A stretch of 55,758 bases of DNA, taken from assembly GCA_031972295.1 (NCBI GenBank), contig DALYEZ010000001.1, positions 1 through 55,758 on the forward strand, read 5' to 3'. The notes under the pieces were generated by a model. That model was given only the letters and a program-made list of their open reading frames with translations. It had not been told where the DNA came from and made no database searches. This document shows positions 1 through 55,758 of this stretch, in pieces; within the stretch, counting starts at the first letter, position 1; each line of letters begins with the position of its first letter. A program made the position numbers and the translations under genes. This DNA comes from Minisyncoccota bacterium (lineage in GTDB: Bacteria; Patescibacteriota; Minisyncoccia; Phycocordibacterales; UBA5272).

Positions 1-3
1 TTG

Positions 4-75
4 TGACCCTACGGAGAGTCGAACTCCGGTTGACGGATTGAGAACCCGCTGTCCTAACCACTAGACGATAGGGCC
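4..75 (-). tRNA. tRNA-Glu(CTC)
   Basis: Reverse complement folds as a cloverleaf: acceptor GGCCCTA/TAGGGTC, D-arm CGTCTAGTGGTTAGGAC, anticodon loop TTCTCAA, T-loop GTTCGAC; 3' CCA is not encoded. Confidence 0.95.
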
Positions 76-154
76 GATGTGGATACGCTACAAACTGTAC
101 CTGTTTTGTGTATATTTTTCAATACCTATCTCTATTCTGTGTTAGGATATATGG

Positions 155-1447
155 ATGAAGAAAATAGGTATTGCGTTACTTGGCGTTCTTGTAGCGGGGG
201 CACTCTTTTTTGTGTTTACCTCAAAAACAGGACCAAATGGTCAGCCGATTGAAAATGGTCTTACTGACAAGGACTTGATTACCCTCTATTGGGAGTCAGG
301 AGACGTTTTTTTTACAAACAAGGGGGTACAAGAGGCAAGACTTAATAAAGATTCCTCAAGTGTCATTATTCAGACAGGCAGTCAGGTGCGGACAACTGAA
401 GGATCAGCATACGTGCTTTTCCCCGACAACTCGATGATGTCAATCGATAAAAATACTATCGTAACTATTGAGTACTCAAAAGAGAAAGTTTCTATTCTCC
501 AAACGCTCGGAAACACATACCACCGTGTAAAGACACTCGAATCAGGGCAACAATACGAAGTGCGTACCCCGGGAACGCTCGCTGCTGTGCGTGGTACAAA
601 GTTTGCTGTTTTCTTTGATAACAAAACCAAGAAATCGAATGTAAAAGTAACGGAGAGTAAAGTGAGTGTAAAAAAGCTCGACAGTACCAAACCACTCAAA
701 GATGCTCCTGTGGTGCTTGAAGAAGTTGTTGTTGAAGAAGGCTCACAAGTTGATGTTCCAGATACTTCTATTCAAATCACGCGACCACTTGCGCCAACTC
801 GTATGGGGGAGAAGGACAAACGAGATAGTGGCTGGATGGAGAAGAATGAAATTGTTGACGAAGCAACAGAGAAGCCAGAAAATCGCCGTGAATTTATTGA
901 AAAGATGATTGAGGAGGTGAAGAAACAAAAAGAGGGAATGAATGACAAAGAAAAGATGGATGCGCTCCGTGATCGAGTTAAAAAGTTTAAACAAGAAAAA
1001 GGAATACAAGATGATTCTGTTTCTGAAGAAGACAATTCTAAAGTTCTTGTGGCAAGAAAGACGACTGATGACGCGATTTTAAAACCTCTTCTTGTAGATA
1101 CTAAGCCAGCAGACGACACTCCTTCTTTGAGTGACGACGAAAACCTTCCACCACTTGATCCAAGTATGAGTGATAGTGATGATCCTTTTGTACTCGAGTT
1201 TGATAGACGTTATGAATATTGGTTCCCAATTTACTCAGACAAAGCGACATTATGCTCGCGGGTGAATCCGCTTACCCCAGAAATACTCAAGGCGCGCTTG
1301 ATTGCTTTTGAGACAACCTACAAAGGCACGGTGCCAAATAAAGACGGTATTCTTAATTTTCTTCGAGCATTAAAACTATTCTGTTCTTCAACAGATACAG
1401 ACAATCGAATTCTTGATGAAGGTTACACGGAGAATTACCCTTTCTAA
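155..1447 (+). CDS. Membrane-anchored FecR-domain protein
   Basis: N-terminal TM helix; FecR-like beta domain (TGSQVRT...LFPDNSMMSIDKNT...EVRTPGTLAAVRGTKFAV); charged helical C-terminal half. Confidence 0.8.
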   Translation: MKKIGIALLGVLVAGALFFVFTSKTGPNGQPIENGLTDKDLITLYWESGDVFFTNKGVQEARLNKDSSSVIIQTGSQVRTTEGSAYVLFPDNSMMSIDKNTIVTIEYSKEKVSILQTLGNTYHRVKTLESGQQYEVRTPGTLAAVRGTKFAVFFDNKTKKSNVKVTESKVSVKKLDSTKPLKDAPVVLEEVVVEEGSQVDVPDTSIQITRPLAPTRMGEKDKRDSGWMEKNEIVDEATEKPENRREFIEKMIEEVKKQKEGMNDKEKMDALRDRVKKFKQEKGIQDDSVSEEDNSKVLVARKTTDDAILKPLLVDTKPADDTPSLSDDENLPPLDPSMSDSDDPFVLEFDRRYEYWFPIYSDKATLCSRVNPLTPEILKARLIAFETTYKGTVPNKDGILNFLRALKLFCSSTDTDNRILDEGYTENYPF

Positions 1448-1457
1448 AGCATAGTCT

Positions 1458-3371
1458 GTGAAAAAAAATCTAAACATCACAACGCACAAAACTTTTCTCA
1501 TTGTTTGGATTGTCAGCATCGTTTTTTTTACGTGGGTTCTCCATTGGAATATATTTCAAAACATAAATAATATTTTCTTTGACCCACTTACTACAGGTAC
1601 CGAACGAAAAGATGTGGTTATTGTTGGTATTGATGAAAAAAGCTTGGCGCGTTACGGCGCTTTTCCGTGGGATAGGGATATTTACGCAAACCTCCTTACT
1701 TCACTTGATGGGTACAATCCACGTGTGATTGGTTTTGATATTTTGTTTGCTGAGTCGCGAGCGGGTGATGAAGTGCTTAAAAATATACTTCGTACCATGA
1801 AGACCGATGTCGTTTTTGCAACGAAGGTAGAAGAAGATGCATACATTTCGTCTTTGTATGGTGGTATTTCACCTCGTGTTCATGAAGGAGTGGTGAATGT
1901 TTTTCCTGACAACGATGCTAAGGTGCGCTCAGTCCAAAATTATTTTCTATACAACAAAGAATGTTTACCGTCGTTTTCAAAAAAGATTCTCTCTGTTGCT
2001 ACAAAAATGAGTGAGTATGTGCCAGGGAAGTGTGATACTAAGCAGAAACTTTTCCGGTATCAGGAAAATATTCAAAAAATATCATTTGTTGATGTTGTTG
2101 ATAAAGACATTCCGCTTGAAATGCTTCGAGATAAAATCATTCTTGTTGGATTTGCTACCACTGATCTTGAACAAGATTCATTCTTTGGACTTTTAGGAAG
2201 TAAGATTAATGGAGTTGAAATTCATGCAAGTGCGATTGCGCACAATCTCAATAATGTCCGATTAGTATCTGTTCCAAACTATGTGACACTTTTAGCAAAT
2301 ATTATTTTTGCATTCTTGATAGCTTTCCTTCCTTTTTTCATTAAACGTTTTTCTACACAAATAATTATTCTTGTTCTTGTTGCAGCTGCGACATTCTTTG
2401 GTGCGATTATTGGCTATGAATATGGCTATAAAACGTATGTGCCATGGGCAGTAGGGCTCCCACTTTTTTCGTACGGACTCAGTCTTCTGTATTCCTATGT
2501 GACTAATGTTCGGAAAAATGAATATCTCAAAAAGGTCTTCGGCACGTATGTGCACCCGTCGCTTTTGGAGGAACTTATCAGTGATCCAGCAAAGCTTAAA
2601 CTTGGTGGCGAAAAACGCTATATGACCGTGCTTTTTTCTGACATTCGTGGGTTCACCACTTTCTCGGAAAAACTTTCACCAGAGGGGCTTGTGGACCTTT
2701 TAAATGATTATTTAAACACCATGTCACCGCTTGTTTTGGAACGGCGAGGCACAATCGACAAGTATATTGGGGACGCGATTATGGCATTTTGGAATGCACC
2801 CGTGGCTACAGAAAATCATGAGCTTTTAGCGGTTGAGACAGCACTTGCTATGCAGGAAGCATTAGTTGCATTTAATAAAGAAAAGGCAGATGCAAATGGC
2901 ATGAAGCTTGGCATTGGTATTGGAATCAATAGTGGAGAAATGGTGGTGGGAAATATGGGAAGCGATGCGCGCTTTAATTACACCATTATGGGAGACGCGG
3001 TAAACACAGGCTCTCGTTTCGAAGGGCTGACCAAAAAATATGGCGTTGTAACTATAGTGGGTGAGTCCACGCGAAACGCTATTACGGACGATAAAATTCT
3101 TTTCCGTAAGCTCGATGTGATGACGGTAAAAGGAAAAAGTGAGCCAACAACTATTTATGAGCCGCTTCGAGCAAGTGACTCTATGCGAGAGTTTGTAAAA
3201 AACTATGAGTCTGGTTTTGATGCGTATATCAAAGGTGATTTTGAAACAGCGAAGAAATATTTGGAAACTCTAGCAGCACATGGTGATGAGCCGTCAAAAA
3301 TGCTTCTTGAGCGCATGAAGACCATTGACCTTGCAAGTTGGAAAGGTGTGTGGAAATGGGACGAAAAATAA
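1458..3371 (+). CDS. CHASE2-domain class III adenylate/guanylate cyclase
   Basis: GTG start; TM, CHASE2 motifs (VVIVGIDEKSL, FPWDR, VIGFDILF, GVEIHA), 3 TMs, cyclase core LFSDIRGFT / IDKYIGDAIMAFW / NYTIMGDAVNTGSRFEG. Confidence 0.95.
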   Translation: MKKNLNITTHKTFLIVWIVSIVFFTWVLHWNIFQNINNIFFDPLTTGTERKDVVIVGIDEKSLARYGAFPWDRDIYANLLTSLDGYNPRVIGFDILFAESRAGDEVLKNILRTMKTDVVFATKVEEDAYISSLYGGISPRVHEGVVNVFPDNDAKVRSVQNYFLYNKECLPSFSKKILSVATKMSEYVPGKCDTKQKLFRYQENIQKISFVDVVDKDIPLEMLRDKIILVGFATTDLEQDSFFGLLGSKINGVEIHASAIAHNLNNVRLVSVPNYVTLLANIIFAFLIAFLPFFIKRFSTQIIILVLVAAATFFGAIIGYEYGYKTYVPWAVGLPLFSYGLSLLYSYVTNVRKNEYLKKVFGTYVHPSLLEELISDPAKLKLGGEKRYMTVLFSDIRGFTTFSEKLSPEGLVDLLNDYLNTMSPLVLERRGTIDKYIGDAIMAFWNAPVATENHELLAVETALAMQEALVAFNKEKADANGMKLGIGIGINSGEMVVGNMGSDARFNYTIMGDAVNTGSRFEGLTKKYGVVTIVGESTRNAITDDKILFRKLDVMTVKGKSEPTTIYEPLRASDSMREFVKNYESGFDAYIKGDFETAKKYLETLAAHGDEPSKMLLERMKTIDLASWKGVWKWDEK

Positions 3372-3373
3372 AT

Positions 3374-4114
3374 ATGGCAGATTACAGTGAGTATGCCGTA
3401 GAGTGGCATGAGAATAGAAAGAACAAACGCAGTCATTCAAAAGAATATATAGAAAAGCCAGGAATCTATGAAGCTATTGGAGATGTGCGTGATCAGGATA
3501 TTCTAGTGCTTGGATGTGGCTCAGGGGTTGAGTGTGACGAGCTTGTGCAAAAAGGTGCTCGCAAAGTTCACGGCATAGACAGTGCAAGTGGACTCATTGA
3601 GATAGCACAAAAGGAATACGGAACATGTACTTTTTCTTGTGAGGATATTCGAACATTTAATGTACAAAAAGAAAGTTTTGATATTTGTATTGCAAGTTTG
3701 GTGATGCATTATGTTCCAGACTGGAAAGAAACATTTTCTCGGGTGTGGCAGTCTCTTCGTCCCGGGGGTGTGTTTGTAATGTCACTCAATCATCCTGTGA
3801 AGTTTGGTGCAGAGATTATTCGTGGGGCAGAGTATTCTGCTTTATTGGGTTATGAGAAAGGAAAGGAGGGGGTGAAAGTGTATGGCGACTATTTGAATAA
3901 AAGAAAAATAAAAGATGTGTGGCTCGGCGGACTTGAAGTAGAATTTTATCATCAATCTTTGTCAGATATTCTTAAAGAAGTTTTAGCTTCTCAATTTACT
4001 CTCGTGTCTGTATCTGAGCCAAAGCCAATTGCACGAGCTGAAAAAGAAGATCCGGAGTTTTACCAAATCCACTCTAAAATCCCTCAGTTTTTAGTGATTA
4101 AACTGCAAAAATAA
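3374..4114 (+). CDS. Class I SAM-dependent methyltransferase
   Basis: Motif I VLGCGSG, VHGID, ASLVMHY; start moved to the ATG just after the cyclase stop. Confidence 0.9.
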   Translation: MADYSEYAVEWHENRKNKRSHSKEYIEKPGIYEAIGDVRDQDILVLGCGSGVECDELVQKGARKVHGIDSASGLIEIAQKEYGTCTFSCEDIRTFNVQKESFDICIASLVMHYVPDWKETFSRVWQSLRPGGVFVMSLNHPVKFGAEIIRGAEYSALLGYEKGKEGVKVYGDYLNKRKIKDVWLGGLEVEFYHQSLSDILKEVLASQFTLVSVSEPKPIARAEKEDPEFYQIHSKIPQFLVIKLQK

Positions 4115-4140
4115 AAAGCCACTAATCAAGTGGCTTTTTA
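4112..4140. terminator. Bidirectional intrinsic terminator
   Basis: taaaaagccact-aatca-agtggcttttta inverted repeat between convergent genes. Confidence 0.85.
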
Positions 4141-4155
4141 TTTGTTTTGTATTTT

Positions 4156-4611
4156 TTACTGTACCAATCGGTCAACAACTTTCTTTACATCTCCACCGTC
4201 TGCTTTTCCTGCAAGTTCTTTGATGATCATTCCAGTAAATTTTCCAAGGGCTGTTTTGTCTACTGTTCCTGCTTCGGCAATTTTTGCTTTTACAATAGTT
4301 TCAATTTCAGCTTCAGTCATCGTTGTCGGCAAGAATTGCTCGATGATGGCAAGCTCTGCTTTTTCACTGTCGGCTAAGTCTTCACGTCCACCACTTACAA
4401 ACTGCTCAATAGAATCTTTGCGCTTTTTTTGTTCACGCTTGAGCACATTCATTGCGTCTTCGTCAGAAATAGGCTCCTGAGGAGGAATACCTTTGTTTAC
4501 AAGTTCATTGGTAAATCCAGAACTAATGCCACGAAGCGCCATAAGAGCCACACTGTCCTTTGCAATCATGGCTTCCTTTAACTTTGCTTTTACTGTTTCT
4601 TGAATTGTCAT
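4156..4611 (-). CDS. GatB/YqeY domain protein
   Basis: LKEAMIAKD, KREQKKRKDSIEQF..GGREDLA..EKAELAIIEQFLP, GKADG motifs. Confidence 0.92.
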   Translation of the reverse strand: MTIQETVKAKLKEAMIAKDSVALMALRGISSGFTNELVNKGIPPQEPISDEDAMNVLKREQKKRKDSIEQFVSGGREDLADSEKAELAIIEQFLPTTMTEAEIETIVKAKIAEAGTVDKTALGKFTGMIIKELAGKADGGDVKKVVDRLVQ

Positions 4612-4660
4612 ATGGCTATTCTACCACAAATGATTTTTCAGTATATAATGCAGGGTATCT

Positions 4661-5779
4661 ATGAATACTGTCGTGATCATCGCTGTTTTTGTTCTTCTTT
4701 TCGTGCTTTTTGCGATAGGACTTATTTTCTTTATTTCAAAGATGATGCGCCAAATGAAACAAGGCGACAATGATGGACTTCGTCTTGTGCAGAGCTCGCT
4801 TCAGCAACAGATGGAAAACTTAGCCAGTCGTTTTGAAACAAATGTTCGCTCACTCGACTCAAAATTTGTTGAAAGTAATCGTGACATGCAAAGTCATGTA
4901 CGTACACAGTTTTCGGAATCGCAAATCCTTATTAAAGATATTACTGACAAAGTAAGTGAAGTGCGAGAAAAAGTTGCTGAAGTGCGCGAAGCAAACAAGC
5001 AAGTGTTTACCATTGCTGAACAGCTCCAAAACCTTGAAAAGGTGCTCAAGCATCAAAAGCAGCGTGGGAATTTGGGCGAAGCGTCGCTCGAGCTCATTCT
5101 CTCCAATATCTTGCCAGCGAATGGATTTCAAATGCAGTACGGATTTGCAAATGGTGAAGTGGTAGACGCTGTTATCATGACGCGCGACGGACTTATTCCT
5201 GTTGACGCTAAGTTTTCACTCGATAACTATTCGCGAGTAATGAATGAGCGTGATGATGTGCGACGGGCAGAGCTTGAGAAAATGTTTGTACAAGATCTTA
5301 AAAAGCGAATTGATGAAACGGCTAAATATGTGCGCATTGAGGAAGGCACACTCCCATTTGCGTTCATGTTTATTCCAGCCGAGGGTATCTATTATGACCT
5401 TTTGGTTAATGAGGTTGGTGGTGTAAAAGTAAATACCAGAAGCTTGATTGACTACGCATATAACGACAAAAAAGTAATTATTGTTTCTCCAACAACGTTT
5501 GCTGCATATCTCCAATCTGTGCTTTATGGCTTGAAAGCCTTTAAAGTTGAAGAAAATGCAAAGAAAATCGAGGCAAATGTAAGTCAGCTTATGAAGCATA
5601 TTGGTGCCTACGAAGAGTATTTCAAAAAAATGGGTATGACACTCTCCACAGTGGTAAATCATTACAATGCCGCTGACAAAGAGCTCAAAAAGATTGATAA
5701 AGATGTATATCGAATCACTGGGGAGAGTAATGAATATGAGATCGCCCCTATTGAAAAACCGAAGCTTCTTGAGGAGTAG
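4661..5779 (+). CDS. rmuC: DNA recombination protein RmuC
   Basis: N-terminal TM, coiled coil, RGNLGE..LE, PD-(D/E)xK-like VDAVI..IPVDAKF, FAFMFIPAEGIY, IIVSPTT. Confidence 0.93.
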   Translation: MNTVVIIAVFVLLFVLFAIGLIFFISKMMRQMKQGDNDGLRLVQSSLQQQMENLASRFETNVRSLDSKFVESNRDMQSHVRTQFSESQILIKDITDKVSEVREKVAEVREANKQVFTIAEQLQNLEKVLKHQKQRGNLGEASLELILSNILPANGFQMQYGFANGEVVDAVIMTRDGLIPVDAKFSLDNYSRVMNERDDVRRAELEKMFVQDLKKRIDETAKYVRIEEGTLPFAFMFIPAEGIYYDLLVNEVGGVKVNTRSLIDYAYNDKKVIIVSPTTFAAYLQSVLYGLKAFKVEENAKKIEANVSQLMKHIGAYEEYFKKMGMTLSTVVNHYNAADKELKKIDKDVYRITGESNEYEIAPIEKPKLLEE

Positions 5780-5791
5780 TTTGTATATTGT

Positions 5792-6013
5792 ATGTTAGTA
5801 AAAGTTCGTGTTAAAGCTGAAGCAAAAAAGCAACTCATCATGGAGGTTGCTCATGATTCGTATACGGTTCATGTTCAGGCATCAAAAGAACGTGGCCTGG
5901 CAAATAAGGAAATGCTTGAGATTCTCAAAGAGTACTTTAAAACAAAGCACATTAAAATCATTAAAGGTCATACAACACCTCATAAAATTGTCGATATATT
6001 TACATTGGTCTAA
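5792..6013 (+). CDS. DUF167 (YggU/UPF0235) family protein
   Basis: VKVRVKAEAKK...VHVQASKERGLANKEM..IL..YF...IIKGHT..HKIV pattern. Confidence 0.85.
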   Translation: MLVKVRVKAEAKKQLIMEVAHDSYTVHVQASKERGLANKEMLEILKEYFKTKHIKIIKGHTTPHKIVDIFTLV

Positions 6014-6031
6014 AGACGGTATAATGGCAGT

Positions 6032-6424
6032 ATGAGAATATCAATTAAAGCGACAAACATTGATCTTACTGAGCCACTTCGCTCATATGTAACCGAGCGA
6101 ATTGAATCCGTACGAAAGCTCACGACCATTTCAGATGAATCCCTTCATGCAGCGGTAGAAATAGGAAAAACATCTCACCATCACAAACAGGGAGACATTT
6201 TCCGAGCGGAGGTAAACTTTCATCTTGCACACACCATGTTGCGAGCAGTAGCTGTGAAAGATGATCTCTATGCCGCTATTGATGAAATGAAAGACGAATT
6301 AGCCCGAGAACTTTCTTCATATAAGGATAAAGACAGAACCCTTATGCGTCGCGGAGCCTCGGCGGTAAAAGCGATGATGAAAGGTGTTGGTGATATGTTT
6401 AGAACAAGACGAAGCGATAATTAA
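6032..6424 (+). CDS. raiA: Ribosome hibernation promoting factor (RaiA/HPF, short form)
   Basis: ISIKATNIDLTEPLRSYV..., DDLYAAIDE..DELAREL..YKDK. Confidence 0.92.
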   Translation: MRISIKATNIDLTEPLRSYVTERIESVRKLTTISDESLHAAVEIGKTSHHHKQGDIFRAEVNFHLAHTMLRAVAVKDDLYAAIDEMKDELARELSSYKDKDRTLMRRGASAVKAMMKGVGDMFRTRRSDN

Positions 6425-6430
6425 AATACT

Positions 6431-7135
6431 ATGAGCCTTGAAACAAAAAATGTTACCAACTGGATTCTTTTTATCTTTGTAACCCTTTCCGCTTTCGGTG
6501 TTGTATATCAAGCGGTTGCCACAACAAACAAAGAAATAGAAAAAATTAATGAAGATATTGTTAAGATGAATGAAATTGCAAATGCAAACCTTGCACTTTC
6601 AATAAACATTAAACCTACAACTCAAACACCAAAAATTATGAACGAAGCACAAATTACCCAAGCAACATTTAAAACAAATTACGGAGACATTACAGTTGCT
6701 TTTCGAAAAGAAACTCCCGTGACTGTTGCAAACTTTGTTAAACTTGCAAAAGAAGGATTTTACGATGGTGTACGCTTTCACCGAGTTATCAAAAACTTCA
6801 TGATTCAAAGTGGTGATCCAAAATCAAAAGATCTTAATTTAAAAAATGAGTGGGGAACGGGAGGACCAGGATATGTATTTAAAGATGAAGTATTCCAAAA
6901 TGATGAAATGAACCAAGGTGTGCTTGCCATGGCAAACGCAGGCCCTGGCACAAACGGCAGTCAGTTCTTCATTGTTACCGCTCCACAAGGTACAGACTGG
7001 CTCGTAGGTAAACATACGATTTTTGGAAAAGTAACTCGTGGTTTAGATGTTGCTCTTGCAATAGACAGTGTGGCTACGGTTCCAGGCGACAGGCCAGTGA
7101 AAGATGTGATTATTGAGAAAATAATTTTACAATAA
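6431..7135 (+). CDS. Cyclophilin-type peptidyl-prolyl cis-trans isomerase with N-terminal TM anchor
   Basis: [59 protein letters not shown]. Confidence 0.95.
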
Positions 7136-7146
7136 TTTACCTACAC

Positions 7147-7184
7147 AATAATAAAACCTCTCAGACTTGAGAGGTTTTATTATT
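7147..7184. terminator. Bidirectional intrinsic terminator
   Basis: Perfect 17-bp stem aataataaaacctctca-gact-tgagaggttttattatt between convergent genes. Confidence 0.9.
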
Positions 7185-8028
7185 TAAGTCCGCGGGTAAA
7201 ATCAATGTAGGGCATTTCTTTTTTTCCTTCCGGAATAACTTTTTCAATCACAAAAGTATTATTTTCAAATCGTGCGGATGTTATTTTGAGTCGAATCTTT
7301 TTGCCAGCATGTTCAACAAAAAAGAATGTGCCCGGCCACGGTTGATAGGCTAAGTATTTTAAATACTTCTGTCTTTCTGTGTCGGTAGAAAGTATCTCAC
7401 CATCTTTTTTTTCTATCTTTTGTGTAAATGTCGCGAGCTCATGATTCTGTTCAAGGGTGGGTAATACTCCAGATATGTATGGACCAAGATATTGAGCGAT
7501 AAGCTTACCTCCTTCAGAAAAACCAAGTTCGCCAAGAGTTTGTTTTGAGGGTGTTTCTGTAAAGGTGATTTCTCGCTGAGCGATTACGTTTCCATGGTCA
7601 CATTCTGAATCAAGTTTTATGATTGTTACGCCAAATGTTTTCTCGTCATTAAGAATCTGAAATTCAAGAGGGCTTGGTCCGCGATATAACGGTAAAAGTG
7701 ACGGATGAACATTCAAAATTCCTTTCGGAAAACAATCGAGAATAGATTGAGGAATTATTTTTCCGTAGGCCGCAAGAATTCCAAATTGAAATTGTTTACA
7801 GAGTGCATGAATTTCTTCGTTGTTTCTAATCTTTTCTGGTGTATATACAGGAATACCTTTTGCAAGTGCCCATACTTTTACTGGTGATGGAGCAAGAACA
7901 AGTCCACGACCTTGGGGAGCGTCAGGAGCGGTGACAATCTCACTTGGAAGTAAACCTTCTTTTTCAAGAGCGTTTAGTGTGTATGTTGATAACTCTGGTG
8001 TGCCAAAAAAAATAAAGGGTATATTCAT
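7180..8028 (-). CDS. fmt: Methionyl-tRNA formyltransferase
   Basis: FFGTPEL, PDAPQGRG, AAYGKIIP, LNVHPSLLPLYRGPSPL; start set at MNIPF just downstream of the def stop. Confidence 0.95.
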   Translation of the reverse strand: MNIPFIFFGTPELSTYTLNALEKEGLLPSEIVTAPDAPQGRGLVLAPSPVKVWALAKGIPVYTPEKIRNNEEIHALCKQFQFGILAAYGKIIPQSILDCFPKGILNVHPSLLPLYRGPSPLEFQILNDEKTFGVTIIKLDSECDHGNVIAQREITFTETPSKQTLGELGFSEGGKLIAQYLGPYISGVLPTLEQNHELATFTQKIEKKDGEILSTDTERQKYLKYLAYQPWPGTFFFVEHAGKKIRLKITSARFENNTFVIEKVIPEGKKEMPYIDFTRGLK

Positions 8029-8032
8029 GGGT

Positions 8033-8527
8033 TTATTTTTCTTGAGGTGGTTGCTCAACTACTTTTTTTGCTTTATCGATAAAAAGAATACCTTCGAGAT
8101 GGTCTGTCTCATGTTGGAAAATTTGAGAAAGTAATCCACCACCAACACGTGTAAATTTTACTCCGTTCTGATCATATGCCTCGACGGTAGTATTTACACT
8201 TCGTTTTACTTCGCCGTACTTCCAACGTACCGAAAGACAACCCTCTGGCATTACCTCCGTTTTCTTTGATTTTTTTATAATAGTGGGATTAATGAAAACT
8301 AAAGGCATATCTTTTGTATTGCCATGGTAGGCTTTTTCAGAAACAAGAAAAATACGGTATGGAAGACCGATTTGAGGTGCAGCAATAGCGACACCATCTT
8401 TCTGACTATCAAGAGCAACTTTCATTTCATTCAACATGTTGAAAAGCTTCGCTGTTTTAAAGAAGTTTGCAGGTACTACCTCTGCCTTATTTCGTAACAC
8501 TTTTTCACCAACCTGGACTATTTCCAT
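8033..8527 (-). CDS. def: Peptide deformylase
   Basis: Three PDF motifs: GVAIAAPQIG, EGCLSV, QHETDHLEG. Confidence 0.97.
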   Translation of the reverse strand: MEIVQVGEKVLRNKAEVVPANFFKTAKLFNMLNEMKVALDSQKDGVAIAAPQIGLPYRIFLVSEKAYHGNTKDMPLVFINPTIIKKSKKTEVMPEGCLSVRWKYGEVKRSVNTTVEAYDQNGVKFTRVGGGLLSQIFQHETDHLEGILFIDKAKKVVEQPPQEK

Positions 8528-8537
8528 ATTTTCCGTA

Positions 8538-9848
8538 CTATAGCAAATCTTGTACGTATTTGGCTACGAGCGCATTAAATGCAAGTCCTCGATCTTGATA
8601 ATCTTTAAACATATCAAAACTTGGTGCGCCCGGAGAGAAAAGAATAGTTTCTCCAGTTTTTGTTTTTTGAATTGCCGCTCGGAACACGTCTTCAAAGTTT
8701 CCTGTAATAACAACGTGTGGAATGTTGTGGAGAGAAAAAAGTTTGGATATACGATCTCGTTCTTCTCCGTATACGATAACGTCTTTAATAAAGAGTGACT
8801 TCTCTATACTTGTAACGAAAGGTTCTAAGTGAAGACCTCTATCTACACCACCAATAAGGAGTGTTGTGGGTGCAATCATGCTTTCAATTGCGACGTCTGT
8901 GGCTGTAGGGTTCGTGGCAAAAGAATCATTTACAAATGTAATGCCATTATGTGTTGCGATCGTCTCGATATGAAAAGGAAGCCCTTTGAATGTTTTAATT
9001 GCTTGTACAATAGATTTTTTATCTACGAGTGCCCACGTTGCTGCAATAGCCGCACAAATATTTTGTTCATTGTGTTTGCCGGGGAGTAAAGCATCCTTTG
9101 CAGCACATATTTCCTCATTGTTGTATGTAAAGAAATCGTTTTCATTTACTTGCACCAACGCATTTGTTCCGTAGGGAATTTTGTTTTTTGCAATACTAAG
9201 CGCGCTAAGCTGTGTGCTTACCTCGTTGTCTTGAAACCATATTGCTGCGTCTTCTTCCTTTTGATATTTAAAAATATTTCCTTTGGATGCTTGATATTGC
9301 TGAATGTCTTTATGCCAGTCGAGATGATCTTCGGTAACTAAAAGACAGATTGCTATCTGTGGGCTTTTGTGAAGATCAAAAAGCTGGAAACTTGAAAGTT
9401 CGTAGACAACAATAGATTGCGGAGTGAGTTTTGGGAGAATAGAAAGTGAGGGTGTGCCAATGTTTCCTACAAGGTGGACGTCTTTGCCATCAGTTTTTAA
9501 AATTTCATAGATAAGAGTTGCTGTTGTTCCTTTTCCCTTAGTGCCCGTGATGCCAATAATGGGGCAGGGACATAATTCAAAAAACTCCTTCGTGACAGTT
9601 GTAACTTTACCTTGGACGATGTCTTCAATGTCCCAGAGTGGTACTCCGGGGGAGCGGACAATGAGATCAAGTGCTGGTGAATCTGCTAAAAGAAGGTCTT
9701 TCCAATTTGATCCGAGTCTTTTGGTACATGTTGTAGGAACTTCAAGTGATTCATTTTGGTCGTACACAGAAATCTCTGCGGCTTGATTACCCCAGTATTC
9801 GAGTGCCATTTTGCCTTCTCGTCCAAATCCAACAATTCCTATTCGCAT
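8538..9848 (-). CDS. murD: UDP-MurNAc-L-Ala:glutamate ligase (MurD, probably L-Glu-using MurD2 type)
   Basis: GFGREG N-terminus, RSPGVP, GITGTKGKGTT, ELSSFQL, DHLDWH, VNDSFATNP, SPGAPSFDMF; start overlaps the murL stop. Confidence 0.93.
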   Translation of the reverse strand: MRIGIVGFGREGKMALEYWGNQAAEISVYDQNESLEVPTTCTKRLGSNWKDLLLADSPALDLIVRSPGVPLWDIEDIVQGKVTTVTKEFFELCPCPIIGITGTKGKGTTATLIYEILKTDGKDVHLVGNIGTPSLSILPKLTPQSIVVYELSSFQLFDLHKSPQIAICLLVTEDHLDWHKDIQQYQASKGNIFKYQKEEDAAIWFQDNEVSTQLSALSIAKNKIPYGTNALVQVNENDFFTYNNEEICAAKDALLPGKHNEQNICAAIAATWALVDKKSIVQAIKTFKGLPFHIETIATHNGITFVNDSFATNPTATDVAIESMIAPTTLLIGGVDRGLHLEPFVTSIEKSLFIKDVIVYGEERDRISKLFSLHNIPHVVITGNFEDVFRAAIQKTKTGETILFSPGAPSFDMFKDYQDRGLAFNALVAKYVQDLL

Positions 9849-11158
9849 GTTTCTATAATAGCGCGTAACGGAGTATTTATCTCTTCAGGGATAAAGTTGG
9901 GGTGGTAATTGGTAAGGAAGCTATCCGCAAGTTTCGCTTCATTTTCTACAGTAATCCAGTCCTCAACCGAAAGACTTTTCCCAAGCAGTGAATTTTTAAA
10001 GTCATCACTTTGAATCGCGGCGCGACACATTTCAGCTCTTGTTGCTACGCAGTCGAAAGGTTTTACAGGTGAAAGCCCTAGAAGCTCTTTGAGAAGCGGT
10101 GTGAGGCTTTCATTTTGATGCAAATCACTTCCAAATATTTCCATTCTCTTTTCAAGAGGAAGTGAAACTGACAAAAGCATATTTGTACCAAGACATTTTG
10201 CACACACACCACACCATCTTTTTGCACCACTTTCTTCAATGGTGAAGTTTTTATTGCAGCTACTAAAAGCTGGGAATACGTGAGGGCACATTTTTGCAAA
10301 TAAGTTTGTCACTCGAAGTCCACCCAGTGGCCGTAGAATAGAAAAGTATGTAATTTCTTGAGAAATGGTTTGGCGTACAAAATCTTGAACCTTTTTTTCA
10401 AAGTCACTCGTTTTTGACCACTGATGGTTCACGGGTCTGCCGAGCCATTCTGTGTTGGACTCATCAGCACTTGTTTCGTTTGCTACAACGACATACTTAC
10501 TTTGCTCGTGCTCTGCAAGCACAACTCCTGTGAAAGCGTAGATAAGAGAAATAGGAACATGTCCAAGAAAAACATTTTCTTTGAGTGTCAGTAGTTGCGG
10601 GTCTGTTTTGCGGACGACTTCAAGAAGAGGAATATTAAGTGCTTGAGTATTTTCAATGAGCAACGGAATGGATCGAACTTTTGTAGCAAAACCTGTCACA
10701 GGAACATTTATTCTTTTGAGAAGTTCTACTGCAAGCGAAGAATCTTTACCGCCACCGATTCCAACAATAGCTTTTAGTTCGTAGGAAGATGTTGTCTCAT
10801 GTGGCGGTGTACTGACTGTTTCTTCGTAAGTTATTTGTATCTGGTCGACAACACTCCACTCGAGCTTGTTTTGGTACACAAGTTCAGAAAAGCCGTTTCT
10901 AAAAAGCCACTGCCAAAATTCTTTCTCACTATCATCAATTAACCACCCTATGTGTATCTCTGGTGCAAGGTGGAGTTTGAAATAACTAATAGACGTGGCA
11001 ATAGCAAGGGCTCGGAGCGCTTTAGAATCGGAAATCTCAAAAGGAAAGATATGTTCTTCTTGAAATGAAAAAGAAGTAGCTCCGTCGGTATAGGAATAGG
11101 TATAGATTGCTGTGTTTGCAACAACCTTCGGGAGGTGAATAGTGAAGATTTTATCCAT
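9839..11158 (-). CDS. murL: UDP-MurNAc-L-Ala-L-Glu epimerase MurL
   Basis: GIGGGKDS, GHVP, ANETSA, VNHQWSK, YFSILRPL, FSSCNKNF, RWCGVCAKC, KPFDCV match the MurL motif series in order; start set at MDKIF, 7 nt after TGG-CATAAT. Confidence 0.88.
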   Translation of the reverse strand: MDKIFTIHLPKVVANTAIYTYSYTDGATSFSFQEEHIFPFEISDSKALRALAIATSISYFKLHLAPEIHIGWLIDDSEKEFWQWLFRNGFSELVYQNKLEWSVVDQIQITYEETVSTPPHETTSSYELKAIVGIGGGKDSSLAVELLKRINVPVTGFATKVRSIPLLIENTQALNIPLLEVVRKTDPQLLTLKENVFLGHVPISLIYAFTGVVLAEHEQSKYVVVANETSADESNTEWLGRPVNHQWSKTSDFEKKVQDFVRQTISQEITYFSILRPLGGLRVTNLFAKMCPHVFPAFSSCNKNFTIEESGAKRWCGVCAKCLGTNMLLSVSLPLEKRMEIFGSDLHQNESLTPLLKELLGLSPVKPFDCVATRAEMCRAAIQSDDFKNSLLGKSLSVEDWITVENEAKLADSFLTNYHPNFIPEEINTPLRAIIETCE

Positions 11159-11187
11159 TTCTTTCATTATGCCATGTGAACAAGAAA

Positions 11188-11215
11188 TTGACATTCTTAA
11201 TGTGGGGAGTAAATT
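11188..11215 (+). promoter_or_regulatory. Sigma70-type promoter (TTGACA-N16-TAAATT), divergent from murL
   Basis: Perfect -35 at 11188-11193, TAAATT at 11210-11215. Confidence 0.55.
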
Positions 11216-11255
11216 GAAAGGGTGACATTCCGTCACAAGCACTCGGGAGAGTGTC

Positions 11256-11375
11256 ATGGTCAACGAGATCAAGAAAACGGACTGGGTGGAAGGTGCCGTC
11301 ATCGCCGGAATCGCAGGGGTCGCCGGACGATGGGTCAAGCACAAGTGCGGTAGTTTGGTTCAGATGAAATTCTGA
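11256..11375 (+). CDS. Candidate 39-aa small protein MVNEIKKTDWVEGAVIAGIAGVAGRWVKHKCGSLVQMKF (or ORF within a structured RNA)
   Basis: SD-like GGGAGAG upstream of ATG, 27 of 38 post-start codons end in G/C with purine-rich first positions, upstream promoter and downstream terminator; below the ORF-track cutoff. Confidence 0.55.
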   Translation: MVNEIKKTDWVEGAVIAGIAGVAGRWVKHKCGSLVQMKF

Positions 11376-11398
11376 ATCTGAACCAGGGTCATCGGTAG

Positions 11399-11425
11399 GA
11401 GGTGCTGTATAAAGGCACCTCTTTT
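11399..11425 (+). terminator. Intrinsic terminator
   Basis: gaggtgc-tgtataaag-gcacctc followed by TTTT. Confidence 0.75.
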
Positions 11426-11472
11426 CATGTCTGTATTTTTGACAAGTCGGTTATCAGGTGTACCATTTACAT

Positions 11473-11549
11473 TTTAGAGAGTGCGTGGCCAGCAGGGCGA
11501 TCAGTACTCCTAAAACCAAGCACCGAGGAATCTTTCAGTGCTTGTTTTT
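11473..11549 (+). ncRNA. Candidate ~75-nt small RNA
   Basis: TTGACA(11439)-N16-TACCAT(11461) upstream; hairpin gagtgc/gtactc; terminal hairpin caagcac/gtgcttg plus T5; uvrB has its own -10 box downstream. Confidence 0.4.
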
Positions 11550-11580
11550 GTTTAGCCCATTTTCAGGTACACTTTATCTT

Positions 11581-13593
11581 GTGAGTAATTTTAATCTCAA
11601 GGGTTTTACCCCAGCGGGCGACCAGCCAAAGGCGATTAAGGGTCTTGTGGAAGGAATCAAGAAGGGTATGCAAACACAGACCCTTCTTGGTGCTACTGGA
11701 ACAGGAAAGACTTTTACAGTTGCAAGTGTTATACAGCAAATCCAAAAACCAACTCTCGTCATAGCGCACAATAAAACTCTTGCCGCACAGCTTGCCCAAG
11801 AGTTTCGGGAATTTTTTCCTGATGCTGCGGTGCATTACTTTGTATCCTACTACGACTATTATCAGCCGGAGGCATACATGCCGGCGACAGACACCTTCAT
11901 TGAAAAAGACGCGATGATAAACGAAGAAATAGATCGCCTTCGCCATGCTTCCACACAAGCCTTACTTACTCGTAAAGATGTGATTATTGTCGCATCTGTT
12001 TCTTGTATTTATGGTTTGGGAAGTCCAAAAGAATATGAGCGAGAAAATATCCATTTGAAGATTGGTGAAAAATATACCAAGGTGGATATCATGAAGCGAC
12101 TCGTGGCTATTCATTATGAACGCACCAACGCTGATCTTTCTCCGGGACAGTTTCGCGCAGTAGGAAACCGAGTTGATGTTATGCCAGTGTCTGAGACGGT
12201 GATGCTTTCAATTGATTTTTCAGATGGAGTTATTTCAGCACTTGCTGTCATTGACCCAGTGTCCATGAAGCTCCTTGAAAATGTACAAGACTATTTTATT
12301 TTCCCGGCGAAGCACTTTATTTCAGATGAGCCAACAAGAAATAGGGCAGTAAAAACAATTGAAGCAGAACTTAAAATGCAGCTGAAAAAATTTGAAGACG
12401 AAGGGAAGCTTCTAGAATACGAGCGTATCAAGCGCCGTACCACATATGATTTAGCAATGATTCGGGAAATTGGTTTCTGCTCGGGGATTGAAAACTATTC
12501 GCGACATCTTTCTGGTAAAACAGCAGGTGAGCCGCCAGATACCCTTATTGCATACTTTCCACACAAAAAAGATGGTACCCCGGACTTTTTGACAGTGATA
12601 GATGAAAGCCATGTTACTTTGCCACAACTACACGGCATGTATGCAGGCGACCAGTCTCGTAAAAATACTCTTGTTGAATTTGGCTTTCGTCTTCCAAGTG
12701 CAAAAGATAATCGCCCGCTTCGGTATGAAGAGTTTGCTGATCGAGTAGGGCAAACTATTTATGTATCTGCAACACCGGGAAACTTTGAGCGTGAAAATTC
12801 AGAACAAATAGTTCAGCAGATTATTCGTCCAACAGGACTTTTGGATCCACAACTCTCTGTACGTCCGGTGCTTGAGAAAGGAACCTATGGTGGGCAGGTG
12901 CAAGATTTTATTGCTGAGGCAGTAAAAGAAATAAAATCAGGTGGACGAGTGCTTGCCACAACGCTCACGAAAAAGATGGCAGAAGACCTGAGTGTCTTTC
13001 TAAAAGAGCAGAAAATAAAAGCGGAGTATTTGCACAGTGATATAAAGACTATTGAACGTATTCAGATTCTTACACAGTTCCGGAGAGGGGAATTTGATTG
13101 TTTGGTGGGTGTAAACCTCCTTCGTGAAGGTTTGGATTTACCTGAAGTTTCTTTCATTGGTATTTTGGATGCTGACAAAGAAGGCTTTTTGCGTAGTGAA
13201 ACATCGCTTATTCAAACTATTGGGCGTGCTGCGCGCAATGATAAAGGTCGGGTTATTTTGTATGCTGACAACATGACGGGCTCAATGGAGCGGGCTATTG
13301 GAGAAACAACACGACGTCGTGATACGCAGATTGCGTACAACAAGGAACACGGCATCACTCCACAAACGATTCAAAAGAATATTAAAGATATTACGAATCA
13401 GTTGAGTAAGGTTCATGACAAAGCTGTTGCAGGTGAGCTCGCCATCGATAGAAAGCTTTTTGAGAAGAATCCAAATAAGTTGCTGAAGATAAAAGAAAAA
13501 CAAATGAAAGAAGCAGTGAAGGTGCTTGATTTTGAAACCGCAGCAATTTTGCGTGACGAGATAAAGATTTTGAAAGAGCGGATGACGCAATAG
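11581..13593 (+). CDS. uvrB: Excinuclease ABC subunit B
   Basis: PAGDQPKAI, Walker A GATGTGKT, YYDYYQPEAY beta-hairpin, DESH, GRAARN, C-terminal UVR domain; GTG start. Confidence 0.98.
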   Translation: MSNFNLKGFTPAGDQPKAIKGLVEGIKKGMQTQTLLGATGTGKTFTVASVIQQIQKPTLVIAHNKTLAAQLAQEFREFFPDAAVHYFVSYYDYYQPEAYMPATDTFIEKDAMINEEIDRLRHASTQALLTRKDVIIVASVSCIYGLGSPKEYERENIHLKIGEKYTKVDIMKRLVAIHYERTNADLSPGQFRAVGNRVDVMPVSETVMLSIDFSDGVISALAVIDPVSMKLLENVQDYFIFPAKHFISDEPTRNRAVKTIEAELKMQLKKFEDEGKLLEYERIKRRTTYDLAMIREIGFCSGIENYSRHLSGKTAGEPPDTLIAYFPHKKDGTPDFLTVIDESHVTLPQLHGMYAGDQSRKNTLVEFGFRLPSAKDNRPLRYEEFADRVGQTIYVSATPGNFERENSEQIVQQIIRPTGLLDPQLSVRPVLEKGTYGGQVQDFIAEAVKEIKSGGRVLATTLTKKMAEDLSVFLKEQKIKAEYLHSDIKTIERIQILTQFRRGEFDCLVGVNLLREGLDLPEVSFIGILDADKEGFLRSETSLIQTIGRAARNDKGRVILYADNMTGSMERAIGETTRRRDTQIAYNKEHGITPQTIQKNIKDITNQLSKVHDKAVAGELAIDRKLFEKNPNKLLKIKEKQMKEAVKVLDFETAAILRDEIKILKERMTQ

Positions 13594-13597
13594 TTCT

Positions 13598-14158
13598 ATG
13601 TTCTTAGACATAGCAATCGGAATATTTGCAGGTCTTAGTGTAGGAAGTGTTTATTTTGAAACAGTTCCATATTGGTTTGTTATCCTTGGAATACTTTTTA
13701 CTCTTCTACCTGATATTGATGGAGCTTTATGGATACTAAAGCCATCTGTACGAAAAGAATGGTATAAAACTCATCGTACCTATACAGGTTACCCATTCCT
13801 ATATATCCCAATTGCAGTTATTGTCTTTGTTGTATTTGGAAAACCAATAGGTATCTTGTTTTCTGTTTGTATTCTGTGGCACCACATTCACGATACGTTT
13901 TTCTTGGGATGGGGAGTGATGTGGCTATGGCCTTTTTCAAAAGGTAAATGGAAATTCTTTCCTGATAGAGATGGAAAAATTAGTTTTGTGCCTATGATTT
14001 CTTGGTTGCCACACGAGGAAGAAAAAATTAGACAATGGAGTGGGGGACACGATGAAGGCTGGATAAAGCGGTATTATTTGCAACCAAATTTTATAGCCTA
14101 TTTGGAATACGGAACTCTTATAGTTGCTTGTTTGTGTCTATACGGCTACTATCTGTAG
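13598..14158 (+). CDS. YdjM-like membrane metal-dependent hydrolase
   Basis: Multi-TM protein with LLPDID, HRTYT, HHIHD..F..GV.WLWPFS motifs. Confidence 0.7.
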
Positions 14159-14198
14159 TTTTTCGTTCCTTTTCCTCCTTTGTGTTACATTTATACTT

Positions 14199-16799
14199 GT
14201 GAGTAAAAAGAAAATTGAGCCAAGTGACAAGATTATTGTTCGTGGTGCGCGCACCCATAATCTTAAAAATATCAGCGTTGAGTTGCCACGGAATAAGATG
14301 GTTGTTTTTACTGGACTTTCTGGATCAGGAAAGTCTTCTTTGGCGTTCGATACAATCTTTGCAGAAGGACAGCGTCGGTACATTGAGTCACTTTCTTCAT
14401 ATGCCCGACAATTCCTTAATCAGATGCAGAAGCCAGATGTAGATGAAATCGTGGGTCTCTCGCCAGCTATTTCTATTGACCAAAAATCTCGATCAAATAA
14501 CCCTCGCTCGACAGTTGCAACCATTACTGAAATCTACGACTACATGCGTGTGATGTATGCTCGCATTGGAAAACCTTTTTGTATTGAGTGTGGGTCTCAT
14601 ATCAAGAAGCTTTCAAACGAAGAAATCATTAATTTTATTCTTGAGCGCGCTAAGAAAGTTGATCTCAAAAAAGTTTCCAAGGAGGTTTTAGGTGTTGCGT
14701 ATTCAGAAACATCTCTCACTATTCTTTCGCCGATTGTTCGTGGACGAAAAGGAGAATATTACCAACTTCTTTATGACATGCTTTCAAAAGGATTCACTAA
14801 AGCCTTTGTTGATGGTGAGATGAAGAGTCTTCGTGAGCAAGTAGTTCTTGATAAGCAAAAGAAACACGATATCAGTATTGTGGTTGATGAAATCGGTATT
14901 GATGAGCTTCGTCGAAAAGATAACAAAGATGCAATGGTGCGTCTTTCTGAATCTGTAGAGCGCGCAATTTTAGAATCTGAAGGTTTAGTGGAAATTCATG
15001 TGAATGGCGAAAATCACATCATGAGTTCTAAATTCATGTGTGGTACGTGTGGTGCTTCGTTTCCTGAAATAGAGCCGCGTCTTTTTTCATTCAACTCTCC
15101 ATACGGAGCGTGTGCTACATGTAATGGTCTTGGGCTTAAGTATTTTGGGTCGCTTGACCCGTGTGAAGATTGTGGAGGTAAGCGTTTACGCAAGGAAGCA
15201 ATGAATGTTTTCTTGGATGAAAGTCATCGAAAAATAAATATTGTGGAAGCAACAAACCTTACTATTAAAGAAGCACATGAATTTTTCACCGATCTTAAGC
15301 TTACAGATCAAGAAGAAGAAATTTCTCGAGTTGTTGTAAATGAAATCGTTTCTCGACTACAGTTCATGCTTAATGTTGGTCTTGAGTACTTGCATTTAAG
15401 CCGTACTGCAAACACTCTCTCTGGTGGTGAGGCACAGCGTATTCGTTTGGCGTCACAGCTTGGCTCAAAACTTGTGGGAGCTCTCTATGTGCTCGATGAG
15501 CCAACTATCGGTCTTCATCAACGTGATAATGACAAATTGATTAAAACACTCACTGAGCTTCGTGATATTGGTAACACTATTATCGTGGTAGAACACGATG
15601 AAGATACTATTTTTGCTTCAGATTATTTAGTAGATATTGGCCCTGGTGCTGGAGTTCATGGTGGACATATTGTAGCTTCGGGATATTTGGAAGATCTCCT
15701 TACTGCAAAGAAAAATGAATCAGGCTCAAGTACACTTGCATATTTGCGCGGCGAAAAGAAAATAGAAGTTCCAAGTAAGCGCCGAGAGTTTGATCGTGGC
15801 ATGATTCGTATTGAGGGAGGAAACGCATTTAATATTAAAGATATGAAGGTGGAAGTCCCGCTTGGACGCATCGTTTGTATTACTGGAGTTTCTGGGTCTG
15901 GAAAATCTACGTTTATGTATGAGATTTTGTATAAAAATCTTGCAGAACGACTTGAGAAACGTAAAAAGATTATTGAAAATATAAACTGTACATCTTTTAC
16001 TGGCGCAGAATATCTTTCTCGTACAGTTCTTATCGACCAGTCTCCAATAGGACGTACTCCTCGAAGTAATCCAGCGACATATACGGGTGCATGGACACAT
16101 GTACGTGATTTGTTTGCATCAAGTGAAGAAGCGCGTATTCGTGGCTGGGGACCAGGACGATTTAGTTTTAATGTAAAAGGTGGGCGATGCGAAGCGTGTG
16201 AAGGAAATGGTGAAATTGCGGTAGAAATGCACTTCTTACCGACAGTGTATGTGAAGTGTGATGTGTGTGGTGGTAAACGCTTCATGAAAGAAACCCTTGA
16301 GGTAAAGTTTAAGAAAAAAAGTATTTACGATGTTCTTAAAATGACAGTAGAAGAAGGTCTTACTTTCTTTGAAGATATTCCCGCAGTGCATGATCGTCTG
16401 AAGACACTGAATGATGTTGGGCTCGGATACCTTGAGCTTGGGCAAAGTGCGAATACTCTCTCTGGTGGTGAGGCACAGCGTGTAAAAATTTCATCTGAAC
16501 TCTATCGTCCGCATGTAGAAAAGACAATGTATCTTCTCGATGAGCCAACGATTGGTCTTCATTATGATGATGTGGCAAAGCTTATCGAAATTTTGAATCG
16601 TCTTGCTGACAAGGGTAACTCGGTCATCCTTATTGAACACAACCTCGATATTATTAAGTCGTCAGACTGGGTACTTGATATTGGACCAGAAGGAGGAACT
16701 GGTGGCGGACAGCTTGTAGCAAAAGGCACACCAGAAAATGTAGCTGCAAATGTAAAATCAGAAACCGGAAAGTATTTGAAGAAGATGCTTAAAAAATAG
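14199..16799 (+). CDS. uvrA: Excinuclease ABC subunit A (insertion domain absent)
   Basis: Two ABC ATPase modules ([25 protein letters not shown]), UvrB-binding domain, zinc fingers; GTG start. Confidence 0.97.
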
Positions 16800-16901
16800 A
16801 AATCAGAAGAAGATTGAGTCCTTTCTACTGACCATTTTAATTATTAAAGTCTTCAGAGGAGATAGTTTCAGTCTTAAATTTAGAAGTGTTACAATGCTTT
16901 T

Positions 16902-17330
16902 ATGAAGCAAAATAATATAATTTCTGTACTATCGCTAATATTAGCAATATCCATAGGTTATAATTTCTACCTACTTTCCAACAGTGAATCAAGAAAAGAT
17001 ATTCTTGCTTTACAAAAAGACTGTCAATCTGTAGGTGAAAAGTTGTTTAAGGAAGATACAAAAGATTTATCTAAAACTTCTGTAATGTTTAATCCTATTT
17101 ACGGATATAATAACGAATTAAATACCTGTCTATACTATGGTGGTTATATGGATTCTAATTCTGCAATAATATATACATTCAAATGGATAAAGGATAGTTA
17201 CACAAATAAAGAAATACTTTCGTATAATGGCACAAATGAATCTTCAGTTGACCTTACTTATTGTGGTGACAGTTGTGTGGCTACGTTAGAAGAGTTTGAA
17301 CAAAGGAAGAAAGAATTATTGGGTCAGTAG
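16902..17330 (+). CDS. Hypothetical membrane-anchored Cys-containing protein
   Basis: N-terminal TM, four Cys, very AT-rich coding sequence, own TGn-TACAAT box. Confidence 0.75.
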   Translation: MKQNNIISVLSLILAISIGYNFYLLSNSESRKDILALQKDCQSVGEKLFKEDTKDLSKTSVMFNPIYGYNNELNTCLYYGGYMDSNSAIIYTFKWIKDSYTNKEILSYNGTNESSVDLTYCGDSCVATLEEFEQRKKELLGQ

Positions 17331-17381
17331 TTCATATCTTTCTATTTTTTATCTCACCAAAAAGTGAGATAATACTCTCAT

Positions 17382-18545
17382 ATGGCAACCTTTGATCCTT
17401 TTGACAAGAAATCTGCAAGCGCACAAGCTACGCGTGATAGAGAAGTTGCTGAGCGAGCACGTAAAATGCAGGCAGAGGCAGAAGCGCGTCGTAAGAAACA
17501 ACTTCTTCAAACTGATATCGCTAAAATCCAGCAAGGGATAGCTCGACTGAAACAAGAAGAAACTACTCTTGTTCAAGACACCGAACGTGGCACACGACTT
17601 CTTGAACAAAAGAAAAGGGAAGTGATGGAGGCGACGCGTGATTTGCAGGTCATTGACCGCAAGGTTGCTGAAGAGGGTAAAAAGGTAACACTTATTTCTC
17701 AGATACTCGACTCAATCAGAACAAAACTACAGAGCCTACGAACACAATTAAGTGGTCTTACTGCTAAAGAAAAACAAGAGGAAGGCTCCACTCAAAACAA
17801 AAAGATACTTCTTGCAAATGCGACACAAAAAAGAGAAGCCCTCACACTCGAGTTCGGGCGACTTGATGCTCTCGTAAAAAAAATAAAAACTGATGTTGAT
17901 ACGGAAAAGAAAGAGCTTGTTCAAAAACAGACAAATCTTGCAAAAAGGAAACATGAACGGGATGGTGTCGAGACGTCTATACAAAATACCAAACAGAGAA
18001 TTCACGATCTCGAACACGAACTCCAACTTCTTCGTGTGACTCTTTCCAAAGAAGAACAAGAAAAGACGCAAATTGATAGCAGTCATGTGCAGGAGGATAA
18101 AGAGGTGCAGATGCTACTTCAGGCGACTCAAGGTAAAGATGCGGAACTGTATCGTCTTAATCAAGAACATGAAAGAGTACGTCGAGAACTTGATCAGGAA
18201 AAAGATGTTATGGAGCGGACACGGGCTGCATTTACACAAGATGAGGGTATTGAAAAACGAGATGAGGCCGGTTTAAATAAGGCACACCAAGAAGAAGTCG
18301 CTCTTTTGAATGATGAAAAAAGGAGACGTGATGAAGCAGGTGTTGTCCAGGCTCAGTATGATAATGATTTACGTGCAAAGAAACTTCTTGAAACAAAAAA
18401 GATGGAAGCCCTTGCGCATATTTCTACTGAATCCACAGTGCTTCAACAGAGACAACAGCGTAAACGAAACGTGGAAAACGAAATCAAAAAGTTTGAAACA
18501 GAGTTACAGCAAAAGGAGAGGGAACTGCAAGGGATTCGATTTTAG
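17382..18545 (+). CDS. Hypothetical long coiled-coil protein
   Basis: 387-aa ORF rich in E/K/Q/R/L, almost no Pro or aromatic residues after the N-terminus, no TM. Confidence 0.8.
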   Translation: MATFDPFDKKSASAQATRDREVAERARKMQAEAEARRKKQLLQTDIAKIQQGIARLKQEETTLVQDTERGTRLLEQKKREVMEATRDLQVIDRKVAEEGKKVTLISQILDSIRTKLQSLRTQLSGLTAKEKQEEGSTQNKKILLANATQKREALTLEFGRLDALVKKIKTDVDTEKKELVQKQTNLAKRKHERDGVETSIQNTKQRIHDLEHELQLLRVTLSKEEQEKTQIDSSHVQEDKEVQMLLQATQGKDAELYRLNQEHERVRRELDQEKDVMERTRAAFTQDEGIEKRDEAGLNKAHQEEVALLNDEKRRRDEAGVVQAQYDNDLRAKKLLETKKMEALAHISTESTVLQQRQQRKRNVENEIKKFETELQQKERELQGIRF

Positions 18546-18670
18546 AAAACAAGATGAATGGTTTTTGTGGTCACAACTATTTCTCTGACGAGAAATTTCG
18601 CGACCCCAGCTCGCAGTTTTTGCCTTTCGTTGCACTCAAACAAAAACATCGCTCCGCTTTCCACAAACTA

Positions 18671-18694
18671 AAAAAGCCAAGCAGTTGGCTTTTT
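18671..18694. terminator. Bidirectional intrinsic terminator downstream of tRNA-Ala
   Basis: aaaaagccaa-gcag-ttggcttttt. Confidence 0.8.
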
Positions 18695-18704
18695 ATTACG
18701 TCTG

Positions 18705-18777
18705 TGGACCCTAGCGGATTCGAACCGCTCACCTCTGGAGTGCAAAACCAGTGCTCTACCAAATGAGCTAAGGGCCC
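18705..18777 (-). tRNA. tRNA-Ala(TGC)
   Basis: Cloverleaf GGGCCCT/AGGGTCC with G3:U70 alanine identity pair, anticodon loop TTTGCAC, GGTTCGAATCC T-arm; U31-U39 mismatch; CCA not encoded. Confidence 0.95.
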
Positions 18778-18875
18778 AGATTTGTTTTGGGACAGGGCGA
18801 CCCAATGCAAAATAGTATACACGAACATGGATTTTTTGGAAGAGGTGAAAAAGTACGCTATAGTAGGTACAAATT

Positions 18876-20207
18876 ATGCGGGCACCTTTCCTTATTTCTC
18901 TAGGAATAGCTTTCGGTGTTGTTGGAATCTTTTTGTTCCAGCAGTTTTTTAATATACGTACTATTGCACAAAACGTTGAAGAATATATTCCAAATACCTT
19001 ACGACAAAAAATAGTTCCAAGTGAGACGTCTAAAAACTTCCTGGAAGAAAAAATTACTGGCTTACAAAATAGTGGACAGATGTTTATTTTGGCAGATCTA
19101 ACCTCGATGCAACTTGATGTGTATAAAGATAATGTTTCTTTGCTTTCGGTTCCTATTAAAGCAAAAGGGCGAGAAGGCTCGTGGTGGGAAACTCCAGCTG
19201 GTTTGTATAGTGTTAAAACAAAAGAAAAGAATCACTTTTCTTCAATAGGTGAGGTGTATATGCCGTGGAGTATGCAGTTTCAGGGAAACTTTTTTGTTCA
19301 CGGCATTCCATATTACCCAGGTGGTAAGGAAGTTAGTACTAATTATTCTGGTGGATGTATTCGACTCGAAACTGATGATGCAAAAAAAGTATTTGATTTA
19401 ATTGAACGTGGAGCGCCTCTTGTCGTATATGAAAACGCGACAAGTACTTTGAATTCAGAAAAGTCGTACACTTTTGGACCAAGTACACTCACTGCAGAAA
19501 ATTTCCTTGTTGCTGATCTTGCTGATGGTTTTACTTTTGCTTCGCATGGTCCAGATACTGATATTCCCGCATCTGTTGCGAGTAACTTACTTGTAGGAAT
19601 TGTTGCTGCAGAGTATATGGACATAGAGCGTAAAATTACCATAGACCCCTCTGATTTAGTGACCACTGTAAGACCAAGATTAGCAGCAGGAAAAAAATAT
19701 GCTGTGCACGATTACCTGTACCTTCTCCTGCAAGAATCATCGCAGGAGGCATCTCACGTGCTTGCTCGAGCACTTGGTACCTCACGAACGGTTGATGTCA
19801 TCACCGCGAAAGCTGAAGCGATTGGTATGGAAAAAACAAAATTTACACAAGCTTCCATGTTTCAGTCAGAAAACAGGACGACACCATCAGATTTGTACCA
19901 ACTTCTTCGTTACATGTATTTTAATAGAAAGTTTCTACTTACTATAAGCGCAGATACAGCTGAGACACGTATTTATGGTGCGCCAGCTTTTTCAGATATT
20001 GAAAACCTATCTTTGTTTAAAGGAGATCCGCAATTTGTTGGGGGAGTGGTGGGGGATTCTGTAAACGGACACACAGGACTTTTTGTCTTTGAAATTCCGT
20101 TTGGCGAAACAGTTCGACCGGTAGGGATTATTCTTGATGGTTCAAAAAATGTAGAAGCTGATGTACAGGCAATACGGTCTTTTGTGGCGACAAGTTTTAG
20201 AAAATAA
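18876..20207 (+). CDS. L,D-transpeptidase (YkuD) fused to degenerate peptidase S11 domain
   Basis: TM, ETPAGLY, FVHG...SGGCIRL LDT catalytic motif; C-terminal S11-like fold with altered motifs. Confidence 0.85.
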   Translation: MRAPFLISLGIAFGVVGIFLFQQFFNIRTIAQNVEEYIPNTLRQKIVPSETSKNFLEEKITGLQNSGQMFILADLTSMQLDVYKDNVSLLSVPIKAKGREGSWWETPAGLYSVKTKEKNHFSSIGEVYMPWSMQFQGNFFVHGIPYYPGGKEVSTNYSGGCIRLETDDAKKVFDLIERGAPLVVYENATSTLNSEKSYTFGPSTLTAENFLVADLADGFTFASHGPDTDIPASVASNLLVGIVAAEYMDIERKITIDPSDLVTTVRPRLAAGKKYAVHDYLYLLLQESSQEASHVLARALGTSRTVDVITAKAEAIGMEKTKFTQASMFQSENRTTPSDLYQLLRYMYFNRKFLLTISADTAETRIYGAPAFSDIENLSLFKGDPQFVGGVVGDSVNGHTGLFVFEIPFGETVRPVGIILDGSKNVEADVQAIRSFVATSFRK

Positions 20208-20214
20208 TTAATCT

Positions 20215-21015
20215 ATGTTGCAATATATTTCAGGAAAGGAAATTGCTGACGAACAAGAAATTGTGCAAAGAGCACAAGTACAATTATTTGAGAAAAAAGG
20301 AATTGTTCCACGCCTCGCGATTATTCAAACAGTCTCATCTTCTGTTATTGATACATACGTGCGATTGAAAAAGAAATACTCTGAACAAATTGGTGTCGAA
20401 GTGGTGCATTATAATATCGTTCCAGAAGAAGTAGAAACAACTATTACGTTTTTAAATAATGATCCAGAGATTCATGGCATCATTGTGCAGCTACCACTTG
20501 ATCCGTCACTAAATCAGGACACAGTTCTTAACCTCGTTGCCAAAAATAAAGATGTTGATGGCCTTACAAAAGATTCTTTGTTTGTACCGCCAACAGTGCA
20601 AGGAATCCTTTGGCTTCTTGAAAAGCATGTTACTAATCTTATGCACAAAAAAATTGCACTTGTGGGTCGGGGTCGTTTAGTGGGCGCGCCCCTTGAAAGG
20701 GAGTTATTAAAAAGAGATATCACGGCAAGGGTTTTTACGAAAGAAGATAGTTTGGGTGACCTATATAATTTTGAAGTTATAATTTCTGCTACCGGAGTAC
20801 CAAGCCTTCTTACTAATATACATATTCAATCTGGTGCATATGTACTCGATGCGGGCACTGCAGAAGAAAATGGCGCAATTCACGGTGATGCTGCGGATGA
20901 ATTGTATAATCGTGATGATATTTCTATTACTCCAACAAAAGGTGGCGTGGGAATACTTACTGTGCGAGCACTTTTTGAAAATACACTTTTAGCTTGCGAA
21001 AAAAATATCCTTTGA
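20215..21015 (+). CDS. folD: Methylenetetrahydrofolate dehydrogenase/cyclohydrolase
   Basis: YVRLKKK, GIIVQLPL, KDVDGL, VGRGRLVGAPL, TPTKGGVGILTV. Confidence 0.93.
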   Translation: MLQYISGKEIADEQEIVQRAQVQLFEKKGIVPRLAIIQTVSSSVIDTYVRLKKKYSEQIGVEVVHYNIVPEEVETTITFLNNDPEIHGIIVQLPLDPSLNQDTVLNLVAKNKDVDGLTKDSLFVPPTVQGILWLLEKHVTNLMHKKIALVGRGRLVGAPLERELLKRDITARVFTKEDSLGDLYNFEVIISATGVPSLLTNIHIQSGAYVLDAGTAEENGAIHGDAADELYNRDDISITPTKGGVGILTVRALFENTLLACEKNIL

Positions 21016-21050
21016 TTCTGTACTAAAATTCCGTATACTAGGAGGAACTC

Positions 21051-22025
21051 ATGGTGCAAAAAATTCTCTTAGCAATGGTTACTATCTCAGTCACAAGTAT
21101 TGGGATTGTAGGTGCTGCGTCTTTGTATAGTGAAAATTACACGAGTATTCAGAAGGAGTTTATTTTTGCAGAGAATATTCCAGATGCTACCAAAACTTTT
21201 CCACCAGTGTCTTTTCCAGAAATTACTGTTCAGGCTGTTGGGTTGTATGTTGGTACGGTTGACCTGACTTCAGGCACAGTGACACCTCTTTATACTAAAA
21301 ACGAATATCAAAAACTTCCCATCGCAAGTATTTCAAAACTAATGACGACGTATGTTGCCACACGAAATAGGCGCCTAACAGACACGTTCACTATTACTGA
21401 TTGGGCAATTTCTGGTCCGTGGCCATCAAATAAGTTTACCGTCGGAGATGTCTTTTCTTTAAAAGAACTTCTTGAAGCAGCTCTTGTTGAGTCAAACAAC
21501 GATGCCGCTCGGGTCCTTGCTTCAACAATAGGAGAGCGAGCATTTGTTCAAAATATGAATATGGCAGCAGTAGCCTTTTCTCTTCCAGATACAAAATTAT
21601 ACTCAGCGGATGGTACTGAACGAATTCTTTCTGATACGTGGGTTGAAAATACATCCACGCCAAATGACATCGCTCATCTTATTGTAAGTTTATATAAAAC
21701 ATCACCAGAGCTTTTAAAAGTTACCACCATGCCTGAGGTGCTTATTTCCGATGTCACGGGTATGCATACGTTTACTGCTTACTCGACAAATAAACTTATA
21801 GATCGTTTTTCTGAAGGACTCACACTTTTAGGTGCCAAAACAGGAACTTCTGATAATGAGCGCAAGCATTTCGTAGTACTTTTTAAAGATGGTAGAGGTG
21901 ATGCCTTTGTCGCGGTCGTTTTACAGTCAAAGGATAACTTTGCTGATATGACGACAATACTTGATGCGGTGACCAAGTATCAAAATGACTTGTATGCTCA
22001 AAATCAAAAAAGTATTGTAAGATAG
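21051..22025 (+). CDS. D-alanyl-D-alanine carboxypeptidase (peptidase S11)
   Basis: Intact SxxK (ASISKLMT), SxN (SNN), KTG (AKTG); AGGAGG SD upstream. Confidence 0.92.
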   Translation: MVQKILLAMVTISVTSIGIVGAASLYSENYTSIQKEFIFAENIPDATKTFPPVSFPEITVQAVGLYVGTVDLTSGTVTPLYTKNEYQKLPIASISKLMTTYVATRNRRLTDTFTITDWAISGPWPSNKFTVGDVFSLKELLEAALVESNNDAARVLASTIGERAFVQNMNMAAVAFSLPDTKLYSADGTERILSDTWVENTSTPNDIAHLIVSLYKTSPELLKVTTMPEVLISDVTGMHTFTAYSTNKLIDRFSEGLTLLGAKTGTSDNERKHFVVLFKDGRGDAFVAVVLQSKDNFADMTTILDAVTKYQNDLYAQNQKSIVR

Positions 22026-22029
22026 ATAT

Positions 22030-22851
22030 ATGCTCGACGTACTTAAAAAAATAGCTCTTCTTGCAATAGGATTTCTTGTTATTGCACTGTTTGCATGGCT
22101 CGTTTTCCCTTCATCTCAAAAAGCTGCTGACAGTATTGCTGAAAACAATGTTACTAAAAAAAGAACACTCGGGGAAATTATCGTGCGTGATTTCTTAGGT
22201 ATTCCTAAGTGCGGTCTTTTGGGTGGTGGCTGTAGCGATCGGTTTTCAGATGGGCAAGCAACCTCTACTTCAAACGCACGTTTCTCAAATAAAGACATTC
22301 GACTTGTTGAGCCAACATCAGGGAGTAGTGTGAGAAGTGGTTTGCAAATAGAAGGCCTGGCTCGAGGAACGTGGTTTTCTCAAGGTATAGCTTCTGGAGA
22401 GGTTCGGAATGAGCGAGAAGAGAAGATAGGTGCGTTTACTATTCGTGCTAACGGGGCAACAAACTCAACTGCGTTCGTGTCTTTTTTAGGAACTATTACC
22501 TATGGTGATCCTGCGACAAAAACTGGCTATCTTGTTTTTAACAAAGCAAATCCTACGGGAGATGCGAAAAAAAATAGTGTTTTGTGGGTGCCTGTACGTT
22601 TTGAGGAAACGAGTTCTGGTTCTGGAATCCTTACTCCTCCTGGACAGAGAGAGTGTAAAAAAACAGGATGTAGCGGACAGATTTGTTCTGATGTAGATGT
22701 TATGACAACGTGTGAATATCGAGCTGAATACACCTGTTTCCAGGCAGCTCGTTGTGAACGACAAATAAGCGGGGAGTGTGGTTTTACACAAACTACAGAG
22801 TTGCAGTCTTGTCTTTCTTCTGCACGAAATAATTCTAGTAGTGGTATTTAA
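22030..22851 (+). CDS. Membrane-anchored Gmad2 Ig-like protein with C-terminal eight-cysteine-cluster domain
   Basis: TM; I.LVEP..GSSV.S.L.I.G.ARGTWF...NPTG Ig-like domain; CKKTGCSGQIC..TTCE..C..C..C..C cluster. Confidence 0.75.
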   Translation: MLDVLKKIALLAIGFLVIALFAWLVFPSSQKAADSIAENNVTKKRTLGEIIVRDFLGIPKCGLLGGGCSDRFSDGQATSTSNARFSNKDIRLVEPTSGSSVRSGLQIEGLARGTWFSQGIASGEVRNEREEKIGAFTIRANGATNSTAFVSFLGTITYGDPATKTGYLVFNKANPTGDAKKNSVLWVPVRFEETSSGSGILTPPGQRECKKTGCSGQICSDVDVMTTCEYRAEYTCFQAARCERQISGECGFTQTTELQSCLSSARNNSSSGI

Positions 22852-22864
22852 TCCATCGGTATCT

Positions 22865-23905
22865 ATGCCATATAAACTAGCTACGTACTTTGGTATAGGT
22901 GGCTTAGTACTTCTCGGTGTGGTTTTTTGGTATCAACCATTCGCAAATGTGGAAGACAATCTTTTTTTACAAGAAAATGTTCCTTTTTCAATTTTAGAAA
23001 TACCAAAGAAAACAACAATACTTGTATTTGGCGATGTCATGCTTGATCGATCTGTACGAAAGTATATAGATGAACATGGAACTGCAGCTTTGTTTAAATA
23101 TGTACAAAAAGATGTTGATGCCGCTGACATCACCCTCATTAATCTTGAAGGACCCATTACAACATACGAATCTGTTGTTTCAAAAGAAAACCTGCAGTTC
23201 ACGTTTGCTACACATACTGCTCTTGATTTAAGCGTTGTTGGTGTTGATATTGTGAGCTTGGCAAACAATCATACAAATAATTTCGGACTATCTGGTTTGA
23301 AACAAACACGAGGATATTTAGACAATGCCAAGATTAGTTATTTTGGAGACCCATCAAACACAGAATCACAACTTGCATATCTGCTAAAGAAAGAAAAACT
23401 TACTGTTTCATTTGTTGGCTATCATCAATTTGAAAATCCTGAATTTACTCCCATACAAAACAAAATAAAAGAAGAAAAACAGAAAGGCAATTTTGTTGTA
23501 CTCTATCCACATTGGGGAATTGAATACGAGAAAAAAGCTGGAGCTAAAGAGCGTGATCTTGCCCAATCCGCAGTTATTGCTGGCGCTGACATGGTTATCG
23601 GAGCTCATCCACATGTGGTACAGGATATGGATGCATACGAAGGCAAGCCTATTTTTTACTCACTTGGAAATTTTATTTTTGATCAATGGTTCACACCAGA
23701 TGTTCAAGAAGGCCTGGCGCTTCTTTTGACATTTAGCGACAACACACTTGTCTCCATTGAACTTAAGCCATTTATACGAGAACGATACCAACCAAAATGG
23801 CTAGAAGGAGATGAAAGGGGTGCGTGGTGTAATGTGTACACCAAAGAAGTCTCTTTTCAAAAAGATAGTGAGAATACTTGTATGTTGAGTACAAAAGAAG
23901 TATAA
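22865..23905 (+). CDS. CapA family metallophosphoesterase-like protein
   Basis: FGDVMLDR, INLEGPI, SLANNHT, HWGIEY, IGAHPHVVQ, YSLGNFIFDQ. Confidence 0.92.
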   Translation: MPYKLATYFGIGGLVLLGVVFWYQPFANVEDNLFLQENVPFSILEIPKKTTILVFGDVMLDRSVRKYIDEHGTAALFKYVQKDVDAADITLINLEGPITTYESVVSKENLQFTFATHTALDLSVVGVDIVSLANNHTNNFGLSGLKQTRGYLDNAKISYFGDPSNTESQLAYLLKKEKLTVSFVGYHQFENPEFTPIQNKIKEEKQKGNFVVLYPHWGIEYEKKAGAKERDLAQSAVIAGADMVIGAHPHVVQDMDAYEGKPIFYSLGNFIFDQWFTPDVQEGLALLLTFSDNTLVSIELKPFIRERYQPKWLEGDERGAWCNVYTKEVSFQKDSENTCMLSTKEV

Positions 23906-23928
23906 AAACGATATAGCAATAAGAGGAT

Positions 23929-24711
23929 ATGCAAAAAAGAAAAAACCAAATGAATACAAAGAAAACAGACTGGGAGCCAGTTTCTCTTTGGTATATGAAA
24001 TATCTACAAGAAGATACAGATTCGTATCATGCAAAAGTTATTATCCCAAATCTTCTGCGTCTTCTAGGTAATGTAAAAGGTAAACGAATTTTAGATCTCG
24101 GATGCGGAAATGGAGTTGTGGGTCATATTTTAGCTGAGCAAGGCTCTTTTATTTTCGGTGTTGATGGCAGCAAGACACTTATTGACTCGGCAAAAACCGG
24201 CGCAAAAACAAATGAAAAGTATTTCACTCAAGATGTACGCACAGGACTTCCCAAAGAGTGTAAAGATATTGATGCTTGCATAAGTATTCTTTCAATCCAA
24301 AATATGGATTCTCTGCACACAGTGTTTGAGTCCGTGGCAAAATCACTTACGAAAAATGGAACTCTCCATATAGTGACTCTTCATCCCAGTTTTCGTATTC
24401 CACAATTGAGTGATTGGACATTTGATGAAAAAAGAAATGAACAAGGCCGGACCGTTTTTACCTATATGTCTGAATCAAAAATAAGTATCGCTCAAAATCC
24501 AAGCAAAAAAGATTCTCCGCAGTCTATAACCTTCCATCGTCCACTGCAGGTGTACAGCAAAACACTTCAAAATGCAGGCTTCGGTATTCGTCGTTTAGAA
24601 GAGTGGTGCTCGCATAAAGAAAGCTTATCAGGCAAGAGAAAAGCAGCTGAAGACAAAGCGCGCAAAGAAATTCCAATGTTTTTGTATATTGAGGCTGTGC
24701 GTGTACAATAA
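23929..24711 (+). CDS. Class I SAM-dependent methyltransferase
   Basis: LDLGCGNG, GVDGS, HPSFRIP, TFHRPL; alternative start at 23950. Confidence 0.88.
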   Translation: MQKRKNQMNTKKTDWEPVSLWYMKYLQEDTDSYHAKVIIPNLLRLLGNVKGKRILDLGCGNGVVGHILAEQGSFIFGVDGSKTLIDSAKTGAKTNEKYFTQDVRTGLPKECKDIDACISILSIQNMDSLHTVFESVAKSLTKNGTLHIVTLHPSFRIPQLSDWTFDEKRNEQGRTVFTYMSESKISIAQNPSKKDSPQSITFHRPLQVYSKTLQNAGFGIRRLEEWCSHKESLSGKRKAAEDKARKEIPMFLYIEAVRVQ

Positions 24712-24717
24712 GGGAAT

Positions 24718-25323
24718 ATGAAAACGCTTCTTATTGGAATTGTTGTTATTGCATTAGGTTTTTTCGCACTTGTTTGGTTTAAGGGCGCACCTCAAGACAC
24801 CACTAATGGCGTGATTGGTGAATATAGTCCGTTTACAAAGGGGCCGAGTACAGCAAAAGTAAAAATTACAGAATATGCTGATTTTCAATGTCCATCATGT
24901 GCTGCAATGGCACCAACGGTTGAGGATCTTCTTGCAAAGTATCCAAATGACATTGAACTTACATTCAAACATTTTCCTCTCACACAAATTCATCGACGGG
25001 CACTTTTAGCCGCAAAAGTAAGTGAAGCGGCTGGAAAGCAAGGTAAATTTTTTGAAATGCATGACAAACTCTTTATCGGACAGTCAATGTGGGCATCAAA
25101 CTCAAAAGCTGACGAAATTTTTGTAGGATACGCGACAGAGCTTGGTCTTGATATTGAACAGTTTAAAACAGATCTTAAAGATGCAACAATTGCAGCAAAA
25201 ATTAAATCAGATCAAGCAGAAGGAATAAAAAATGACGTACAAGGAACTCCAACGTTTTTCGTAAATGGTTTGAAAGTTGAAAATGGTCTTTTTGTAACAA
25301 CCGTTGAGGCGGCACTTAAATAA
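24718..25323 (+). CDS. DsbA-family thiol:disulfide oxidoreductase, membrane anchored
   Basis: EYADFQCPSC, FKHFPL, GTPTFFVNG. Confidence 0.93.
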   Translation: MKTLLIGIVVIALGFFALVWFKGAPQDTTNGVIGEYSPFTKGPSTAKVKITEYADFQCPSCAAMAPTVEDLLAKYPNDIELTFKHFPLTQIHRRALLAAKVSEAAGKQGKFFEMHDKLFIGQSMWASNSKADEIFVGYATELGLDIEQFKTDLKDATIAAKIKSDQAEGIKNDVQGTPTFFVNGLKVENGLFVTTVEAALK

Positions 25324-25331
25324 ATTTATCT

Positions 25332-25574
25332 ATGATTAAAGAGTTTTTCCTTAAGAAGGTTCTTGATTATAAACTAAAGAATGTTCCTGAAGAACAAAAG
25401 AAGTTTATTATGACGATTATGGAAAAGAATCCAGAACTTTTTCAAAAGATTTCAAAAGAAATTGAACATAAAACAAAACAAGGTGAAGGTCAGATGAAGG
25501 CGTCGATTGACGTGATGAAAAAGTATCAAAGTGAATTACGAGAAGTGCTCGAAGGTACGGATATCAAAATATAA
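25332..25574 (+). CDS. Small helical hypothetical protein
   Basis: Clean 80-aa ORF tightly packed in the operon; no motif recognised. Confidence 0.75.
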   Translation: MIKEFFLKKVLDYKLKNVPEEQKKFIMTIMEKNPELFQKISKEIEHKTKQGEGQMKASIDVMKKYQSELREVLEGTDIKI

Positions 25575-25577
25575 TCC

Positions 25578-26069
25578 ATGGAAACACGGGAATTCTGGTT
25601 CTTTGTAAGTCTACTCACCGTGGCTATTCCTGCGAGCGTCTCTCTCACTACAAGTGCTATCTATATTCCTCTCAAAAAATTTCCTGCCGCCATCCGGGAT
25701 GTTGCCTCTTTTTGGTATCAGAAACTGTATGTTGCGCTTGTGTTTAGTTTATTTGCGACCCTTGTTGGGCTTGGTGTGTATGTTCCGCTGGTATACGAGT
25801 CTTTAAAATTACAAAACCTTGAGGAAATTGTTCGGAGTGCACTATTTATTATCTATACAGTGAGCCTTTTTTTTCTAACACTTTCATTTAAAAAACAAAC
25901 CCTTTCTACAGGAGGAATAGTGGCGCATAGTTTTTTTGCTTCGATGTTACTTGTTGTAGGAACACAAGAAAATACTCTCGATTTTCTTACTTACCTCTAC
26001 GTACTCATTATTCTTGCCTTGTTTGCAATTGTGCGTTACGGTGTAAGTACTTTTAGTAAAAAACTCTAA
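25578..26069 (+). CDS. Hypothetical multi-pass membrane protein
   Basis: About 5 hydrophobic helices; operonic spacing. Confidence 0.75.
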   Translation: METREFWFFVSLLTVAIPASVSLTTSAIYIPLKKFPAAIRDVASFWYQKLYVALVFSLFATLVGLGVYVPLVYESLKLQNLEEIVRSALFIIYTVSLFFLTLSFKKQTLSTGGIVAHSFFASMLLVVGTQENTLDFLTYLYVLIILALFAIVRYGVSTFSKKL

Positions 26070-26075
26070 ATATTT

Positions 26076-27173
26076 ATGGGATTATCAATCGGAATCGTCG
26101 GTCTTCCAAATGTCGGTAAGAGTACACTCTTTAATGCGCTTACTAAAAAAACAGTACCTGCAGAAAATTACCCCTTCTGTACCATTGATCCTTCGGTAGG
26201 AATTGTGGGTGTACCAGACATTCGTTTAGAAGTACTTTCAAAATTAAGTGGCTCAAAAAAGATTATTCCTGCAGCCATTGAATTTGTGGATATTGCTGGG
26301 CTTGTACGTGGTGCAGCAAGTGGTGAGGGGCTTGGAAACCAATTCCTTTCTCATATTCGAGAAACAGATGCTATAGGGCATGTGGTGCGTATATTTGAAG
26401 ATGGCGCAGTGATACATGTAGATGGTAGTGTGCAGCCGCTTCGTGATGTGGAAACGATTGAGCTTGAACTCGCACTCGCCGACCTGCAAACAGTGGACAA
26501 ACGATTACAGAACATTGGTCGTGATGCAAAAAGAGGAGACAAAGATGCTCTTCTCGAACAATCAGTACTTGAACGTATTCGACCACATCTTGATCAAGGT
26601 AAACGGGCAATTACCCTTTCATACACTGAAGAAGAATTTCGCGTACTTAGATCGCTCCAGCTTTTGACTATGAAGCCAATGCTTTACATTTTAAACAAAA
26701 AAGCAGGAGCATATAATCTTGATGAAAAGTCAGATCCGCGATTCGAAGAACTTGTAAACTATATTGCAAGCACTGGATCACTTGCAACTATTGTGGATGC
26801 AAAAATCGAAGACGAGCTCAAGGATTTTTCTCCTGAAGAGCAAGTTACTTTCCGTGTTGAACTTTCTGCACACAAAGATGGAATCCCAGAACTTATTTCG
26901 GGGGCATATAAATTACTTGGACTTGAAACATACTTAACTACTGGTGAAGTGGAAACGCGAGCTTGGACTATCAAAAAAGGTTCTACGGCACCAGTTGCAG
27001 GAATGGCAATTCATACCGACTTTAAAGAAAAGTTTATCCGTGCAGAAGTTGTGGCGTATGAAGATTTAGTTGCCTGTGGTTCGTATGCTGCTGCACGAAC
27101 CCAAGGCAAGGTACGTACCGAAGGAAAGGACTACATTGTAAAAGATGGGGATGTGATTGAGTTTAGAATTTAA
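26076..27173 (+). CDS. ychF: Ribosome-binding ATPase YchF
   Basis: [52 protein letters not shown]. Confidence 0.97.
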
Positions 27174-27193
27174 AATAAATTCTAAACTCAATC

Positions 27194-27231
27194 ATCCAGC
27201 TCGCAACTGTCTTTTTTGTTGCGAGTCGGAT
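27194..27231. terminator. Hairpin between convergent genes (probable terminator)
   Basis: ctcgcaac/gttgcgag stem extended by atcc/ggat; no clean U tail. Confidence 0.5.
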
Positions 27232-27247
27232 AAATTTAAATAGCGGA

Positions 27248-27811
27248 CTACTTCTTAATTGCCCCTAACTCTTTCTTCAGCTCAGAAAGCAAGATTTCAA
27301 TTTTAGCAATCCTCTCTTGTTGTTCACCATCAACTTTCTGTTCTCGAATCATCTCTGAGTCGGTACTTTCTTCAAGTTCAGCCACATCTTCCTGGATTTC
27401 TTCAACATCCTCACTAATTTCTTGAACATTTTTTTCGATACCTTCAACGTCCTCACTGATCTCTTCAATGTCTTCTGAAATTTCCTCAACATCTTTTTGT
27501 ATTTCTTCCATATCCTCACCGATATCTTCGACTTCTTCTTGAATGTCACCAATATCTTCCTCCACAGCTTCAAGCTGGGCGGTATTGCGGTTTATAGACA
27601 TTTGAATAAAGAGTGCTAAATATATTGCTTCAAGTGATACAGCTGTCGTGAGCACCAGGAGCGCTTGTTCAAGAGGAAAGCCAAAGAATGGGAGAGAGAG
27701 AACTACAAGAAATAAAATGGTATGTAAAATGAGAGAAAAAGGGGATCCAATCCATAAAGTTGCCTTTTCAGCAAAAGAATCTATCTTTTTTGACATCTTT
27801 TTCTCTTTCAT
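27248..27811 (-). CDS. DUF1003-like membrane protein with acidic heptad-repeat coiled coil
   Basis: WIGSP...HTILF, LLVLTTAVSLEAIYLALFIQMS.NR motif followed by (V/I)EEISED-type repeats. Confidence 0.8.
   Translation of the reverse strand: MKEKKMSKKIDSFAEKATLWIGSPFSLILHTILFLVVLSLPFFGFPLEQALLVLTTAVSLEAIYLALFIQMSINRNTAQLEAVEEDIGDIQEEVEDIGEDMEEIQKDVEEISEDIEEISEDVEGIEKNVQEISEDVEEIQEDVAELEESTDSEMIREQKVDGEQQERIAKIEILLSELKKELGAIKK
27368..27570 (-). repeat. Imperfect 21-nt (7-aa) tandem repeats
   Basis: About 9 units such as VEEISED / IEEISED / VQEISED / VEEIQED; boundaries approximate. Confidence 0.8.
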
Positions 27812-27859
27812 CTACTCAATATACCATTTCGTTTTATTTTTGATACACTCTGTAGATAT

Positions 27860-30800
27860 ATGGCACGCGTTCAAAAAACCGCAACAAAAACGGTAACTAA
27901 AAAGGCATCGAGTATTCCTGCTACATATGATCCTAAAAAAATAGAACCCATTCTTCAAAAAAAATGGGAAAAAGAAAAACCATTTAAAGCGCTTGCAAGT
28001 GGTAAGACAAAAAAGAAACCTTTTTATGTGCTATCAATGATTCCGTATCCATCAGGAATAGGACTCCATATAGGTCATCCGCGAAGCTACACTGCAACAG
28101 ACATTGTGGCACGTAAAAAAAGAATGGAAGGATTTAATGTCTTAAATCCAATGGGCTACGATGCATTCGGACTGCCTGCCGAGCAATTTGCAATACAGAA
28201 CCAAGTGCACCCCAAGAAAGCTGTCGCAATAAATGTTAAAACTTTTGAAGGACAGCTCAAAAGACTAGGATTTTCTTTCGATTGGGATAGAAAAATAAAC
28301 ACAACAGACCCTGGGTATTACAAATGGACGCAATGGATATTCTTGAAGCTTTACAATTCGTATTACGATACAAATAAAAAGAAAGCACTTTCTATTGATG
28401 AGCTTGTAAAGATTTTTGAGAAAAAAGGAAATCAAAGTATTAATGCTTTTATATCTGATCAAGTTTCTAACTTTACTAAAGATGATTGGAAGAAAATGTC
28501 TCCGTTGCAAAAGCAAGAGGTATTAATGAAGTACCGTCTTGCGTATGAGGGCGTTGCTCAAGTCAATTGGTGTGAAGCACTTGGGACTGTGCTTGCTAAC
28601 GATGAGGTTGTTGATAGTAAAGAGGGGCCTGTATCAGAGCGTGGCGGGTACCCAGTAACAAAGAAGAATGTTCGGCAGTGGTTTTTGCGAATCACTGCGT
28701 ATGCTGACCGACTTTTGTCTGGCTTAGATACGATTGCTTGGCCAAACCACATAAAGGAAATAGAAAAAAATTGGATTGGGAAAAGTGAGGGGGCTGAAAT
28801 ACTATTTAATCTTAATGTACCAGGTCAAGCTGAGGGTAAACATTCAGTAACTGTGTTTACTACTCGACCGGACACACTTTTGGGCGTAACATTTCTTGCG
28901 GTTTCAGCGGAGCTTGCACAAACGTGGCTTAATGTTGGCTGGCAGACAACTGGAGATGTTAAGGAGTATATAGAAAATGTTATTAAGGATCATGAAAAGA
29001 GTGATTTTGATGCATCGAAAGAAAAAACAGGAATTTTTACCCAGATATTTGCCACACATCCCGGAACACAAGAGAAGATTCCTGTTTGGATTGCGAATTA
29101 TGTTCTTCCTGGATATGGTACAGGCGCAATAATGGGAGTGCCAGCACACGATGAACGAGATTATGAATTTGCTCAAACGTATAATCTTCCTATCAAGAAT
29201 GTTATCGACCCAATTTTTGTTCGTGCTGACGTAAAAGATGCTACAAACTTTACTCCAAAAAATAAAATTGTCGCTCTTGTTGAAGCTCCTGACGGCAAGG
29301 TATTAACCATAAACTGGGGCTCAGCACTTGGTGGGCGGCTTCTTGTTGGTGGGACAATCGAAAATGGTGAACAGCCAGGTGAGACAGCATTACGTGAACT
29401 ACAAGAAGAAACAGGTTATTGTAATGGACAGGTTATTTCTGTTGGTGAAGAAATATTTGATTACAAATACTTTGCAACTTCTAAAAATACAGCACACCAA
29501 GCCTTTACTCGTTTCGTACATATAAAACTTAAAGATCTTGAAAATAAAGGTGATGCGCTTGAAGATAATGAGAAAGGTAAATTCAAAGTTGAGTGGATAC
29601 CGAAAGAGCAAGCCAAAAAAGAAATTGTTGAGGTGTTGCATGTATATGCTTTGGAGAAGTTTGGATATAATCTACCGTTTTCTGGCGAAGGTATTGTTGC
29701 TCGATCAGGCGTATTTTCTGGACTCACTTCCGTCCAGGCAAAAAAAGAAATTACAAAATCAGTTGGAGGTAAACTCGTCACTCGATACAAAATGCGTGAT
29801 GCTATTTTTGCTCGACAGCGCTACTGGGGTGAGCCGGTGCCACTCTTTAAAGACAAGGAAGGAATTATTCATGAAGTAAAAAAACTTCCTCTCGCGCTTC
29901 CAAATACAACCTCATATGAACCAACAGGAACCGGCGAAGGTCCGCTCGCAAATATTACCTCTTGGAAAAAAGCTGGCTATGAAACAAACACTATGCCAGG
30001 TTGGGCGGGATCAAGTTGGTATTATTTACGGTATATGGATGCACAAAACAAAAAAGTTTTTGCAGATCCAAAAGAAATAAAATATTGGAACCAAGTAAAT
30101 GTGTATCTAGGTGGAGCGGAGCACGCGACAGGCCACCTTTTGTATGCTCGTTTTTGGCACAAGGTTTTAAAGGATTATGGATTAGTGCCAACAGAAGAAC
30201 CTTTTAAGCAGTTTGTTGCGCATGGTTTGATTCTGGCCTCAGATGGACGAAAAATAAGTAAACGTTGGGGGAATGGAATAAGCCCGGATGAAGTTGTTGC
30301 AACATATGGGGCAGACACCACTCGTCTTTATATTGCCTTCATGGGTCCGTACACTGAATCTATTCCGTGGTCAGACGAAAGTATTATTGGTTGTCGGCGC
30401 TTCATTGAGCGTTTGTATAAGAAAGCCCAGTCTGCTCTAAATGAAAAAGTTTCAACGAGTGATGCTGTTGCCGAAAAAGCAATTCATAAACTTATCGATA
30501 AAGTAACAAAAGATATTGAAAGTTATAGCTTCAATACTGCTGTTGCTAAGGCTATGGAAACAATGAATATAATTGATAGTTGTAAAGTCTCAGTAAAAGA
30601 TTTTTCACTCATGCTTCAAGTGCTTAATCCATTTATTCCACATGTGACAGAATACTTATTCAAAGAGTGTGGCAACAAGGAGGGAATACACACAAGCTCT
30701 TGGCCAAAAGCGAACAAAAAGCTTCTTATTGACGATGAAATTACCATCGGCGTTCAAGTAAATGGAAAACTTCGAGGAACCATCACCGTACCCACTAATT

Positions 30801-30928
30801 CTCTCGAAAATGTAGTCAAAAAGGCTGCCCTAAATGAAGATAATGTGTTAAAATATTTGGAGGGAAAAGAGGTGATAAAGGTGGTTTATGTGCCAAATCG
30901 CATTATAAACATCGTTATTAAGCCATGA
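27860..30928 (+). CDS. leuS: Leucine--tRNA ligase with inserted Nudix hydrolase domain
   Basis: PYPSG.GLHIGH, CP1 FTTRPDT / GTGAIMGVPAHDERD, RQRYWG, GGAEHA, KISKR, QVNGKLR; Nudix box at 29351-29416. Confidence 0.96.
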   Translation: MARVQKTATKTVTKKASSIPATYDPKKIEPILQKKWEKEKPFKALASGKTKKKPFYVLSMIPYPSGIGLHIGHPRSYTATDIVARKKRMEGFNVLNPMGYDAFGLPAEQFAIQNQVHPKKAVAINVKTFEGQLKRLGFSFDWDRKINTTDPGYYKWTQWIFLKLYNSYYDTNKKKALSIDELVKIFEKKGNQSINAFISDQVSNFTKDDWKKMSPLQKQEVLMKYRLAYEGVAQVNWCEALGTVLANDEVVDSKEGPVSERGGYPVTKKNVRQWFLRITAYADRLLSGLDTIAWPNHIKEIEKNWIGKSEGAEILFNLNVPGQAEGKHSVTVFTTRPDTLLGVTFLAVSAELAQTWLNVGWQTTGDVKEYIENVIKDHEKSDFDASKEKTGIFTQIFATHPGTQEKIPVWIANYVLPGYGTGAIMGVPAHDERDYEFAQTYNLPIKNVIDPIFVRADVKDATNFTPKNKIVALVEAPDGKVLTINWGSALGGRLLVGGTIENGEQPGETALRELQEETGYCNGQVISVGEEIFDYKYFATSKNTAHQAFTRFVHIKLKDLENKGDALEDNEKGKFKVEWIPKEQAKKEIVEVLHVYALEKFGYNLPFSGEGIVARSGVFSGLTSVQAKKEITKSVGGKLVTRYKMRDAIFARQRYWGEPVPLFKDKEGIIHEVKKLPLALPNTTSYEPTGTGEGPLANITSWKKAGYETNTMPGWAGSSWYYLRYMDAQNKKVFADPKEIKYWNQVNVYLGGAEHATGHLLYARFWHKVLKDYGLVPTEEPFKQFVAHGLILASDGRKISKRWGNGISPDEVVATYGADTTRLYIAFMGPYTESIPWSDESIIGCRRFIERLYKKAQSALNEKVSTSDAVAEKAIHKLIDKVTKDIESYSFNTAVAKAMETMNIIDSCKVSVKDFSLMLQVLNPFIPHVTEYLFKECGNKEGIHTSSWPKANKKLLIDDEITIGVQVNGKLRGTITVPTNSLENVVKKAALNEDNVLKYLEGKEVIKVVYVPNRIINIVIKP

Positions 30929-30984
30929 TTTGACAAATTTATAGAAGTATCTTAATATAATAAGTAATTGTCCTATTAAAGTTT

Positions 30985-32016
30985 ATGTCTACACTAACAT
31001 TTAAGCCAAAACAGGTTACCAAAAAGCTTCTCTCACCGCTCTCAGGAAGGGCTAAAGATGTTGTTACTAGTCGTTTCGGTATTACAGATGGCGCTGAACG
31101 AAAGACCCTTGAGGCGATTGGAAAACAGTACGGCATTACTCGTGAACGAGTTCGACAAATCGAACAATTCGCCCTCTCTACAATTAAAAAGTCCGATACA
31201 TTTGGAGAATTTACTCACGTTTTTGCTGAGCTTAAACAAGCGATTCATAAACTTGGCGGCATTGTTGCAGAGCATGACTTTTTAGGTAAAGTTTCTAAAG
31301 ATGCTGAAACACAGAATCATGTGCACTTTTATCTCACACTTGGAGATGATTTTAAAAAACATAAAGAGGACGACAGTTTTCATCACCGATGGACTATTAA
31401 TCAAAAGGTAACAGACATTGTTCACAATGCTCTCACTGAGCTCTACGCAGGTTTGGATAATGAAGAGTTGGTAAGTGAAAATCATATTATCGACACTTTT
31501 ACTGCAAAACTAAGTGAACTTGCTCCAGAATATCGCAGTGAAGAAATAATTAAGCGTTACCTTACAATCTCAAAATCAATTGGCAAAAATGCTCTTGGTG
31601 AGTGGGGAAAGACATCATCACCACATATTCACACACGTGGAATTAAAGATTATGCATACCTTGTAATGCGAAAGTTTGGCTCACCAATGCACTTCAAGGA
31701 CGTAGCGAAAGATATTTCAAAATACTTTGGCAAAAAGGCACACGTTGCAACGACGCACAACGAACTCATTAAGGATGAACGATTTGTACTTGTTGGACGA
31801 GGAGTATACGGACTTCGAGAATGGGGACATGTAGGTGGTGTAGTGCGTGACGTTATTGTGGAGGTGCTTAAGGAGTCAAAAAAACCAATGAGCAAAGAAG
31901 CTATCATTGATCAGGTACTTAAAAAACGTGTCGTGAAAGCAAATACTATTGCTGTAAATCTTCAAAACACTGATTTCTTCAAGAAAACAAAAGAAGGACT
32001 CTACGACTTAGCATAA
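30985..32016 (+). CDS. Sigma70 region-4 HTH plus tandem winged-helix (HARE-HTH/RNAP delta-like) protein
   Basis: TLEAIGKQYGITRERVRQIE; L...GSPMHFKDV...HNELIKDERFVLVGRGVYGLREWG. Confidence 0.78.
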   Translation: MSTLTFKPKQVTKKLLSPLSGRAKDVVTSRFGITDGAERKTLEAIGKQYGITRERVRQIEQFALSTIKKSDTFGEFTHVFAELKQAIHKLGGIVAEHDFLGKVSKDAETQNHVHFYLTLGDDFKKHKEDDSFHHRWTINQKVTDIVHNALTELYAGLDNEELVSENHIIDTFTAKLSELAPEYRSEEIIKRYLTISKSIGKNALGEWGKTSSPHIHTRGIKDYAYLVMRKFGSPMHFKDVAKDISKYFGKKAHVATTHNELIKDERFVLVGRGVYGLREWGHVGGVVRDVIVEVLKESKKPMSKEAIIDQVLKKRVVKANTIAVNLQNTDFFKKTKEGLYDLA

Positions 32017-32045
32017 GAATTCTATAAGTTTGGTATAATAGCGTA

Positions 32046-33410
32046 ATGAATTACCTCGGGGCAATCATTACGCTATTATTTTTTATTGCACTTTCTGCAG
32101 GACTCGGCATACTCTGGTGGCGACACTGGGTACGACACGTGCAGGCTCAATTCCTAAACTCTATAAAATGGATTTTACTTGAAGTACGTTTACCTCGAGA
32201 TCTTTTTAAGTCACCTCTTGCTATGGAAATGTTTCTCACTTCTTTGCATCAAGGGGGTGGAACAAGTACATGGTATGCAAAATTTTGGGATGGAAAAGTT
32301 CGTAATTGGTTTTCATTAGAAATTGCTTCATTGGAAGGGGATGTGCGTTTCTTTATTCGTACCAATGGTAAGTTTAAAAATGCAATTGAGTCTGCGCTGT
32401 ATGCACAGTATCCAGGAATAGAAATAACAGAAACTGAAGACTACACAAACTATCTTCGTTACGATCCAAAAGAACACGATGTTTGGGGAAACGATTTTGC
32501 CCTAGTAGGTGAAGACGCTATTCCAATACGTACTTACGTAGACTATAAGCTCGACAAAGACCCTAAAGAAGAATTTAAAGTTGACCCAATAGCGCCCCTT
32601 ATTGAATGGATGGGTTCAGTGAAAAAAGGTGAGCAGATCTGGTTTCAGATTATTTGTCGTGCGGTTGATGGAAAGTTTGATACTTGGAAACTAGATGCAC
32701 AAAAAGCGCTGAACAAGATTTATTACGGACTTGAGCTTACAAATGATGAAGTAAAAGAAAAAATAAAAGAAGCGAAGGCTGAACTCGCAGAAGCTCGAAA
32801 AACAGATGATAAGGCTCGGGGGAATGTTCCAGAAGCAAAAAAAGATTCAGATCTCTCATATACAGATAAGCAAAAAGTTGAAGCGATTTATAACAATATT
32901 TCTAAACCTGGCTTCGAGGTGATGATTCGTGTTGCGTATATTGCAGATAAGAAACATTTTGATCCAAGAAATATTGATGCAGCAACAGGGTGTTTACGTC
33001 AATTTGGACATGGAAACTTCAATGGTTTTAGACCAGAAAATACAACGAGCTTCGATTTCCCTTGGGAAGATAGTACGGGAATTAAGTTAATTGGTAAAAA
33101 AGACGAAGCTGTCGCTAAAATTCAAAAACGAAAAGGCTTCTACAAGGCTCATAGCAATGAAGATTGGTATAACGGAATTCCGAGCGGTATACTTCATGAT
33201 GTTTGGGAGGCTTTTAAAATTCGGTTTTTCTCAGTTGATCCGATAAAGGCGTTTAAAAAACCATCTGTAAAAGATGACCCAACTCGTTTTATATTAAATA
33301 CGGAAGAGCTCGCAACGGTATACCATTTCCCTGGACAAGTCTCAGCTGCGCCGTCGCTCAAACGTATTGGATCTACAAAGGCAGAACCACCTATTAATTT
33401 ACCACTCTAA
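32046..33410 (+). CDS. Conserved hypothetical membrane-anchored protein
   Basis: N-terminal TM; WFSLEIAS, ESALYAQYPGIEI, FILNTEELATVYHFP; own TGn-TATAAT box. Confidence 0.75.
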   Translation: MNYLGAIITLLFFIALSAGLGILWWRHWVRHVQAQFLNSIKWILLEVRLPRDLFKSPLAMEMFLTSLHQGGGTSTWYAKFWDGKVRNWFSLEIASLEGDVRFFIRTNGKFKNAIESALYAQYPGIEITETEDYTNYLRYDPKEHDVWGNDFALVGEDAIPIRTYVDYKLDKDPKEEFKVDPIAPLIEWMGSVKKGEQIWFQIICRAVDGKFDTWKLDAQKALNKIYYGLELTNDEVKEKIKEAKAELAEARKTDDKARGNVPEAKKDSDLSYTDKQKVEAIYNNISKPGFEVMIRVAYIADKKHFDPRNIDAATGCLRQFGHGNFNGFRPENTTSFDFPWEDSTGIKLIGKKDEAVAKIQKRKGFYKAHSNEDWYNGIPSGILHDVWEAFKIRFFSVDPIKAFKKPSVKDDPTRFILNTEELATVYHFPGQVSAAPSLKRIGSTKAEPPINLPL

Positions 33411-33412
33411 TT

Positions 33413-34324
33413 ATGAAAACGGTTCCAATTCTTTTTGGGTTTGTATTTTTTATTTTGCTTTTTACACACAGCACACCTCTTTCGTGCGGACCGCTTGCTA
33501 TAACGGTTGAAAAAAATGACTCTGTTCACGATGTGGCAACAAAACTAAAAGAAGCTGAGTGCATCTATTCGAAAGGTTTATTTGAAAAATACGGCGTACT
33601 TTTTGGTGTCCATGTTCAGGAAGGGTTTTACGATATTCCTACTCGAAAAAACTTTTTCGAGTATTTGTTTCTTTTTGAAAAGAGTACCTATCGAAAAGCA
33701 ATTCGAGTGACAATTCCTGAAGGTTCAACAAATAAAGAAATAGCTGCTTTGTGTGCTCAAAAACTTTCACAATGTAACCCAAAACGTTTTCTAGAAAAAA
33801 CGAAGAATAAAGAGGGGTATCTTTTCCCCAACACGTACGAATTTATTGGAAACGAGACCGAAGACGCTCTTATTGCGGTTGCAGAGAAGGAATTTATTAT
33901 ACAGACACAGAATATTCTGACTCAACTTTCTGAACCAGAAAAGAAAAAAATTATAATTTTGGCTTCTATTTTAGAAAAAGAGGCTAATACAGAAAAAGAT
34001 ATGCGAATTGTTTCAGGAATTCTCTACAAACGACTCAAAATTGGAATGGCGCTTCAGGTAGATGCAACTCTTTTTTATGAGCGCGGAAAAACATCTGCCC
34101 AATTAACCACCTCCGATCTTGCAAAAAATTCTCCTTATAATACGTATGTAAATACTGGATTACCACCAACTGCTATTTCAAATCCGGGGAAAGTGGCGCT
34201 TCTTGCAGCACTAAGCCCAGAAACTACTTCGTACTTATTCTATTTAACGGGTGACAATGGGGAGATGTATTATGCACGCACGCACGAAGAGCATGTACAG
34301 AATAAAGCGCTTTACCTTAAGTAA
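33413..34324 (+). CDS. mltG: Endolytic transglycosylase MltG
   Basis: VTIPEG, EGYLFPNTY, LASILEKE (catalytic Glu), LQVDAT, SPYNTY..GLPPTAISNPG, YLFY. Confidence 0.95.
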   Translation: MKTVPILFGFVFFILLFTHSTPLSCGPLAITVEKNDSVHDVATKLKEAECIYSKGLFEKYGVLFGVHVQEGFYDIPTRKNFFEYLFLFEKSTYRKAIRVTIPEGSTNKEIAALCAQKLSQCNPKRFLEKTKNKEGYLFPNTYEFIGNETEDALIAVAEKEFIIQTQNILTQLSEPEKKKIIILASILEKEANTEKDMRIVSGILYKRLKIGMALQVDATLFYERGKTSAQLTTSDLAKNSPYNTYVNTGLPPTAISNPGKVALLAALSPETTSYLFYLTGDNGEMYYARTHEEHVQNKALYLK

Positions 34325-34347
34325 ATAACTAAGTACAATCAAAACAC

Positions 34348-34899
34348 ATGAAATCAGAACTCCTTGCATTTATCGATGTTGAAACAACGGGTTTGGATGC
34401 CGAGAAGCATGAAATTATTCAGCTTGCGTGCGTTATTGCAAAACAAACATCTCGTGTTGGAAAAGGTCCTGAAATAAGCATTGTGGAAGAATTTGAGCTC
34501 AAGGTAGCCCCAACTCGATTACAGGATGCGGAAGAAGAAGCGCTTCGCATTAATGGTTTTAACGAAATGGAGTGGGTATTTGCCATCGACCTAAAGAATG
34601 CCATGGAACACCTCGCAAAAAAAGCTAAAGGGGCTATTATGGTTGCACATAATCTTACGTTTGATGCTGCTTTTATTGATAAGGCATTCAAAACAACAGG
34701 TGTAGAAAACACGATGCATTTTCAAAGGCTCGATACGCTTTCTATTGCTTTTGCACAACATTACAATAAAACAGAAATTGATAAATACTCATTACGTTAT
34801 CTTTGTGAAATGTATGGTATCAAAAATGAACGTGCCCACACAGCTCTCGCTGATACAAAAGCTTTGTACGAAGTGTATAAAAAAATGATGAATGCATAA
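34348..34899 (+). CDS. DEDDh 3'-5' exonuclease (DnaQ-like)
   Basis: DVETTG, AHNLTFD, HTALAD. Confidence 0.9.
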   Translation: MKSELLAFIDVETTGLDAEKHEIIQLACVIAKQTSRVGKGPEISIVEEFELKVAPTRLQDAEEEALRINGFNEMEWVFAIDLKNAMEHLAKKAKGAIMVAHNLTFDAAFIDKAFKTTGVENTMHFQRLDTLSIAFAQHYNKTEIDKYSLRYLCEMYGIKNERAHTALADTKALYEVYKKMMNA

Positions 34900-35974
34900 C
34901 AATTCTGAAAAAACAGTATTTCTTGGAATGTCAGGCGGGGTAGACTCGTCTGTTTCAGCATATCTATTAAAACAAGAAGGTTACAATGTAGTCGGAGTTT
35001 TTATACAAGTGTGGCAACCAGAAGGTTTCCCTTGTACCGCAAAAGAGGATCGACTCGATGCTATGCGAGTAGCGGCACAGCTTGATATTCCATTCCTTAC
35101 CCTTGACCTGGAGGCGGAGTATAAAAAGGGTGTCATTGATTACATGTTGGAAGAATACAAAAAAGGTAACACGCCAAATCCTGATGTTATGTGCAATAAA
35201 GAGGTGAAGTTTGGCGCATTTTTAAATTGGGCACAAGCACGTGGCGCAGACTATGTTGCAACAGGGCACTACGTTCAGGTAGAGCATGGAGTATCCGAAT
35301 CAAAGATATTCTCCAGTATAGATTCCGAAAAAGATCAGACATATTTTTTATGGACACTTACCCAAAAACAAATAAAACATCTTCTTTTTCCTATCGGTCA
35401 TCTCAAAAAAAGTCAGGTGCGAACGATTGCTGAAAAACAAAATCTCTACACTGCTCCAAAAAAAGATAGCCAAGGGCTATGCTTCGTTGGTACTATTTCA
35501 TTCAAAGAACTCTTAAAACATGAATTAAAGCCAGTTCAGGGTAATGTTTTAAATGAAGTTGGGGATAGTATTGGAACTCACGACGGAGCTATTTTATACA
35601 CAAAGGGGGAGCGTCATGGATTTTCTATTACAAAAAAGACTCCGAATGACGAGAGATTATTTGTTGTTGATAGGGATATACAAAAAAACACCGTTACTGT
35701 CTCGAACCAAGTACCTGAAGAAAATCAAAGGTTACTTTCAAAGCATATTGTACTTCACGAAGCTTCTTTTACTAGAATTCCTTTTTCTGTTGGACAGGCA
35801 TTTCTTGTTCGTTTTCGGTATCGTGCAGAACTTTTTTCCTGCTCAATTATTGAAAATAATTCCGAAACTATTACTCTTGAAATAGATATTCCTGTATCAG
35901 TAACAAAAGGTCAGTCAGCTGTTTTGTATAGTGTGGATAACGTGGAGTTGCGCGGAGGAGGTATAATAAGTTAA
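34892..35974 (+). CDS. mnmA: tRNA-specific 2-thiouridylase MnmA
   Basis: MSGGVDSS, TPNPDVMCN, ATGHY, KDQTYFL, KKDSQGLCF. Confidence 0.97.
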   Translation: MHNNSEKTVFLGMSGGVDSSVSAYLLKQEGYNVVGVFIQVWQPEGFPCTAKEDRLDAMRVAAQLDIPFLTLDLEAEYKKGVIDYMLEEYKKGNTPNPDVMCNKEVKFGAFLNWAQARGADYVATGHYVQVEHGVSESKIFSSIDSEKDQTYFLWTLTQKQIKHLLFPIGHLKKSQVRTIAEKQNLYTAPKKDSQGLCFVGTISFKELLKHELKPVQGNVLNEVGDSIGTHDGAILYTKGERHGFSITKKTPNDERLFVVDRDIQKNTVTVSNQVPEENQRLLSKHIVLHEASFTRIPFSVGQAFLVRFRYRAELFSCSIIENNSETITLEIDIPVSVTKGQSAVLYSVDNVELRGGGIIS

Positions 35975-36426
35975 TGGAATTTTTTCAATCAACTGAAGCA
36001 CAGATTTCTGTCAGAATTATCATAGCTTTAGTTCTCGGACTCGTTATTGGTATCGAGCGTGTTCGGGCACATAAAACAGCTGGCCCGAGAACATATGGTT
36101 TGGTAGCAATGGGTGCTGCACTTTTTGTTGCATCGGGACAGCTTGTAGAAGAGCTCAGTATTGGTCCAGTTGATTCACTTCGTATTGCCGCACAAGTTGT
36201 TGCGGGTATTGGATTTCTTGGAGCTGGAGCCATTATGTTTCGTGATAATCATGTCACAGGACTCACGACAGCAACAGGCCTTTGGGTTGCTGCGGGTATA
36301 GGTATTGCGTGTGGTTTTGGATTCTACACCTTAGCAACAATCGCCACTGTTGCAACGGTTGTGACTTTCACTATTCTTTGGAAGATAGAAGATAAGTTTA
36401 TTGCTCCTCATGACGATGTTAAATAG
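35974..36426 (+). CDS. MgtC/SapB family membrane protein
   Basis: IGIER..HKTAGPRT, RIAAQVVAGIGFLGAG, GLTTATGLW. Confidence 0.93.
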   Translation: MEFFQSTEAQISVRIIIALVLGLVIGIERVRAHKTAGPRTYGLVAMGAALFVASGQLVEELSIGPVDSLRIAAQVVAGIGFLGAGAIMFRDNHVTGLTTATGLWVAAGIGIACGFGFYTLATIATVATVVTFTILWKIEDKFIAPHDDVK

Positions 36427-36895
36427 TTGGGTTGCTCTTGCTCTTTTAGGTGCTGTTGCGGCATCGCTCGGGACTATTTTTGCAAAGGTTGGCCTCGCTG
36501 ACATTCCAGCACACGTGGTGACCACTATTCGTGGAATTGTTATGGCAATTGTAGTTACATTATTTACTCTTTTCATTTCCAAAAAAGTACACGTTTCTTC
36601 ATTTTCAGAATTACCAATCTCGGCTTGGGTTTTTATAGTTCTTTCTGCTGTGTGTGGAGCACTTTCGTGGCTCCTCTTTTTTCAAGCGCTTTCTATTGGT
36701 CCGGCACAAGGAGTAACGGTGCTCGATAAAACGAGCCTTCTGTTTACCCTCATCTTAGCGGCACTTTTCCTGGGAGAATCTTTTACAGTAAAAACTGCAA
36801 TCGGCGGACTTTTTGTACTTCTTGGGACACTCCTTGTTGCGCTTCCGTGGGCATCTTTTGAGTCGTTTTTTCGATCTATTGGATTCATAAAGTAA
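36410..36895 (+). CDS. EamA (DMT) family single-domain transporter
   Basis: IFAKVGL, T.IR, LSWLLFFQAL, VLDKTSLLFT..LA.LFLGE; alternative ATG at 36416. Confidence 0.85.
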   Translation: MTMLNSWVALALLGAVAASLGTIFAKVGLADIPAHVVTTIRGIVMAIVVTLFTLFISKKVHVSSFSELPISAWVFIVLSAVCGALSWLLFFQALSIGPAQGVTVLDKTSLLFTLILAALFLGESFTVKTAIGGLFVLLGTLLVALPWASFESFFRSIGFIK

Positions 36896-36927
36896 TCACT
36901 GTTATACTCGAGACATAAGACTTGCGT

Positions 36928-38808
36928 ATGAAAACCAACGACGTACGAGCGTTATTTTTGAAGTTTATGGAGAAGAAAGGGCACGTGATTGTGGCTTCGT
37001 CTCCGCTCGTGCCAGAAAATGATCCCACAACTTTGTTTACAGGCTCTGGAATGCAGCCGATGGTACCATACCTTTTAGGGCAAAAGCATCCACTTGGAAC
37101 AAAGATTACTGATTCACAAAAATGTTTCCGCAGTCAGGATATAGAAGAGGTGGGTGACAATCGCCATACGACTTTTTTTGAAATGCTTGGAAACTGGTCG
37201 CTTGGTGATTTTTTTAAGCAAGAACAAATTCCGTGGATGTGGGAATTTTTGACAGAGGAAATTAAACTCGACCACGAACGTCTTTATTTTTCTTGTTTCA
37301 AGGGAAATGAGTCTCTTGGAATTCCAAAAGATACAGAGTCAGCAGAACTTTGGCAAAAACTTTTTAAAACAAAAGGGATTGATGCAAAAATAGGTGAGAA
37401 TCCAGAAGTTGACGGTATACAAGCCGGTGAACGAATTTTTTATTATCCTGAAAAGAAAAATTGGTGGAGTAGATCGGGAGTACCAGGAAATATGCCTGTG
37501 GGTGAGCCAGGTGGACCAGATACTGAGATGTTTTACGATTTCTACCCAGATCTCGGACGAAGCTGTATTCCAAACACAGTCTGGAGTGGCGAATTTTGCC
37601 ACGTAAACTGCGATTGCGGACGTTTTGTGGAGATTGGTAACAATGTCTTCATGGAGTACGTTAAAACAGAAAATGGCTTTGAAAAACTCGCACAGCAAAA
37701 TGTAGACTTTGGCGGTGGACTTGAGCGCATGACTGCAGCAACACAAAATGATGCTGATGTGTTTAATATGGATGTGTTTGATGTTGCAAAAGCAACCATT
37801 GAGCGATTGTCAGGAAAGAAATATGTAGGTGAGGCACAATATGCATTTCGAGTGATTCTTGACCACATTCGAGCCGCAACATTTTTAATAAGTGACGAAG
37901 TACTTCCGGGAAACAAGGATCAAAGTTATTTTGTGCGCCGACTTATTCGGCGGGCGGTGCGTTTTGCCCGCAATCTTGATATTCATACAAACTTTTGTGC
38001 GGAAGTTTCTGACTCATTTATTCAGGTGTATAAAGCTGAGTATACAAATCTTGAAACAAAGAGAGATAATATTTTGAGTGAGATCACAAAAGAAGAAGAA
38101 AAATTTAGAAAGACACTTGAAAATGGAATTAAAGAGTTTGAAAAAATAAAAGAAATAAACATTTCAGGAGAACAAGCCTTTGATCTTTTACAGTCATTTG
38201 GTTTTCCAATTGAACTAACTGAAGAATTAGCAAAAGAAAGAGCTCTGACCGTTGATCGAGCTGAATTCGACAAACTTAAAGATGCTCATGCCGAAAGTTC
38301 GCGCACCGCATCAGCGGGAAAGTTCAAAGGTGGACTAGGGGGAGATGGGGAAATGGAAGTAAAATATCACACTGCAACACACCTACTTCATCAAGCGCTC
38401 CGCGAAGTGCTCGGCGAGCATGTGTTCCAAAAAGGTTCAAACATAACTCCGGAACGTCTCCGTTTTGACTTCTCACACGACACAAAAATGACCGACGAGG
38501 AGAAAAAGAAAGTTGAAGACCTTATTAATTCAAAAATTGTTGCAGATTTGCCAGTCACTCGCGAAGAAGTTTCATTTGAAGAAGCAAAAGCTCGTGGGGC
38601 AATTGGACTTTTTGAAGATAAATATAGTGATGTGGTGAGTATTTATCGTATTGGAGAAGGTAAAAAAAGGGGGGATAGTAATCTCTACTCTATTGAATTC
38701 TGTGGTGGCCCACACGTTGAACATTTAGGACTACTTGGAACATTCAAAATTCAAAAAGAAGAAGCGGTGAGTGCGGGTGTGCGACGTATCAAGGCAGTTT
38801 TACAGTAG
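36928..38808 (+). CDS. alaS: Alanine--tRNA ligase (no C-Ala domain)
   Basis: DPTTLFTGSGM, HTTFFEMLGNWS, DFGGGLER, editing HTATHLLH and CGGPH; ends at GVRRIKAVLQ. Confidence 0.97.
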   Translation: MKTNDVRALFLKFMEKKGHVIVASSPLVPENDPTTLFTGSGMQPMVPYLLGQKHPLGTKITDSQKCFRSQDIEEVGDNRHTTFFEMLGNWSLGDFFKQEQIPWMWEFLTEEIKLDHERLYFSCFKGNESLGIPKDTESAELWQKLFKTKGIDAKIGENPEVDGIQAGERIFYYPEKKNWWSRSGVPGNMPVGEPGGPDTEMFYDFYPDLGRSCIPNTVWSGEFCHVNCDCGRFVEIGNNVFMEYVKTENGFEKLAQQNVDFGGGLERMTAATQNDADVFNMDVFDVAKATIERLSGKKYVGEAQYAFRVILDHIRAATFLISDEVLPGNKDQSYFVRRLIRRAVRFARNLDIHTNFCAEVSDSFIQVYKAEYTNLETKRDNILSEITKEEEKFRKTLENGIKEFEKIKEINISGEQAFDLLQSFGFPIELTEELAKERALTVDRAEFDKLKDAHAESSRTASAGKFKGGLGGDGEMEVKYHTATHLLHQALREVLGEHVFQKGSNITPERLRFDFSHDTKMTDEEKKKVEDLINSKIVADLPVTREEVSFEEAKARGAIGLFEDKYSDVVSIYRIGEGKKRGDSNLYSIEFCGGPHVEHLGLLGTFKIQKEEAVSAGVRRIKAVLQ

Positions 38809-38861
38809 CTTATTCTCGCTAAAAAGTTTTGTAATTCTGTTTGTAGGGTATACTTATCTAC

Positions 38862-39857
38862 ATGAAGGGTCGTGCGCCGCTTTTAAAAGAAAGTTACTCT
38901 CTTGTGCTTGATATCTATCTTGGTGGTGTTAGTGGTGCAATAGTGAGGAATGGTGTTATTGAACATCTGTCTCATAATAAAGCGCCCATTACTTTAGAAA
39001 ATGAACCGCAGAAGCTGCTTGCGCAAACGGAGATACTTCTTTTCAGAACTCTTGACGAGCTTGCCTCTAAAAAGAAAATTGTACAAACGTGCATTTTTAT
39101 CGATGCGCCCTTATCGTATTCTGAAACACATGAAGTTTTGTTTCAGAATGAAGACGCAACGTTTTTTGAACAAAATACAAAAGAGATAGAGGGTACACTT
39201 GATTTACCGAGCATATATACTGAACTTCTTGGGCCACATACTTCTGATGGGATTATTCTTGAACATTCACCACAAAATCACACCCTAAATGGTTATTCTA
39301 GTTCAAATCTTTCTCTATCAGGCGAAAGAAAGGCTGATATTGTTCAACAGTGGATACAAAGAAATGTATATACTGCGCTTCAAAAAGCAAAACAGTCCTA
39401 CATTCTAGGTAAAGACATCTTTTTACCAAATCTTATTGTAGGGAAAACTAATACTGATGTTTTGATGCTGGGTGAAATAGTGAGTGTGTATTATCACAAG
39501 AACATGAGTGCTGTTTTAAATACAGGTACGGGAATTGTAATATCAAAATGTGCACAAACACAGAGTCAATCTTTTTTACAAGTAGAAAGCATGCTCAAAA
39601 GTATTGAACGTACTCATGGAACAAAGAATGCTTTATACAAAGAAGTTGTAAAAGATTTTTCACACGCGTTCTCACATAGTTTTACAAAAGATATCCAGTC
39701 AAATAATGTCCCTTGTCCAACAGTATATGTAGGAGATTCTTTTATGCTTCCCGTTGTGGAAGATGCTTTGGCATCAGAAAAAAACATAGATTTTGTGGAA
39801 ATATACAAAGGTGGAGACGCACGTCTCACATATATTATTAAAAGTAAGGTACAATAA
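38862..39857 (+). CDS. Hypothetical protein, possibly degenerate FtsA/PilM-like actin fold
   Basis: LVLDIYLGGV resembles phosphate-1; LNTGTGIVISKCA...FLQVESML resembles the FtsA/PilM subdomain; weak. Confidence 0.5.
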   Translation: MKGRAPLLKESYSLVLDIYLGGVSGAIVRNGVIEHLSHNKAPITLENEPQKLLAQTEILLFRTLDELASKKKIVQTCIFIDAPLSYSETHEVLFQNEDATFFEQNTKEIEGTLDLPSIYTELLGPHTSDGIILEHSPQNHTLNGYSSSNLSLSGERKADIVQQWIQRNVYTALQKAKQSYILGKDIFLPNLIVGKTNTDVLMLGEIVSVYYHKNMSAVLNTGTGIVISKCAQTQSQSFLQVESMLKSIERTHGTKNALYKEVVKDFSHAFSHSFTKDIQSNNVPCPTVYVGDSFMLPVVEDALASEKNIDFVEIYKGGDARLTYIIKSKVQ

Positions 39858-39870
39858 TTACAAATATTGT

Positions 39871-41109
39871 ATGCAAGACATCGTTCCTAAAAAAAGCATT
39901 CGAGAAATTACTAAACCACATGTACCAGGAAGTGTGGCGCCACGAAACACATACCAGAAAGTTCCTGATGTGGTTACGGTTGCTAAAGATAGCGCAACTC
40001 AGTTTGATGAATATCCGCACACAAAAACTGAATTTTATACGAAAGAAAAGAAACGTGGATGGATACTTCCGGTATTTATTGTTGCGGTACTCATTTCTGT
40101 TGGTGGATTTCTTCATTTTCAAAAAAGCGCTACGGTATACGTAACCAGTAAGCAAGAAATTTTCACATTTAAGGATACTGATATTGTGATACCTACTAGT
40201 AGCTTAGAGATACTATCAATAAGTACATCAACTACTATTGATATAAAAACAAGTACTGGAACACCAGCCCTTATGAAAGCAAAAGGTACAGTGACCCTCT
40301 ACAACTCAAATTCTACCGAGCAACTCCTTGTTGCTGGCACACGACTTGAGACTCCAAATGGAAAAATATACCGTCTCGATGGACGCATTACTGTACCTAA
40401 GATGATAAATAGCAGTACCCCAGGATCAATTCAAGCTCTTGTAACAGCAGATAAGCCAGGTGAAAGCTATAATGTGTCCCAAGCAGACTTTACGCTTCCT
40501 GGGCTTGTCGGGACTGCTCGTTATAAAACAGTCTATGCTCGAACCAAGGGTGCAATTGCAGGTGGCTCAGAAACAGCAGTGCGTTTGATAGATGAAAAAG
40601 ATAAAAATCAAAAAATGGAAACATTTTTAACAGAAAACAGAGTGTCTCTTGAGGCAAAACTTCGCCTTCAAAAGAAAGCTTCTACAACTATCATTCAAGA
40701 ACCACTCACAACGAGTAGTTTTGAAAAGATTTCGGATACACAAGGACTCGTTACCCTTACTACTTCAATGCATCTTTTGGATACCAAAGAATTTGCCACC
40801 CTCCTCACAAAAAACCAAAAACAAAACACAGTTATCACAATGGATTTTGCCCAGGATTCAACAGGTATGATTGTTACATACGTATCGGAAGATAAAGAAG
40901 GAGTTCGTGTGAAAGTAAGCGGTGTAGCTTCGGTGCGCCCATATGTGAATATGGAAGATATCAAAAACGCTCTTGCAGGTACTTCAATGAAGCAGTTTCG
41001 AGAACACATTAAAGATGTACAAGGAATACAGGAGATACGATTTACTTCAAGACCTTTCTGGGTGAGCACATTTCCTTCAGCTTCTCGTATTTTTGTAGAA
41101 CAAAAATAA
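39871..41109 (+). CDS. Membrane-anchored baseplate J/gp47-like domain protein
   Basis: Disordered N-terminus, single TM, then AKGTVTLYN..LVAGTRLET.NG.IYRL..VTADKPGESYN..FTLPG..IAGG. Confidence 0.7.
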   Translation: MQDIVPKKSIREITKPHVPGSVAPRNTYQKVPDVVTVAKDSATQFDEYPHTKTEFYTKEKKRGWILPVFIVAVLISVGGFLHFQKSATVYVTSKQEIFTFKDTDIVIPTSSLEILSISTSTTIDIKTSTGTPALMKAKGTVTLYNSNSTEQLLVAGTRLETPNGKIYRLDGRITVPKMINSSTPGSIQALVTADKPGESYNVSQADFTLPGLVGTARYKTVYARTKGAIAGGSETAVRLIDEKDKNQKMETFLTENRVSLEAKLRLQKKASTTIIQEPLTTSSFEKISDTQGLVTLTTSMHLLDTKEFATLLTKNQKQNTVITMDFAQDSTGMIVTYVSEDKEGVRVKVSGVASVRPYVNMEDIKNALAGTSMKQFREHIKDVQGIQEIRFTSRPFWVSTFPSASRIFVEQK

Positions 41110-41156
41110 ATTACGTGGTTGTGACTTTGTAATTTTACTATATACTGTCTCCATAT

Positions 41157-41366
41157 ATGCCAGATGCTGAACCGGTCCAAGGACAAGTAATAGAAGCGCT
41201 CCCGAGCACGCTTTTCAAAGTGAAATTAAAAGATACCGACACTGAGGTTCTTTCGTATTTAGGGGGTAAAATGCGTATCCATAAAATACGAATTCTAGTA
41301 GGGGATAAGGTGGCTGTACTACTTGATCCATATGGTGGTAAAGCGAGAATAGTGAAGCGTCTCTAG
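41157..41366 (+). CDS. infA: Translation initiation factor IF-1
   Basis: GQVIEALPS..FKV, GKMRIHKIRILVGDKV. Confidence 0.95.
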   Translation: MPDAEPVQGQVIEALPSTLFKVKLKDTDTEVLSYLGGKMRIHKIRILVGDKVAVLLDPYGGKARIVKRL

Positions 41367-41422
41367 AGTCCTTGCGTTATACATAAAAATATCGTATTAT
41401 ACATAACCATATTGCCGTTATC

Positions 41423-41545
41423 ATGAAAATCAAATCAACAATCAAGGCAAAAGACTTGCGTAATGGAGAATTTCTTGTTCGCCGAAACGGGAAACTTTTC
41501 CGTATTAACAAGAAAGACCCAGCTCGCAAGGCTCGACAAGGGTAA
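41423..41545 (+). CDS. rpmJ: 50S ribosomal protein bL36 (Cys-free form)
   Basis: [40 protein letters not shown] between infA and rpsM; missed by the ORF track. Confidence 0.92.
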
Positions 41546-41567
41546 CAATTTATAATTATTAAAGCAC

Positions 41568-41948
41568 ATGCGAATTTCAGGTATTACAATCCCAGAGAAA
41601 AAACGTCTCGAAATCAGCCTTACCGCAGTTTTTGGTATTGGTCGACCACGAGCAAAAACAATTCTTCAGAAATTGAAGATTGATGAAAGTAAGTCAGCTA
41701 AAGATCTTACAGAAGAACAAGAAAATGCTATTCGAAAAGAGATCGAGGCTTTTAAAATTGAAGGAGATCTCAAGCGTGATGTTGCTCAAAACATTAAGCG
41801 TCTTAAGGATATCAAGGCCTACCGAGGTGTACGACATATGCGTAAAATGCCTGTACGAGGCCAGCGCACAAAGACAAACTCTCGAACTGTTCGTGGAAAT
41901 GTTCGAAAGACTATGGGAAGCGGTCGACGAAAGGCTGAAAAGACATAA
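41568..41948 (+). CDS. rpsM: 30S ribosomal protein uS13
   Basis: RISG..IP..K, FGIGR, YRGVRH...PVRGQRTKTNSRT. Confidence 0.98.
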   Translation: MRISGITIPEKKRLEISLTAVFGIGRPRAKTILQKLKIDESKSAKDLTEEQENAIRKEIEAFKIEGDLKRDVAQNIKRLKDIKAYRGVRHMRKMPVRGQRTKTNSRTVRGNVRKTMGSGRRKAEKT

Positions 41949-41977
41949 TCCTTTTACATATCTAACTATTTAATACT

Positions 41978-42412
41978 ATGGGAAAAAAACGAATTGTAAA
42001 AAAGGCTGGATCCACAATGGACCAAGGTCTTAAGGCTCGATCACTCGCAAAGCTTGTAAAGCGAAAGCTGACACATGGTGTGCTTCATGTTGAGGCAACA
42101 TACAACAATACAAAAGTAACCCTTTCTGATGTTGAAGGTAATACTATTGCATGGTCTTCAAGTGGCGCTCTTGGATTTAAAGGCGCAAAAAAGGGTACTC
42201 CGTTTGCGGCATCAAAAATTGGTGAACTTCTTGGTGAAAAAGCTCTCCAAGCTGGAATCAAAGAAGTTGACGTTATTATTAAAGGCGTTGGCTCTGGACG
42301 AGAAGGTGCACTTCGTGCATTTATCGCTCACGGTATTGATGTACTTACTATCAAAGACCGTACACCAATCCCACACAACGGTCCTAAGGCTCCAAAGCCA
42401 CGACGTGTGTAA
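41978..42412 (+). CDS. rpsK: 30S ribosomal protein uS11
   Basis: TYNNTKVTL, GFKGAKKGTPFAA, GVGSGRE, TPIPHNG. Confidence 0.98.
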   Translation: MGKKRIVKKAGSTMDQGLKARSLAKLVKRKLTHGVLHVEATYNNTKVTLSDVEGNTIAWSSSGALGFKGAKKGTPFAASKIGELLGEKALQAGIKEVDVIIKGVGSGREGALRAFIAHGIDVLTIKDRTPIPHNGPKAPKPRRV

Positions 42413-42425
42413 TCTGTAATACTAT

Positions 42426-43025
42426 ATGAAATTAAAAGCAAAAATAGCTCGACGAATTGGAGAACCTTTGATTGGACAAGCAAAGAAGGTTTCTGTTATC
42501 AAGCGAAACTTTCCACCAGGACGTCTTGACTCACAGCGAAAGCACAAGACAAGTTCTTCTGAATACAAAGGTCAGATGAAGGAAAAGCAAAAGACACGTT
42601 TTAGTTACGGTCTTAAGGAACACCAATTTAAAACATACGTAAAGACTGCCGCGCTCACAAAAAACCCTATTGATGTTCTCTTTGCAACTCTTGAACACCG
42701 ACTCGACAACGTTGTATACCGATCTGGTTTTGCAAACACACGACAGTTTGCACGACAACTTGTAACTCACGGTCACATAACAGTAAACGGTAAACGACTC
42801 AATGTTCCTTCATACCAGACCAAAAAAGGTGACGTGGTAGCTATCCGTGAGGGTAGTATGGGAAAGAGTCCGTTTCTTCTTGTTAAAGAAACGATCAAAG
42901 AACACAAAGAGCCACAATGGCTAAAAATTGATCGTATGGAACTCAAGTCAGAAATTACCAGCGAACCAAAAGACACTGAGAAGTCATTCAACCTCCAAAC
43001 GGTTCTTGAGCTTTACAGTCGATAG
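42426..43025 (+). CDS. rpsD: 30S ribosomal protein uS4
   Basis: SEYKGQMKEKQK, LEHRLDNVVYRSGF, ARQLVTHGHITVNG. Confidence 0.97.
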   Translation: MKLKAKIARRIGEPLIGQAKKVSVIKRNFPPGRLDSQRKHKTSSSEYKGQMKEKQKTRFSYGLKEHQFKTYVKTAALTKNPIDVLFATLEHRLDNVVYRSGFANTRQFARQLVTHGHITVNGKRLNVPSYQTKKGDVVAIREGSMGKSPFLLVKETIKEHKEPQWLKIDRMELKSEITSEPKDTEKSFNLQTVLELYSR

Positions 43026-43099
43026 TAGGGGATAACCGTTTGCAATTTGTCAAGCGGTAGTGTACAATTTATCAATTCTAGCTTGTTCGAGCGTATATT

Positions 43100-44044
43100 A
43101 TGTCACATTCAATACTTTTACCTTCTAAACCAAAAATAGTTTCAGAAGATGGTTTTTCGGGCGTTTACGAAATCGATGGATTATATCCAGGATACGGACA
43201 CACATTAGGAAACTCTCTTCGAAGAATTATCCTTTCGTCACTTCCTGGCGTTGCAATCACATCAATTAAAATTGATGGTGTTCAGCATGAGTTCTCTACA
43301 ATGGCGGGGGTAAAAGAAGATGTTATTACAGTTCTTCTTAATCTTAAGCGCATTCGTTTTGCTATGACAGGCGATGAACCACAAGTGGTTACTATCGATG
43401 TTAAAGGGGAAAAAACCGTTACCGCTAAAGATATCGAAGTTGGTGGACAGGTAGAAGTTACAACAAAGGACCAGTACATTTGTGAACTTACACAAAAGAG
43501 CGCTGTTTTCTCTGTTGAAATGACACTTGAAAAAGGTCTTGGATATGTTTCAAAGGAGAATCATCGAAAAGAAAAAACTCCAATCGGGACTATCGCCCTT
43601 GATGCATCATTTACTCCTATTCGTCGCGTAAGTTACGAAGTAGAAAATATGCGTGTCGGTGACCGAACTGACCATAACCGTCTTCGAATTACTATTGAAA
43701 CAGATGGCACAATTACACCTCGAAAAGCCCTCGAATCTTCAATTGAAGCCATGATCATGCAGCTCCAGGCAGTTGTTGGATTTAGAGAATCTCTTACTTC
43801 TCAAGCAAATCCTGAAAAGTCAGAAGTTGTTGCCGAAGAAACTGATCTTACAAAGGTAAAGATTGAAGACCTCGACATTTCAAAACGATCTCAAAACGCT
43901 CTTATTGAAGGAGGAATTAAATCAGTTGCAGGACTTGCTCGAAAAAGTGAACAAGATCTCCTTGAAATCGATGGAATTGCTGAAAAAGGGGTTGAAGAAA
44001 TCAAACTTGCTCTCACAAAACTCGGTGTCGTATTAAAAGATTAG
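43100..44044 (+). CDS. rpoA: RNA polymerase subunit alpha
   Basis: GYGHTLGNSLRRIILSSLPG, GVQHEFST, FTPIRRVSYEVE..RVG, alpha-CTD. Confidence 0.98.
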   Translation: MSHSILLPSKPKIVSEDGFSGVYEIDGLYPGYGHTLGNSLRRIILSSLPGVAITSIKIDGVQHEFSTMAGVKEDVITVLLNLKRIRFAMTGDEPQVVTIDVKGEKTVTAKDIEVGGQVEVTTKDQYICELTQKSAVFSVEMTLEKGLGYVSKENHRKEKTPIGTIALDASFTPIRRVSYEVENMRVGDRTDHNRLRITIETDGTITPRKALESSIEAMIMQLQAVVGFRESLTSQANPEKSEVVAEETDLTKVKIEDLDISKRSQNALIEGGIKSVAGLARKSEQDLLEIDGIAEKGVEEIKLALTKLGVVLKD

Positions 44045-44048
44045 TCGT

Positions 44049-44405
44049 ATGAATCATCACAAAACAGGAAGAAAATTTGGTCGGGAAAAGAATGCACGTG
44101 TAGCACTCGTACGAGGCTTACTCCTTTCTCTTATCGAACATGAAAGTATTGTTACAACTGAAGCAAAAGCGAAAGAAATCCGCCCACGCATTGAAAAGCT
44201 TGTAACACGAGCAAAAGAAGATACTCTTGCAAACAAACGTATTGTTCTTTCTCGACTTTACAACAGCACAAAGGCGACTCGAAAACTTTTTGCCGATATC
44301 GGTAAACGGTTTGACGGTGTACAGGGTGGCTATACTCGTATTATTAAACTTGGTCGCCGCACAGGAGATGCAAGTAAAATGGCAGTAATTGAATTCACAA
44401 AGTAA
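44049..44405 (+). CDS. rplQ: 50S ribosomal protein bL17
   Basis: TTEAKAKEIR..EKLVT, GGYTRIIKL..R.GDA. Confidence 0.97.
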   Translation: MNHHKTGRKFGREKNARVALVRGLLLSLIEHESIVTTEAKAKEIRPRIEKLVTRAKEDTLANKRIVLSRLYNSTKATRKLFADIGKRFDGVQGGYTRIIKLGRRTGDASKMAVIEFTK

Positions 44406-44406
44406 T

Positions 44407-44751
44407 ATGAAACACACAATCGACGCCACAAATCAGTCTCTCGGACGAATTGCTACACAGGTAGCTGCGCTTTTGAATGGAAAAAATACTGTTACTTTTG
44501 TTAAAAATAAAGTTGCAGAAGTAGAAGTTGCAGTTATTAATGCTTCAAAACTTAAAGTAACGGGAAGTAAAATGAAAGAATCTGTGCACAAGCGCTACTC
44601 TGGATACCCAGGAGGCCTTACACAAGAATCTCTTACACATGTTGTTGCAAAAAAAGGTCACGCTGAGCTTATCAAACATGCGGTAGAAGGAATGCTTCCT
44701 AAAAACAAGCTCCAGAAAATTCGCATGAAGCTTCTTACTATTTCTGAATAA
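44407..44751 (+). CDS. rplM: 50S ribosomal protein uL13 (short form)
   Basis: IDA..Q.LGRIA, VINASK, HKRYSGYPGGL, AVEGMLPKN. Confidence 0.95.
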   Translation: MKHTIDATNQSLGRIATQVAALLNGKNTVTFVKNKVAEVEVAVINASKLKVTGSKMKESVHKRYSGYPGGLTQESLTHVVAKKGHAELIKHAVEGMLPKNKLQKIRMKLLTISE

Positions 44752-44756
44752 CTTTT

Positions 44757-45155
44757 ATGACAACAAAACGATACATTGAATCAGTAGGACGACGAAAAAC
44801 CGCAATTGCGCGAGTACGTATTTCTGAAGCTGCAAAACGAGTTGTTACAGTAAATGATAAAGAACTTGCTGTGTACTTTCCAACGAAAGAACTCCAAGCA
44901 ATCGTTCTTTCTCCTCTTGAAGCAGGAGAACTCGTACACACGTACTCAGTTTCGGTAAAAGTTCTCGGCGGTGGTATTCATGCTCAGGCAGAAGCTGTTC
45001 GTCACGGACTTTCTCGATCTTTAGTGAAAGCAGAAGGTACTATCAAGGATGCTCTGAAGAAGCTTGATCTTCTCAAACGTGATCCTCGAGCTGTAGAACG
45101 AAAGAAATTTGGTCTCAAGAAAGCTCGCAAAGCTCCAACTTGGTCAAAGCGTTAA
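44757..45155 (+). CDS. rpsI: 30S ribosomal protein uS9
   Basis: GRRKTAIARV, GGGIHAQAEAVRHG, ERKKFGLKKARKAPTWSKR. Confidence 0.98.
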   Translation: MTTKRYIESVGRRKTAIARVRISEAAKRVVTVNDKELAVYFPTKELQAIVLSPLEAGELVHTYSVSVKVLGGGIHAQAEAVRHGLSRSLVKAEGTIKDALKKLDLLKRDPRAVERKKFGLKKARKAPTWSKR

Positions 45156-45178
45156 TTTTCAATCGAAAATTCTATATG

Positions 45179-45205
45179 AAAAACTGCCATTTTATGGTAG
45201 TTTTT
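45179..45205 (+). terminator. Intrinsic terminator after rpsI
   Basis: aaaaactgccat-ttt-atggtagttttt. Confidence 0.8.
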
Positions 45206-45212
45206 TGTATAT

Positions 45213-45785
45213 ATGGATGAGAAAGAATTAGACGAAACACAAATAGAAGATGTATCTTTTGAGTCTACCGACACTGAAGGTGTAGAAGAAACTCAGGGTG
45301 CAAAAATAAAGAAACTCCGTGAAGAAATAGAGAAATTACGTAAGGAACGTGATGAGTATTTGGTTGGCTGGCAAAGAGCTAAAGCTGACTATGTAAACCA
45401 ATCTAAAACGTATCTTGAAGAACGCTCTGATTTAATTAAAAACGCAGCTCGAAAAACTATCTCCGCAATACTTCCAACACTTGATACCTATGACTTAGCG
45501 AAAAGTAATATTGACGCCTGGAATGCAGTGGATGCAAATTGGCGCACAGGCATAGAATATATCTTTCAGCAACTCTTAAATACTCTTGAAAATGAAGGTT
45601 TAAAAAAGTTTGGAAAGGTTGGAGATGTGTTTGATCCAAACCTCCACCAGAGCATTGAAGCAATCCCAGTTTCTGATAGAATGCAAGATGGTACCGTCCT
45701 TTCAGTCCTGCAAAGTGGCTATATGCTACATGAGAAAGTTATTCGTCCAGCAAAGGTGAATGTCGGAATATACAAACAAGAATAA
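45213..45785 (+). CDS. grpE: Nucleotide exchange factor GrpE
   Basis: YL..WQRAKADYVN, FDPNLHQ, VLQSGY.LH.KVIRPAKV.V. Confidence 0.96.
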   Translation: MDEKELDETQIEDVSFESTDTEGVEETQGAKIKKLREEIEKLRKERDEYLVGWQRAKADYVNQSKTYLEERSDLIKNAARKTISAILPTLDTYDLAKSNIDAWNAVDANWRTGIEYIFQQLLNTLENEGLKKFGKVGDVFDPNLHQSIEAIPVSDRMQDGTVLSVLQSGYMLHEKVIRPAKVNVGIYKQE

Positions 45786-45814
45786 TATTATTTGAAATTA
45801 GAACATTTTAGACT

Positions 45815-47674
45815 ATGGCAAAAATTATCGGAATCGACTTAGGAACAACAAACTCTGCGGTTGCCATTATCGAAGCAGGGCAGCCAAAGATTATTGAAAA
45901 TATTGAAGGTAATCGTACAACACCGTCAATTATTGCTCAGGCAAAAAATGGTGAACGCCTCGTAGGACTCCTTGCCAAGCGTCAGGCAGTAACAAACCCA
46001 CATAACACCATTTACGGTGTGAAGCGCTACATGGGGCACCGTTTCGACGATGCAGAGGTACAAAAAGACAAGGCAAGTGTTCCGTACAAGATTAAAAAGG
46101 CTGAAAATGGTGGCGTGCTTGTGGAAATGGATGGTAAAGACTACCGACCTGAAGAAGTTTCAGCAATGATTTTACAAAAAATCAAAGCAGATGTTGAAGC
46201 AAAACTCGGTGAGAAAATTACAGAAGCAGTTATTACTGTTCCTGCATACTTCAACGACTCACAACGACAGGCAACAAAAGATGCGGGTAAAATTGCAGGT
46301 CTTGATGTGAAGCGTATTATCAACGAACCAACAGCAGCTGCGCTTGCGTACGGATTTAACTCTAAAAAAGATCAGCAAATCGCGGTGTACGACTTTGGAG
46401 GTGGGACATTCGACGTCTCTATCCTTGAAGTCAGTGGCGATGTTATTGAAGTGAAGTCAACAGACGGTGACTCACATTTAGGTGGAGAAGACATTGACCA
46501 GAAAATTGTAAAATTTATCGCTGATGAATATAAGAAAGAAAGTGGTATTGATGTTACAAGTGATGCCCTTGCACTCCAGCGATTGAAAGAAGCAGCTGAG
46601 AAAGCAAAACATGAGCTTTCAACAACAATGGAATCAGAAATTAACATTCCATTTATTACTTCAGATGCTTCAGGGCCAAAGCATCTCCTTATGCGTATGT
46701 CTCGAGTGCAACTCGAAGGAATTGCAAAGGAATTTATCGATCGATCTATTGAGATCACTAAGCGTGCGCTTGAAAATTCTCCATTCAAGAAAGATCAGAT
46801 TGATGAAGTGATTCTTGTGGGAGGACAGACTCGTATGCCTGCGATTGTAGAGGCGGTAAAAGCTTTCTTTGGGAAAGAGCCAAATAGAACTATCAACCCA
46901 GATGAAGTAGTAGCGCTCGGTGCAGCTGTGCAAGCCGGAGTTCTGCAAGGTGATGTGAAGGATGTTCTTCTTTTGGATGTGATCCCACTTTCTCTCGGTA
47001 TTGAAACTATGGGAAATGTAGCTACAAAGCTTGTAGAACGTAATACCACTATTCCAACGCAGCGATCTCAAACCTTCTCAACTGCTGCTGACAATCAAAC
47101 TTCAGTGGAGATTCATATCGTACAAGGTGAGCGACCTATGGCGGCTGACAACAAATCTCTTGGGCGATTTGTACTCGACGGCATTCCACCAAGTCCGCGT
47201 GGTGTACCACAAGTAGAGGTAACCTTTGATGTTGATGCGAACGGAATTTTGCAGGTAAAGGCAAAAGACAAGACTTCAGGTAAAGAACAGAGTATTCGTA
47301 TTGAGGCATCTTCTGGTCTTAAAGAAGAAGATATCAAGCGTATGCAGCAAGAAGCAGAAATCCATGCTGAGGAAGACAAGAAAAAGAAAGAATTAATTGA
47401 GGCTCGTAACATGGCACAGTCACTTGCATACACCGCTGAGAAAGCTCTCAAAGATGCTGGAGATAAAATAAGTGACGAGGTGAAGAAAAATGTACAAATA
47501 GAAATTGAAAACGTACAGAAAGTAATGTCAAGCGAAGACAAAGATGCTATTGAAAAAGCAACGGAAAGCCTAAGTACTGCAATGCAAAAAATTGGTGAAG
47601 AAATGAGTAAGCACCAAGCTGATGCACCACAAGCTGACGCTGAACCAAAGCCGGAAGAACCAAAAACTGAATAA
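45815..47674 (+). CDS. dnaK: Chaperone DnaK
   Basis: [44 protein letters not shown]. Confidence 0.99.
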
Positions 47675-47678
47675 TTTT

Positions 47679-47718
47679 TATAAAACAAAATCCTGCAAAA
47701 GCGGGATTTTGTTTTATA
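47679..47718 (+). terminator. Intrinsic terminator between dnaK and dnaJ
   Basis: 18-bp stem tataaaacaaaatcctgc-aaaa-gcgggattttgttttata (one G-U pair). Confidence 0.85.
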
Positions 47719-47756
47719 TTGAAAAGTTATAAAAATCAAGTACTATATGAATACCT

Positions 47757-48842
47757 ATGGCGGCGAAAAACTACTATGACATTCTTGGGGTTTCAAAAGG
47801 TGCCTCTAAAGATGAAATAAAAAAAGCTTTCTATAAACTCGCCCACAAGTACCACCCAGACAAAAAAGAAGGTGACGAGGCAAAATTTAAAGAAGTAAAC
47901 GAGGCATACCAAACTCTCTCTGATGATCAAAAACGACAACAATACGATACCTACGGACAAACCTTTAATGGCGCTGGTCCTCAACAAGGTGGAGGTTTTG
48001 GTGGATTTGATTTTTCTGGATTTCAAAACAGCGGAGGCTTTAATGTAAACATGGATGATATTGGAGATATCTTCGGTGATTTTTTTGGAGGTTTCGGTGG
48101 TGGTGGACGATCTCGAAAACCTCGTGGGGCAGATATCTCAGTACAAGTTCTTGTTTCATTTGAAGAATCTGTTTTCGGGGCAAAAAGAACACTCCAGATG
48201 ACCAAAAATGCAGCATGTGAGACATGTACTGGCACAGGTGCGGCACCTCACTCAAAGATGAAAACCTGTGACACCTGTAAAGGTCAAGGTAAGGTGAAAG
48301 ATACACGAGCATCTTTTTTGGGTGGAATATCAATGGTGCGAATTTGCGATACGTGTCATGGGGATGGAAAAGTTCCAGAACAAAAATGTAAGACTTGTAG
48401 TGGAGATGGAGTAACCCGTAAGCGAGAGGAAATAACAATTGAAATTCCAAAAGGTATTCAAAATGGAGAGACGCTGCAGATGTCAGGTGGTGGGGAGTCA
48501 ATACAAGGTGGAACACCAGGGAATTTGTATGTGCAGATAAAAGTTGAGCCGCACAAACTCTTCAAGAGAGATGGGTATGACATTGTGTATAAACACTCTA
48601 TTTCTGTGAGTGATGCAATTCTTGGTGCGAAGCAAACTATTAAAACTCTCGATGGGGAGCATGCTCTCCATATACCAGAAGGTTCAGCTCATGGATCTCT
48701 TGTACGTATTTCCGGAAAAGGTGTGCCGAATGACCGAGGTAAGCGTGGCGACTTTGTAGTGGTACTTGATTTAAAAGTGCCACAAAAGCTTTCTAAGAAA
48801 GCAAGAGAATTAGTGGAAAAACTAAAAGAGGAGGGACTCTAA
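47757..48842 (+). CDS. dnaJ: Chaperone DnaJ
   Basis: J-domain HPD, G/F-rich region, four CxxCxGxG zinc motifs. Confidence 0.98.
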
Positions 48843-48847
48843 AAATA

Positions 48848-48893
48848 CAAAACCCCGCAAAACTGAGACACGACTTTCGTGGGGTTTTGCGGG
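48848..48893. terminator. Bidirectional terminator between dnaJ and a small convergent ORF
   Basis: aaaaccccgc/gtggggtttt stem, with alternative cccgcaaaac/gttttgcggg pairing. Confidence 0.7.
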
Positions 48894-48897
48894 CAAT

Positions 48898-49077
48898 TTA
48901 GATGTAGGAAGGACTCATAAACAAAGCCTTCTCTTGTGTCTTTTCAAAAAAATCTCGTTGGCTTAAATGCCAAATGGTTCCTGATTGGTCTTGAATCACG
49001 TACACACCCGCCTTAACATCTAGAACCATTGCGTAACAAAATGATCCTTCTTGATCATATATTCGCACAATTTCCAT
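48898..49077 (-). CDS. 59-aa hypothetical protein (MEIVRIYDQEGSFCYAMVLDVKAGVYVIQDQSGTIWHLSQRDFFEKTQEKALFMSPSYI)
   Basis: AGGAGAGG SD, TTGACT-N17-TACAAA upstream, ends at a shared terminator; missed by the ORF track. Confidence 0.65.
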   Translation of the reverse strand: MEIVRIYDQEGSFCYAMVLDVKAGVYVIQDQSGTIWHLSQRDFFEKTQEKALFMSPSYI

Positions 49078-49165
49078 GAACCCTCTCCTGAGATTGTTGT
49101 TTTAATTTGTAACAATAGACAAAATAAAAGTCAAGGTCGTGATTTCTCTATATAATTGATACTAT

Positions 49166-50182
49166 ATGCAGATGAATACGGAAGATATAGTACTCACTGG
49201 CGATCGACCAACAGGAAAACTGCACCTTGGACATTTTGTTGGTTCAATACAAAACCGGCTCAAACTTCAAGATGAATACCAGAACTGCTATTACATGATT
49301 GCGGATATTCAAGCACTTACCGACAATGCGGATAATCCTCAAAAAGTACGTGACAATGTGCTTGAAGTCGCACTCGATAATCTCGCATGTGGTCTTGATC
49401 CAAAAAAGACTACTATGTTTATTCAGTCGCAAGTACCCGAGATTGCTGAGCTCACAGTACTTTTCTTAAATCTGGTAACAGTTGCGCGTCTAAAGCGTAA
49501 CCCAACCGTGAAAGCAGAGATGAGGCAAAAGGGGTTTGGTGAGGATGTACCGGCTGGATTTCTTACGTATCCTATAAGCCAAGCAGCGGACATCCTTTCA
49601 GTAAAAGGAAATGTAGTTCCTGTTGGAGAAGATCAGCTTCCTGTGCTTGAGCAAGCAAATGAAATCATTGATTCGTTTAATAGAATTTATGGCGAGACAT
49701 TTAAAAAAATTACAGGTCTTCTTGGTGCGAAAAACACTCAACGGCTAGTTGGCTTGGATGGTAATGCAAAAATGAGTAAATCTCTTGGTAATACCATTAA
49801 CCTTGCTGATGATGAAAAAACAATCATTTCTCAGGTGCGAAAAATGTACACTGACCCAGCACATATTCACAAAGAAGAACCTGGAAAAGTAGAGGGTAAT
49901 GTGGTGTTTACGTATCTCGATATTTTCGACTCAAACAAAGATGAAGTTGCAGAACTCAAAAGGCAATATAAGAAAGGGGGATTGGGGGACATGGAACTTA
50001 AGAATCGTCTATCGGCACGACTCGATGAAATTATTGCACCTATCCGTGCGCGGCGTGAAGAGCTTGCAAAAAATCCAGACGCGGTGATGAAAATCCTTGA
50101 AGAGGGAACAAAGAAAATGAGAAAAGAAGCTCAAAAGACTCTCTCTGAAGTAAAAGAGAAACTCAAGATATCCTATTTTTAA
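49166..50182 (+). CDS. trpS: Tryptophan--tRNA ligase
   Basis: TGDRPTGKLHLGH, YPISQAADIL, PVGEDQ, KMSKS. Confidence 0.97.
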   Translation: MQMNTEDIVLTGDRPTGKLHLGHFVGSIQNRLKLQDEYQNCYYMIADIQALTDNADNPQKVRDNVLEVALDNLACGLDPKKTTMFIQSQVPEIAELTVLFLNLVTVARLKRNPTVKAEMRQKGFGEDVPAGFLTYPISQAADILSVKGNVVPVGEDQLPVLEQANEIIDSFNRIYGETFKKITGLLGAKNTQRLVGLDGNAKMSKSLGNTINLADDEKTIISQVRKMYTDPAHIHKEEPGKVEGNVVFTYLDIFDSNKDEVAELKRQYKKGGLGDMELKNRLSARLDEIIAPIRARREELAKNPDAVMKILEEGTKKMRKEAQKTLSEVKEKLKISYF

Positions 50183-50210
50183 TTTTACCTAAAAAAGGTA
50201 GAATACCCAG

Positions 50211-51635
50211 ATGAAACGCGTATACATAGGAGGACTTGCACAGCACGCAGATACCGCAGTGTCAATTCAAGGGTGGGTTCATACAAAAAGAAATCAAGGA
50301 AAGATGGTTTTCTTTGAATTTCGTGACATGACAGGAAAAGTGCAGGGAGTTGTCCTTCCAGGCAATGAAAATCTTAAAGCCCAGGCGGACGAACTCCGTG
50401 ACGAGTGTGTCGTAGAAATAACCGGTACAATCAATAAGCGTCCCGAGAAGAATGTGCAGGTTGGGAAGATAAACGGCGATATAGAGATGGTGATCGAGTC
50501 GATTTCTCTTCTCAACAAAGCTGAGGTTCTCCCTTTCCCCATTGCAAGTGATACACGAGAAATTGGCGAAGATGTACGGTTTACGCACCGCTACCTTGAT
50601 TTACGAAGTGAGCGCATGCAACGAAATATTCGCAAACGTGGAGAGGTTTTGCAATTTATTCGTAACTACCTTGCGGAAGAAAAGTTTACTGAAGTTGAAA
50701 CACCACTGCTTACAAAATCAACTCCTGAGGGTGCTCGTGATTTTGTAGTACCTGCACGGCTCTATCCTGGAAGTTTTTATGCGCTTCCACAATCTCCACA
50801 ACAATACAAACAACTTCTGATGACCGCAGGAATTGAACGTTATTTTCAAGTAGCTAAATGTCTTCGAGATGAAGATTCTCGTGGTGACCGTCAGCCAGAA
50901 TTCACACAGCTCGATATGGAAATGAGTTTTGTGAAAAAAGAAGATGTTATGGCATTAAACGAGAAGCTTCTTATTGAGCTTGTTTCGAAACATTATCCTG
51001 AGAAAAAGATTCAGCAAATTCCTTTTCCGCGCATTTCGTATAAAGAGGCAATGGAAAAATATGGAAATGATAGACCTGATATTCGTGAAGATAAAAATGA
51101 CCCAGATCTTTTGGCATTTTGTTGGGTAGTAGATTTCCCATTCTTTGAACGTACTGATAAGTCTGATAACCCTGATACTTTTGGAGACTGGACGTTCACT
51201 CACAATCCATTTTCTCGCCCAGTTTCAGAGCACATGAGTAACCTCATGGAAAAGAAAAACATTGGAGATATCATTACTTCTCAATATGATATTACATTAA
51301 ACGGTTACGAGATTGGTGGTGGAAGTATTCGAAATCATGAAGTAGGAGCACTCATGACTGTTTTTGAAATTCTTGGTTACAAAGAAGAAGAAATAAAAGC
51401 AAACTTCGGACACATGCTTACCGCATTTTCACTTGGCACACCACCTCACGGAGGTATTGCCTGGGGGTTTGATCGCCTCATGATGATTCTCCACAACGAA
51501 GCAAATATTCGTGAAGTTATGGCATTTCCGAAAACAGGCGAAGGAAAAGATCTTATGATGCAATCGCCAAGTACTATTTCAGACAAGCAACTTAAAGAAC
51601 TTTCTCTTGAGCTCAAACTCAAAAAACATGTCTAG
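50211..51635 (+). CDS. aspS: Aspartate--tRNA ligase, bacterial type lacking the GAD domain
   Basis: STPEGARDF, ALPQSPQQYKQLLM, RDED.RGDRQPEFTQLDMEM, NGYEIGGGSIR, PPHGGIAWGFDRL. Confidence 0.96.
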   Translation: MKRVYIGGLAQHADTAVSIQGWVHTKRNQGKMVFFEFRDMTGKVQGVVLPGNENLKAQADELRDECVVEITGTINKRPEKNVQVGKINGDIEMVIESISLLNKAEVLPFPIASDTREIGEDVRFTHRYLDLRSERMQRNIRKRGEVLQFIRNYLAEEKFTEVETPLLTKSTPEGARDFVVPARLYPGSFYALPQSPQQYKQLLMTAGIERYFQVAKCLRDEDSRGDRQPEFTQLDMEMSFVKKEDVMALNEKLLIELVSKHYPEKKIQQIPFPRISYKEAMEKYGNDRPDIREDKNDPDLLAFCWVVDFPFFERTDKSDNPDTFGDWTFTHNPFSRPVSEHMSNLMEKKNIGDIITSQYDITLNGYEIGGGSIRNHEVGALMTVFEILGYKEEEIKANFGHMLTAFSLGTPPHGGIAWGFDRLMMILHNEANIREVMAFPKTGEGKDLMMQSPSTISDKQLKELSLELKLKKHV

Positions 51636-52347
51636 TGATTTTGTAGTTAAAGCACGAGATTTTGAAGGGCCGCTCGAGCTCTTGCTTGAGCTTATTGAGG
51701 AGCATAAACTTTCTGTTAATGAAGTTTCTTTAGCTACTATCTCAGACGAGTATATCCGCTATTTAGAAACAATAGGTATTCGAGATAGGGAATCACTATC
51801 TCAATTTATTTCTGTGGCAGCAACCCTGATGCTTATTAAATCTCGTACGCTTTTACCTGAACTTGCACTTACCGAAGAAGAGGAGGGGAATATTGACGAA
51901 CTTGAGCAACGTCTACGTGCGTATGCTGAAATAAAAGATGCTTCAAAGAAAATTGAGAGTTTATTTTTAAAATTTCCCCTTTTCCATACAAAGCATTCAC
52001 CGCGCACAATTGCAGTTTTTACTCCTGATCCTTCCGTTACTCAAGCACTCCTGCAAGAATGTATCAACACCATACTTCACGAGTTACCGAAACAAGACAT
52101 GCTTCCTGAAGCTAAAGTTAAAAGAACCCTCGACATAAAAGACGTCATCGAAAGTTTGGTAGCGCGTGTACGTGGGCAAATGAAAATTCCTTTTTCAAGC
52201 CTTATTTCAGATAAAGAAGTTTCTGAACGAAAGTCACTTATTGTGATTCACTTCCTTGCACTTCTTGAACTCATGAAATACGGCACTATTTCCGTTGGGC
52301 AAACTGAAGAGTTTGGTGAGATAATGTTAGAATCACAAAGTATATGA
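51628..52347 (+). CDS. scpA: Segregation/condensation protein A
   Basis: FEGPLELLLELI, FI.VAATL..IKSR.LLP, FLALLELMK. Confidence 0.95.
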   Translation: MSSDFVVKARDFEGPLELLLELIEEHKLSVNEVSLATISDEYIRYLETIGIRDRESLSQFISVAATLMLIKSRTLLPELALTEEEEGNIDELEQRLRAYAEIKDASKKIESLFLKFPLFHTKHSPRTIAVFTPDPSVTQALLQECINTILHELPKQDMLPEAKVKRTLDIKDVIESLVARVRGQMKIPFSSLISDKEVSERKSLIVIHFLALLELMKYGTISVGQTEEFGEIMLESQSI

Positions 52348-52877
52348 CCCCGACACTCGCACAAACCATTGAAGGATTACTTTTCTATTTTGGGGACACT
52401 ATTTCTATTGCAAATCTTGCAATCTACACAAAGAAAACTGAGTCTGAAGTAAAGGAGGCTCTCTCAAATCTTGAGGAAAACCTCAAAGAACGGGGAATTA
52501 TTTTGATTATTCAAAACGAAAAAGCAACCCTCGCGACTCACCCTCTGATTTCGGCAGTAATTACATCAATTCAAAAAGAGGAACTCGAGGGTGAACTTTC
52601 TAAAGCAGCTCAGGAAGTTCTTTCTATTGTTTTGTACGCTGGACCAATTTCAAAAGGCTATATTGATTATATTCGCGGTGTAAATTCGACAGTTAGTGTC
52701 CGCAACTTAGTGGCACGTGGACTCATTGAAAAAAAAGATGGTAGTGCGCGTTCTCAATATGTTGTTACAACTGACTTTTTAATGTCGCTCGGAGTAAGTA
52801 CTCCGCAGTCGATTGAAGGGTACGAAGAAATTAGAACTAAACTTGAAGCAGTGCTTCAAGTATCAAAAAAAGATTAA
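52344..52877 (+). CDS. scpB: Segregation/condensation protein B
   Basis: IEGLLF, LSKAAQEVLSIV.Y.GPI, IDYIRGVNS, Y.VT.DFL. Confidence 0.94.
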   Translation: MTPTLAQTIEGLLFYFGDTISIANLAIYTKKTESEVKEALSNLEENLKERGIILIIQNEKATLATHPLISAVITSIQKEELEGELSKAAQEVLSIVLYAGPISKGYIDYIRGVNSTVSVRNLVARGLIEKKDGSARSQYVVTTDFLMSLGVSTPQSIEGYEEIRTKLEAVLQVSKKD

Positions 52878-52880
52878 TAT

Positions 52881-53933
52881 ATGACTGGAGAACTTTTAAA
52901 ACTATTCATTCCAAGTATCCTTACGTTTTCTATAGGTATTCTAATTACACCAATAGTGACCCACTATCTTTACAAATATAAACTTTGGAAAAAAAGTAGT
53001 GTGAAAATGACCACTGATGGCCAAGTGGCAGAACTTACTAACAAACTCCACAACGATGAAAGTAAGAAAACTCCACGCATGGGAGGTGTTGTAGTCTGGG
53101 GAAGTGTATTTTTAACTACAGGATTTCTCGCCCTTCTTTATGTATTGTTTCCAAGTCAAACAACCGAAGAATTGCAATTTTTTAGTCGCGAACAAACATG
53201 GATTCCTCTTTCAGTAATGCTTGTTGCGGCACTTGTTGGTCTTGTTGATGATCTTTCTGTGGTAAAAATGTTTGGAAATGCAACTGGCGGAGGGCTTTCT
53301 TTAAAAATCCGTATTGGCGCCATTGCTCTTATTGGTGCACTAGTAGGTTACTGGCTATACTCGAAACTTGACCTTACAGGACTCTATCTACCATTTGTTG
53401 GCATGATAAACGTTGGCGTTCTTATTATCCCAATCATTGTCATTTTTATGATTGGCATTTTTTCAGGCGGGGTTATTGACGGAATAGACGGGCTTTCAGG
53501 TGGAGTACTAGCGTCAGCTTTTCTTGGATTTGCCACAATCGCTGGTTACCAGGCTCAATTTGATATTGCCGCGCTTTGTATGGCGATCGTTGGAGGAATT
53601 CTTGCGTTTTTGTGGTTTAATATCCCGCCCGCTCGCTTTTATATGTCAGAAACTGGCATGATGGCTCTCACGACAACTTTGTGTGTTGTGGCAGTACTTA
53701 CAAACTCACTTTTAGTACTTCCCATCATTGCGTTCCCACTTGTGCTTGCTGCAGGGTCAAGCACACTCCAGCTCATTTGGAAAAAAGTTTTCAAAAAGAA
53801 ACTTTTCTTGGTTGCGCCAATTCATCATCATTTTGAAGCACTCGGTTGGCCACCATACAAAGTAGTAATGCGTTTTTGGATCGTCGGAGTTTTTTCAGCA
53901 ACGCTAGGGGTAGTGATTCATATCTTAGGTTAA
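52881..53933 (+). CDS. mraY: Phospho-N-acetylmuramoyl-pentapeptide transferase
   Basis: KTPRMGG, VGLVDD, DGIDGL, WFN.PPARFYM, APIHHHFE. Confidence 0.95.
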   Translation: MTGELLKLFIPSILTFSIGILITPIVTHYLYKYKLWKKSSVKMTTDGQVAELTNKLHNDESKKTPRMGGVVVWGSVFLTTGFLALLYVLFPSQTTEELQFFSREQTWIPLSVMLVAALVGLVDDLSVVKMFGNATGGGLSLKIRIGAIALIGALVGYWLYSKLDLTGLYLPFVGMINVGVLIIPIIVIFMIGIFSGGVIDGIDGLSGGVLASAFLGFATIAGYQAQFDIAALCMAIVGGILAFLWFNIPPARFYMSETGMMALTTTLCVVAVLTNSLLVLPIIAFPLVLAAGSSTLQLIWKKVFKKKLFLVAPIHHHFEALGWPPYKVVMRFWIVGVFSATLGVVIHILG

Positions 53934-53940
53934 ATATTCT

Positions 53941-55053
53941 ATGAAGAATGTTTCCGGACACGCGTTTGATAAGATACTCCTCACTCTTACTCTCATCATT
54001 ACCGTTATTGGGTTTTCATTCTTTGTTTCTGCGTCGCTTGGAATATTTGCAGTCAACAGTGCTAAATTTTACAGTATTCTTGTAAACCAGAGCACATTTC
54101 TGGTTCTGGGTGTTGCGGGATTGTTTGTAACAGCAAAACTATTTCCTTACGAACTTTTGCGACGATACGCACTTCCTATTTTTACACTTGGACTCCTTCT
54201 TTGTTTTCTTGTTTTTGTTCCAGGACTTGGATTTTCTCACGGAGGAGCGACGCGTTGGATTAATCTAGGATTTACTACATTTCAAACAGGAGAGTTTCTA
54301 AAGATTGCAGCCATTATCTACTGCGCGGGTTGGTTTTCTATTTTTAAGCATAAAATTAAGGATTCAAGATATGGTCTCATTCCACTTTGTTGCATTATCG
54401 GACTTTCAGGAATAGCACTTCTTTTACAGCCAGATACTGACACATTTATGGTTCTCGCGGTTGCGTGCGTCGCTATTTATTTTGCTGCTGGTGCACCGTG
54501 GAGAAACTTATTCATACTTGGGGGGCTAGGACTTACACTCATTGTAGGACTTGTTTTAGCTCGTCCATATATCTTGTCGCGACTACTTACATTTGTTGAC
54601 GGTACCAGTGTTGACGTTCGTGGAGCAGGCTACCAAGCCTACCAATCACTTTTAACAGTTGGATCTGGTGGAATAGTTGGACAAGGAATAGGGCAGAGCG
54701 TACAAAAATTTGGTTTTCTTCCTGAGCCAGCAGGAGACTCTATTTTTGCAGTTATTGCAGAGGAAACAGGGCTCATAGGGTCAACAATTCTCCTTCTCCT
54801 GTACTTGCTCTTCTTTTTACGAATTGTGTACATCGCACGTCGAGCTGAAAACACATTTGGTGGACTCTTGGCTCTGGGAATTGGTATACTAATACTCGTA
54901 CAAGCTTTTTTGAATATTGGATCAATGATAGGTATCGTGCCGCTCTCCGGACTTCCGCTTCCACTTGTTAGCCACGGCGGTACCGCTCTTTTTCTAACAC
55001 TCATTCAAATAGGAATTATTCTTAATATTTCAAAAAATATACGCACTATATGA
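53941..55053 (+). CDS. ftsW: FtsW/RodA/SpoVE SEDS family protein (FtsW)
   Basis: GATRWI.LG..TFQ.GEF.K, LLQPD, GYQ..QS, PEPAGDSIFAVIAEE, GLPLPLVSHGG; between mraY and murG. Confidence 0.93.
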   Translation: MKNVSGHAFDKILLTLTLIITVIGFSFFVSASLGIFAVNSAKFYSILVNQSTFLVLGVAGLFVTAKLFPYELLRRYALPIFTLGLLLCFLVFVPGLGFSHGGATRWINLGFTTFQTGEFLKIAAIIYCAGWFSIFKHKIKDSRYGLIPLCCIIGLSGIALLLQPDTDTFMVLAVACVAIYFAAGAPWRNLFILGGLGLTLIVGLVLARPYILSRLLTFVDGTSVDVRGAGYQAYQSLLTVGSGGIVGQGIGQSVQKFGFLPEPAGDSIFAVIAEETGLIGSTILLLLYLLFFLRIVYIARRAENTFGGLLALGIGILILVQAFLNIGSMIGIVPLSGLPLPLVSHGGTALFLTLIQIGIILNISKNIRTI

Positions 55054-55758
55054 AAGTAGTTTTCACAGGAGGAATCACAGGCGGGCATTTTTTCCCAATT
55101 ATTGCAGTCGCACAAAAAGTGTTTGAAGTTTCTGAGGAACGAAAACTTCTCGAGCCAACACTATATTATTTTTCAAACGATCCCTTTAAAGAGAATCTTC
55201 TATACGATAATCATATTAAATATGTACGGATTGGCTCAGGAAAAATGCGTCGCTACTCTTCGATTCAAAACATAATTGACATAATTCGTTCAGGATTTGG
55301 TTTCTTCAAAGCTCTCTTCAAGTTATATTCTATTTTTCCTGACCTTGTATTCAGCAAAGGTGGTGGTGATGCTTTTCCAACACTTTTAGCTGCAAGAATC
55401 CTTGGTATTCCAGTATTTATTCATGAATCAGATTCAGTGCCAGGGCGAGCAAACATGTGGGCAGGTAAGTTTGCATACCGTGTGGCGGTATCATTTGAAG
55501 AGGCGGGAACATATTTCAAAAAAGAAAAAGTTGCCTACACGGGCCAACCTGTTCGTTCAGAGATTTTACACCCACTTCATGAAGGAGCGTACGAGTATCT
55601 TGATCTTAAAAAAGAAGTTCCGACAATTCTTATTTTAGGAGGCTCACAAGGTTCAGAAAATATTAACGATGTTGTTCTTTCAGTCTTACCAGAACTTCTA
55701 AAAAACTTTCAAGTTATCCATCAAACTGGTGTAAAAAATATCGAAGAGGTTAAACATC
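55050..55758 (+). CDS. murG: Undecaprenyl-PP-MurNAc-pentapeptide GlcNAc transferase MurG (partial, runs off the window)
   Basis: MKVVFTGGITGGHFFP, GKMRRY, FSKGG, IHESDSVPGRAN, TGQPVR, LGGSQGS; ATGA overlap with ftsW. Confidence 0.93.
   Translation, partial: MKVVFTGGITGGHFFPIIAVAQKVFEVSEERKLLEPTLYYFSNDPFKENLLYDNHIKYVRIGSGKMRRYSSIQNIIDIIRSGFGFFKALFKLYSIFPDLVFSKGGGDAFPTLLAARILGIPVFIHESDSVPGRANMWAGKFAYRVAVSFEEAGTYFKKEKVAYTGQPVRSEILHPLHEGAYEYLDLKKEVPTILILGGSQGSENINDVVLSVLPELLKNFQVIHQTGVKNIEEVKH

Follow-up and report, generated by a model that had tools for sequence, protein, structure and literature searches.

We analysed a 55,758-nt stretch of DNA (the window) from the MAG of an ultra-small Candidatus Paceibacteria bacterium (Parcubacteria, CPR/Patescibacteria) with low G+C content (~40%) and a tiny genome. 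An initial annotation had described 11 genes with a TAnnnT-like hexamer ending 6–7 nt upstream of the start codon, a distance referred to here as the gap. All 11 hexamers had been placed correctly. Ten are strong extended -10 elements (nGnTAnnnT), each ending 6–7 nt ahead of a confirmed ATG or GTG start, and all 11 carry the G at -14 of the TGn/nGn extension. The one that proved weak precedes a murL-like gene and scores just 2.1 bits against the position weight matrix (PWM), owing to a C at -12. Together with MurD and MgtC, which were absent from that annotation, the ten make up a strong, putatively leaderless set of 12 window genes.

137..157, plus strand: FecR-domain gene; TAGGAT 143-148 (CTGTGTTAGGAT), gap 6, ATG 155; PWM 8.2 bits
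4609..4629, minus strand: YqeY gene; TAGAAT 4618-4623 (TTGTGGTAGAAT), gap 6, ATG 4611; 12.8 bits, the top score of the window
6014..6034, plus strand: HPF/RaiA; cGgTATAAT, TATAAT 6020-6025, gap 6, ATG 6032; 6.6 bits
9846..9866, minus strand: MurD; TATTAT 9855-9860, gap 6, ATG 9848; 5.8 bits, borderline
11156..11177, minus strand: MurL-like epimerase, weak candidate; TGgCATAAT, CATAAT 11166-11171, gap 7, ATG 11158
11562..11583, plus strand: UvrB; aGgTACACT, TACACT 11568-11573, gap 7, GTG 11581; 7.3 bits
14180..14201, plus strand: UvrA; TACATT 14186-14191 (TTGTGTTACATT), gap 7, GTG 14199; 8.8 bits
16884..16904, plus strand: 142-aa protein; TACAAT 16890-16895 (AAGTGTTACAAT), gap 6, ATG 16902; 8.9 bits
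27809..27829, minus strand: 187-aa coiled-coil protein; TATATT 27818-27823 (AAATGGTATATT), gap 6, ATG 27811; 8.6 bits
32028..32048, plus strand: 454-aa protein; TATAAT 32034-32039 (GTTTGGTATAAT), gap 6, ATG 32046; 11.4 bits
35956..35976, plus strand: MgtC; aGgTATAAT, TATAAT 35962-35967, gap 6, ATG 35974; 6.6 bits
38843..38864, plus strand: 331-aa protein; gGgTATACT, TATACT 38849-38854, gap 7, ATG 38862; 8.4 bits
50193..50213, plus strand: AspRS; aGgTAGAAT, TAGAAT 50199-50204, gap 6, ATG 50211; 6.4 bits

Several of these boxes lie in very little space. That of HPF/RaiA sits in an 18-nt spacer behind a 73-aa gene, the 454-aa protein gene begins 29 nt past the upstream gene, and AspRS begins 28 nt past trpS. 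The murL-like gene contains the MurD promoter in its 3′ end, and mnmA that of MgtC, bearing out the earlier suggestion of leaderless-type starts inside apparent operons. The near-identical context noted for uvrB and uvrA is a common 21-mer (TACAYTTWWWCTTGTGAGTAA) found at those two sites only. The 'DUF1003-like' label given to the 27811 gene is without Pfam support.

Positional controls in the window

At a PWM threshold of ≥5.8 bits, 11/57 curated starts have the motif at gap 6 or 7, as opposed to 0/3,268 other ATG/GTG codons of the window (Fisher P = 1.4e-20). Chance is excluded as the source of the motif-start spacing within the window. No gene in the window reaches this score at gaps 14–32. 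The bare TAnnnT hexamer occurs at gap 6 in 10/58 window starts, whereas control ATGs predict 0.8 and adjacent upstream positions, used to control for AT-richness, give ~2.3. Two out-of-sample flank genes of the same genome, Alr and an MBL-fold gene, also carry the box at gap 6. When 50 kb of E. coli was passed through the identical pipeline, gap 6 was occupied in 1/58 starts and SD-like motifs were present in 23/58. A generic two-hexamer promoter scan of the window gave no enrichment (35 sites vs 43 in shuffles).

An artefact of composition or annotation, arising from AT-rich intergenic DNA or from in-frame TAA/TAG before the longest-ORF start, would be suggested by the AT-rich upstream regions, by the in-frame stops within TAGGAT (155) and TAGAAT (4611, 50211), and by a second, compositional TAnnnT peak at gap 0 (T at -1, A at -5). 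However, relative to neighbouring positions TAnnnT is enriched 4–5-fold and TGnTAnnnT ~30-fold, gaps 3 and 9 are also in frame without comparable enrichment, most hexamers have T as their third base and so contain no stop, the TG extension cannot derive from stop codons, and E. coli gave no peak. The positional controls refute this explanation, and we give it a probability close to nil.

The motif alone is insufficient evidence of a functional promoter, because 18 of the 33 strong matches in the window fall inside genes or antisense to them, away from any gene start. At these other strong matches a start codon exactly 6–7 nt past the box never opens a long ORF. A strong start-proximal box is found at ~21% of window genes and leaders of 2–7 nt are predicted at another ~10%; the statement that much of the organism's translation is leaderless therefore stands for this fraction, and most genes are without a box.

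The scarcity of clear SD motifs described initially was also seen. The window has only two clear SDs, one before 21051 and one before a 59-aa ORF. A ribosomal-protein cluster serves as a contrast, assessed by annotation, upstream sequences and PWM.

21040..21053, plus strand: DD-carboxypeptidase SD; AGGAGG, 5 nt from ATG 21051
49075..49089, minus strand: SD of the 59-aa ORF; AGGAGAGG, ATG 49077; ORF backed by an independent gene call
41157..45155, plus strand: contrast cluster infA-rpsM-rpsK-rpsD-rpoA-rplQ-rplM-rpsI

In this cluster neither an SD nor a start-proximal -10 box was found before any gene; A and T predominate upstream, and -1 is a T. More generally, a -10 box at gap 6–7 and an SD are both absent from ribosomal-protein genes, most chaperone genes and the majority of other genes, the chaperone gene grpE having a short-leader promoter. 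The upstream regions of non-motif genes are A-rich and G-poor. Genes without a promoter have T at -1 just as often, so this base lends no specific support to a transcription start.

Start codons and leader lengths

The start codons of HPF, AspRS, MurD, YqeY and UvrB are fixed by full-length profiles, and independent gene calls (GCA_031973375.1) agree. Residue 1 of HPF/RaiA aligns with position 1 of TIGR00741, residue 1 of AspRS with position 2 of TIGR00459, residue 2 of MurD with position 1 of TIGR01087, and residue 5 of YqeY (151 aa in the independent call) with position 2 of Pfam YqeY. UvrB profiles start at residues 47–49 of the long ORF, of which GTG 11581 is residue 42 (independent call, 670 aa). 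For UvrA, relatives align from residue 1 (independent call, 866 aa), and residue 10 of MgtC aligns with position 4 of NF007431. Six of the 12 strong cases have no full-length family model and their start is taken from the ORF; for the FecR-domain gene, one of these, the independent call (430 aa) has the identical start. The weak murL box was returned by the generic scan as ATGTCA-17-CATAAT with TG; its start at 11158 is also given by the independent call (439 aa), with ATG 11167 and ATG 11194 as alternatives.

A second, putative short-leader class of genes carries the same motif at gaps of 8–13 nt:

8525..8548, minus strand: Def; TGcTATAGT, gap 9, ATG 8527; PWM 10.1 bits; predicted 5′ UTR ~2–3 nt
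18853..18878, plus strand: gene starting at ATG 18876; cGcTATAGT, gap 11; 8.2 bits; TTGGAA-17-TATAGT
27838..27862, plus strand: LeuRS; TGaTACACT, gap 10, ATG 27860; 9.0 bits
36897..36924, plus strand: AlaRS; TGtTATACT, gap 13, TTG 36922; 7.9 bits
45192..45215, plus strand: GrpE; TGgTAGTTT, gap 9, ATG 45213; 6.9 bits
52322..52346, plus strand: ScpB; TGtTAGAAT, gap 10, ATG 52344; 9.4 bits; within the end of scpA

Profiles place residue 1 of Def at position 2 of TIGR00079 and residue 3 of AlaRS at position 1 of NF002436. The LeuRS promoter stands back-to-back with that of the 27811 gene in an intergenic region of 48 nt. At gaps of 8–13 nt, and perhaps at some of 7 nt, the mRNAs may carry leaders of 1–7 nt and so not be strictly leaderless.

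Box and spacing of HPF/RaiA are kept in strain variants ~96% identical, orthologues of the 27811 gene (45–54% identity) keep TGnTATAGT 7–10 nt from the start, and uvrB orthologues keep TGnTAnnnT at 6–12 nt. The gaps of up to 12 nt in uvrB orthologues, the tail at 8–13 nt and the six genes without a family model fixing the N-terminus would suit an alternative in which the promoters are real and the transcripts leadered, either because the true starts lie further downstream or because transcription begins a few nucleotides upstream. This we consider unlikely: the five full-length profiles agree with the proposed codon as the N-terminus, and a long-ORF start 6–7 nt past a box was seen neither at the other strong matches nor among the 3,268 codons. 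Moreover, a leader of 0–3 nt behaves as leaderless in mycobacteria.

The motif across related genomes

The clade sample comprised 78 related genomes, with 1,169 upstream regions for motif discovery and 1,171 ORFs for counts. Unbiased EM, run over positions -40 to -1, converged to tTrTGnTAtaaT, assigned to ~28% of genes; the expected sites number 2, 119, 36, 21 and 21 at gaps 5, 6, 7, 8 and 9, respectively. In the ORF counts, gaps 6 and 7 have 130 and 32 instances of TGnTAnnnT where other positions have ~4, and 231 and 103 instances of TAnnnT where other positions have ~45. The extended -10 element therefore peaks 6 nt from start codons, in line with the spacing first reported, and both motif and start-proximal position are conserved across the clade. 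In the logo, TAtaaT occupies -12 to -7 and is preceded by T-17, R-16, T-15 and G-14, while a weak TTg spanning -35 to -33 leaves a 17-bp spacer. This is the correct sigma-70 register for a +1 at the A of ATG. Start codons of the promoter-proximal class are 95% ATG, 3% GTG and 2% TTG. SD-like motifs are at background level across the clade, at 6.1% of starts vs 4.7% in a control interval.

The near-absence of SD use, the RBS-like distance between motif and start and the occurrence of the motif ahead of closely spaced same-strand genes (23% at 0–15-nt spacers) would all accommodate a different reading, namely that TAnnnT is no promoter and acts in leadered transcripts as an mRNA-level, non-Shine-Dalgarno ribosome-binding signal ('group B', Bacteroidota-like). 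However, the motif as a whole is a canonical extended -10, TRTGnTATAAT, accompanied by a weak -35 TTG at 17 bp, its spacing is far sharper than that of an RBS, as the EM counts at gaps 5–7 illustrate, and the genes of the r-protein operon lack it. The motif is commonest at divergent or spaced genes (24–39%) and rarest, at a background 7%, at overlapping, translationally coupled genes. Finally, it is also found with a TTGAAG -35 box upstream of tRNA-Lys, tRNA-Tyr, tRNA-Asp and tRNA-Glu genes, where it cannot act in ribosome binding; the motif is thus a promoter, not a ribosome-binding signal. We regard the ribosome-binding reading as very improbable.

Proposed leaderless initiation and comparison with known systems

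We propose, with a probability of about 0.85, that this organism combines widespread leaderless mRNAs (the GeneMarkS-2 'group C' architecture) with SD-independent initiation on leadered genes. We take the recurring hexamer to be the -10 element of a housekeeping sigma-70-type promoter (tTRTGnTAtaaT, extended -10, little or no -35); about one gene in five has it 6–7 nt ahead of the start codon. In 49 bacteria, TSSs centre on a position 7 bp past the -10 element (PMC12641261), equivalent to a gap of 6 nt. From this canonical distance we infer that RNA polymerase starts on the A (or G) of ATG/GTG, which would yield mRNAs lacking both a 5′ UTR and an SD. Analogy with other bacteria suggests that ribosomes would bind the 5′-terminal AUG directly, probably as 70S particles with fMet-tRNA. 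At about a tenth more genes, promoters 8–13 nt upstream would give leaders of ~2–7 nt. Because the genome is compact, the promoters often fall in very short spacers or in the 3′ end of the preceding gene, and operon-like genes would thereby have their own leaderless transcript. For the remaining genes, including ribosomal-protein and most chaperone genes, the A-rich, G-poor upstream regions make SD-independent initiation on unstructured leaders, or re-initiation, most likely. A few genes keep a perfect SD, and because such SDs exist the anti-SD is probably still present.

Leaderless initiation is an already known way of starting translation. We found no report of leaderless starts in CPR in the literature; this would thus be a known mode in a large, poorly understood group. 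In Gram-positive bacteria, sigma-A promoters with an extended -10 ('-16 region', TRTGn) have the form TRTGnTATAAT and depend weakly on the -35 box. The consensus and weak -35 dependence seen here are alike, whereas the mRNAs made from such promoters in Firmicutes normally have a leader and an SD. In haloarchaea, for example Haloferax volcanii, leaderless mRNAs exist beside leadered ones, most of which lack an SD. The same two-mode, SD-poor logic would apply here, although haloarchaea belong to another domain, with archaeal TATA/BRE elements ~26 nt upstream and eukaryotic-type initiation factors; the corresponding GeneMarkS-2 group D is described in PMC6028130.

In the account of group C in the same paper, a Pribnow-type -10 lies 6–8 nt upstream at a quarter to half of transcription units, dRNA-seq confirmation is given for M. 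tuberculosis and D. deserti, and Actinobacteria and Deinococcus-Thermus are the rich clades named, with no mention of CPR there (PMC6028130). The window organism resembles the group C species (M. tuberculosis, M. smegmatis, Streptomyces, D. deserti) in its localised -10, its ATG/GTG starts and the lack of an SD before putatively leaderless genes (PMC6028130). It departs from group C, as described there, in that leadered and operon-internal genes do not carry an SD, in its low G+C, tiny genome and CPR/Patescibacteria lineage, and in its TRTGn extended -10 promoters with almost no -35 box. Like Bacteroidota (group B), it has A-rich, G-poor sequence and no SD before non-leaderless genes; group B differs in its ordinary 5′ UTRs and its promoter consensus, and leaderless genes are not abundant in it. 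Tsurumaki et al. (2022, RNA 28:1041, PMC9297842) found the CCTCCT anti-SD in only 48% of Parcubacteria, with SD helices probably unformed in some. The lineage is identical and the SD-poor starts of the window fit; that paper, however, does not discuss leaderless mRNAs or SD replacement, and in contrast to Parcubacteria lacking the anti-SD, the few perfect SDs here suggest that it may be intact.

Lastly, the window also holds an example of a non-coding gene promoter in this organism:

94..122, minus strand: tRNA-Glu promoter, TTGAAA-17-TACAGT, 18 nt upstream of the mature tRNA

Extended -10 boxes beside gene starts in the window

The initial annotation had listed 11 TAnnnT-like hexamers close to gene starts. 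All eight on the plus strand are positioned exactly, 6 or 7 nt from an ATG or GTG (the gap, counted from the end of the hexamer to the start codon), the three on the minus strand were located, and 11/11 sites carry a G at -14. With a position weight matrix trained on other genomes, ten of these sites are strong (at least 5.8 bits) and one, murL, is weak (TGgCATAAT, gap 7, low score); the MurL start at 11158 was also chosen by an independent gene call. Moreover, two genes absent from that list have the box at gap 6, namely MurD (TATTAT, within the end of murL) and MgtC (TATAAT, within the end of mnmA). Matches of at least 5.8 bits at gap 6 or 7 occur at 11 of 57 curated starts, compared with 0 of 3,268 other ATG or GTG codons in the window (Fisher P = 1.4e-20). 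The gap-6 peak covers 21% of window genes. In a further six the motif sits at gaps 9-13 (Def, the 18876 gene, LeuRS, AlaRS, GrpE and ScpB), no window gene has a match of at least 5.8 bits at gaps 14-32, and no unannotated leaderless ORF was found at the remaining strong matches in the window. The analysis of this genome extended ~10 kb upstream and ~8 kb downstream of the window; in these flanks gap-6 boxes precede Alr and an MBL-fold gene, and the gaps are 8-11 nt at GreA, a Lys/AsnRS-like gene and a 598-aa gene.

The ten strong sites together with MurD and MgtC give 12 window cases. Seven of these overlap a same-strand gene or start no more than 53 nt downstream of one, so the earlier remark that such starts also occur inside apparent operons holds. 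Several further arrangements were recorded alongside:

4612-4660: spacer of a divergent gene pair
27812-27859: spacer of a second divergent gene pair (only 48-49 nt separate the genes within each pair), nearly filled by the next two back-to-back boxes
27818-27829 (-): extended -10 box
27838-27849 (+): extended -10 box
30843-30854 (+): extended -10 motif, 10.3 bits, preceding the sigma-70 region 4/HARE-HTH gene
45671-45682 (+): extended -10 motif, 10.3 bits, inside grpE and preceding dnaK

In the last two cases the next gene lies ~130 nt downstream, and these motifs could be the few leadered promoters of the window.

The start codons themselves were compared with full-length protein profiles. 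Residue 1 aligns with profile position 1 in HPF and with position 2 in AspRS and Def, residue 2 with position 1 in MurD, and residue 5 with position 2 in YqeY. The UvrB profile begins 5-7 residues past GTG 11581 and not at the start of the longest ORF, which lies 41 codons further upstream, and gene calls in the public record agree on the starts of the FecR-domain gene, YqeY, HPF, Fmt, MurL, UvrB (670 aa) and UvrA (866 aa). Longest ORFs overshoot the start by 41 codons in uvrB, 25 in uvrA, 62 in murL, 10 in fmt and 12 in the methyltransferase gene at 3338. Gene finders that assume a Shine-Dalgarno (SD) sequence will misplace starts in such MAGs; the longest ORFs of uvrB, uvrA, murL and fmt have 10-62 surplus codons. 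Independent gene calls place a 73-aa PF1765-like protein before hpf (5792-6013, +); a longest ORF of 75 aa that uses a different frame (5808-6035) was rejected as spurious.

Synteny around uvrA is poor and therefore usable orthologues were available only for uvrB, uvrA and the gene at 27811 (a 187-aa coiled-coil protein). In uvrB orthologues (74-90% N-terminal identity) TGnTAnnnT is kept beside the start at gaps of 6-12 nt, and orthologues of the 27811 gene likewise keep the box beside the start. Most uvrA orthologues are without it, and the uvrA promoter is therefore lineage-specific. The HPF box and its spacing are kept in strain variants ~96% identical; the contigs that carry HPF are ordinary metagenome contigs whose ends are uninformative on transcripts. 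The near-identical context reported for uvrB and uvrA was borne out: both are GTG-initiated and have in common a 21-nt stretch from promoter to start, TACAYTTWWWCTTGTGAGTAA.

11568-11588: 21-nt stretch at uvrB
14186-14206: 21-nt stretch at uvrA

A third copy, as a possible operator, was not found, nothing else in the window matching the 21-mer, and the orthologues in relatives mostly start with ATG in other contexts. The common 21-mer may serve both genes as a regulatory site or may have arisen by chance. Directly upstream of uvrA, many relatives conserve an inverted repeat that is absent from the window:

CACCCCC...GGGGGTG: ~10-40 nt upstream of uvrA, at locus position ~9960-10000 in related loci L047, L048, L049, L050, L053, L061, L063, L068 and L077

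It may terminate the upstream gene, or act as a regulatory hairpin or operator.

The motif in related genomes and its promoter character

The sample of relatives comprised 78 loci (L003-L080; ~1.4 Mb) with 1,171 ORFs of at least 80 aa. TAnnnT was found at gap 6 in 231 genes and at gap 7 in 103, against a flat background of ~45; for TGnTAnnnT the counts are 130 and 32 against ~4, a ~30-fold enrichment. A start-agnostic test, running from the motif to the next long-ORF start, gave the same peak in the relatives. Expectation maximisation over positions -40 to -1 with no prior motif recovered tTrTGnTAtaaT, assigned to 28% of genes, with T-15 at 86% and G-14 at 90%; its expected sites number 119 at gap 6, 36 at gap 7, 21 each at gaps 8 and 9, and no more than 11 elsewhere. 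Of the 58 loci holding 10 or more genes, 53 have at least one match at gap 6 or 7 (median 17% of genes), and coverage of the gap-6 motif across the clade is about 17-28% of genes. The same pipeline run on 50 kb of E. coli produced no peak (1/58), with SD-like motifs before 23/58 starts, and ORF calling is therefore not the source of the signal. Motif and position analysis against controls thus yielded a sharp gap-6 enrichment over the AT-rich background, in favour of the initial annotation. An artefact of AT-richness, in-frame stop codons or longest-ORF bias is ruled out by the positional controls together with the E. coli run.

For the gap-6 class the logo gives T-17, R-16, T-15, G-14, n, T-12, A-11, t, a, a, T-7; at protein-coding genes the -35 signal is only a weak TTg over -35 to -33, which leaves a 17-bp spacer. 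With the A of the ATG as +1, the motif is a sigma-70 promoter in the correct register. It is also found upstream of tRNA genes, in many cases together with a good -35 box: acTTGAAG-N17-TGgTATTAT lies 9-10 nt upstream of tRNA-Lys in several genomes, TTGAAA-17-TACAGT lies upstream of the window's tRNA-Glu, and the -35 box of the tRNA promoters is a clear TTGAAG or TTGAAA. A generic two-hexamer scan for -35 and -10 elements gave no enrichment over shuffles and is uninformative for promoters without a -35 box. The frequency of the motif also depends on gene arrangement, at 35% for divergent genes, 27-39% for same-strand spacers of 16-100 nt and 23% for spacers of 0-15 nt, falling to the background level of 7% where genes overlap. 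In a set of 49 bacteria, transcription start sites centre on a position 7 bp past the -10 element (PMC12641261), equivalent to a 6-nt gap. From the occurrence at tRNA genes, the arrangement bias and this 7-bp distance we conclude that the motif is a promoter, with transcription predicted to begin (+1) at the start codon's first base. An extended -10 promoter 6-7 nt before validated starts is hence a clade-wide feature, present at about one fifth of genes.

Probable leaderless starts and disuse of the Shine-Dalgarno sequence

The reading of these genes as leaderless, put forward in the initial annotation, is well supported at the level of sequence, and we give it a probability of roughly 0.85. 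Given the canonical 7-bp distance from the -10 element, transcription would begin on the start codon. The ribosome would then recognise the 5'-terminal AUG or GUG directly, as is established for leaderless mRNAs of Actinobacteria and Deinococcus (PMC6028130).

The remaining genes make little use of SD sequences. SD-like 4-5-mers at -16 to -5 precede 6.1% of starts, compared with 4.7% in a control interval, and a small SD peak at canonical spacing accounts for ~3% of genes. Across the eight-gene infA-rpsI cluster, SDs and start-proximal -10 boxes are both absent. Clear SDs had been described as rare, and in the window they are confined to 21051 and a 59-aa ORF; in the downstream flank of the same genome they occur at two small ORFs. 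Perfect SDs mostly precede small ORFs (59, 85 and 110 aa), plus one DD-carboxypeptidase gene:

21040-21053 (+): perfect SD site
48898-49077 (-): 59-aa ORF with a perfect SD before its start
11897 and 13508 of locus L093: perfect SD sites

Since a few perfect SDs persist, the anti-SD is probably still present but hardly used, although these rare sites argue only weakly for its retention. No rRNA was found in the window with Rfam, and the conserved 16S 3' region is absent from the window and 80 related loci. The status of uL1 has been linked in the literature to loss of the anti-SD; no locus contains the rplK-rplA region (tblastn, E. coli L11 query). Upstream of promoterless genes, the stretch from -2 to -10 is rich in A and poor in G. 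Over all gene starts of the window and L003-L080, A is frequent and G scarce at positions -4 to -8, and T occupies -1 in 52-64% of them, with or without an adjoining promoter. The pattern resembles a Kozak-type context for initiation independent of the SD, and it accounts for a spurious secondary TAnnnT peak at gap 0.

Initiation mainly by SD, with GGAGG-like sequences 5-10 nt before most starts, is not the pattern here. Among the gene-start classes of GeneMarkS-2, the defining feature of group C is shared, a Pribnow-like motif localised 6-8 nt before many starts, and the motif behaves as a promoter (35% at divergent against 7% at overlapping genes, and also at tRNAs). However, in group C the SD serves the remaining genes, whereas here these lack it, as in group B. 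The promoters also differ from group C in being extended -10 promoters, mostly without a -35 box; they carry the TGn and TAnnnT, with A-11 and T-7, of sigma-70 extended -10 promoters. Promoter prediction in these genomes should use the extended -10 box alone.

A large part of bacterial diversity belongs to the CPR/Patescibacteria, of which almost none are in culture and whose ribosomes are reduced. To our knowledge, how translation starts in Parcubacteria that lack the anti-SD has not been described. Tsurumaki et al. (PMC9297842) detected an anti-SD motif in only 48% of Parcubacteria, about half thus being reported without a detectable one, and do not mention leaderless mRNAs. Our full-text literature search found no paper describing leaderless genes in the CPR, which is no proof of novelty. 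We see an even chance that the Paceibacteria/Parcubacteria, and perhaps much of the CPR, are a third large bacterial lineage with pervasive leaderless genes after Actinobacteria and Deinococcus-Thermus, and the first to pair these with near-complete SD disuse on the remaining genes, a combination typical of haloarchaea. If true, this would account for translation start in Parcubacteria whose ribosomes are reduced and whose anti-SD motif is missing, for which a clade-wide leaderless architecture with SD-independent starts offers a concrete, testable answer. Moreover, many "operons" of these tiny genomes would be strings of monocistronic leaderless units with promoters inside the upstream coding sequence. 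TRTGnTATAAT-N6-ATG is a possible design for expression constructs in the few genetically tractable CPR strains.

Organism and gene content

The window has a G+C content of ~40% over 55.8 kb, and contig DALYDE010000001.1 (MAG GCA_031973375.1) contains a segment 100% identical to it. UvrA copies 99% and 96% identical occur in MAGs labelled 'Candidatus Paceibacteria/Paceibacterota', and relatives at 68-76% identity are labelled Paceibacterota, Parcubacteria, Nomurabacteria or Minisyncoccia. These matches place the organism in the CPR/Patescibacteria, class Paceibacteria (Parcubacteria).

Window genes annotated with NCBIfam and Pfam profiles, and tRNAs
Possible signalling pair: FecR-domain gene; CHASE2 + adenylate/guanylate cyclase gene
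First group: YqeY, RmuC, HPF, PPIase, Fmt, Def, MurD, MurL-like epimerase, UvrB, UvrA
Second group: FolD, DD-peptidases, YchF, LeuRS, MltG, MnmA, MgtC, AlaRS
Ribosomal cluster: infA-rpsM-rpsK-rpsD-rpoA-rplQ-rplM-rpsI
Third group: GrpE-DnaK-DnaJ, TrpRS, AspRS, ScpA/B, MraY, FtsW, MurG
tRNAs: two

Individual genes of note are as follows:

155-3371 (+): FecR-domain gene, then 10 nt, then the CHASE2 + adenylate/guanylate cyclase gene
8538-9848 (-): murD
9839-11158 (-): gene for a MurL-like UDP-MurNAc-L-Ala-L-Glu epimerase, adjoining murD
26076-27173 (+): YchF, residue 1 aligned with profile position 1
27860-30928 (+): LeuRS, long at 1,022 aa against an 843-position model
30985-32016 (+): 343-aa protein with N-terminal sigma-70 region 4 and HARE-HTH, without sigma region 2
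44389-44751 (+): uL13, N-terminal ~13 profile positions absent
50211-51635 (+): AspRS, short at 474 aa, matching a 590-position bacterial model in two stretches

The FecR-domain and CHASE2/cyclase proteins are possibly a signalling pair in an otherwise regulator-poor genome, and sigma-70 region 4 with HARE-HTH but no region 2 is an unusual transcription-factor architecture. The MurD2/MurL route to the D-Glu of peptidoglycan has been described for Xanthomonadales; the adjacency of murL and murD suggests that it is in use in this CPR bacterium. YchF is tied to control of leaderless-mRNA translation in literature cited in PMC12641178. The shortened uL13 agrees with the CPR ribosomal-protein pattern of PMC9297842.

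Follow-up and report, generated by a model that had tools for sequence, protein, structure and literature searches.

A membrane-anchored FecR-like protein and a CHASE2 class IIIb adenylyl cyclase encoded side by side in Patescibacteria: a candidate module for extracytoplasmic sensing

The window analyzed here is a 55.8-kb stretch of DNA (55,758 nucleotides) from a Minisyncoccota bacterium, a member of the Patescibacteria (candidate phyla radiation), near the start of which three co-directional genes code for a FecR-like protein, a receptor-type cyclase and a methyltransferase (Table 1). According to the ORF calls, the genes are separated by spacers of exactly 10 and 2 nt, and they are followed by a hairpin with a 15-bp stem and a T-run. 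Since the next gene, which codes for YqeY (4156-4611), is located on the opposite strand, this hairpin closes the three-gene unit. No consensus sigma-70 promoter was called by the promoter scan on the plus strand of the 5′ leader region, and an AGGA Shine-Dalgarno sequence was identified at positions 144-147, 7 nt ahead of the ATG start codon of the FecR-like gene. The FecR-like and cyclase genes are surrounded by the genes for tRNA-Glu, the methyltransferase, YqeY and RmuC. A preliminary description of the locus had listed a tightly packed unit with a terminator at its end; the spacers and the hairpin agree with this, and the three genes appear to form a real operon-like unit.

Table 1. Features of the three-gene unit and its borders, in window coordinates
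Feature	Position	Strand	Basis and remarks
tRNA-Glu(CUC)	3..75	-	ARAGORN, Rfam; divergent, marks the upstream border of the three-gene unit
5′ intergenic/leader region	76..154	+	Sequence, promoter scan
FecR-like membrane-anchored protein gene (putative co-sensor)	155..1447	+	430 aa
N-terminal signal-anchor helix, aa 2-22	158..220	+	Hydropathy; AF2 helix 2-22
FecR beta-domain, aa 42-202 (Pfam core 78-170)	278..760	+	Predicted extracytoplasmic; Pfam, AF2, Foldseek
Invariant Gly147-Thr148 in RGT motif	593..598	+	Homolog alignments
Helical stalk, aa 219-282	809..1000	+	Modelled confidently (AF2)
Disordered linker, aa 283-343	1001..1183	+	Low-complexity, acidic, Pro-rich; pLDDT below 50
Distal five-helix domain with C367/C410 and C-terminal YPF motif	1184..1444	+	Alignment, AF2
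CHASE2 receptor adenylyl cyclase gene (predicted class IIIb)	1458..3371	+	637 aa, GTG start
CHASE2 sensor domain, aa 23-289	1524..2324	+	Predicted extracytoplasmic; Pfam; preceded by TM1, aa 13-33
Membrane segment after CHASE2, aa ~274-345	2277..2492	+	Hydropathy
Class III cyclase catalytic domain, aa 388-565	2619..3152	+	D395, K435, D439, T509, N516, R520
C-terminal helical tail of cyclase, aa 566-637	3153..3368	+	Alignment; conserved
Class I SAM-dependent methyltransferase	3374..4114	+	246 aa
Intrinsic terminator hairpin	4109..4143 (core 4117-4140)	.	Common to the convergent YqeY gene

The GTG start codon of the cyclase gene is conserved among its relatives. The encoded protein has Pfam matches to CHASE2 (PF05226; E-value 4.7e-41) and Guanylate_cyc (PF00211; E-value 2.5e-24), while the C-terminal tail has no Pfam match and contains several positions that are nearly invariant across 11 aligned cyclases. 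Two transmembrane segments after the CHASE2 domain (residues ~274-296 and 300-320) were identified by hydropathy, and a third (~325-345), which is below the hydropathy threshold, was called by eye. With three such segments the catalytic domain would be cytoplasmic, and because the CHASE2 domain is flanked by one N-terminal and several C-terminal transmembrane segments it is predicted to be extracytoplasmic. The sequence and the predicted topology thus place the CHASE2 domain outside the cytoplasmic membrane and the catalytic domain inside. Two cysteines of the CHASE2 domain, C169 and C192, are invariant in 17 Patescibacteria pairs.

The catalytic residues were assigned by alignment to CyaB from P. 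aeruginosa (3r5g) and Cya2 from Synechocystis (2w01/6fht), of which 3r5g and 2w01 are closest to the catalytic domain among solved structures (E-values of 1e-34 and 6e-32, respectively). The two metal-binding aspartates, D395 in the motif FSDIRGF and D439 in the motif IGDAIM, match the aspartates in 3r5g and 2w01 and do not vary among the 11 aligned cyclases. The adenine-specifying residue K435 in the IDKY motif is aligned with a lysine in CyaB and with a glutamate in the guanylyl cyclase Cya2. At the second specificity position, T509 is aligned with the threonine of CyaB, and a threonine in place of the canonical aspartate is a signature of class IIIb. The transition-state pair, N516 and R520, is also present, and both residues are invariant. 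All six residues that had been proposed to fit an active class IIIb adenylyl cyclase were recovered in the alignment, and the product of the second gene has every catalytic residue expected of this class. Given its class, the enzyme may be responsive to bicarbonate as well. It agrees with CyaB in the metal, Lys/Thr and Asn/Arg residues, but CyaB carries a MASE2 membrane module, whereas the cyclase in the window has a CHASE2 domain and a FecR partner.

The FecR-like protein has no lipobox in its 430 residues, but instead a single hydrophobic N-terminal helix. Since merely about three cytoplasmic residues precede this helix, the protein has no anti-sigma domain. The FecR domain was identified by Pfam (PF04773; E-value 2.6e-11), and the AF2 model has an overall pLDDT of 85.8, with values above 90 for the FecR beta-domain. 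Structural matches to this domain in Foldseek were BDI_1681 and the periplasmic domain of PupR (entries 6ovk for PupR and 4m0n; E-values of ~1e-6). Neither Pfam nor the AF2 model showed a TPR or a beta-barrel. The protein had been described as a FecR partner with a membrane anchor and an uncharacterized C-terminal helical domain with two cysteines, lacking a beta-barrel and TPR, and Pfam, hydropathy and AF2 are in agreement on this. Weak NCBIfam matches to Lsa33, Lsa19 and LipL45 were also recorded for the protein. The complete architecture was found again in 118 database homologs and at 24 fetched loci, and the features of the unit are far beyond chance.

The distal five-helix domain has no fold match in PDB and was seen solely in the family to which this FecR-like protein belongs. 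It contains exactly two cysteines, of which C410 is invariant and C367 is kept in at least 90% of 112 homologs. Conserved cysteine pairs are present in both extracytoplasmic parts, the distal domain and CHASE2, and the distal domain is probably disulfide-bonded. The distal part is not constant and differs between homologs, and the length of the linker that precedes it varies in the alignment. The distal domains seen so far are the two-cysteine helical module, its repeats (four copies in a homolog from Dojkabacteria), a beta-rich and cysteine-rich domain (in two paralogs, L008 and L014), and an Ig-like domain; the distal part of the homolog L031 consists of DUF5667 and Big_2, and the region of L031 that is homologous to the stalk scores as DUF5667. 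The window also contains a gene for a membrane-anchored DsbA-like protein.

In the search with the FecR-like protein, the FecR gene was located directly upstream of a CHASE2 cyclase gene at 21 of 21 informative Patescibacteria loci, with gaps of -32 to +33 nt and FecR identities down to 30%. The labelled classes in this set include Paceibacteria, Nomurabacteria, Gracilibacteria and Parcubacteria, and the adjacency with near-zero spacing persists even where the flanking genes change. Starting from the cyclase, a FecR gene was found at all five of the closest loci that have upstream sequence. The third gene, which starts at the ATG codon at 3374 and not with the longer TTG ORF at 3338, codes for a generic SAM methyltransferase (Methyltransf_11/25; E-value ~1e-17) and follows the cyclase gene only in the clade of the window itself (the window and six loci), which places it outside the conserved module. 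All of the more distant FecR-CHASE2 pairs lack the methyltransferase and have a convergent alternative oxidase gene there instead. Of the synteny suggested in the preliminary description for the pair and the methyltransferase across Patescibacteria, the first part was confirmed and the second was not: the FecR-CHASE2 pair is conserved across Patescibacteria, while the methyltransferase appears to be a clade-specific passenger that is putatively co-transcribed.

The pairing of FecR and CHASE2 is not in itself new. The precedent named in the preliminary description, a FecR receptor (NsrA) beside a CHASE2 cyclase (CyaK), was recovered on pSymB of S. meliloti, where the gene for a FecR and TPR protein of 1219 aa directly precedes a CHASE2 cyclase gene on the same strand, and the start of the cyclase gene overlaps the stop of the FecR-TPR gene; since the pSymB record is unannotated, the names NsrA and CyaK are inferred. 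The cyclase in the window is 32% identical to the S. meliloti cyclase over 87% of the length, and the FecR domains of the two partner proteins can be aligned, including the RGT motif. In S. meliloti, NsrA and CyaK belong, with CyaD1/D2, to a plant-signal cAMP pathway, and genetics have shown signalling through CyaK to depend on NsrA (PMC7529298, PMC13001267). The S. meliloti partner contains TPR repeats and has been described as having an outer-membrane beta-barrel (PMC7529298, PMC13001267), whereas the protein in the window consists of 430 aa with a cytoplasmic-membrane anchor, a helical stalk, a linker and a two-cysteine helical domain. The effector in S. meliloti is the Crp-like protein Clr, to which no counterpart was found in the search of the window.

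In Campylobacterota, a FecR-domain protein that is described as an outer-membrane protein is encoded in a cluster with a CHASE2 adenylyl cyclase, a cAMP phosphodiesterase and a TPR protein (PMC9239204); neither of the latter two was found in the window. In the “BiofilmReg” operon of Burkholderia, and in the PA4035-type of P. aeruginosa, a LysM-FecR gene is located 10 bp upstream of a CHASE2 histidine kinase gene (PMC5192318). As in the window, the FecR protein in Burkholderia is extracytoplasmic, has an additional wall- or surface-directed domain and is encoded directly upstream of a CHASE2 receptor. The output in Burkholderia is a histidine kinase and a response regulator, as compared to a cyclase in the window, and the accessory domain is an N-terminal LysM rather than a C-terminal two-cysteine helical domain.

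With the anti-sigma regulators FecR, PupR and FoxR, the protein in the window shares the fold of the FecR beta-domain, Gly-Thr at the self-cleavage position, and a topology of one membrane span and an external FecR domain. It differs from these in that it lacks the DUF4880 and the FecR_C/STN-like domains, both of which (DUF4880 and FecR_C) were found in FecR from E. coli in the same scan, and in that its neighboring genes include neither an ECF sigma factor nor a TonB-dependent transducer. What is new is the membrane-anchored architecture that lacks a barrel, the distal “antenna” domains that differ between homologs, and the retention of the Gly-Thr dipeptide where FecR from E. coli cleaves itself. 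As judged from the sequences, the pair in the window looks like a stripped-down, outer-membrane-free version of the proteobacterial sensor pairing.

We consider it fairly probable that the two proteins, the FecR-like protein and the cyclase, together make up a module for extracytoplasmic sensing, which controls the synthesis of cAMP. In this model, the cyclase would be a homodimeric class IIIb adenylyl cyclase, and the FecR-like protein would be tethered by its N-terminal anchor to the same membrane, with the remainder outside the cell in the order FecR beta-domain, helical stalk, flexible spacer of ~60 residues and distal domain. The FecR beta-domain may dock on CHASE2, like FecR domains dock on their signalling partners in the Fec and Pup systems, and the distal domain may be an exchangeable antenna, extending into the cell wall or beyond it to capture a cue. 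A change at the FecR-CHASE2 interface would then alter the packing of the CHASE2 and transmembrane helices, and with it the activity of the cyclase dimer. Such a change may come from dissociation or from proteolysis of a fragment generated by self-cleavage at G147/T148.

The last of these options can be extended into a FecR-style proteolytic cascade, which is a more specific version of the sensing module and does not contradict it. Here, self-cleavage at G147/T148 would leave the antenna-bearing C-terminal fragment bound until a cue releases it or causes its degradation, whereupon the remaining stub would switch the cyclase on or off. R146-G147-T148 is invariant in the 112 homologs, and G147/T148 is aligned in a pairwise alignment with G181/T182 in FecR from E. 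coli, to which self-cleavage has been mapped experimentally (PMC12036975). Gly-Thr was also present in 38 of the 40 rows of a FecR-domain alignment (31 ORFs neighboring CHASE2 genes and 9 seed sequences), but among the motifs of the FecR domain it is generally the best conserved, so that its presence alone is no proof of cleavage and its role could be purely structural. Furthermore, FecR from E. coli folds and is cleaved in the cytoplasm prior to export by Tat (PMC12036975), whereas the FecR-like protein in the window has no twin-arginine motif, unlike its E. coli counterpart, and is presumably inserted unfolded. No gene for a site-1 or site-2 protease is linked to the pair. We regard the cascade as possible, although not likely.

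It is less probable still that the two proteins are mere neighbors, with CHASE2 sensing alone and the FecR-like protein being a surface or adhesin-type protein comparable to the Leptospira lipoproteins LipL45, Lsa33 and Lsa19, as the weak NCBIfam matches could suggest. The FecR paralogs L008 and L014, which are second copies in some genomes, have no adjoining cyclase gene, for which reason FecR-like proteins may also act independently. In other phyla, a FecR-domain ORF was detected within 5 kb at no fewer than 30 of 80 CHASE2 cyclase loci with a home-made HMM; most of these loci showed no such ORF within this range, and the pairing is thus frequent, not obligatory. However, mere neighbors would hardly be expected to show adjacency at near-zero spacing at every informative Patescibacteria locus despite differing flanks, and a functional link is also favored by the genetics in S. 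meliloti and by the fact that unrelated phyla have the pairing too. That the cyclase belongs to a Pycsar-type anti-phage system, or makes a product other than cAMP, is very improbable: the catalytic domain matches PADLOC models for PycC (best E-value 2.6e-31), as expected since PycC and class III cyclases have one fold, and the methyltransferase matches the PADLOC model “mad2”, but no adjoining gene codes for an effector that combines a cNMP-binding domain with a TIR or transmembrane domain, the specificity residues Lys/Thr match those of the adenylyl cyclase CyaB and belong to the purine type, the gene is located amid housekeeping genes and vertically conserved across the phylum, and PycC is unlike a CHASE2 membrane receptor.

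The sensing module formed by the FecR-like protein and the cyclase would act through cAMP. The search for Crp/CNB-domain proteins, which had been proposed for the whole genome, gave a negative result in the regions covered: neither the 55.8-kb window nor the fetched flanks yielded a cNMP-binding protein or a cAMP phosphodiesterase in a search, neither complete nor fully sensitive, with phmmer using two CNB sequences and with Pfam on most of the ORFs.

A broader and doubtful extension is that Patescibacteria have a phylum-wide, minimal and outer-membrane-free form of FecR-CHASE2 signalling, in which a self-cleaving FecR protein with exchangeable antennae would pass on surface cues, possibly including the contact of an episymbiont with its host cell, to the cyclase, and the cAMP produced would be bound by a receptor unlike Crp. 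If true, this minimal signalling would be among the few dedicated sensory pathways in the reduced genomes of Patescibacteria, and it would provide the simplest available system for learning how CHASE2 is controlled.

Three ORFs with the same direction occupy positions 155-4143 of the window, with spacers of 10 nt and 2 nt between them, and an AGGA motif is located 7 nt upstream of the ATG codon of the first ORF. They encode a FecR-like protein, a CHASE2 cyclase and a SAM methyltransferase, and the unit is closed by a hairpin with a 15-bp stem and a T-run, followed by the convergent gene for YqeY. The start TTG 3338 of the methyltransferase gene in a mechanical ORF list was rejected, as ATG 3374 is the start kept in relatives. 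The rest of the window contains housekeeping genes, as usual for a small genome. In a leucyl-tRNA synthetase, the editing domain is separated from the second half of the catalytic core by a NUDIX hydrolase domain (residues 471-587, E 5.5e-12), which is an unusual fusion or insertion. No Pfam domain was identified in four large ORFs (387-501 aa), the first of which lies in the segment at 10-12 kb of the window, which is slightly GC-richer (0.43 vs about 0.39-0.40). Rfam had no match even at E <= 0.1 for two stretches, of about 1 kb and 0.75 kb, that lack a long ORF; decayed genes, RNAs without annotation or genes for small proteins are possible explanations.

Coordinates of the features in the window and in related loci (L-numbers)
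Feature	Position	Strand	Description
tRNA-Glu	3-75	-	opposite strand to the three genes
FecR-like gene	155-1447	+	430 aa
CHASE2 cyclase gene	1458-3371	+	637 aa, GTG start
Cyclase tail	3153-3368	+	aa 566-637
Methyltransferase gene	3374-4114	+	246 aa
Hairpin	4109-4143		
Large ORF without Pfam domain	9839-11344	-	
Large ORF without Pfam domain	17382-18545	+	
Stretch without long ORF	22026-22777		~0.75 kb
DsbA-like thioredoxin	24718-25323	+	Thioredoxin_4/DSBA
Leucyl-tRNA synthetase	27860-30928	+	1022 aa
Large ORF without Pfam domain	32046-33410	+	
Stretch without long ORF	38809-39792		~1 kb
Large ORF without Pfam domain	39793-41109	+	
Haem-domain protein	L002:4605-6695		696 aa
Second FecR-like paralogue	L008:79-1386		
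Second FecR-like paralogue	L014:6953-8299		
Alternative oxidase	L011:10300-10989	-	PF01786, E 2e-71

Pfam assigned a CHASE2 domain (residues 23-289) and a Guanylate_cyc domain (residues 388-565) to the cyclase, the nearest solved relatives of which are P. aeruginosa CyaB and Synechocystis Cya2. In the alignment with these proteins, the metal ligands correspond to D395 and D439, and the purine-specifying position to K435; CyaB has Lys there, and the guanylyl cyclase Cya2 has Glu. The class IIIb signature is T509, aligned with the Thr of CyaB, and the transition-state pair consists of N516 and R520. Among 11 diverse homologous cyclases, D395, K435, D439, N516 and R520 are invariant and T509 is kept in at least 90%. 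Hydropathy analysis identified one transmembrane segment ahead of CHASE2 and two clear segments behind it; a weaker hydrophobic segment at about residues 325-345 was called by eye as a third, and three segments after CHASE2 would leave this domain on the outer side of the membrane and put the catalytic domain on the inner side. Sequence and topology show a class IIIb adenylyl cyclase that is predicted to be active and to carry CHASE2 externally. Both the anatomy of the unit (ORFs, gaps and terminator) and the full set of catalytic residues agree with the preliminary description. Behind the catalytic domain is a conserved helical tail of ~70 aa that contains GDFETAKKYLETLA and has several positions that are nearly invariant across phyla. 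It carries no Pfam annotation, and may serve in regulation or dimerisation.

In the FecR-like protein, Pfam identified a FecR domain at residues 78-170. The AF2 model, built from 112 homologues (mean pLDDT 85.8), has an N-terminal helix (residues 2-22) that is followed by a beta-domain (42-202) and by confident helices (219-282); beyond a disordered stretch (about 292-328), which is acidic and Pro-rich, lies a C-terminal distal domain of five helices (344-426). The beta-domain matched the periplasmic domains of the FecR-type anti-sigma regulators BDI_1681 and PupR in a Foldseek search (E about 1e-6). A role as an anti-sigma factor was ruled out, since the protein has only ~3 cytoplasmic residues and is devoid of DUF4880 and FecR_C, both of which were detected in E. 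coli FecR by the identical scan. The R146-G147-T148 motif is invariant throughout the family and aligns with G181/T182 of E. coli FecR, the experimentally mapped self-cleavage site (PMC12036975). Gly-Thr was recovered in 38 of the 40 rows of a FecR-domain alignment that comprised 31 CHASE2-neighbor ORFs and 9 seed sequences. At the sequence level, this motif suggests that the FecR-like protein may self-cleave at Gly-Thr.

Beyond the FecR domain, the proteins are modular, with four forms seen: the window protein has the two-Cys helical domain, a Dojkabacteria protein has four tandem copies of this module, the orphan paralogues L008 and L014 have a beta-rich domain that ends in a Cys-rich tail, and locus L031 has DUF5667 with an Ig-like Big_2 domain. 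The tail of the L008 paralogue, which alone was translated, reads …QCGACDSL…CRQA(L/I)GCR, and L014 is taken to be of the same type. These two are second FecR-like paralogues located away from a cyclase gene, on contigs that also bear a normal pair; the neighbor in L008 is a convergent CTP synthase gene. Such variation of the distal forms on a constant docking domain is expected if they act as an exchangeable "antenna" for sensing or binding. A separate AF2 model of residues 205-430 (pLDDT 80.7) had no fold counterpart in the PDB by Foldseek (best match E 2.9), and a family profile for the non-FecR half gave nothing at E <= 1 against PDB sequences. When residues 335-430 were searched exhaustively with phmmer in a set of 1.84 billion representatives, six matches were obtained, of which four are members of the same family or fragments; the other two (P0121, P0122) are repetitive proteins and were rejected as spurious. 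By this search, the distal domain is confined to the family, in which C410 is invariant and C367 at least 90% conserved. This cysteine pair, the conserved C169/C192 pair in CHASE2 and the membrane-anchored DsbA-like thioredoxin encoded in the window make disulfides plausible in both ectodomains. The thioredoxin also suggests that the small genome is able to make extracytoplasmic disulfides.

We compared the gene order around homologs of both proteins. Homologs of the FecR-like protein and named loci were found in Minisyncoccia/Paceibacteria (Paceibacteria being the class Minisyncoccia), Nomurabacteria, Gracilibacteria, Parcubacteria, Dojkabacteria and unclassified Patescibacteria, with the nearest locus in a Paceibacteria MAG (89% protein identity). 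In total, 24 loci were fetched from the FecR side, of which one ends at the FecR gene and two are L008 and L014 with their second paralogues. The CHASE2 cyclase gene directly follows the FecR gene in the remaining loci (21/21), the gap ranging from -32 to +33 nt, and this adjacency is kept at a FecR identity of only about 30% and with different flanking genes. From the cyclase side, a FecR gene was located upstream in all of the closest loci having upstream sequence (5/5). Across many phyla, at least 30 of 80 CHASE2 cyclase loci have a FecR-domain ORF within 5 kb, a lower bound obtained with an iterated HMM, as compared to 12 loci with an HMM from Patescibacteria only, which missed proteobacterial FecR domains. 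These results show that a FecR-like protein, externally displayed according to its predicted topology, is encoded alongside the cyclase throughout the phylum. The pair was also present on three contigs binned as Woesearchaeota (DPANN archaea; L029, L030, L032), with a cyclase identity of 34-35%, due either to horizontal transfer between ultra-small lineages or to mis-binning; the neighbors (deoxynucleoside kinase, macro domain, SBF) are compatible with both. In a Paceibacteria relative (L002), the FecR gene is immediately preceded by one whose product has cytochrome b5-like and cytochrome d1 haem (nitrite-reductase-type) domains.

The methyltransferase contains generic class I SAM-methyltransferase domains (Pfam), and its closest structures are exclusively uncharacterised structural-genomics methyltransferases. 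Its placement after the cyclase is restricted to the clade of the window (L001, L002, L003, L017, L018, L021), and it was rejected as a member of the module, which is thus conserved as two genes rather than three. In nine distant loci (L004, L005, L007, L009, L010, L011, L013, L015, L016), a convergent ORF of ~230 aa is located right after the cyclase gene, with ORFs of like sizes beyond it from locus to locus. In L011, Pfam identified this ORF as an alternative oxidase (AOX), followed by SerRS, an unknown gene and Dus; for the other loci, AOX is assigned by ORF size and position. An AOX is unexpected, as CPR bacteria are largely fermentative. The preliminary description had assigned the sequence to the CPR, which is supported by the Patescibacteria origin of the homologs and by the housekeeping content, and had seen in the three-gene unit a possible host- or contact-sensing cAMP module. 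This interpretation is supported in part: the cyclase and the synteny of the pair in relatives stand, and the methyltransferase is not conserved with the pair.

The association of FecR with CHASE2 is already published and is not a new type of system. In Burkholderia, a LysM-FecR protein is associated with a CHASE2 histidine kinase (PMC5192318), and in Campylobacterota, CHASE2 cyclases cluster with a FecR outer-membrane protein, a TPR protein and a phosphodiesterase (PMC9239204). In S. meliloti, signaling through the CHASE2 cyclases CyaK and CyaD1/D2 requires NsrA (PMC7529298, PMC13001267). The S. meliloti precedent holds at the gene level: on pSymB, a 1219-aa ORF that encodes TPR repeats and a FecR domain (85-179) runs at its stop into the start of the gene for a 649-aa CHASE2 cyclase, and its FecR domain aligns with that of the window protein, including the RGT motif. 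NsrA is a large outer-membrane protein that is difficult to handle, and NsrA-CyaK is to our knowledge the only FecR-CHASE2 pair with genetics. In contrast, the protein described here is anchored in the cytoplasmic membrane and has neither barrel nor TPR, in keeping with a cell that has no outer membrane. We found no literature linking CHASE2 with Patescibacteria, and nothing relevant on adenylate cyclase or cAMP in CPR. What is new is an architectural variant of a known sensor pairing, conserved in Patescibacteria.

According to the Pfam text quoted in PMC5192318, neither the ligand of CHASE2 nor its mode of activation is known. We propose that the FecR beta-domain would bind CHASE2, and that the distal domain on its flexible spacer would pick up a cue, so that an altered FecR-CHASE2 interface would modulate the activity of the cyclase dimer and thereby cAMP production. 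The interface change may follow the release of a self-cleaved fragment; a FecR-style cleavage cascade is thus a more specific form of the same model. The alternative that the genes are merely adjacent, with the FecR-like protein serving as an adhesin, is weakened by the invariant linkage to the cyclase. A Pycsar-like defence cyclase was rejected given the lack of an effector among the neighboring genes analyzed, the purine-type specificity residues and the housekeeping context, the matches to PADLOC PycC models being explained by the fold common to PycC and the cyclase. Sensing of a host or contact cue by an episymbiont is a possible, purely putative role. No CNB protein was identified among the window and locus ORFs in phmmer searches with E. 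coli CRP and a PKA-R CNB domain, nor did Pfam identify cNMP_binding, Crp or phosphodiesterase domains in most of the larger window ORFs.

Of the versions in the analyzed set, this pair is the smallest: the FecR-like protein has 430 aa and a single span, the cyclase has 637 aa, and both are in one membrane. Its small size and spread over many Patescibacteria lineages make it practical for complex prediction, reconstitution and cryo-EM, and the variant is useful as a minimal model of CHASE2 control. It raises the question of what reads cAMP in Patescibacteria cells, and it would provide these genomes, in which signaling genes are very scarce, with a conserved sensor of the environment and a source of second messenger.

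Follow-up and report, generated by a model that had tools for sequence, protein, structure and literature searches.

The 413-nt spacer between murL and uvrB in this Minisyncoccota genome contains a GC-rich island without annotation, and the question that it raises is whether the island encodes a peptide, a structured RNA or both. A preliminary description had proposed a regulated small membrane peptide of the type I toxin kind, a 6S-like RNA or a dual-function RNA. Having analysed the window (the whole stretch of DNA under study, 55,758 nt) together with 13 related murL-uvrB spacers from Paceibacteria metagenome-assembled genomes (MAGs; individual loci carry L numbers), we favour, with moderate confidence, the view that a small glycine-rich protein is encoded here by an independent, monocistronic gene with a structured mRNA, and that the family of this gene is restricted to a single Paceibacteria clade. 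It would thus represent a new, narrow small-protein gene family with a translation-gating leader.

The setting of the island is unusual for this genome. Sites of the form TTGACA-N16-18-TAnnnT occur only three times in the 55.7-kb window, and two of them, the promoters P1 and P2 (Table 1), lie inside the murL-uvrB spacer. P1, with a predicted transcription start at ~11222, is kept in L001, L007, L009 and L011, and its -35 element overlaps the -35 of the divergent murL promoter, which lies on the other strand. The murL mRNA is probably leaderless: 7 nt separate the -10 element CATAAT from the ATG at 11158, and compact relatives display TATAAT followed by 7 nt and ATG at murL, which supports the promoter assignment. 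An antisense N-terminal extension of MurL across the island, in a frame that has its third positions in common with the small ORF, was considered and rejected, since every relative, even one without the island, has a MurL that begins at the conserved M(E/D)K(I/V)F. GC content in 120-nt windows reaches its maximum of the entire window at the island (0.60; mean 0.397, s.d. 0.048). As RNA, the island has a minimum free energy (MFE) of -77.9 kcal/mol, compared with -60.6 +/- 4.0 kcal/mol for dinucleotide shuffles (z = -4.3), and the opposite strand also folds better than shuffles (z = -3.3); the MFE and centroid folds are both multibranched. In combination, these features of the island exceed chance.

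Two terminators follow. The hairpin of the first, T1, forms a stem of 10 bp whether the MFE or the centroid fold is considered; it was not flagged by a simple terminator scan, and its efficiency is uncertain because the T run is short. Beyond it, P2 precedes a second tandem unit (fold z = -3.3), in which no convincing ORF was found between 11472 and 11553. The second terminator, T2, is formed by CAAGCAC (11517-11523) pairing with GTGCTTG (11538-11544), followed by TTTTTGTTT, and, in an alignment with L002, L018 and L014, coincides in position with the terminator that is conserved in relatives. The preliminary description had postulated an unannotated, self-contained transcription unit with a TTGACA-N16-TAAATT promoter, a GC-rich segment and a terminator behind it; each of these elements is present where it had been placed and, together with the hairpins and the ORF described below, they support such a unit as far as sequence can indicate it.

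Table 1. Positions of predicted features in and around the murL-uvrB spacer
Feature	Position	Strand	Details
murL promoter, divergent	11166..11194	-	Promoter scan; -35 ATGTCA 11194-11189, TG-extended -10 CATAAT 11171-11166
Promoter P1 of the small-ORF unit	11188..11215	+	Promoter scan; TTGACA 11188-11193, 16 nt, TAAATT 11210-11215
5'-terminal hairpin	11222..11236	+	GTGAC 11222-11226 / GTCAC 11232-11236, loop attcc; at or beside the predicted first base
RBS hairpin	11240..11253	+	CACTC 11240-11244, loop GGGA, GAGTG 11249-11253
Small ORF	11256..11375	+	39 aa: MVNEIKKTDWVEGAVIAGIAGVAGRWVKHKCGSLVQMKF
Stop-codon hairpin	11356..11385	+	Perfect 10-bp stem, 11356-11365 / 11376-11385; TGA 11373-11375 in the loop
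Intrinsic terminator T1	11399..11425	+	GAGGTGC...GCACCTC, then TTTT; hairpin 11399-11421
Promoter P2	11439..11466	+	Promoter scan; TTGACA, 16 nt, TACCAT
Second tandem unit	11472..11553	+	RNA of ~80 nt; hairpin 11472-11515 and terminator T2
uvrB -10 box and start	11568..11583	+	TACACT 11568-11573, 7 nt, GTG 11581; leaderless

P1, both 5' hairpins, the ribosome-binding site (RBS) and the ATG are common to the window, L001, L007, L009 and L011, and over these five sequences 96.7% of the cells of the two hairpins are paired, with three pairs changed on both sides. All five pairs of the 5'-terminal hairpin are kept, the changes comprising one double replacement of A-U by G-C and one single change of C-G to U-G. 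The RBS hairpin, which is extendable by G11239-U11254 and encloses GGGAGAG (11245-11251), is 94% paired, and two of its pairs are changed on both sides; its GGAG lies 6 nt upstream of the ATG of the small ORF. Across all leader types, the start codon (ATG, or GTG in L018) is preceded at 5-9 nt by GGAG, GAGG or AGGAGG. At the other end of the ORF, relatives also have a hairpin at the stop codon or immediately past it, but its sequence differs (L007, CCACTGAT/ATCAGTGG; L001, GGCAAC/GTTGCC). All three pairings that the preliminary description had pointed out, namely gtgac/gtcac at the 5' end, the hairpin sequestering the Shine-Dalgarno (SD) sequence and the perfect 10-bp stem across the stop codon, were recovered, and pairing in the first two is preserved by compensatory changes. 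The 16S rRNA of one related MAG lacks the anti-SD sequence; if it is absent here too, the purine-rich box would not be a classical ribosome-binding site.

The composition of the small ORF, for which a GC3 of 27/38 had been noted, sets it apart from the genes around it. Its GC3 is 0.72 compared with 0.30 in host genes, and none of 15,066 windows of 39 codons drawn from 50 host ORFs exceeds 0.615; such a GC3 and the use of host-rare codons are not typical of native genes. Homology to the family covers codons 1-24, and the last 15 are unique to the window genome. The family consists of glycine-rich peptides of 26-52 residues, most of them acidic or neutral, in which the N-terminal half follows the pattern M-x-(N/E)-(E/D)-I-x-x-x-x-x-x-(E/K)-G-A-V-(I/D)-A-G and the C-terminus varies freely; peptides of all leader types are tied together by the N-terminus and the (E/K)GAV(D/I) motif. 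The hydrophobic Gly/Ala core and basic tail of the preliminary description do exist in the window peptide, but the core is smaller or polar in the homologues and the tail is not conserved. Over 19 residues, the Kyte-Doolittle mean peaks at 0.95 in the window peptide and at values between -0.55 and 0.71 in its relatives, and no peptide of the family reaches the customary transmembrane cut-off of ~1.6. AlphaFold models the window peptide as one helix, with moderate confidence only (pLDDT 69). The product is probably a short helical peptide that is soluble or, at most, peripheral to the membrane.

Several observations suggest that this peptide is made. L001 and L007 retain the frame, as ORFs of 30 and 41 aa, respectively, despite indels of 3 and 33 nt, and the larger gaps in the family alignments are in-frame blocks too. 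The AVIAG codons of the window, L001 and L007 differ at third positions only, and the differences between the window and L007 are distributed over codon positions as 8/1/15. For the window subgroup, dN/dS in the ORF frame is 0.17-0.54 over 24 codons, which is only moderately below 1 in a small sample, and one antisense frame with third positions in common scores similarly. The signal is clearer in L179 and L010, which have a different type of 5' leader and share the C-terminal GSDFRGGC(K/N)NGADE...SKTGWYKV: here, dN/dS is 0.19 on 37 codons, the differences are distributed as 5/6/15 and every other frame is worse, albeit again in a small sample. Furthermore, automated gene calling arrived independently at the peptide of L007 and at a 42-residue peptide of L013. 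Hence the coding test on related murL-uvrB spacers that the preliminary description had recommended came out in favour of a peptide, with dN/dS of ~0.2-0.5, codon-periodic substitutions and in-frame indels; given that the start codon, the RBS and the N-terminal residues are conserved as well, translation of the 39-codon frame is very probable.

Database searches returned almost nothing beyond the family itself. A query with a 40-aa version of the window peptide yielded no candidates in a protein search, and an exact-sequence look-up of the window peptide found no record. A profile of three peptides matched only the L007 peptide among 5.8 billion predicted proteins, and a full HMMER scan of 1.84 billion representatives added to it no more than a single repeat protein of low complexity. 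None of Pfam, NCBIfam, PHROGs, PADLOC and PDB yielded a significant match (antibody CDR chance hits at most), and tblastn searches of phage DNA and plasmids were negative. At the DNA level, an exact pattern of the 5' ORF region was found among genome contigs only in that of L001; a metagenome scan with the MurL alignment yielded one locus, of the compact type, and the matches listed in a genome scan with a 17-sequence MurL alignment were mostly distant MurL loci, none of which was added to the clade. No further copies of the peptide were detected elsewhere in the window or in any locus. Among known motifs, a double-glycine bacteriocin leader was rejected (GG occurs at residues 9-13 in two members only), as were a Rossmann GxGxxG remnant, an RTX repeat and a CsbD-like protein, whose motifs do not fit and which lack HMM support. 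Rfam searches of the whole window (gathering threshold), of the region (E<=10) and, in permissive mode, of 23 related loci returned nothing relevant.

The unit is variable. Across relatives its length ranges from ~100 to 290 nt and its ORF content from 4 to 52 codons. Some relatives have truncated ORFs of 4-9 codons; the first ORF comprises 6-9 codons in L011/L012, L016/L017, unit A of L013 and L018, and L014 has none, but promoter, hairpin and terminator remain in all these loci. A scaffold persisting without a long ORF indicates a role at the RNA level or in cis. The units all fold better than shuffles (z from -1.7 to -3.8), and the alignable parts of the RNA are the two 5' hairpins and the terminators only; the 3' halves of the window unit, L001 and L007 are unalignable. 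The unit is wholly absent from three relatives, some of them close, in which the spacer is reduced to 45 nt, and is thus dispensable. Moreover, its presence, absence and type are discordant with the MurL tree. From these comparisons, the locus appears to be a dispensable, recombining cassette that has been duplicated, truncated, swapped or deleted.

Expression of uvrB seems to be independent of this cassette. The -10 region of uvrB, GGTACACTTT...GTG, is conserved in the alignment, most of ~80 Paceibacteria loci have a -10-like box at a distance of 6-8 nt upstream of the uvrB start codon, and the 45-nt spacers without the unit still keep it. Many genes of the window genome likewise have a -10 box 6-9 nt upstream of the start codon. 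The leaderless uvrB with its own -10 box implies that the unit is an insulated, independent transcript, and the fixed spacing of that box implies that the unit is unnecessary for uvrB expression.

These data also bear on the possibility that the small ORF is a leader-peptide attenuator, in which its translation would determine whether the terminator forms and hence the read-through into uvrB. As in the trp, his and erm/cat-type leaders, which are leader-peptide transcription attenuators, a short ORF, hairpins and an intrinsic terminator precede a co-oriented gene; the unit always lies on the uvrB strand and directly 5' of the gene, with the terminator 25-45 nt before its start, a hairpin encloses the stop codon, no good -35 element precedes the uvrB -10 box in the window subgroup, and very short ORFs would be enough for such a role. 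Unlike in those leaders, however, every form of the locus, 45-nt spacers included, provides uvrB with a leaderless promoter of its own, there are no regulatory codon runs, no antiterminator pairing is conserved (the alternatives drawn in the preliminary description are not kept in L001 or L007), and the longer ORFs are under protein-level selection. Given that, in addition, the window carries two terminators with a second promoter between them and that a read-through mRNA would have the uvrB start hidden within a leader devoid of an RBS, attenuation is improbable. The case for a type I toxin-antitoxin-like locus, with a toxic peptide, a silenced stable mRNA and an antisense or neighbouring sRNA such as the second tandem unit, is no stronger and makes this reading improbable as well. 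The small ORF (under ~60 aa), the structured and presumably stable mRNA with a 5' hairpin, and the occluded RBS are reminiscent of hok/sok, tisB/istR, fst and ibs/sib, whose mRNAs encode type I toxins, and so are the tandem and truncated or decayed copies, the patchy presence typical of such loci, the Gly/Ala-rich stretch and basic tail of the window peptide, and the 4-codon upstream mini-ORFs of L010 and L179, which adjoin the next RBS in a manner resembling mok/hok. Type I toxins differ in that the peptides studied here are glycine-rich, mostly hydrophilic or acidic and without a transmembrane segment. The promoter scan revealed no antisense promoter near the unit, only that of murL on the opposite strand; the second unit resembles part of the first, with no extended complementarity by eye; and Pfam, NCBIfam, PADLOC and PHROGs contain no matching family. 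The proposal of a membrane peptide or type I toxin is thus unsupported.

A purely RNA-based function has to be weighed in two forms. A 6S-like RNA, mimicking an open promoter and sequestering RNA polymerase, has next to no probability and is already refuted at the sequence level. The window unit resembles 6S RNA in its length of ~200 nt (in the window genome only), high GC content, stable fold and own promoter and terminator, and a few short 5'/3' helices can be drawn; the rod pairings that had suggested this reading do exist as short, wobble-containing helices but are neither part of the MFE fold nor conserved in L001 or L007. The multibranched fold shows no rod with a central bubble, the size varies, the unit is missing in close relatives, an RBS and a start codon are conserved inside it, and the 6S family RF00013, for which a search had been advised, is not matched by the window (gathering threshold), by the 551 nt of 11100-11650 (E<=10) or by nine homologous loci (E<=0.1). 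A regulatory or dual-function sRNA, in which a stable GC-rich, hairpin-capped RNA acts in trans and the ORF is secondary, its translation modulating the fold or half-life of the RNA or serving a second, lineage-specific function, is unlikely but carries appreciable weight. The scaffold of promoter, 5' hairpin, RBS with start codon, GC-rich body and terminator outlasts the ORF, all units fold better than shuffles, an ORF-less second unit adjoins, and synonymous sites are still G/C-rich at dS of ~1, as expected under selection for RNA structure. SgrS/SgrT, RNAIII/delta-haemolysin and SR1/SR1P, which are small-protein mRNAs or dual-function sRNAs, are likewise short and structured, with their own promoter and terminator, an ORF of <50 codons (its translation being predicted here) and local structure controlling translation start (again predicted here). 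Unlike these RNAs, the window unit has no known base-pairing seed or target, and its family belongs to one small Paceibacteria clade and uses host-rare G/C-ending codons. The RNA body is unconserved even among the window, L001 and L007, and thus offers no conserved seed or fold; Rfam contains no matching family, the L010/L179 peptide is under clear purifying selection and three relatives lack the unit. With the RNA scaffold persisting around ORFs of 4-9 codons, the dual-function option of the preliminary description is a possible one. Finally, the island could be a functionless, decaying remnant of GC-richer foreign DNA at a recombination or integration hotspot 5' of uvrB. The foreign-looking GC3 and codon usage, the discordance with the MurL tree, the common truncated copies and the GC-rich HTH_17 (excisionase-like) genes at the same site in other lineages would fit, but the peptide is under purifying selection, the hairpins are held by compensatory changes, every copy retains an intact promoter and terminator, and there is no likeness to phage or plasmid records. 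Retention of GC3 over a dS of ~1 in an AT-rich genome also disfavours neutral decay, and a remnant is rather improbable.

Under the favoured reading of a small-protein gene with a gated mRNA, the near-consensus sigma-70-type promoter P1 would fire back-to-back with the murL promoter, and the terminal hairpin should shield the 5' end of the resulting transcript, which would begin at ~11222. Since the RBS is inside a conserved hairpin, we propose that initiation is throttled; ribosomes that do enter would read 39 codons, mostly of the host-rare, G/C-ending kind, and halt inside the loop of the 10-bp stop-codon hairpin. T1, with T2 as backup, would then terminate the RNA and guard the leaderless uvrB promoter from read-through. 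Both transcription and translation in this scheme are predictions from sequence. Our best guess for the product, a purely inferential one, is an accessory peptide of low abundance making helix-helix contacts of the small-xxx-small type with a partner protein; we consider a pore-forming toxin unlikely. A bolder conjecture, which we regard as unlikely though worth stating, is that the cassette site hosts fast-diversifying gated peptides, alone or with an RNA scaffold, their G/C-rich synonymous sites being under RNA selection, and that together they constitute an undescribed dual-function RNA-peptide module for interaction with hosts, competitors or phages. If so, such a module would be used by reduced, largely leaderless episymbionts.

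In CPR/Patescibacteria, small proteins and small RNAs have hardly been explored and escape annotation; the gene calling that feeds public databases has captured just two peptides of the present family (those of L007 and, with 42 residues, L013). Although it leaves general principles unchanged, the locus offers a rare leadered, RBS-dependent gene in a genome whose other genes seem to be overwhelmingly leaderless, and exemplifies gating of translation by a conserved hairpin, with support from comparative genomics. It also combines an extreme, conserved use of host-rare G/C-ending codons with cassette-like gain, loss and swapping. If its expression is confirmed, it would provide a handle on the coexistence of translation initiation modes in CPR and on a clade-specific accessory peptide.

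At the same position 5' of uvrB, other lineages carry various GC-rich units, among them HTH_17 (excisionase-like) genes. A comparable GC island is located <450 nt upstream of uvrB in 6 of 71 loci, versus three cases further upstream and four inside uvrB, numbers that are suggestive, at most, of a GC-rich unit as a general companion of uvrB.

The unit of promoter, short ORF and terminator described here (the sORF unit) belongs to a Candidatus Paceibacteria genome (Patescibacteria/CPR) and sits in a 413-nt spacer, one of the longest non-coding gaps of an otherwise densely packed window. To its left, on the minus strand, lies murL, encoding UDP-MurNAc-L-Ala-L-Glu epimerase (identified by the Pfam domains MurL_N and MurL_epimerase_C found on homologues; the nearest relatives of the window protein are from Paceibacteria MAGs), and to its right the divergent uvrB. 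Two other gaps are unusually long for such a genome, 41110-41977 (868 nt) and 44045-44756 (712 nt); they hold no ORFs of at least 130 aa, and their GC content is unremarkable (at most 0.47-0.53 per 80 nt). We lean towards regarding the sORF unit as a clade-specific small-protein gene with a stable, structured and independently terminated mRNA, the translation of which is throttled by a hairpin at the ribosome-binding site (RBS). Transcription would start and stop at the predicted sites, the 5' hairpin would stabilize the RNA, and translation of the 39-codon ORF, presumably with slow decoding of its rare codons, would yield a 39-aa peptide of putative function.

Elements of the sORF unit in the murL-uvrB spacer
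Feature	Position	Strand	Basis
Promoter: TTGACA, 16 nt, TAAATT	11188-11193 and 11210-11215	+	sequence
5' hairpin: GTGAC with GTCAC	11222-11226 and 11232-11236	+	sequence
RBS hairpin: CACTC-GGGA-GAGTG, GGAG 6 nt 5' of ATG	11240-11253	+	sequence
ORF, 39 codons	11256-11375	+	translation
Perfect 10-bp stem, stop codon in loop	11356-11365 with 11376-11385	+	sequence
Terminator hairpin, then TTTT	11399-11421	+	sequence

Every sequence element listed in the preliminary description was found where it had been placed, and the combination exceeds chance. The segment, initially noted as richer in GC than its flanks, is the GC maximum of the entire 55.7-kb window (0.60 in 120-nt windows; mean 0.397, sd 0.048). 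The pattern TTGACA-N16-18-TAnnnT has three matches in the whole window, two of them within the spacer (11188 and 11439); the third (30930-30958) is located in a short gap 5' of an ORF starting at 30985. The plus-strand RNA has a folding energy of -77.9 kcal/mol versus -60.6 +/- 4.0 for dinucleotide shuffles (z -4.3), and the minus strand reaches z -3.3. The GC3 of the ORF had been counted correctly (0.72); among 15,066 39-codon windows from the 50 long ORFs, the mean is 0.30 and none exceeds 0.615. As GC1 and GC2 are at host-like levels in the ORF, it is mainly the third codon positions that give rise to the GC island. Throughout the peptide family, synonymous sites are about 70% G/C, for which RNA-level selection, biased gene conversion and foreign origin are candidate explanations.

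Related murL-uvrB spacers, gathered from thirteen other assemblies by anchoring on MurL, fall into several forms (percentages denote MurL identity to the window). In the compact form (L006, 68%; L008, 79%; L015, 72%), the spacer measures 45 nt, lacks the sORF unit and contains two -10 boxes back-to-back, 6-7 nt from the respective start codons. The W form, that of the window, is represented by L009 (99%), L001 (89%), L007 (85%) and L011/L012 (69%), which have in common the promoter, both 5' hairpins, the RBS and the ATG. The ORF comprises 30 aa in L001 (MIEDIKKTHSDNIAVIAGVCGVDRGEVTGR), 41 aa in L007 (MLEDIQKAGGINSAVIAGSNHPTDGSAVIAGVAGQRETTGH), where it was also called independently by the gene caller, and 7 aa in L011. 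The A, B and C forms (L013, L016/17, L010, L014, L179-181 and L018) differ from the W form in their 5' leaders but keep the same layout, namely, promoter, hairpin, strong GGAG/AGGAGG box, start codon, GC-rich body and terminator, with ORFs of 0 to 52 codons, whereas L002 (65%) carries just a short promoter-to-terminator unit. In all expanded forms, the terminator stands directly 5' of a conserved uvrB arrangement: TTCCCA, 17 nt, TACACT, 7 nt, GTG.

Several independent lines of evidence from these sequences argue that the 39-codon frame is indeed coding. All leader types present a start codon with a purine-rich box at 5-9 nt. The window, L001 and L007 maintain the frame through indels of 3 and 33 nt, and their AVIAG codons differ at third positions only (GTC/GTC/GTG, ATC/ATC/ATT and GGA/GGT/GGC). 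The comparison of dN/dS, proposed earlier as a check on coding, gave 0.54, 0.17 and 0.36 for the three pairs in the ORF frame (24 alignable codons), the differences between the window and L007 being distributed 8/1/15 by codon position. Both alternative sense frames, and one of the antisense frames, yield about 0.7-10, and the other two antisense frames about 0.3-0.8, similar to the ORF frame. One low-scoring antisense frame has third positions in common with the ORF and would lengthen MurL; such an extension through the island is rejected, as every relative, even where the island is missing, has a MurL that starts with the conserved M(E/D)K(I/V)F. The strongest case for coding is made by the peptides of L179 (MKKNTAEGFTEKGAVDAIVAGCNNGGTTYGSDFRGGCNNGADEVSKTGWYKV) and L010 (MLNEIEGFTDKGGFGSDFRGGCKNGADEIGDGTANCSKTGWYKV), for which dN is 0.18 and dS 0.95 (ratio 0.19; 37 aligned codons), with differences of 5/6/15 by codon position, all indels in frame and all other frames performing worse. 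The window, L179 and L013 peptides are joined by an N-terminal M-x-(N/E)-(E/D)-I and by (E/K)GAV(D/I)(A/G)I (VEGAVIAGIAG, EKGAVDAIVAG and GKGAVDGIRNG, respectively), and the first ORF of L179, of four codons (ATGGTCAACGACTAA), is a truncated copy of the window ATGGTCAACGAG... Judging from frame conservation, dN/dS and these common motifs, the peptides constitute a single family of small proteins, glycine-rich and 26-52 residues long, which evolves via duplication, truncation and C-terminal replacement.

The family has no match in Pfam, NCBIfam, PHROGs, PADLOC or PDB, and the window peptide has none among phage and plasmid records; two predicted-protein collections returned the L007 peptide as its only homologue, and no further copy was found in the window or related loci. 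A small, type I toxin-like membrane peptide is not supported, failing on hydrophobicity, its defining property: no family member attains a transmembrane score, the highest Kyte-Doolittle mean over 19 residues being 0.95 for the window peptide and between -0.55 and 0.71 for the others. Net charge ranges from +3 to -2, and the AlphaFold model of the window peptide is a single helix of only moderate confidence (pLDDT 69). The 6S-like RNA envisaged as another alternative is rejected: Rfam at E<=10 over 551 nt around the unit gave only noise, with neither 6S RNA nor a riboswitch, the whole window at gathering scores gave only two tRNAs, and homologous loci gave no matches.

The two 5' hairpins are 96.7% paired over five W-type leaders, with three pairs in which both partners have changed (in hairpin 1, A-U to G-C; in the RBS hairpin, C-G to U-A as well as G-C to A-U), and pairing falls to 23-58% when partner columns are slid; this comes from a small sample, with a shuffle control (6/500) that is indicative only. 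The RBS hairpin described at the outset is conserved with compensatory changes. Terminators of L001, L007, L011 and the B, C and L002 forms maintain pairing through changes in both arms, and every unit has a more stable fold than its shuffled versions (z -1.7 to -3.8). The proposed rod pairings are not conserved, and the RNA body outside the 5' hairpins and terminators defies alignment, even between the window and L001. A dual-function RNA is, in our view, a minority possibility beside the small-protein gene; where only a few codons of the ORF are left, the RNA scaffold may have its own role.

The genome appears to be predominantly leaderless: a TAnnnT box, often TGGTATAAT-like, ends 6-9 nt 5' of the start codon in 18 of the 50 long ORFs of the window, and only five of the 50 have a Shine-Dalgarno-like motif. 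Starts of the leaderless type occur, for example, at 6032, 32046 and 50211, as well as at uvrB (11568-11583) and murL (11158-11171); the uvrB spacing recurs in the majority of some 80 Paceibacteria loci. Against the scarcity of Shine-Dalgarno sites in the genome, the strong, conserved one within the hairpin stands out. The 16S rRNA of L075, a related Nomurabacteria MAG (L075:1-602; 3' end about 590-602), ends in GGAUCAAUUCAAU / GGATCAATTCAAT and lacks the CCUCC (CCTCC) anti-Shine-Dalgarno, a point relevant to the action of the purine-rich box 5' of the sORF should the window organism share it; the window itself carries no 16S. Because uvrB has a promoter of its own in every locus form and the terminators of the sORF unit would insulate it, a role of the unit as an attenuator of uvrB is unlikely. 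The sORF (+) and murL (-) promoters diverge, and their -35 hexamers overlap (11188-11194), so that they may compete for RNA polymerase, their footprints being expected to exclude each other; compact relatives pack the murL and uvrB promoters likewise into 45 nt.

In a neighbour-joining MurL tree, which has no bootstrap support, compact loci occupy three different branches and the W form two separate clades. When L009:1-74 is compared with window 11186-11282, the leaders are identical, the two sequences departing abruptly directly 3' of the RBS hairpin; the ORF differs from its first codon (MIKDNATQD...) and the L009 contig ends 27 nt on. Given 99% MurL identity, this suggests strain-level allele replacement, with assemblies breaking at the breakpoint. 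Taken with the tandem units of the window and L013 and with the occurrence of truncated copies, the tree pattern and this divergence point to a recombining, dispensable cassette site. The second tandem unit of the window (11439-11553, +; TTGACA, 16 nt, TACCAT) would produce an RNA of ~80 nt (z about -3); no convincing ORF was found in it, and its terminator region is like that of L002 (GCACCGAGG...) with different pairing.

In other Paceibacteria lineages, with different upstream genes, GC-rich promoter-to-terminator units also lie directly upstream of leaderless uvrB (L034 ~600-860, L038 ~680-870, L083 ~640-860, L094 ~640-860, L045 ~560-790 and L074 ~540-790). Their enrichment is weak (6 versus 3-4 of 71 loci in control regions) and none matches Rfam; those of L045 and L074 carry GC-rich genes for small HTH_17/MerR-like (excisionase-type) proteins.

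Follow-up and report, generated by a model that had tools for sequence, protein, structure and literature searches.

The leucyl-tRNA synthetase (LeuRS) gene of a Minisyncoccota bacterium carries, within the CP1 editing domain, an in-frame insert that is predicted to be a complete Nudix hydrolase domain. The arrangement recurs in many ultra-small bacteria, where the inserted module is conserved in its catalytic residues, readily exchanged, and belongs to a family tied to aminoacyl-tRNA synthetase genes. We tentatively propose that the nested domain acts as a tethered hydrolase on dinucleoside polyphosphates.

Position and integrity of the nested Nudix domain

In the window, i.e., the whole stretch of 55,758 nucleotides analyzed here, leuS is a single frame with zero internal stops. 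The features referred to in the following are:

27860..30928, + strand: leuS, bacterial-type leucyl-tRNA synthetase with nested Nudix (1022 aa)
28067..28078, + strand: HIGH motif of the synthetic site (aa 70–73)
28766..29212, + strand: CP1 editing domain, portion 5' of the insert (aa 303–451)
28859..28876, + strand: threonine-rich editing motif TTRPDT (aa 334–339)
29117..29161, + strand: editing-site motif GTGAIMGVPAHDERD, conserved Asp included (aa 420–434)
29213..29674, + strand: nested Nudix hydrolase domain, cassette subtype A (aa 452–605, 154 aa)
29351..29419, + strand: Nudix box GTIENGEQPGETALRELQEETGY, catalytic and metal-binding motif (aa 498–520)
29468..29470, + strand: Y537, aromatic X-loop residue at +17 from the Nudix box, the ApnA-hydrolase marker position
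29594..29596, + strand: W579, Trp kept throughout the Nudix cassette family (65/65 inserts; likewise unchanged in alignment A1)
29675..29794, + strand: CP1 restart, PFSGEGIVARSGVFSGL..., running into the RDAIFARQRYWGEP core strand (aa 606–645)
30251..30265, + strand: KISKR, KMSKS-loop equivalent (aa 798–802)

The encoded LeuRS is of the bacterial type and functional-looking. The whole protein scored 852.6 bits with TIGR00396 (leuS_bact, cut-off 548.4), the match falling into three stretches broken by the insert. For the full-length AF2 model (pLDDT 87.7, pTM 0.77), E. coli LeuRS in the aminoacylation conformation was the top structural match (TM 0.81). H70, G72 and H73 of the HIGH motif are unchanged in 120/120 LeuRS relatives, and nearly all relatives have KMSKR instead of KISKR. 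Relatives with insert (65) and without it (55) keep the TTRPDT motif equally; in the GTG...HDERD segment (aa 420–434), T421, G422, D431, R433 and D434 are unchanged in all 120. Taken over these 120 relatives, editing and synthetic motifs were equally conserved with and without Nudix insert. The original prediction of an otherwise intact synthetase with HIGH and KISKR was hence borne out. It had also described two further synthetases of the window as shortened, which we can confirm: AlaRS has 628 aa and lacks the C-terminal DHHA1 domain, and AspRS has 474 aa and lacks the GAD domain.

Compared with canonical bacterial LeuRS (T. thermophilus 1h3n/2bte; E. coli 4aq7/4arc), the domain order is the same, and HIGH/KMSKS-type motifs as well as a CP1 with T-rich and GTG...D motifs are present. 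In contrast to T. thermophilus (Tt) LeuRS, the leucine-specific domain (Tt 579–638, corresponding to aa 793–799) is missing, and about 58 residues are added at aa 167–225.

The insertion site is a variable loop at the surface of CP1, and the last part of this domain restarts 3' of the insert. Residues 303–451 match positions 1–150 of 185 of the PF13603 profile (E 2e-53) and align with Tt LeuRS up to residue 363; from aa 606 on, the alignment resumes at Tt residue 378. The Nudix insert stands in place of the 14-residue loop of Tt LeuRS between these points (Tt 363–378). The consensus GxGxLxNSGxFxGL 3' of the site is kept in relatives with and without insert. The original prediction had placed the insert after the end of CP1, which was wrong: both the Tt alignment and PF13603 show that CP1 continues past it. 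Its limits, given as 29205–29680, came within a few bases of the in-frame span 29213–29674 but were out of frame. As anticipated, about 150 residues, precisely 154, separate NLPIKNVIDP (aa 442–451, 29183–29212), which directly precedes the insert, from PFSGEGIV, which directly follows it (aa 606, nt 29675).

Pfam NUDIX (PF00293) matched the insert alone with 51.2 bits (E 1.7e-13) and in its context with 46.3 bits, at a cut-off of 21.1. The complete Nudix box that had been predicted is present: GTIENGEQPGETALRELQEETGY fits GX5EX7REUXEEXGU at every specified position, with Tyr as the last residue (U). No second motif of this kind occurs in the window (55.8 kb, all six frames), and shuffled amino-acid sequences yielded approximately none. 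AF2 modeled the excised domain with high confidence (pLDDT 91.6, pTM 0.86) and predicted a helix at insert residues 55–67, spanning the REx2EE portion of the box. A Foldseek search with this model gave 491 PDB matches at E<=0.001; all 50 of the 50 matches listed were Nudix proteins. The insert is thus predicted to be a complete Nudix domain, an alpha/beta/alpha sandwich with its box on a loop-helix-loop, for which we infer a divalent-cation-dependent pyrophosphohydrolase activity.

The unusual protein length, together with an imperfect 11-nt direct repeat at both insert junctions (29180–29190 and 29666–29676), could be taken for the trace of a chimeric assembly, a frameshifted neighboring gene or an intein-like mobile element. 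Against such an artefact stand the continuous ORF, the identical 1022-aa protein in independent JGI, NCBI, ENA and Logan assemblies, and the recurrence of the architecture in 45 reference genomes combined with purifying selection; we give this reading practically no credence. We judged the repeat to be chance or microhomology and not an insertion scar, as by our estimate ~3–10 such pairs are expected per 900 nt. Its downstream 'LP' is native LeuRS, and the repeat is not kept in P0003. A self-excising element was also rejected, since the junctions IDP/IFVRAD and GYNL/PFSG have neither the N-terminal Cys/Ser/Thr nor the C-terminal His-Asn plus Cys/Ser/Thr of inteins, and no Hint or homing-endonuclease Pfam match was obtained.

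Spread, turnover and genomic linkage of the cassettes

A Nudix domain occupies the same CP1 loop in 65 of the best 120 LeuRS relatives and in 45 named reference genomes, i.e., Paceibacteria, Saccharibacteria and some labelled Bacilli or "Tenericutes". The LeuRS::Nudix architecture is common in ultra-small bacteria, including two large Patescibacteria classes. Automatic annotation names these proteins merely 'class I tRNA ligase family protein', and in open-access papers, to which our literature search was confined, we found no description of a Nudix domain nested in LeuRS CP1. Searched by itself against 5.8 billion proteins, the insert had no homology matches at E<=1e-3. We attribute this to word seeding and database size and not to a lack of relatives, as these were found by full-length and profile searches.

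A box that is not kept among orthologs had been named as counter-evidence in the original prediction, and this was not what we found: the catalytic residues are near-invariant in the 65 insert-bearing clusters, being kept in 61–65 of them (G498 65, E504 61, R512 61, E513 65, E516 64, E517 65, G519 64), and a strict Nudix box is found in 43/43 reference-genome loci, while the inserts are otherwise about 20–30% identical. At +17, Tyr or Phe occurs in 62/65 inserts and in 37 of the 44 boxes of reference loci. Degenerate boxes were seen in a few lineages (P0027, P0030, P0073, P0099, P0045). The insert has a dN/dS of 0.072 and the remaining LeuRS one of 0.074; purifying selection on the insert is as strong as on the rest of the protein. 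Since its catalytic residues are conserved and dN/dS is low, the nested domain is apparently catalytic, although this support is indirect.

The cassette arrangement is widespread, modular and highly dynamic, with the module swapped or lost very often. At one fully syntenic leuS locus, orthologs that are 78–89% identical have three unrelated Nudix cassettes (A, B and C, 21–26% identical) or none, and we hence conclude that the module is autonomous and that LeuRS can dispense with it. Sister LeuRS with 93–100% identical flanks have the insert cleanly present or absent. Insert and core have diverged together between the window and P0002 (92% and 89% identity, respectively), whereas P0024 and P0083 share 91% identity in the core but 21% in the insert. 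This contrast and the sharp boundaries led us to reject a single ancestral insert that diverged fast; non-orthologous cassettes substitute for each other within about 10–20% LeuRS divergence. Around Nudix-free leuS orthologs, no free-standing compensating Nudix was found within 6 kb. Across relatives, the insertion loop accommodates 0 to >300 extra residues; in P0008 it has 8 residues (ISDEEEKL). LeuRS relatives also house Ham1/ITPase, HAD, alpha/beta-hydrolase and ASCH domains at two further sites; an ASCH domain, of RNA-binding type, is located at site 1 of the P0047 LeuRS.

The Nudix family in ultra-small prokaryotes is specifically tied to aminoacyl-tRNA synthetase genes, and generally so, because free copies precede leuS, valS and alaS and one relative is nested in a DPANN ProRS. 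Free-standing relatives precede valS by 4 nt, an uninterrupted leuS by 2 nt, a leuS::Nudix by 1 nt and alaS by 96 nt; ThyX, dUTPase and dCMP deaminase are encoded at the alaS locus as well. In a small neighborhood sample (n=7), picked by similarity and extent of contig, 4/7 lay directly upstream of a synthetase gene and 5/7 adjoined one, at a random expectation of 2–3% per gene by rough estimate. The two without synthetase neighbor were located near UDG or other Nudix genes. Free-standing relatives are labelled 'MutT (NUDIX family)' by JGI. Every host tested among the best-ranked representative matches was LeuRS or a LeuRS fragment, and 92/149 matches overall were LeuRS-linked. Nesting is very common in LeuRS and rare in ProRS (DPANN).

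Substrate class and possible roles

Assignment to a Nudix subfamily was tried by PDB sequence search, fold search and NCBIfam, and gave generic resemblance only, leaning towards the RppH/ApnA type. No Nudix subfamily model reached its curated cut-off (RppH model 20.5 bits vs 116). Below cut-off, among 43 inserts, RppH models matched 38, the YtkD RNA pyrophosphohydrolase model 31 and MutT models 15. The insert of the window is hence RppH/ApnA-like and not a member of these curated families. Fold matches did not separate subfamilies either, with 2azw, AvrM14, ADPRase, NudI, RppH and Ap4A hydrolase all at TM 0.6–0.7. The Enterococcus faecalis MutT/Nudix protein 2azw was the top match by profile (E 1.8e-12) as well as by fold (E 3.9e-9, TM 0.69/0.72), both over nearly the full length; yet it is 19% identical to the insert and a free-standing structural-genomics protein without assigned function.

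The closest likenesses by sequence and structure included RppH/NudH of E. coli and the Nudix Ap4A hydrolases of Aquifex (aq_158, 3i7u), lupin (1f3y) and Chlamydia (CT771, 4ilq). With these, the insert shares the full Nudix box, the ~150-aa alpha/beta/alpha fold and an X-loop aromatic about 17 residues past the box. However, identity is only 13–24%, and they are free-standing whereas the present domain is nested in frame. A conserved X-loop Tyr about 17 residues past the Nudix motif marks ApnA hydrolases (Dunn et al. 1999, cited in PMC5389931). Y537 lies at exactly this position, although the marker is weak and non-exclusive. ADP-ribose pyrophosphatases are marked by a Pro about 16 residues past the box, and NADH diphosphatases (NudC) by the array SQPWPFPxS past the box (PMC6856373). 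Neither is found in the insert, where +15, +16 and +17 are Y535, K536 and Y537, and none of the 44 reference boxes has a Pro at +15 or +16. The closest resemblance, i.e., the RppH/ApnA-type likeness with an aromatic residue at +17, would favour a dinucleoside-polyphosphate hydrolase of the Ap4A type.

Aminoacyl-tRNA synthetases form Ap4A from aminoacyl-AMP and ATP. We propose, at a probability of roughly 0.45, that the nested Nudix is an active, tethered and independent hydrolase, with Ap4A/Ap3A-type molecules as its likeliest substrates and a place outside aminoacylation and editing. LeuRS, like other synthetases, would make dinucleoside polyphosphates when ATP attacks the aminoacyl-adenylate. 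The tethered Nudix would cleave these adenine-containing products and give back ATP or ADP together with AMP, and nesting in LeuRS would ensure co-expression and closeness to the dinucleotide source, while the domain itself would stay out of aminoacylation and editing. The Ap4A or RNA-cap hydrolase suggested in the original prediction thus gains support from the linkage to synthetases, the RppH/ApnA-type likeness and the +17 aromatic, but in substrate class it remains a matter of resemblance, with no curated threshold reached. The pre-transfer editing aid that it also considered, or any other role that LeuRS requires, appears unlikely: syntenic orthologs do without the insert or have an unrelated Nudix, and the editing motifs are equal either way.

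Several observations speak against the Ap4A reading. Subfamily models stayed below their cut-offs, fold matches did not separate subfamilies, the +17 marker is weak, a few lineages have degenerate boxes, and the neighborhood sample is small. The other LeuRS-borne domains, i.e., Ham1/ITPase, HAD, alpha/beta-hydrolase and ASCH, are not Ap4A enzymes, and a house-cleaning theme may fit them at least as well; moreover, the insert-free close relatives manage without a free copy in the vicinity. The Nudix might therefore sanitize the nucleotide pool, removing oxidised or deaminated NTPs or other NDP-X without a mechanistic tie to aminoacylation, and use LeuRS as an essential, constitutively expressed carrier whose loops tolerate inserts, in genomes with few genes. 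Several unrelated small hydrolases gathered at three LeuRS loops, the interchangeability and dispensability of the cassettes, the MutT label of the free-standing relatives, the two of seven found near UDG or other Nudix genes, and the nucleotide-metabolism neighbors of the alaS-linked copy are all in line with such a hitch-hiker. It is harder to reconcile with hosts that are so predominantly LeuRS, with free copies directly upstream of synthetase genes well above the rough expectation, and with MutT models matching fewer inserts than RppH models. We regard this as a serious but doubtful alternative. An enzyme for RNA ends, rather improbable in our view, would be an RppH-like Nudix on the domain that docks the acceptor end, removing 5' triphosphates, Np4A or NAD caps, or pyrophosphate-type adducts at the tRNA 3' CCA. 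CP1 of LeuRS binds the tRNA CCA end, and this is where the insertion sites are located; RppH and YtkD are the curated models that the inserts match most often, the fold search ranked RppH and AvrM14, a decapping effector, near the top, and P0047 has its ASCH domain at site 1. Yet all family matches fall far under their cut-offs, mature tRNA has a 5' monophosphate, free-standing copies exist, and the free exchange of unrelated cassettes argues against an exact geometry to bound tRNA.

The extremely patchy distribution and the replacement of cassettes between close orthologs would also suit a conflict or resistance module, in which the cassettes detoxify nucleotide-like synthetase inhibitors such as aminoacyl-adenylate mimics, or undo toxin-made modifications, and turnover reflects an arms race. 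Several hydrolase chemistries gather on one target enzyme, and adenylate-mimic toxins are known to target LeuRS, as in the TM84 complex 3zgz, which is itself a fold match. But insert dN/dS is as low as that of LeuRS, with diversifying selection not seen; toxin, immunity and defence genes are absent from the window and the syntenic loci; and Nudix enzymes cleave pyrophosphate bonds and are not known to attack the acyl-phosphate or phosphoramidate bonds by which known adenylate mimics are linked. We consider this explanation quite improbable for the domain. In a broader version, which is speculative and to which we likewise assign a low probability, LeuRS of ultra-small CPR/DPANN symbionts, and less often another of their synthetases, would serve as a platform at whose fixed CP1 loops hydrolase cassettes (Nudix, Ham1, HAD, alpha/beta-hydrolase, ASCH) are quickly acquired, swapped and lost as counter-measures against nucleotide-type inhibitors or toxin adducts at the tRNA acceptor end. 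If true, the translation apparatus would have a built-in layer of defence or repair at the domain level that has so far gone unrecognised. Least probable among these roles is a non-catalytic one, in which the appended Nudix fold would provide structure, binding or regulation, e.g., as a nucleotide sensor or interaction surface. A degenerate-box domain is indeed retained in P0027, P0030/P0073, P0099 and P0045, and Nudix domains without enzymatic role are known (PMC5389931). The perfect box in the window and the retention of the catalytic Glu and Arg in >93% of the 65 clusters and in 43/43 reference loci, with the rest ~20% identical, weigh against it.

Related systems and implications

IleRS with a GNAT domain, listed in NCBIfam as a curated exception model (NF040702), is likewise a housekeeping synthetase with an extra enzymatic domain that aminoacylation does not require, although synthetase, domain chemistry and topology all differ from LeuRS::Nudix. 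LysRS makes Ap4A and NUDT2 degrades it, as separate proteins. The proposed logic would be the same here, i.e., a Nudix hydrolase clearing a synthetase side product; however, LysRS and NUDT2 are separate gene products, whereas here one polypeptide or one operon combines the two functions, with the Ap4A activity being our assumption.

The architecture of bacterial synthetases is usually seen as frozen. In the present case, an essential synthetase has a second, apparently active enzyme in its proofreading domain. The pattern of fusion, nesting and operon arrangement over LeuRS, ProRS, ValRS and AlaRS suggests a Rosetta-stone-type clue to a coupling of Nudix activity and aminoacylation in organisms with minimal metabolism. 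The physiological handling of synthetase-made Ap4A, long debated, becomes testable with one recombinant protein. The one orthologous locus with three cassettes or none amounts to a natural experiment on how domains are inserted into, and replaced within, an essential gene, which informs CP1 engineering, and the wide length tolerance of the loop bears on LeuRS-targeted inhibitors and on annotation rules.

Position and integrity of the Nudix domain in LeuRS

The window encodes a bacterial-type LeuRS (TIGR00396, 852.6 bits; cut-off 548.4) in which the Pfam LeuRS editing domain PF13603 was matched with E 2e-53 and the HIGH and KISKR motifs are in place, as had been read from the sequence.

Features of the window leuS (aa, residues of the window LeuRS)
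27860–30928, + strand: leuS, bacterial-type LeuRS, single unbroken ORF of 1022 aa
aa 70–73: HIGH
aa 798–802: KISKR
29213–29674, + strand: Nudix insert, 154 residues, flanked by NLPIKNVIDP (aa 442–451) and PFSGEGIV (from aa 606)
29351–29419, + strand: complete Nudix box GTIENGEQPGETALRELQEETGY, aa 498–520

The insert scored 51.2 bits with Pfam NUDIX (cut-off 21.1), and its box is the sole instance of the type in all six frames of the window, with about zero in shuffles. The unbroken ORF and the NUDIX match uphold the original prediction of a Nudix domain within LeuRS, and the box matches in full; the predicted location after the end of the CP1 editing domain, however, has to be corrected. The Pfam editing profile is broken at position 150 of 185; in a relative without the Nudix it is covered from 1 to 185 without a break. 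Aligned with T. thermophilus LeuRS (Tt), window residues 450 and 608 correspond to Tt 363 and 378. The split profile and this alignment show that the Nudix domain sits inside CP1, where it substitutes for a short loop.

From 43 aligned inserts, the isolated domain was predicted to have Nudix-type secondary structure, at pLDDT 91.6 and pTM 0.86. It remained well ordered in the full-length model (pLDDT 87.7, pTM 0.77), whose LeuRS scaffold superposed with TM 0.81 on the aminoacylation conformation of E. coli LeuRS. Against L007, the closest reference genome (a Candidatus Paceibacteria MAG, LeuRS 88% identical to the window's), dN/dS was 0.072 for the insert and 0.074 for the remainder of LeuRS. 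Moreover, the identical protein of 1022 aa is encoded in assemblies from JGI, NCBI, ENA and Logan that are independent of each other. Fold models, dN/dS and independent assemblies thus rule out both an error of assembly and a domain in decay, and we consider the probability of any artefact negligible.

Compared with Tt, the window LeuRS is longer by about 58 residues behind the first Rossmann-fold half (aa 167–225, nt 28358–28534), an extension that its relatives share. It lacks the leucine-specific domain (Tt 579–638; spot at aa 793–799, nt about 30236–30256), and in the ZN1 region, with the alignment read by eye, a single Cys faces C..C...C..H of Tt. An imperfect 11-nt direct repeat, TATAATCTTCC at 29180–29190 and TATAATCTACC at 29666–29676, encodes YNLP in both copies, which are 486 nt apart, one near the upstream and the other at the downstream cassette junction. 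We judge it to be chance or microhomology, though its position is curious.

Spread and exchange of the cassettes

An insert of 136–166 aa occupies exactly this loop in 65 of the 120 best LeuRS relatives; insert-free relatives have 0–36 residues there, with P0116 (88 aa) as sole exception. The box residues are near-invariant in the 65 inserts (G498 65, E504 61, R512 61, E513 65, E516 64, E517 65, G519 64), W579 is present in all of them, and identity in the remainder of the domain falls to about 20–30%. Five of the 65 insert-bearing clusters have degenerate boxes. Independently of this set, two subtype-A peptides were used as queries on species-representative genomes and gave 45 loci, every one ordered LeuRS-N, Nudix, LeuRS-C, with a strict box in 43/43 loci spanning the box region. 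A lack of box conservation among orthologs, which would have spoken against the original prediction, was hence not borne out. The loci are labeled Paceibacteria/Paceibacterota, Saccharibacteria (about 25) and, for some, Bacilli, 'Tenericutes', Clostridium sp. CAG:417 or Bacillota MAGs; two of the taxon labels are probably due to mis-binning.

Relatives with the insert conserve TTRxDT and GTG...HDxRD (CP1 editing), HIGH and KMSKR to the same degree as those that lack it. In a LeuRS tree built on 810 core columns, insert-bearing and insert-free proteins are intermixed as far as sister pairs, and insert distance hardly correlates with core distance (Spearman 0.18).

Identities of LeuRS core and insert in pairs of relatives (P, clusters of relatives)
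Pair; core; insert
Window, P0002; 89%; 92%
Window, P0005; 83%; 21%
Window, P0006; 80%; 24%
P0024, P0083; 91%; 21%
P0090, P0103; 89%; 23%
Window, P0024; 56%; 63%

In sliding windows the flanks were 0.9–1.0 identical and the drop, with sharp edges, was confined to the cassette and about 25 residues downstream; clean presence/absence pairs exist at 93–100% flank identity. Around leuS the genes run DsbA, two genes of 80 and 163 aa, YchF, a small gene that varies, DUF948 (minus strand), leuS, sigma70_r4/HARE-HTH, DUF8128, YceG, RNase_T, MnmA. This order is the same in the window (cassette A, its Nudix subtype), in the loci L057 and L058 (unrelated Nudix cassettes B and C, respectively) and in L001, L055 and L056 (no cassette), with core LeuRS identities of 0.78–0.89 among the six. 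One syntenic locus with A, B, C or none rules out differing divergence rates as cause of the differences. The cassettes have been repeatedly replaced, gained or lost, for which recombination via the conserved flanks would be the obvious route.

Just upstream of leuS, the slot that separates ychF from DUF948 (minus strand) varies, and the two genes downstream of leuS are kept in all syntenic relatives.

Slot contents and other genes of the window
27174–27247, window: slot empty
L001: His_Phos_1 phosphatase, 180 aa
L057: AAA_33 kinase-like gene, 204 aa
L058: ORF, 128 aa
L056: ORF, 55 aa
30985–32016: Sigma70_r4 + HARE-HTH protein, 343 aa, directly downstream of leuS
32046–33410: DUF8128 protein, 454 aa, next gene
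36922–38808: AlaRS, 628 aa, tRNA-synt_2c + tRNA_SAD, without C-terminal DHHA1/C-Ala domain
50211–51635: AspRS, 474 aa, OB fold + core, without GAD insertion
1458–3371: CHASE2 sensor + adenylate/guanylate cyclase catalytic domain protein, 637 aa

AlaRS and AspRS are short forms, in agreement with the domain losses noted earlier. The CHASE2-cyclase protein represents cyclic-nucleotide signaling within a small Patescibacteria genome.

Further inserted domains and free-standing relatives

Longer LeuRS relatives carry other domains at three sites, and as many as three Nudix domains per LeuRS (P0122, P0129, P0149, L014). Several site-1 inserts of about 130–200 aa (P0024, P0083, P0077) had no Pfam match.

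Inserted domains in LeuRS relatives
Site 1, CP1 start: Ham1/ITPase (P0026); HAD, weak (P0038); ASCH (P0047); alpha/beta-hydrolase, Ser_hydrolase (P0048, P0123, P0137); another Nudix (P0135, P0142, P0146)
Site 2, loop of the window Nudix: tandem Nudix domains (P0054)
Site 3, after RQRYWG: HAD (P0024); second Nudix (P0047)

A profile of subtype-A inserts gave 756 matches at E<=1e-3 among 1.84 billion representatives; among the best 149, 92 are whole or fragmentary LeuRS, while free-standing proteins of 130–210 aa number about 40. Gene context was usable for seven free-standing relatives.

Surroundings of free-standing Nudix proteins
P0128: 4 nt upstream of valS
P0167: 2 nt upstream of leuS with uninterrupted editing domain, two assemblies
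P0173: locus syntenic with the window, 1 nt upstream of leuS with its own nested Nudix
P0182: 96 nt upstream of alaS, locus L052:1-4477 (GCA_964448295.1)
P0170: ProRS two genes away, with a Nudix nested between its anticodon-binding and C-terminal domains
P0187, P0189: no synthetase nearby

Four of the seven, a small and non-random sample, thus lie directly upstream of a synthetase gene, far above the 2–3% roughly estimated from about 20 synthetase genes per 700–1000 genes. ProRS::Nudix (L004:2762-4690, Logan SRR28285656; 643 aa, ProRS-C_1 type, Nudix at aa 418–515) is rare, with the nested domain in 5/120 closest ProRS clusters, and its relatives are labeled Nanoarchaeota/Woesearchaeota. L004 has a second, free-standing Nudix two genes upstream.

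Possible function of the nested domain

LeuRS, ValRS, AlaRS and ProRS share a chemistry of ATP, aminoacyl-adenylate and an Ap4A-type side reaction. The window domain reached none of the curated Nudix subfamily models and its fold matches were generic. RppH models were matched by 38/43 inserts, and the best sequence and structure matches include the Ap4A hydrolases 3i7u, 1f3y and 4ilq as well as RppH. X-loop position +17 (Y537 in the window) is aromatic in 62/65 inserts; according to PMC5389931, a Tyr at this place marks ApnA hydrolases. Neither the Pro at +16 of ADPRases nor the NADH motif (markers from PMC6856373) occurs in the window insert. Sequence and models therefore lean toward RppH/ApnA-type enzymes.

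We tentatively favor an autonomous, tethered ApnA-type hydrolase (probability roughly 0.45), which would remove by-products of the synthetase. A generic house-cleaning hitch-hiker, in line with the Ham1 and HAD domains found in LeuRS relatives, is rather unlikely; the nucleotide-metabolism cluster at L052, where the Nudix gene upstream of alaS neighbors another gene of this kind as well as ThyX, dUTPase and dCMP deaminase, would also fit it. An enzyme acting on RNA or tRNA ends seems improbable. Still less credit is given to a conflict or resistance module, against which speak the low dN/dS and a context free of defence genes, and we see very little room for a non-catalytic role.

Public sequence databases, with their precomputed Pfam matches, already display the LeuRS::Nudix architecture, and we found no description in the open-access literature of a Nudix nested in LeuRS, of the cassette dynamics or of a Nudix-synthetase linkage. 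At NCBI, LeuRS with a Nudix go under the name 'class I tRNA ligase family protein' instead of leucine--tRNA ligase (P0025, P0037, P0061, P0065, P0068, P0105, P0277; one of them binned as 'Nitrospira sp.'); apparently, the insert defeats the naming rule. LeuRS and Nudix are both already well known as families, and the nesting of one in the other is relevant to researchers on synthetases, on Nudix enzymes and on CPR/DPANN organisms.
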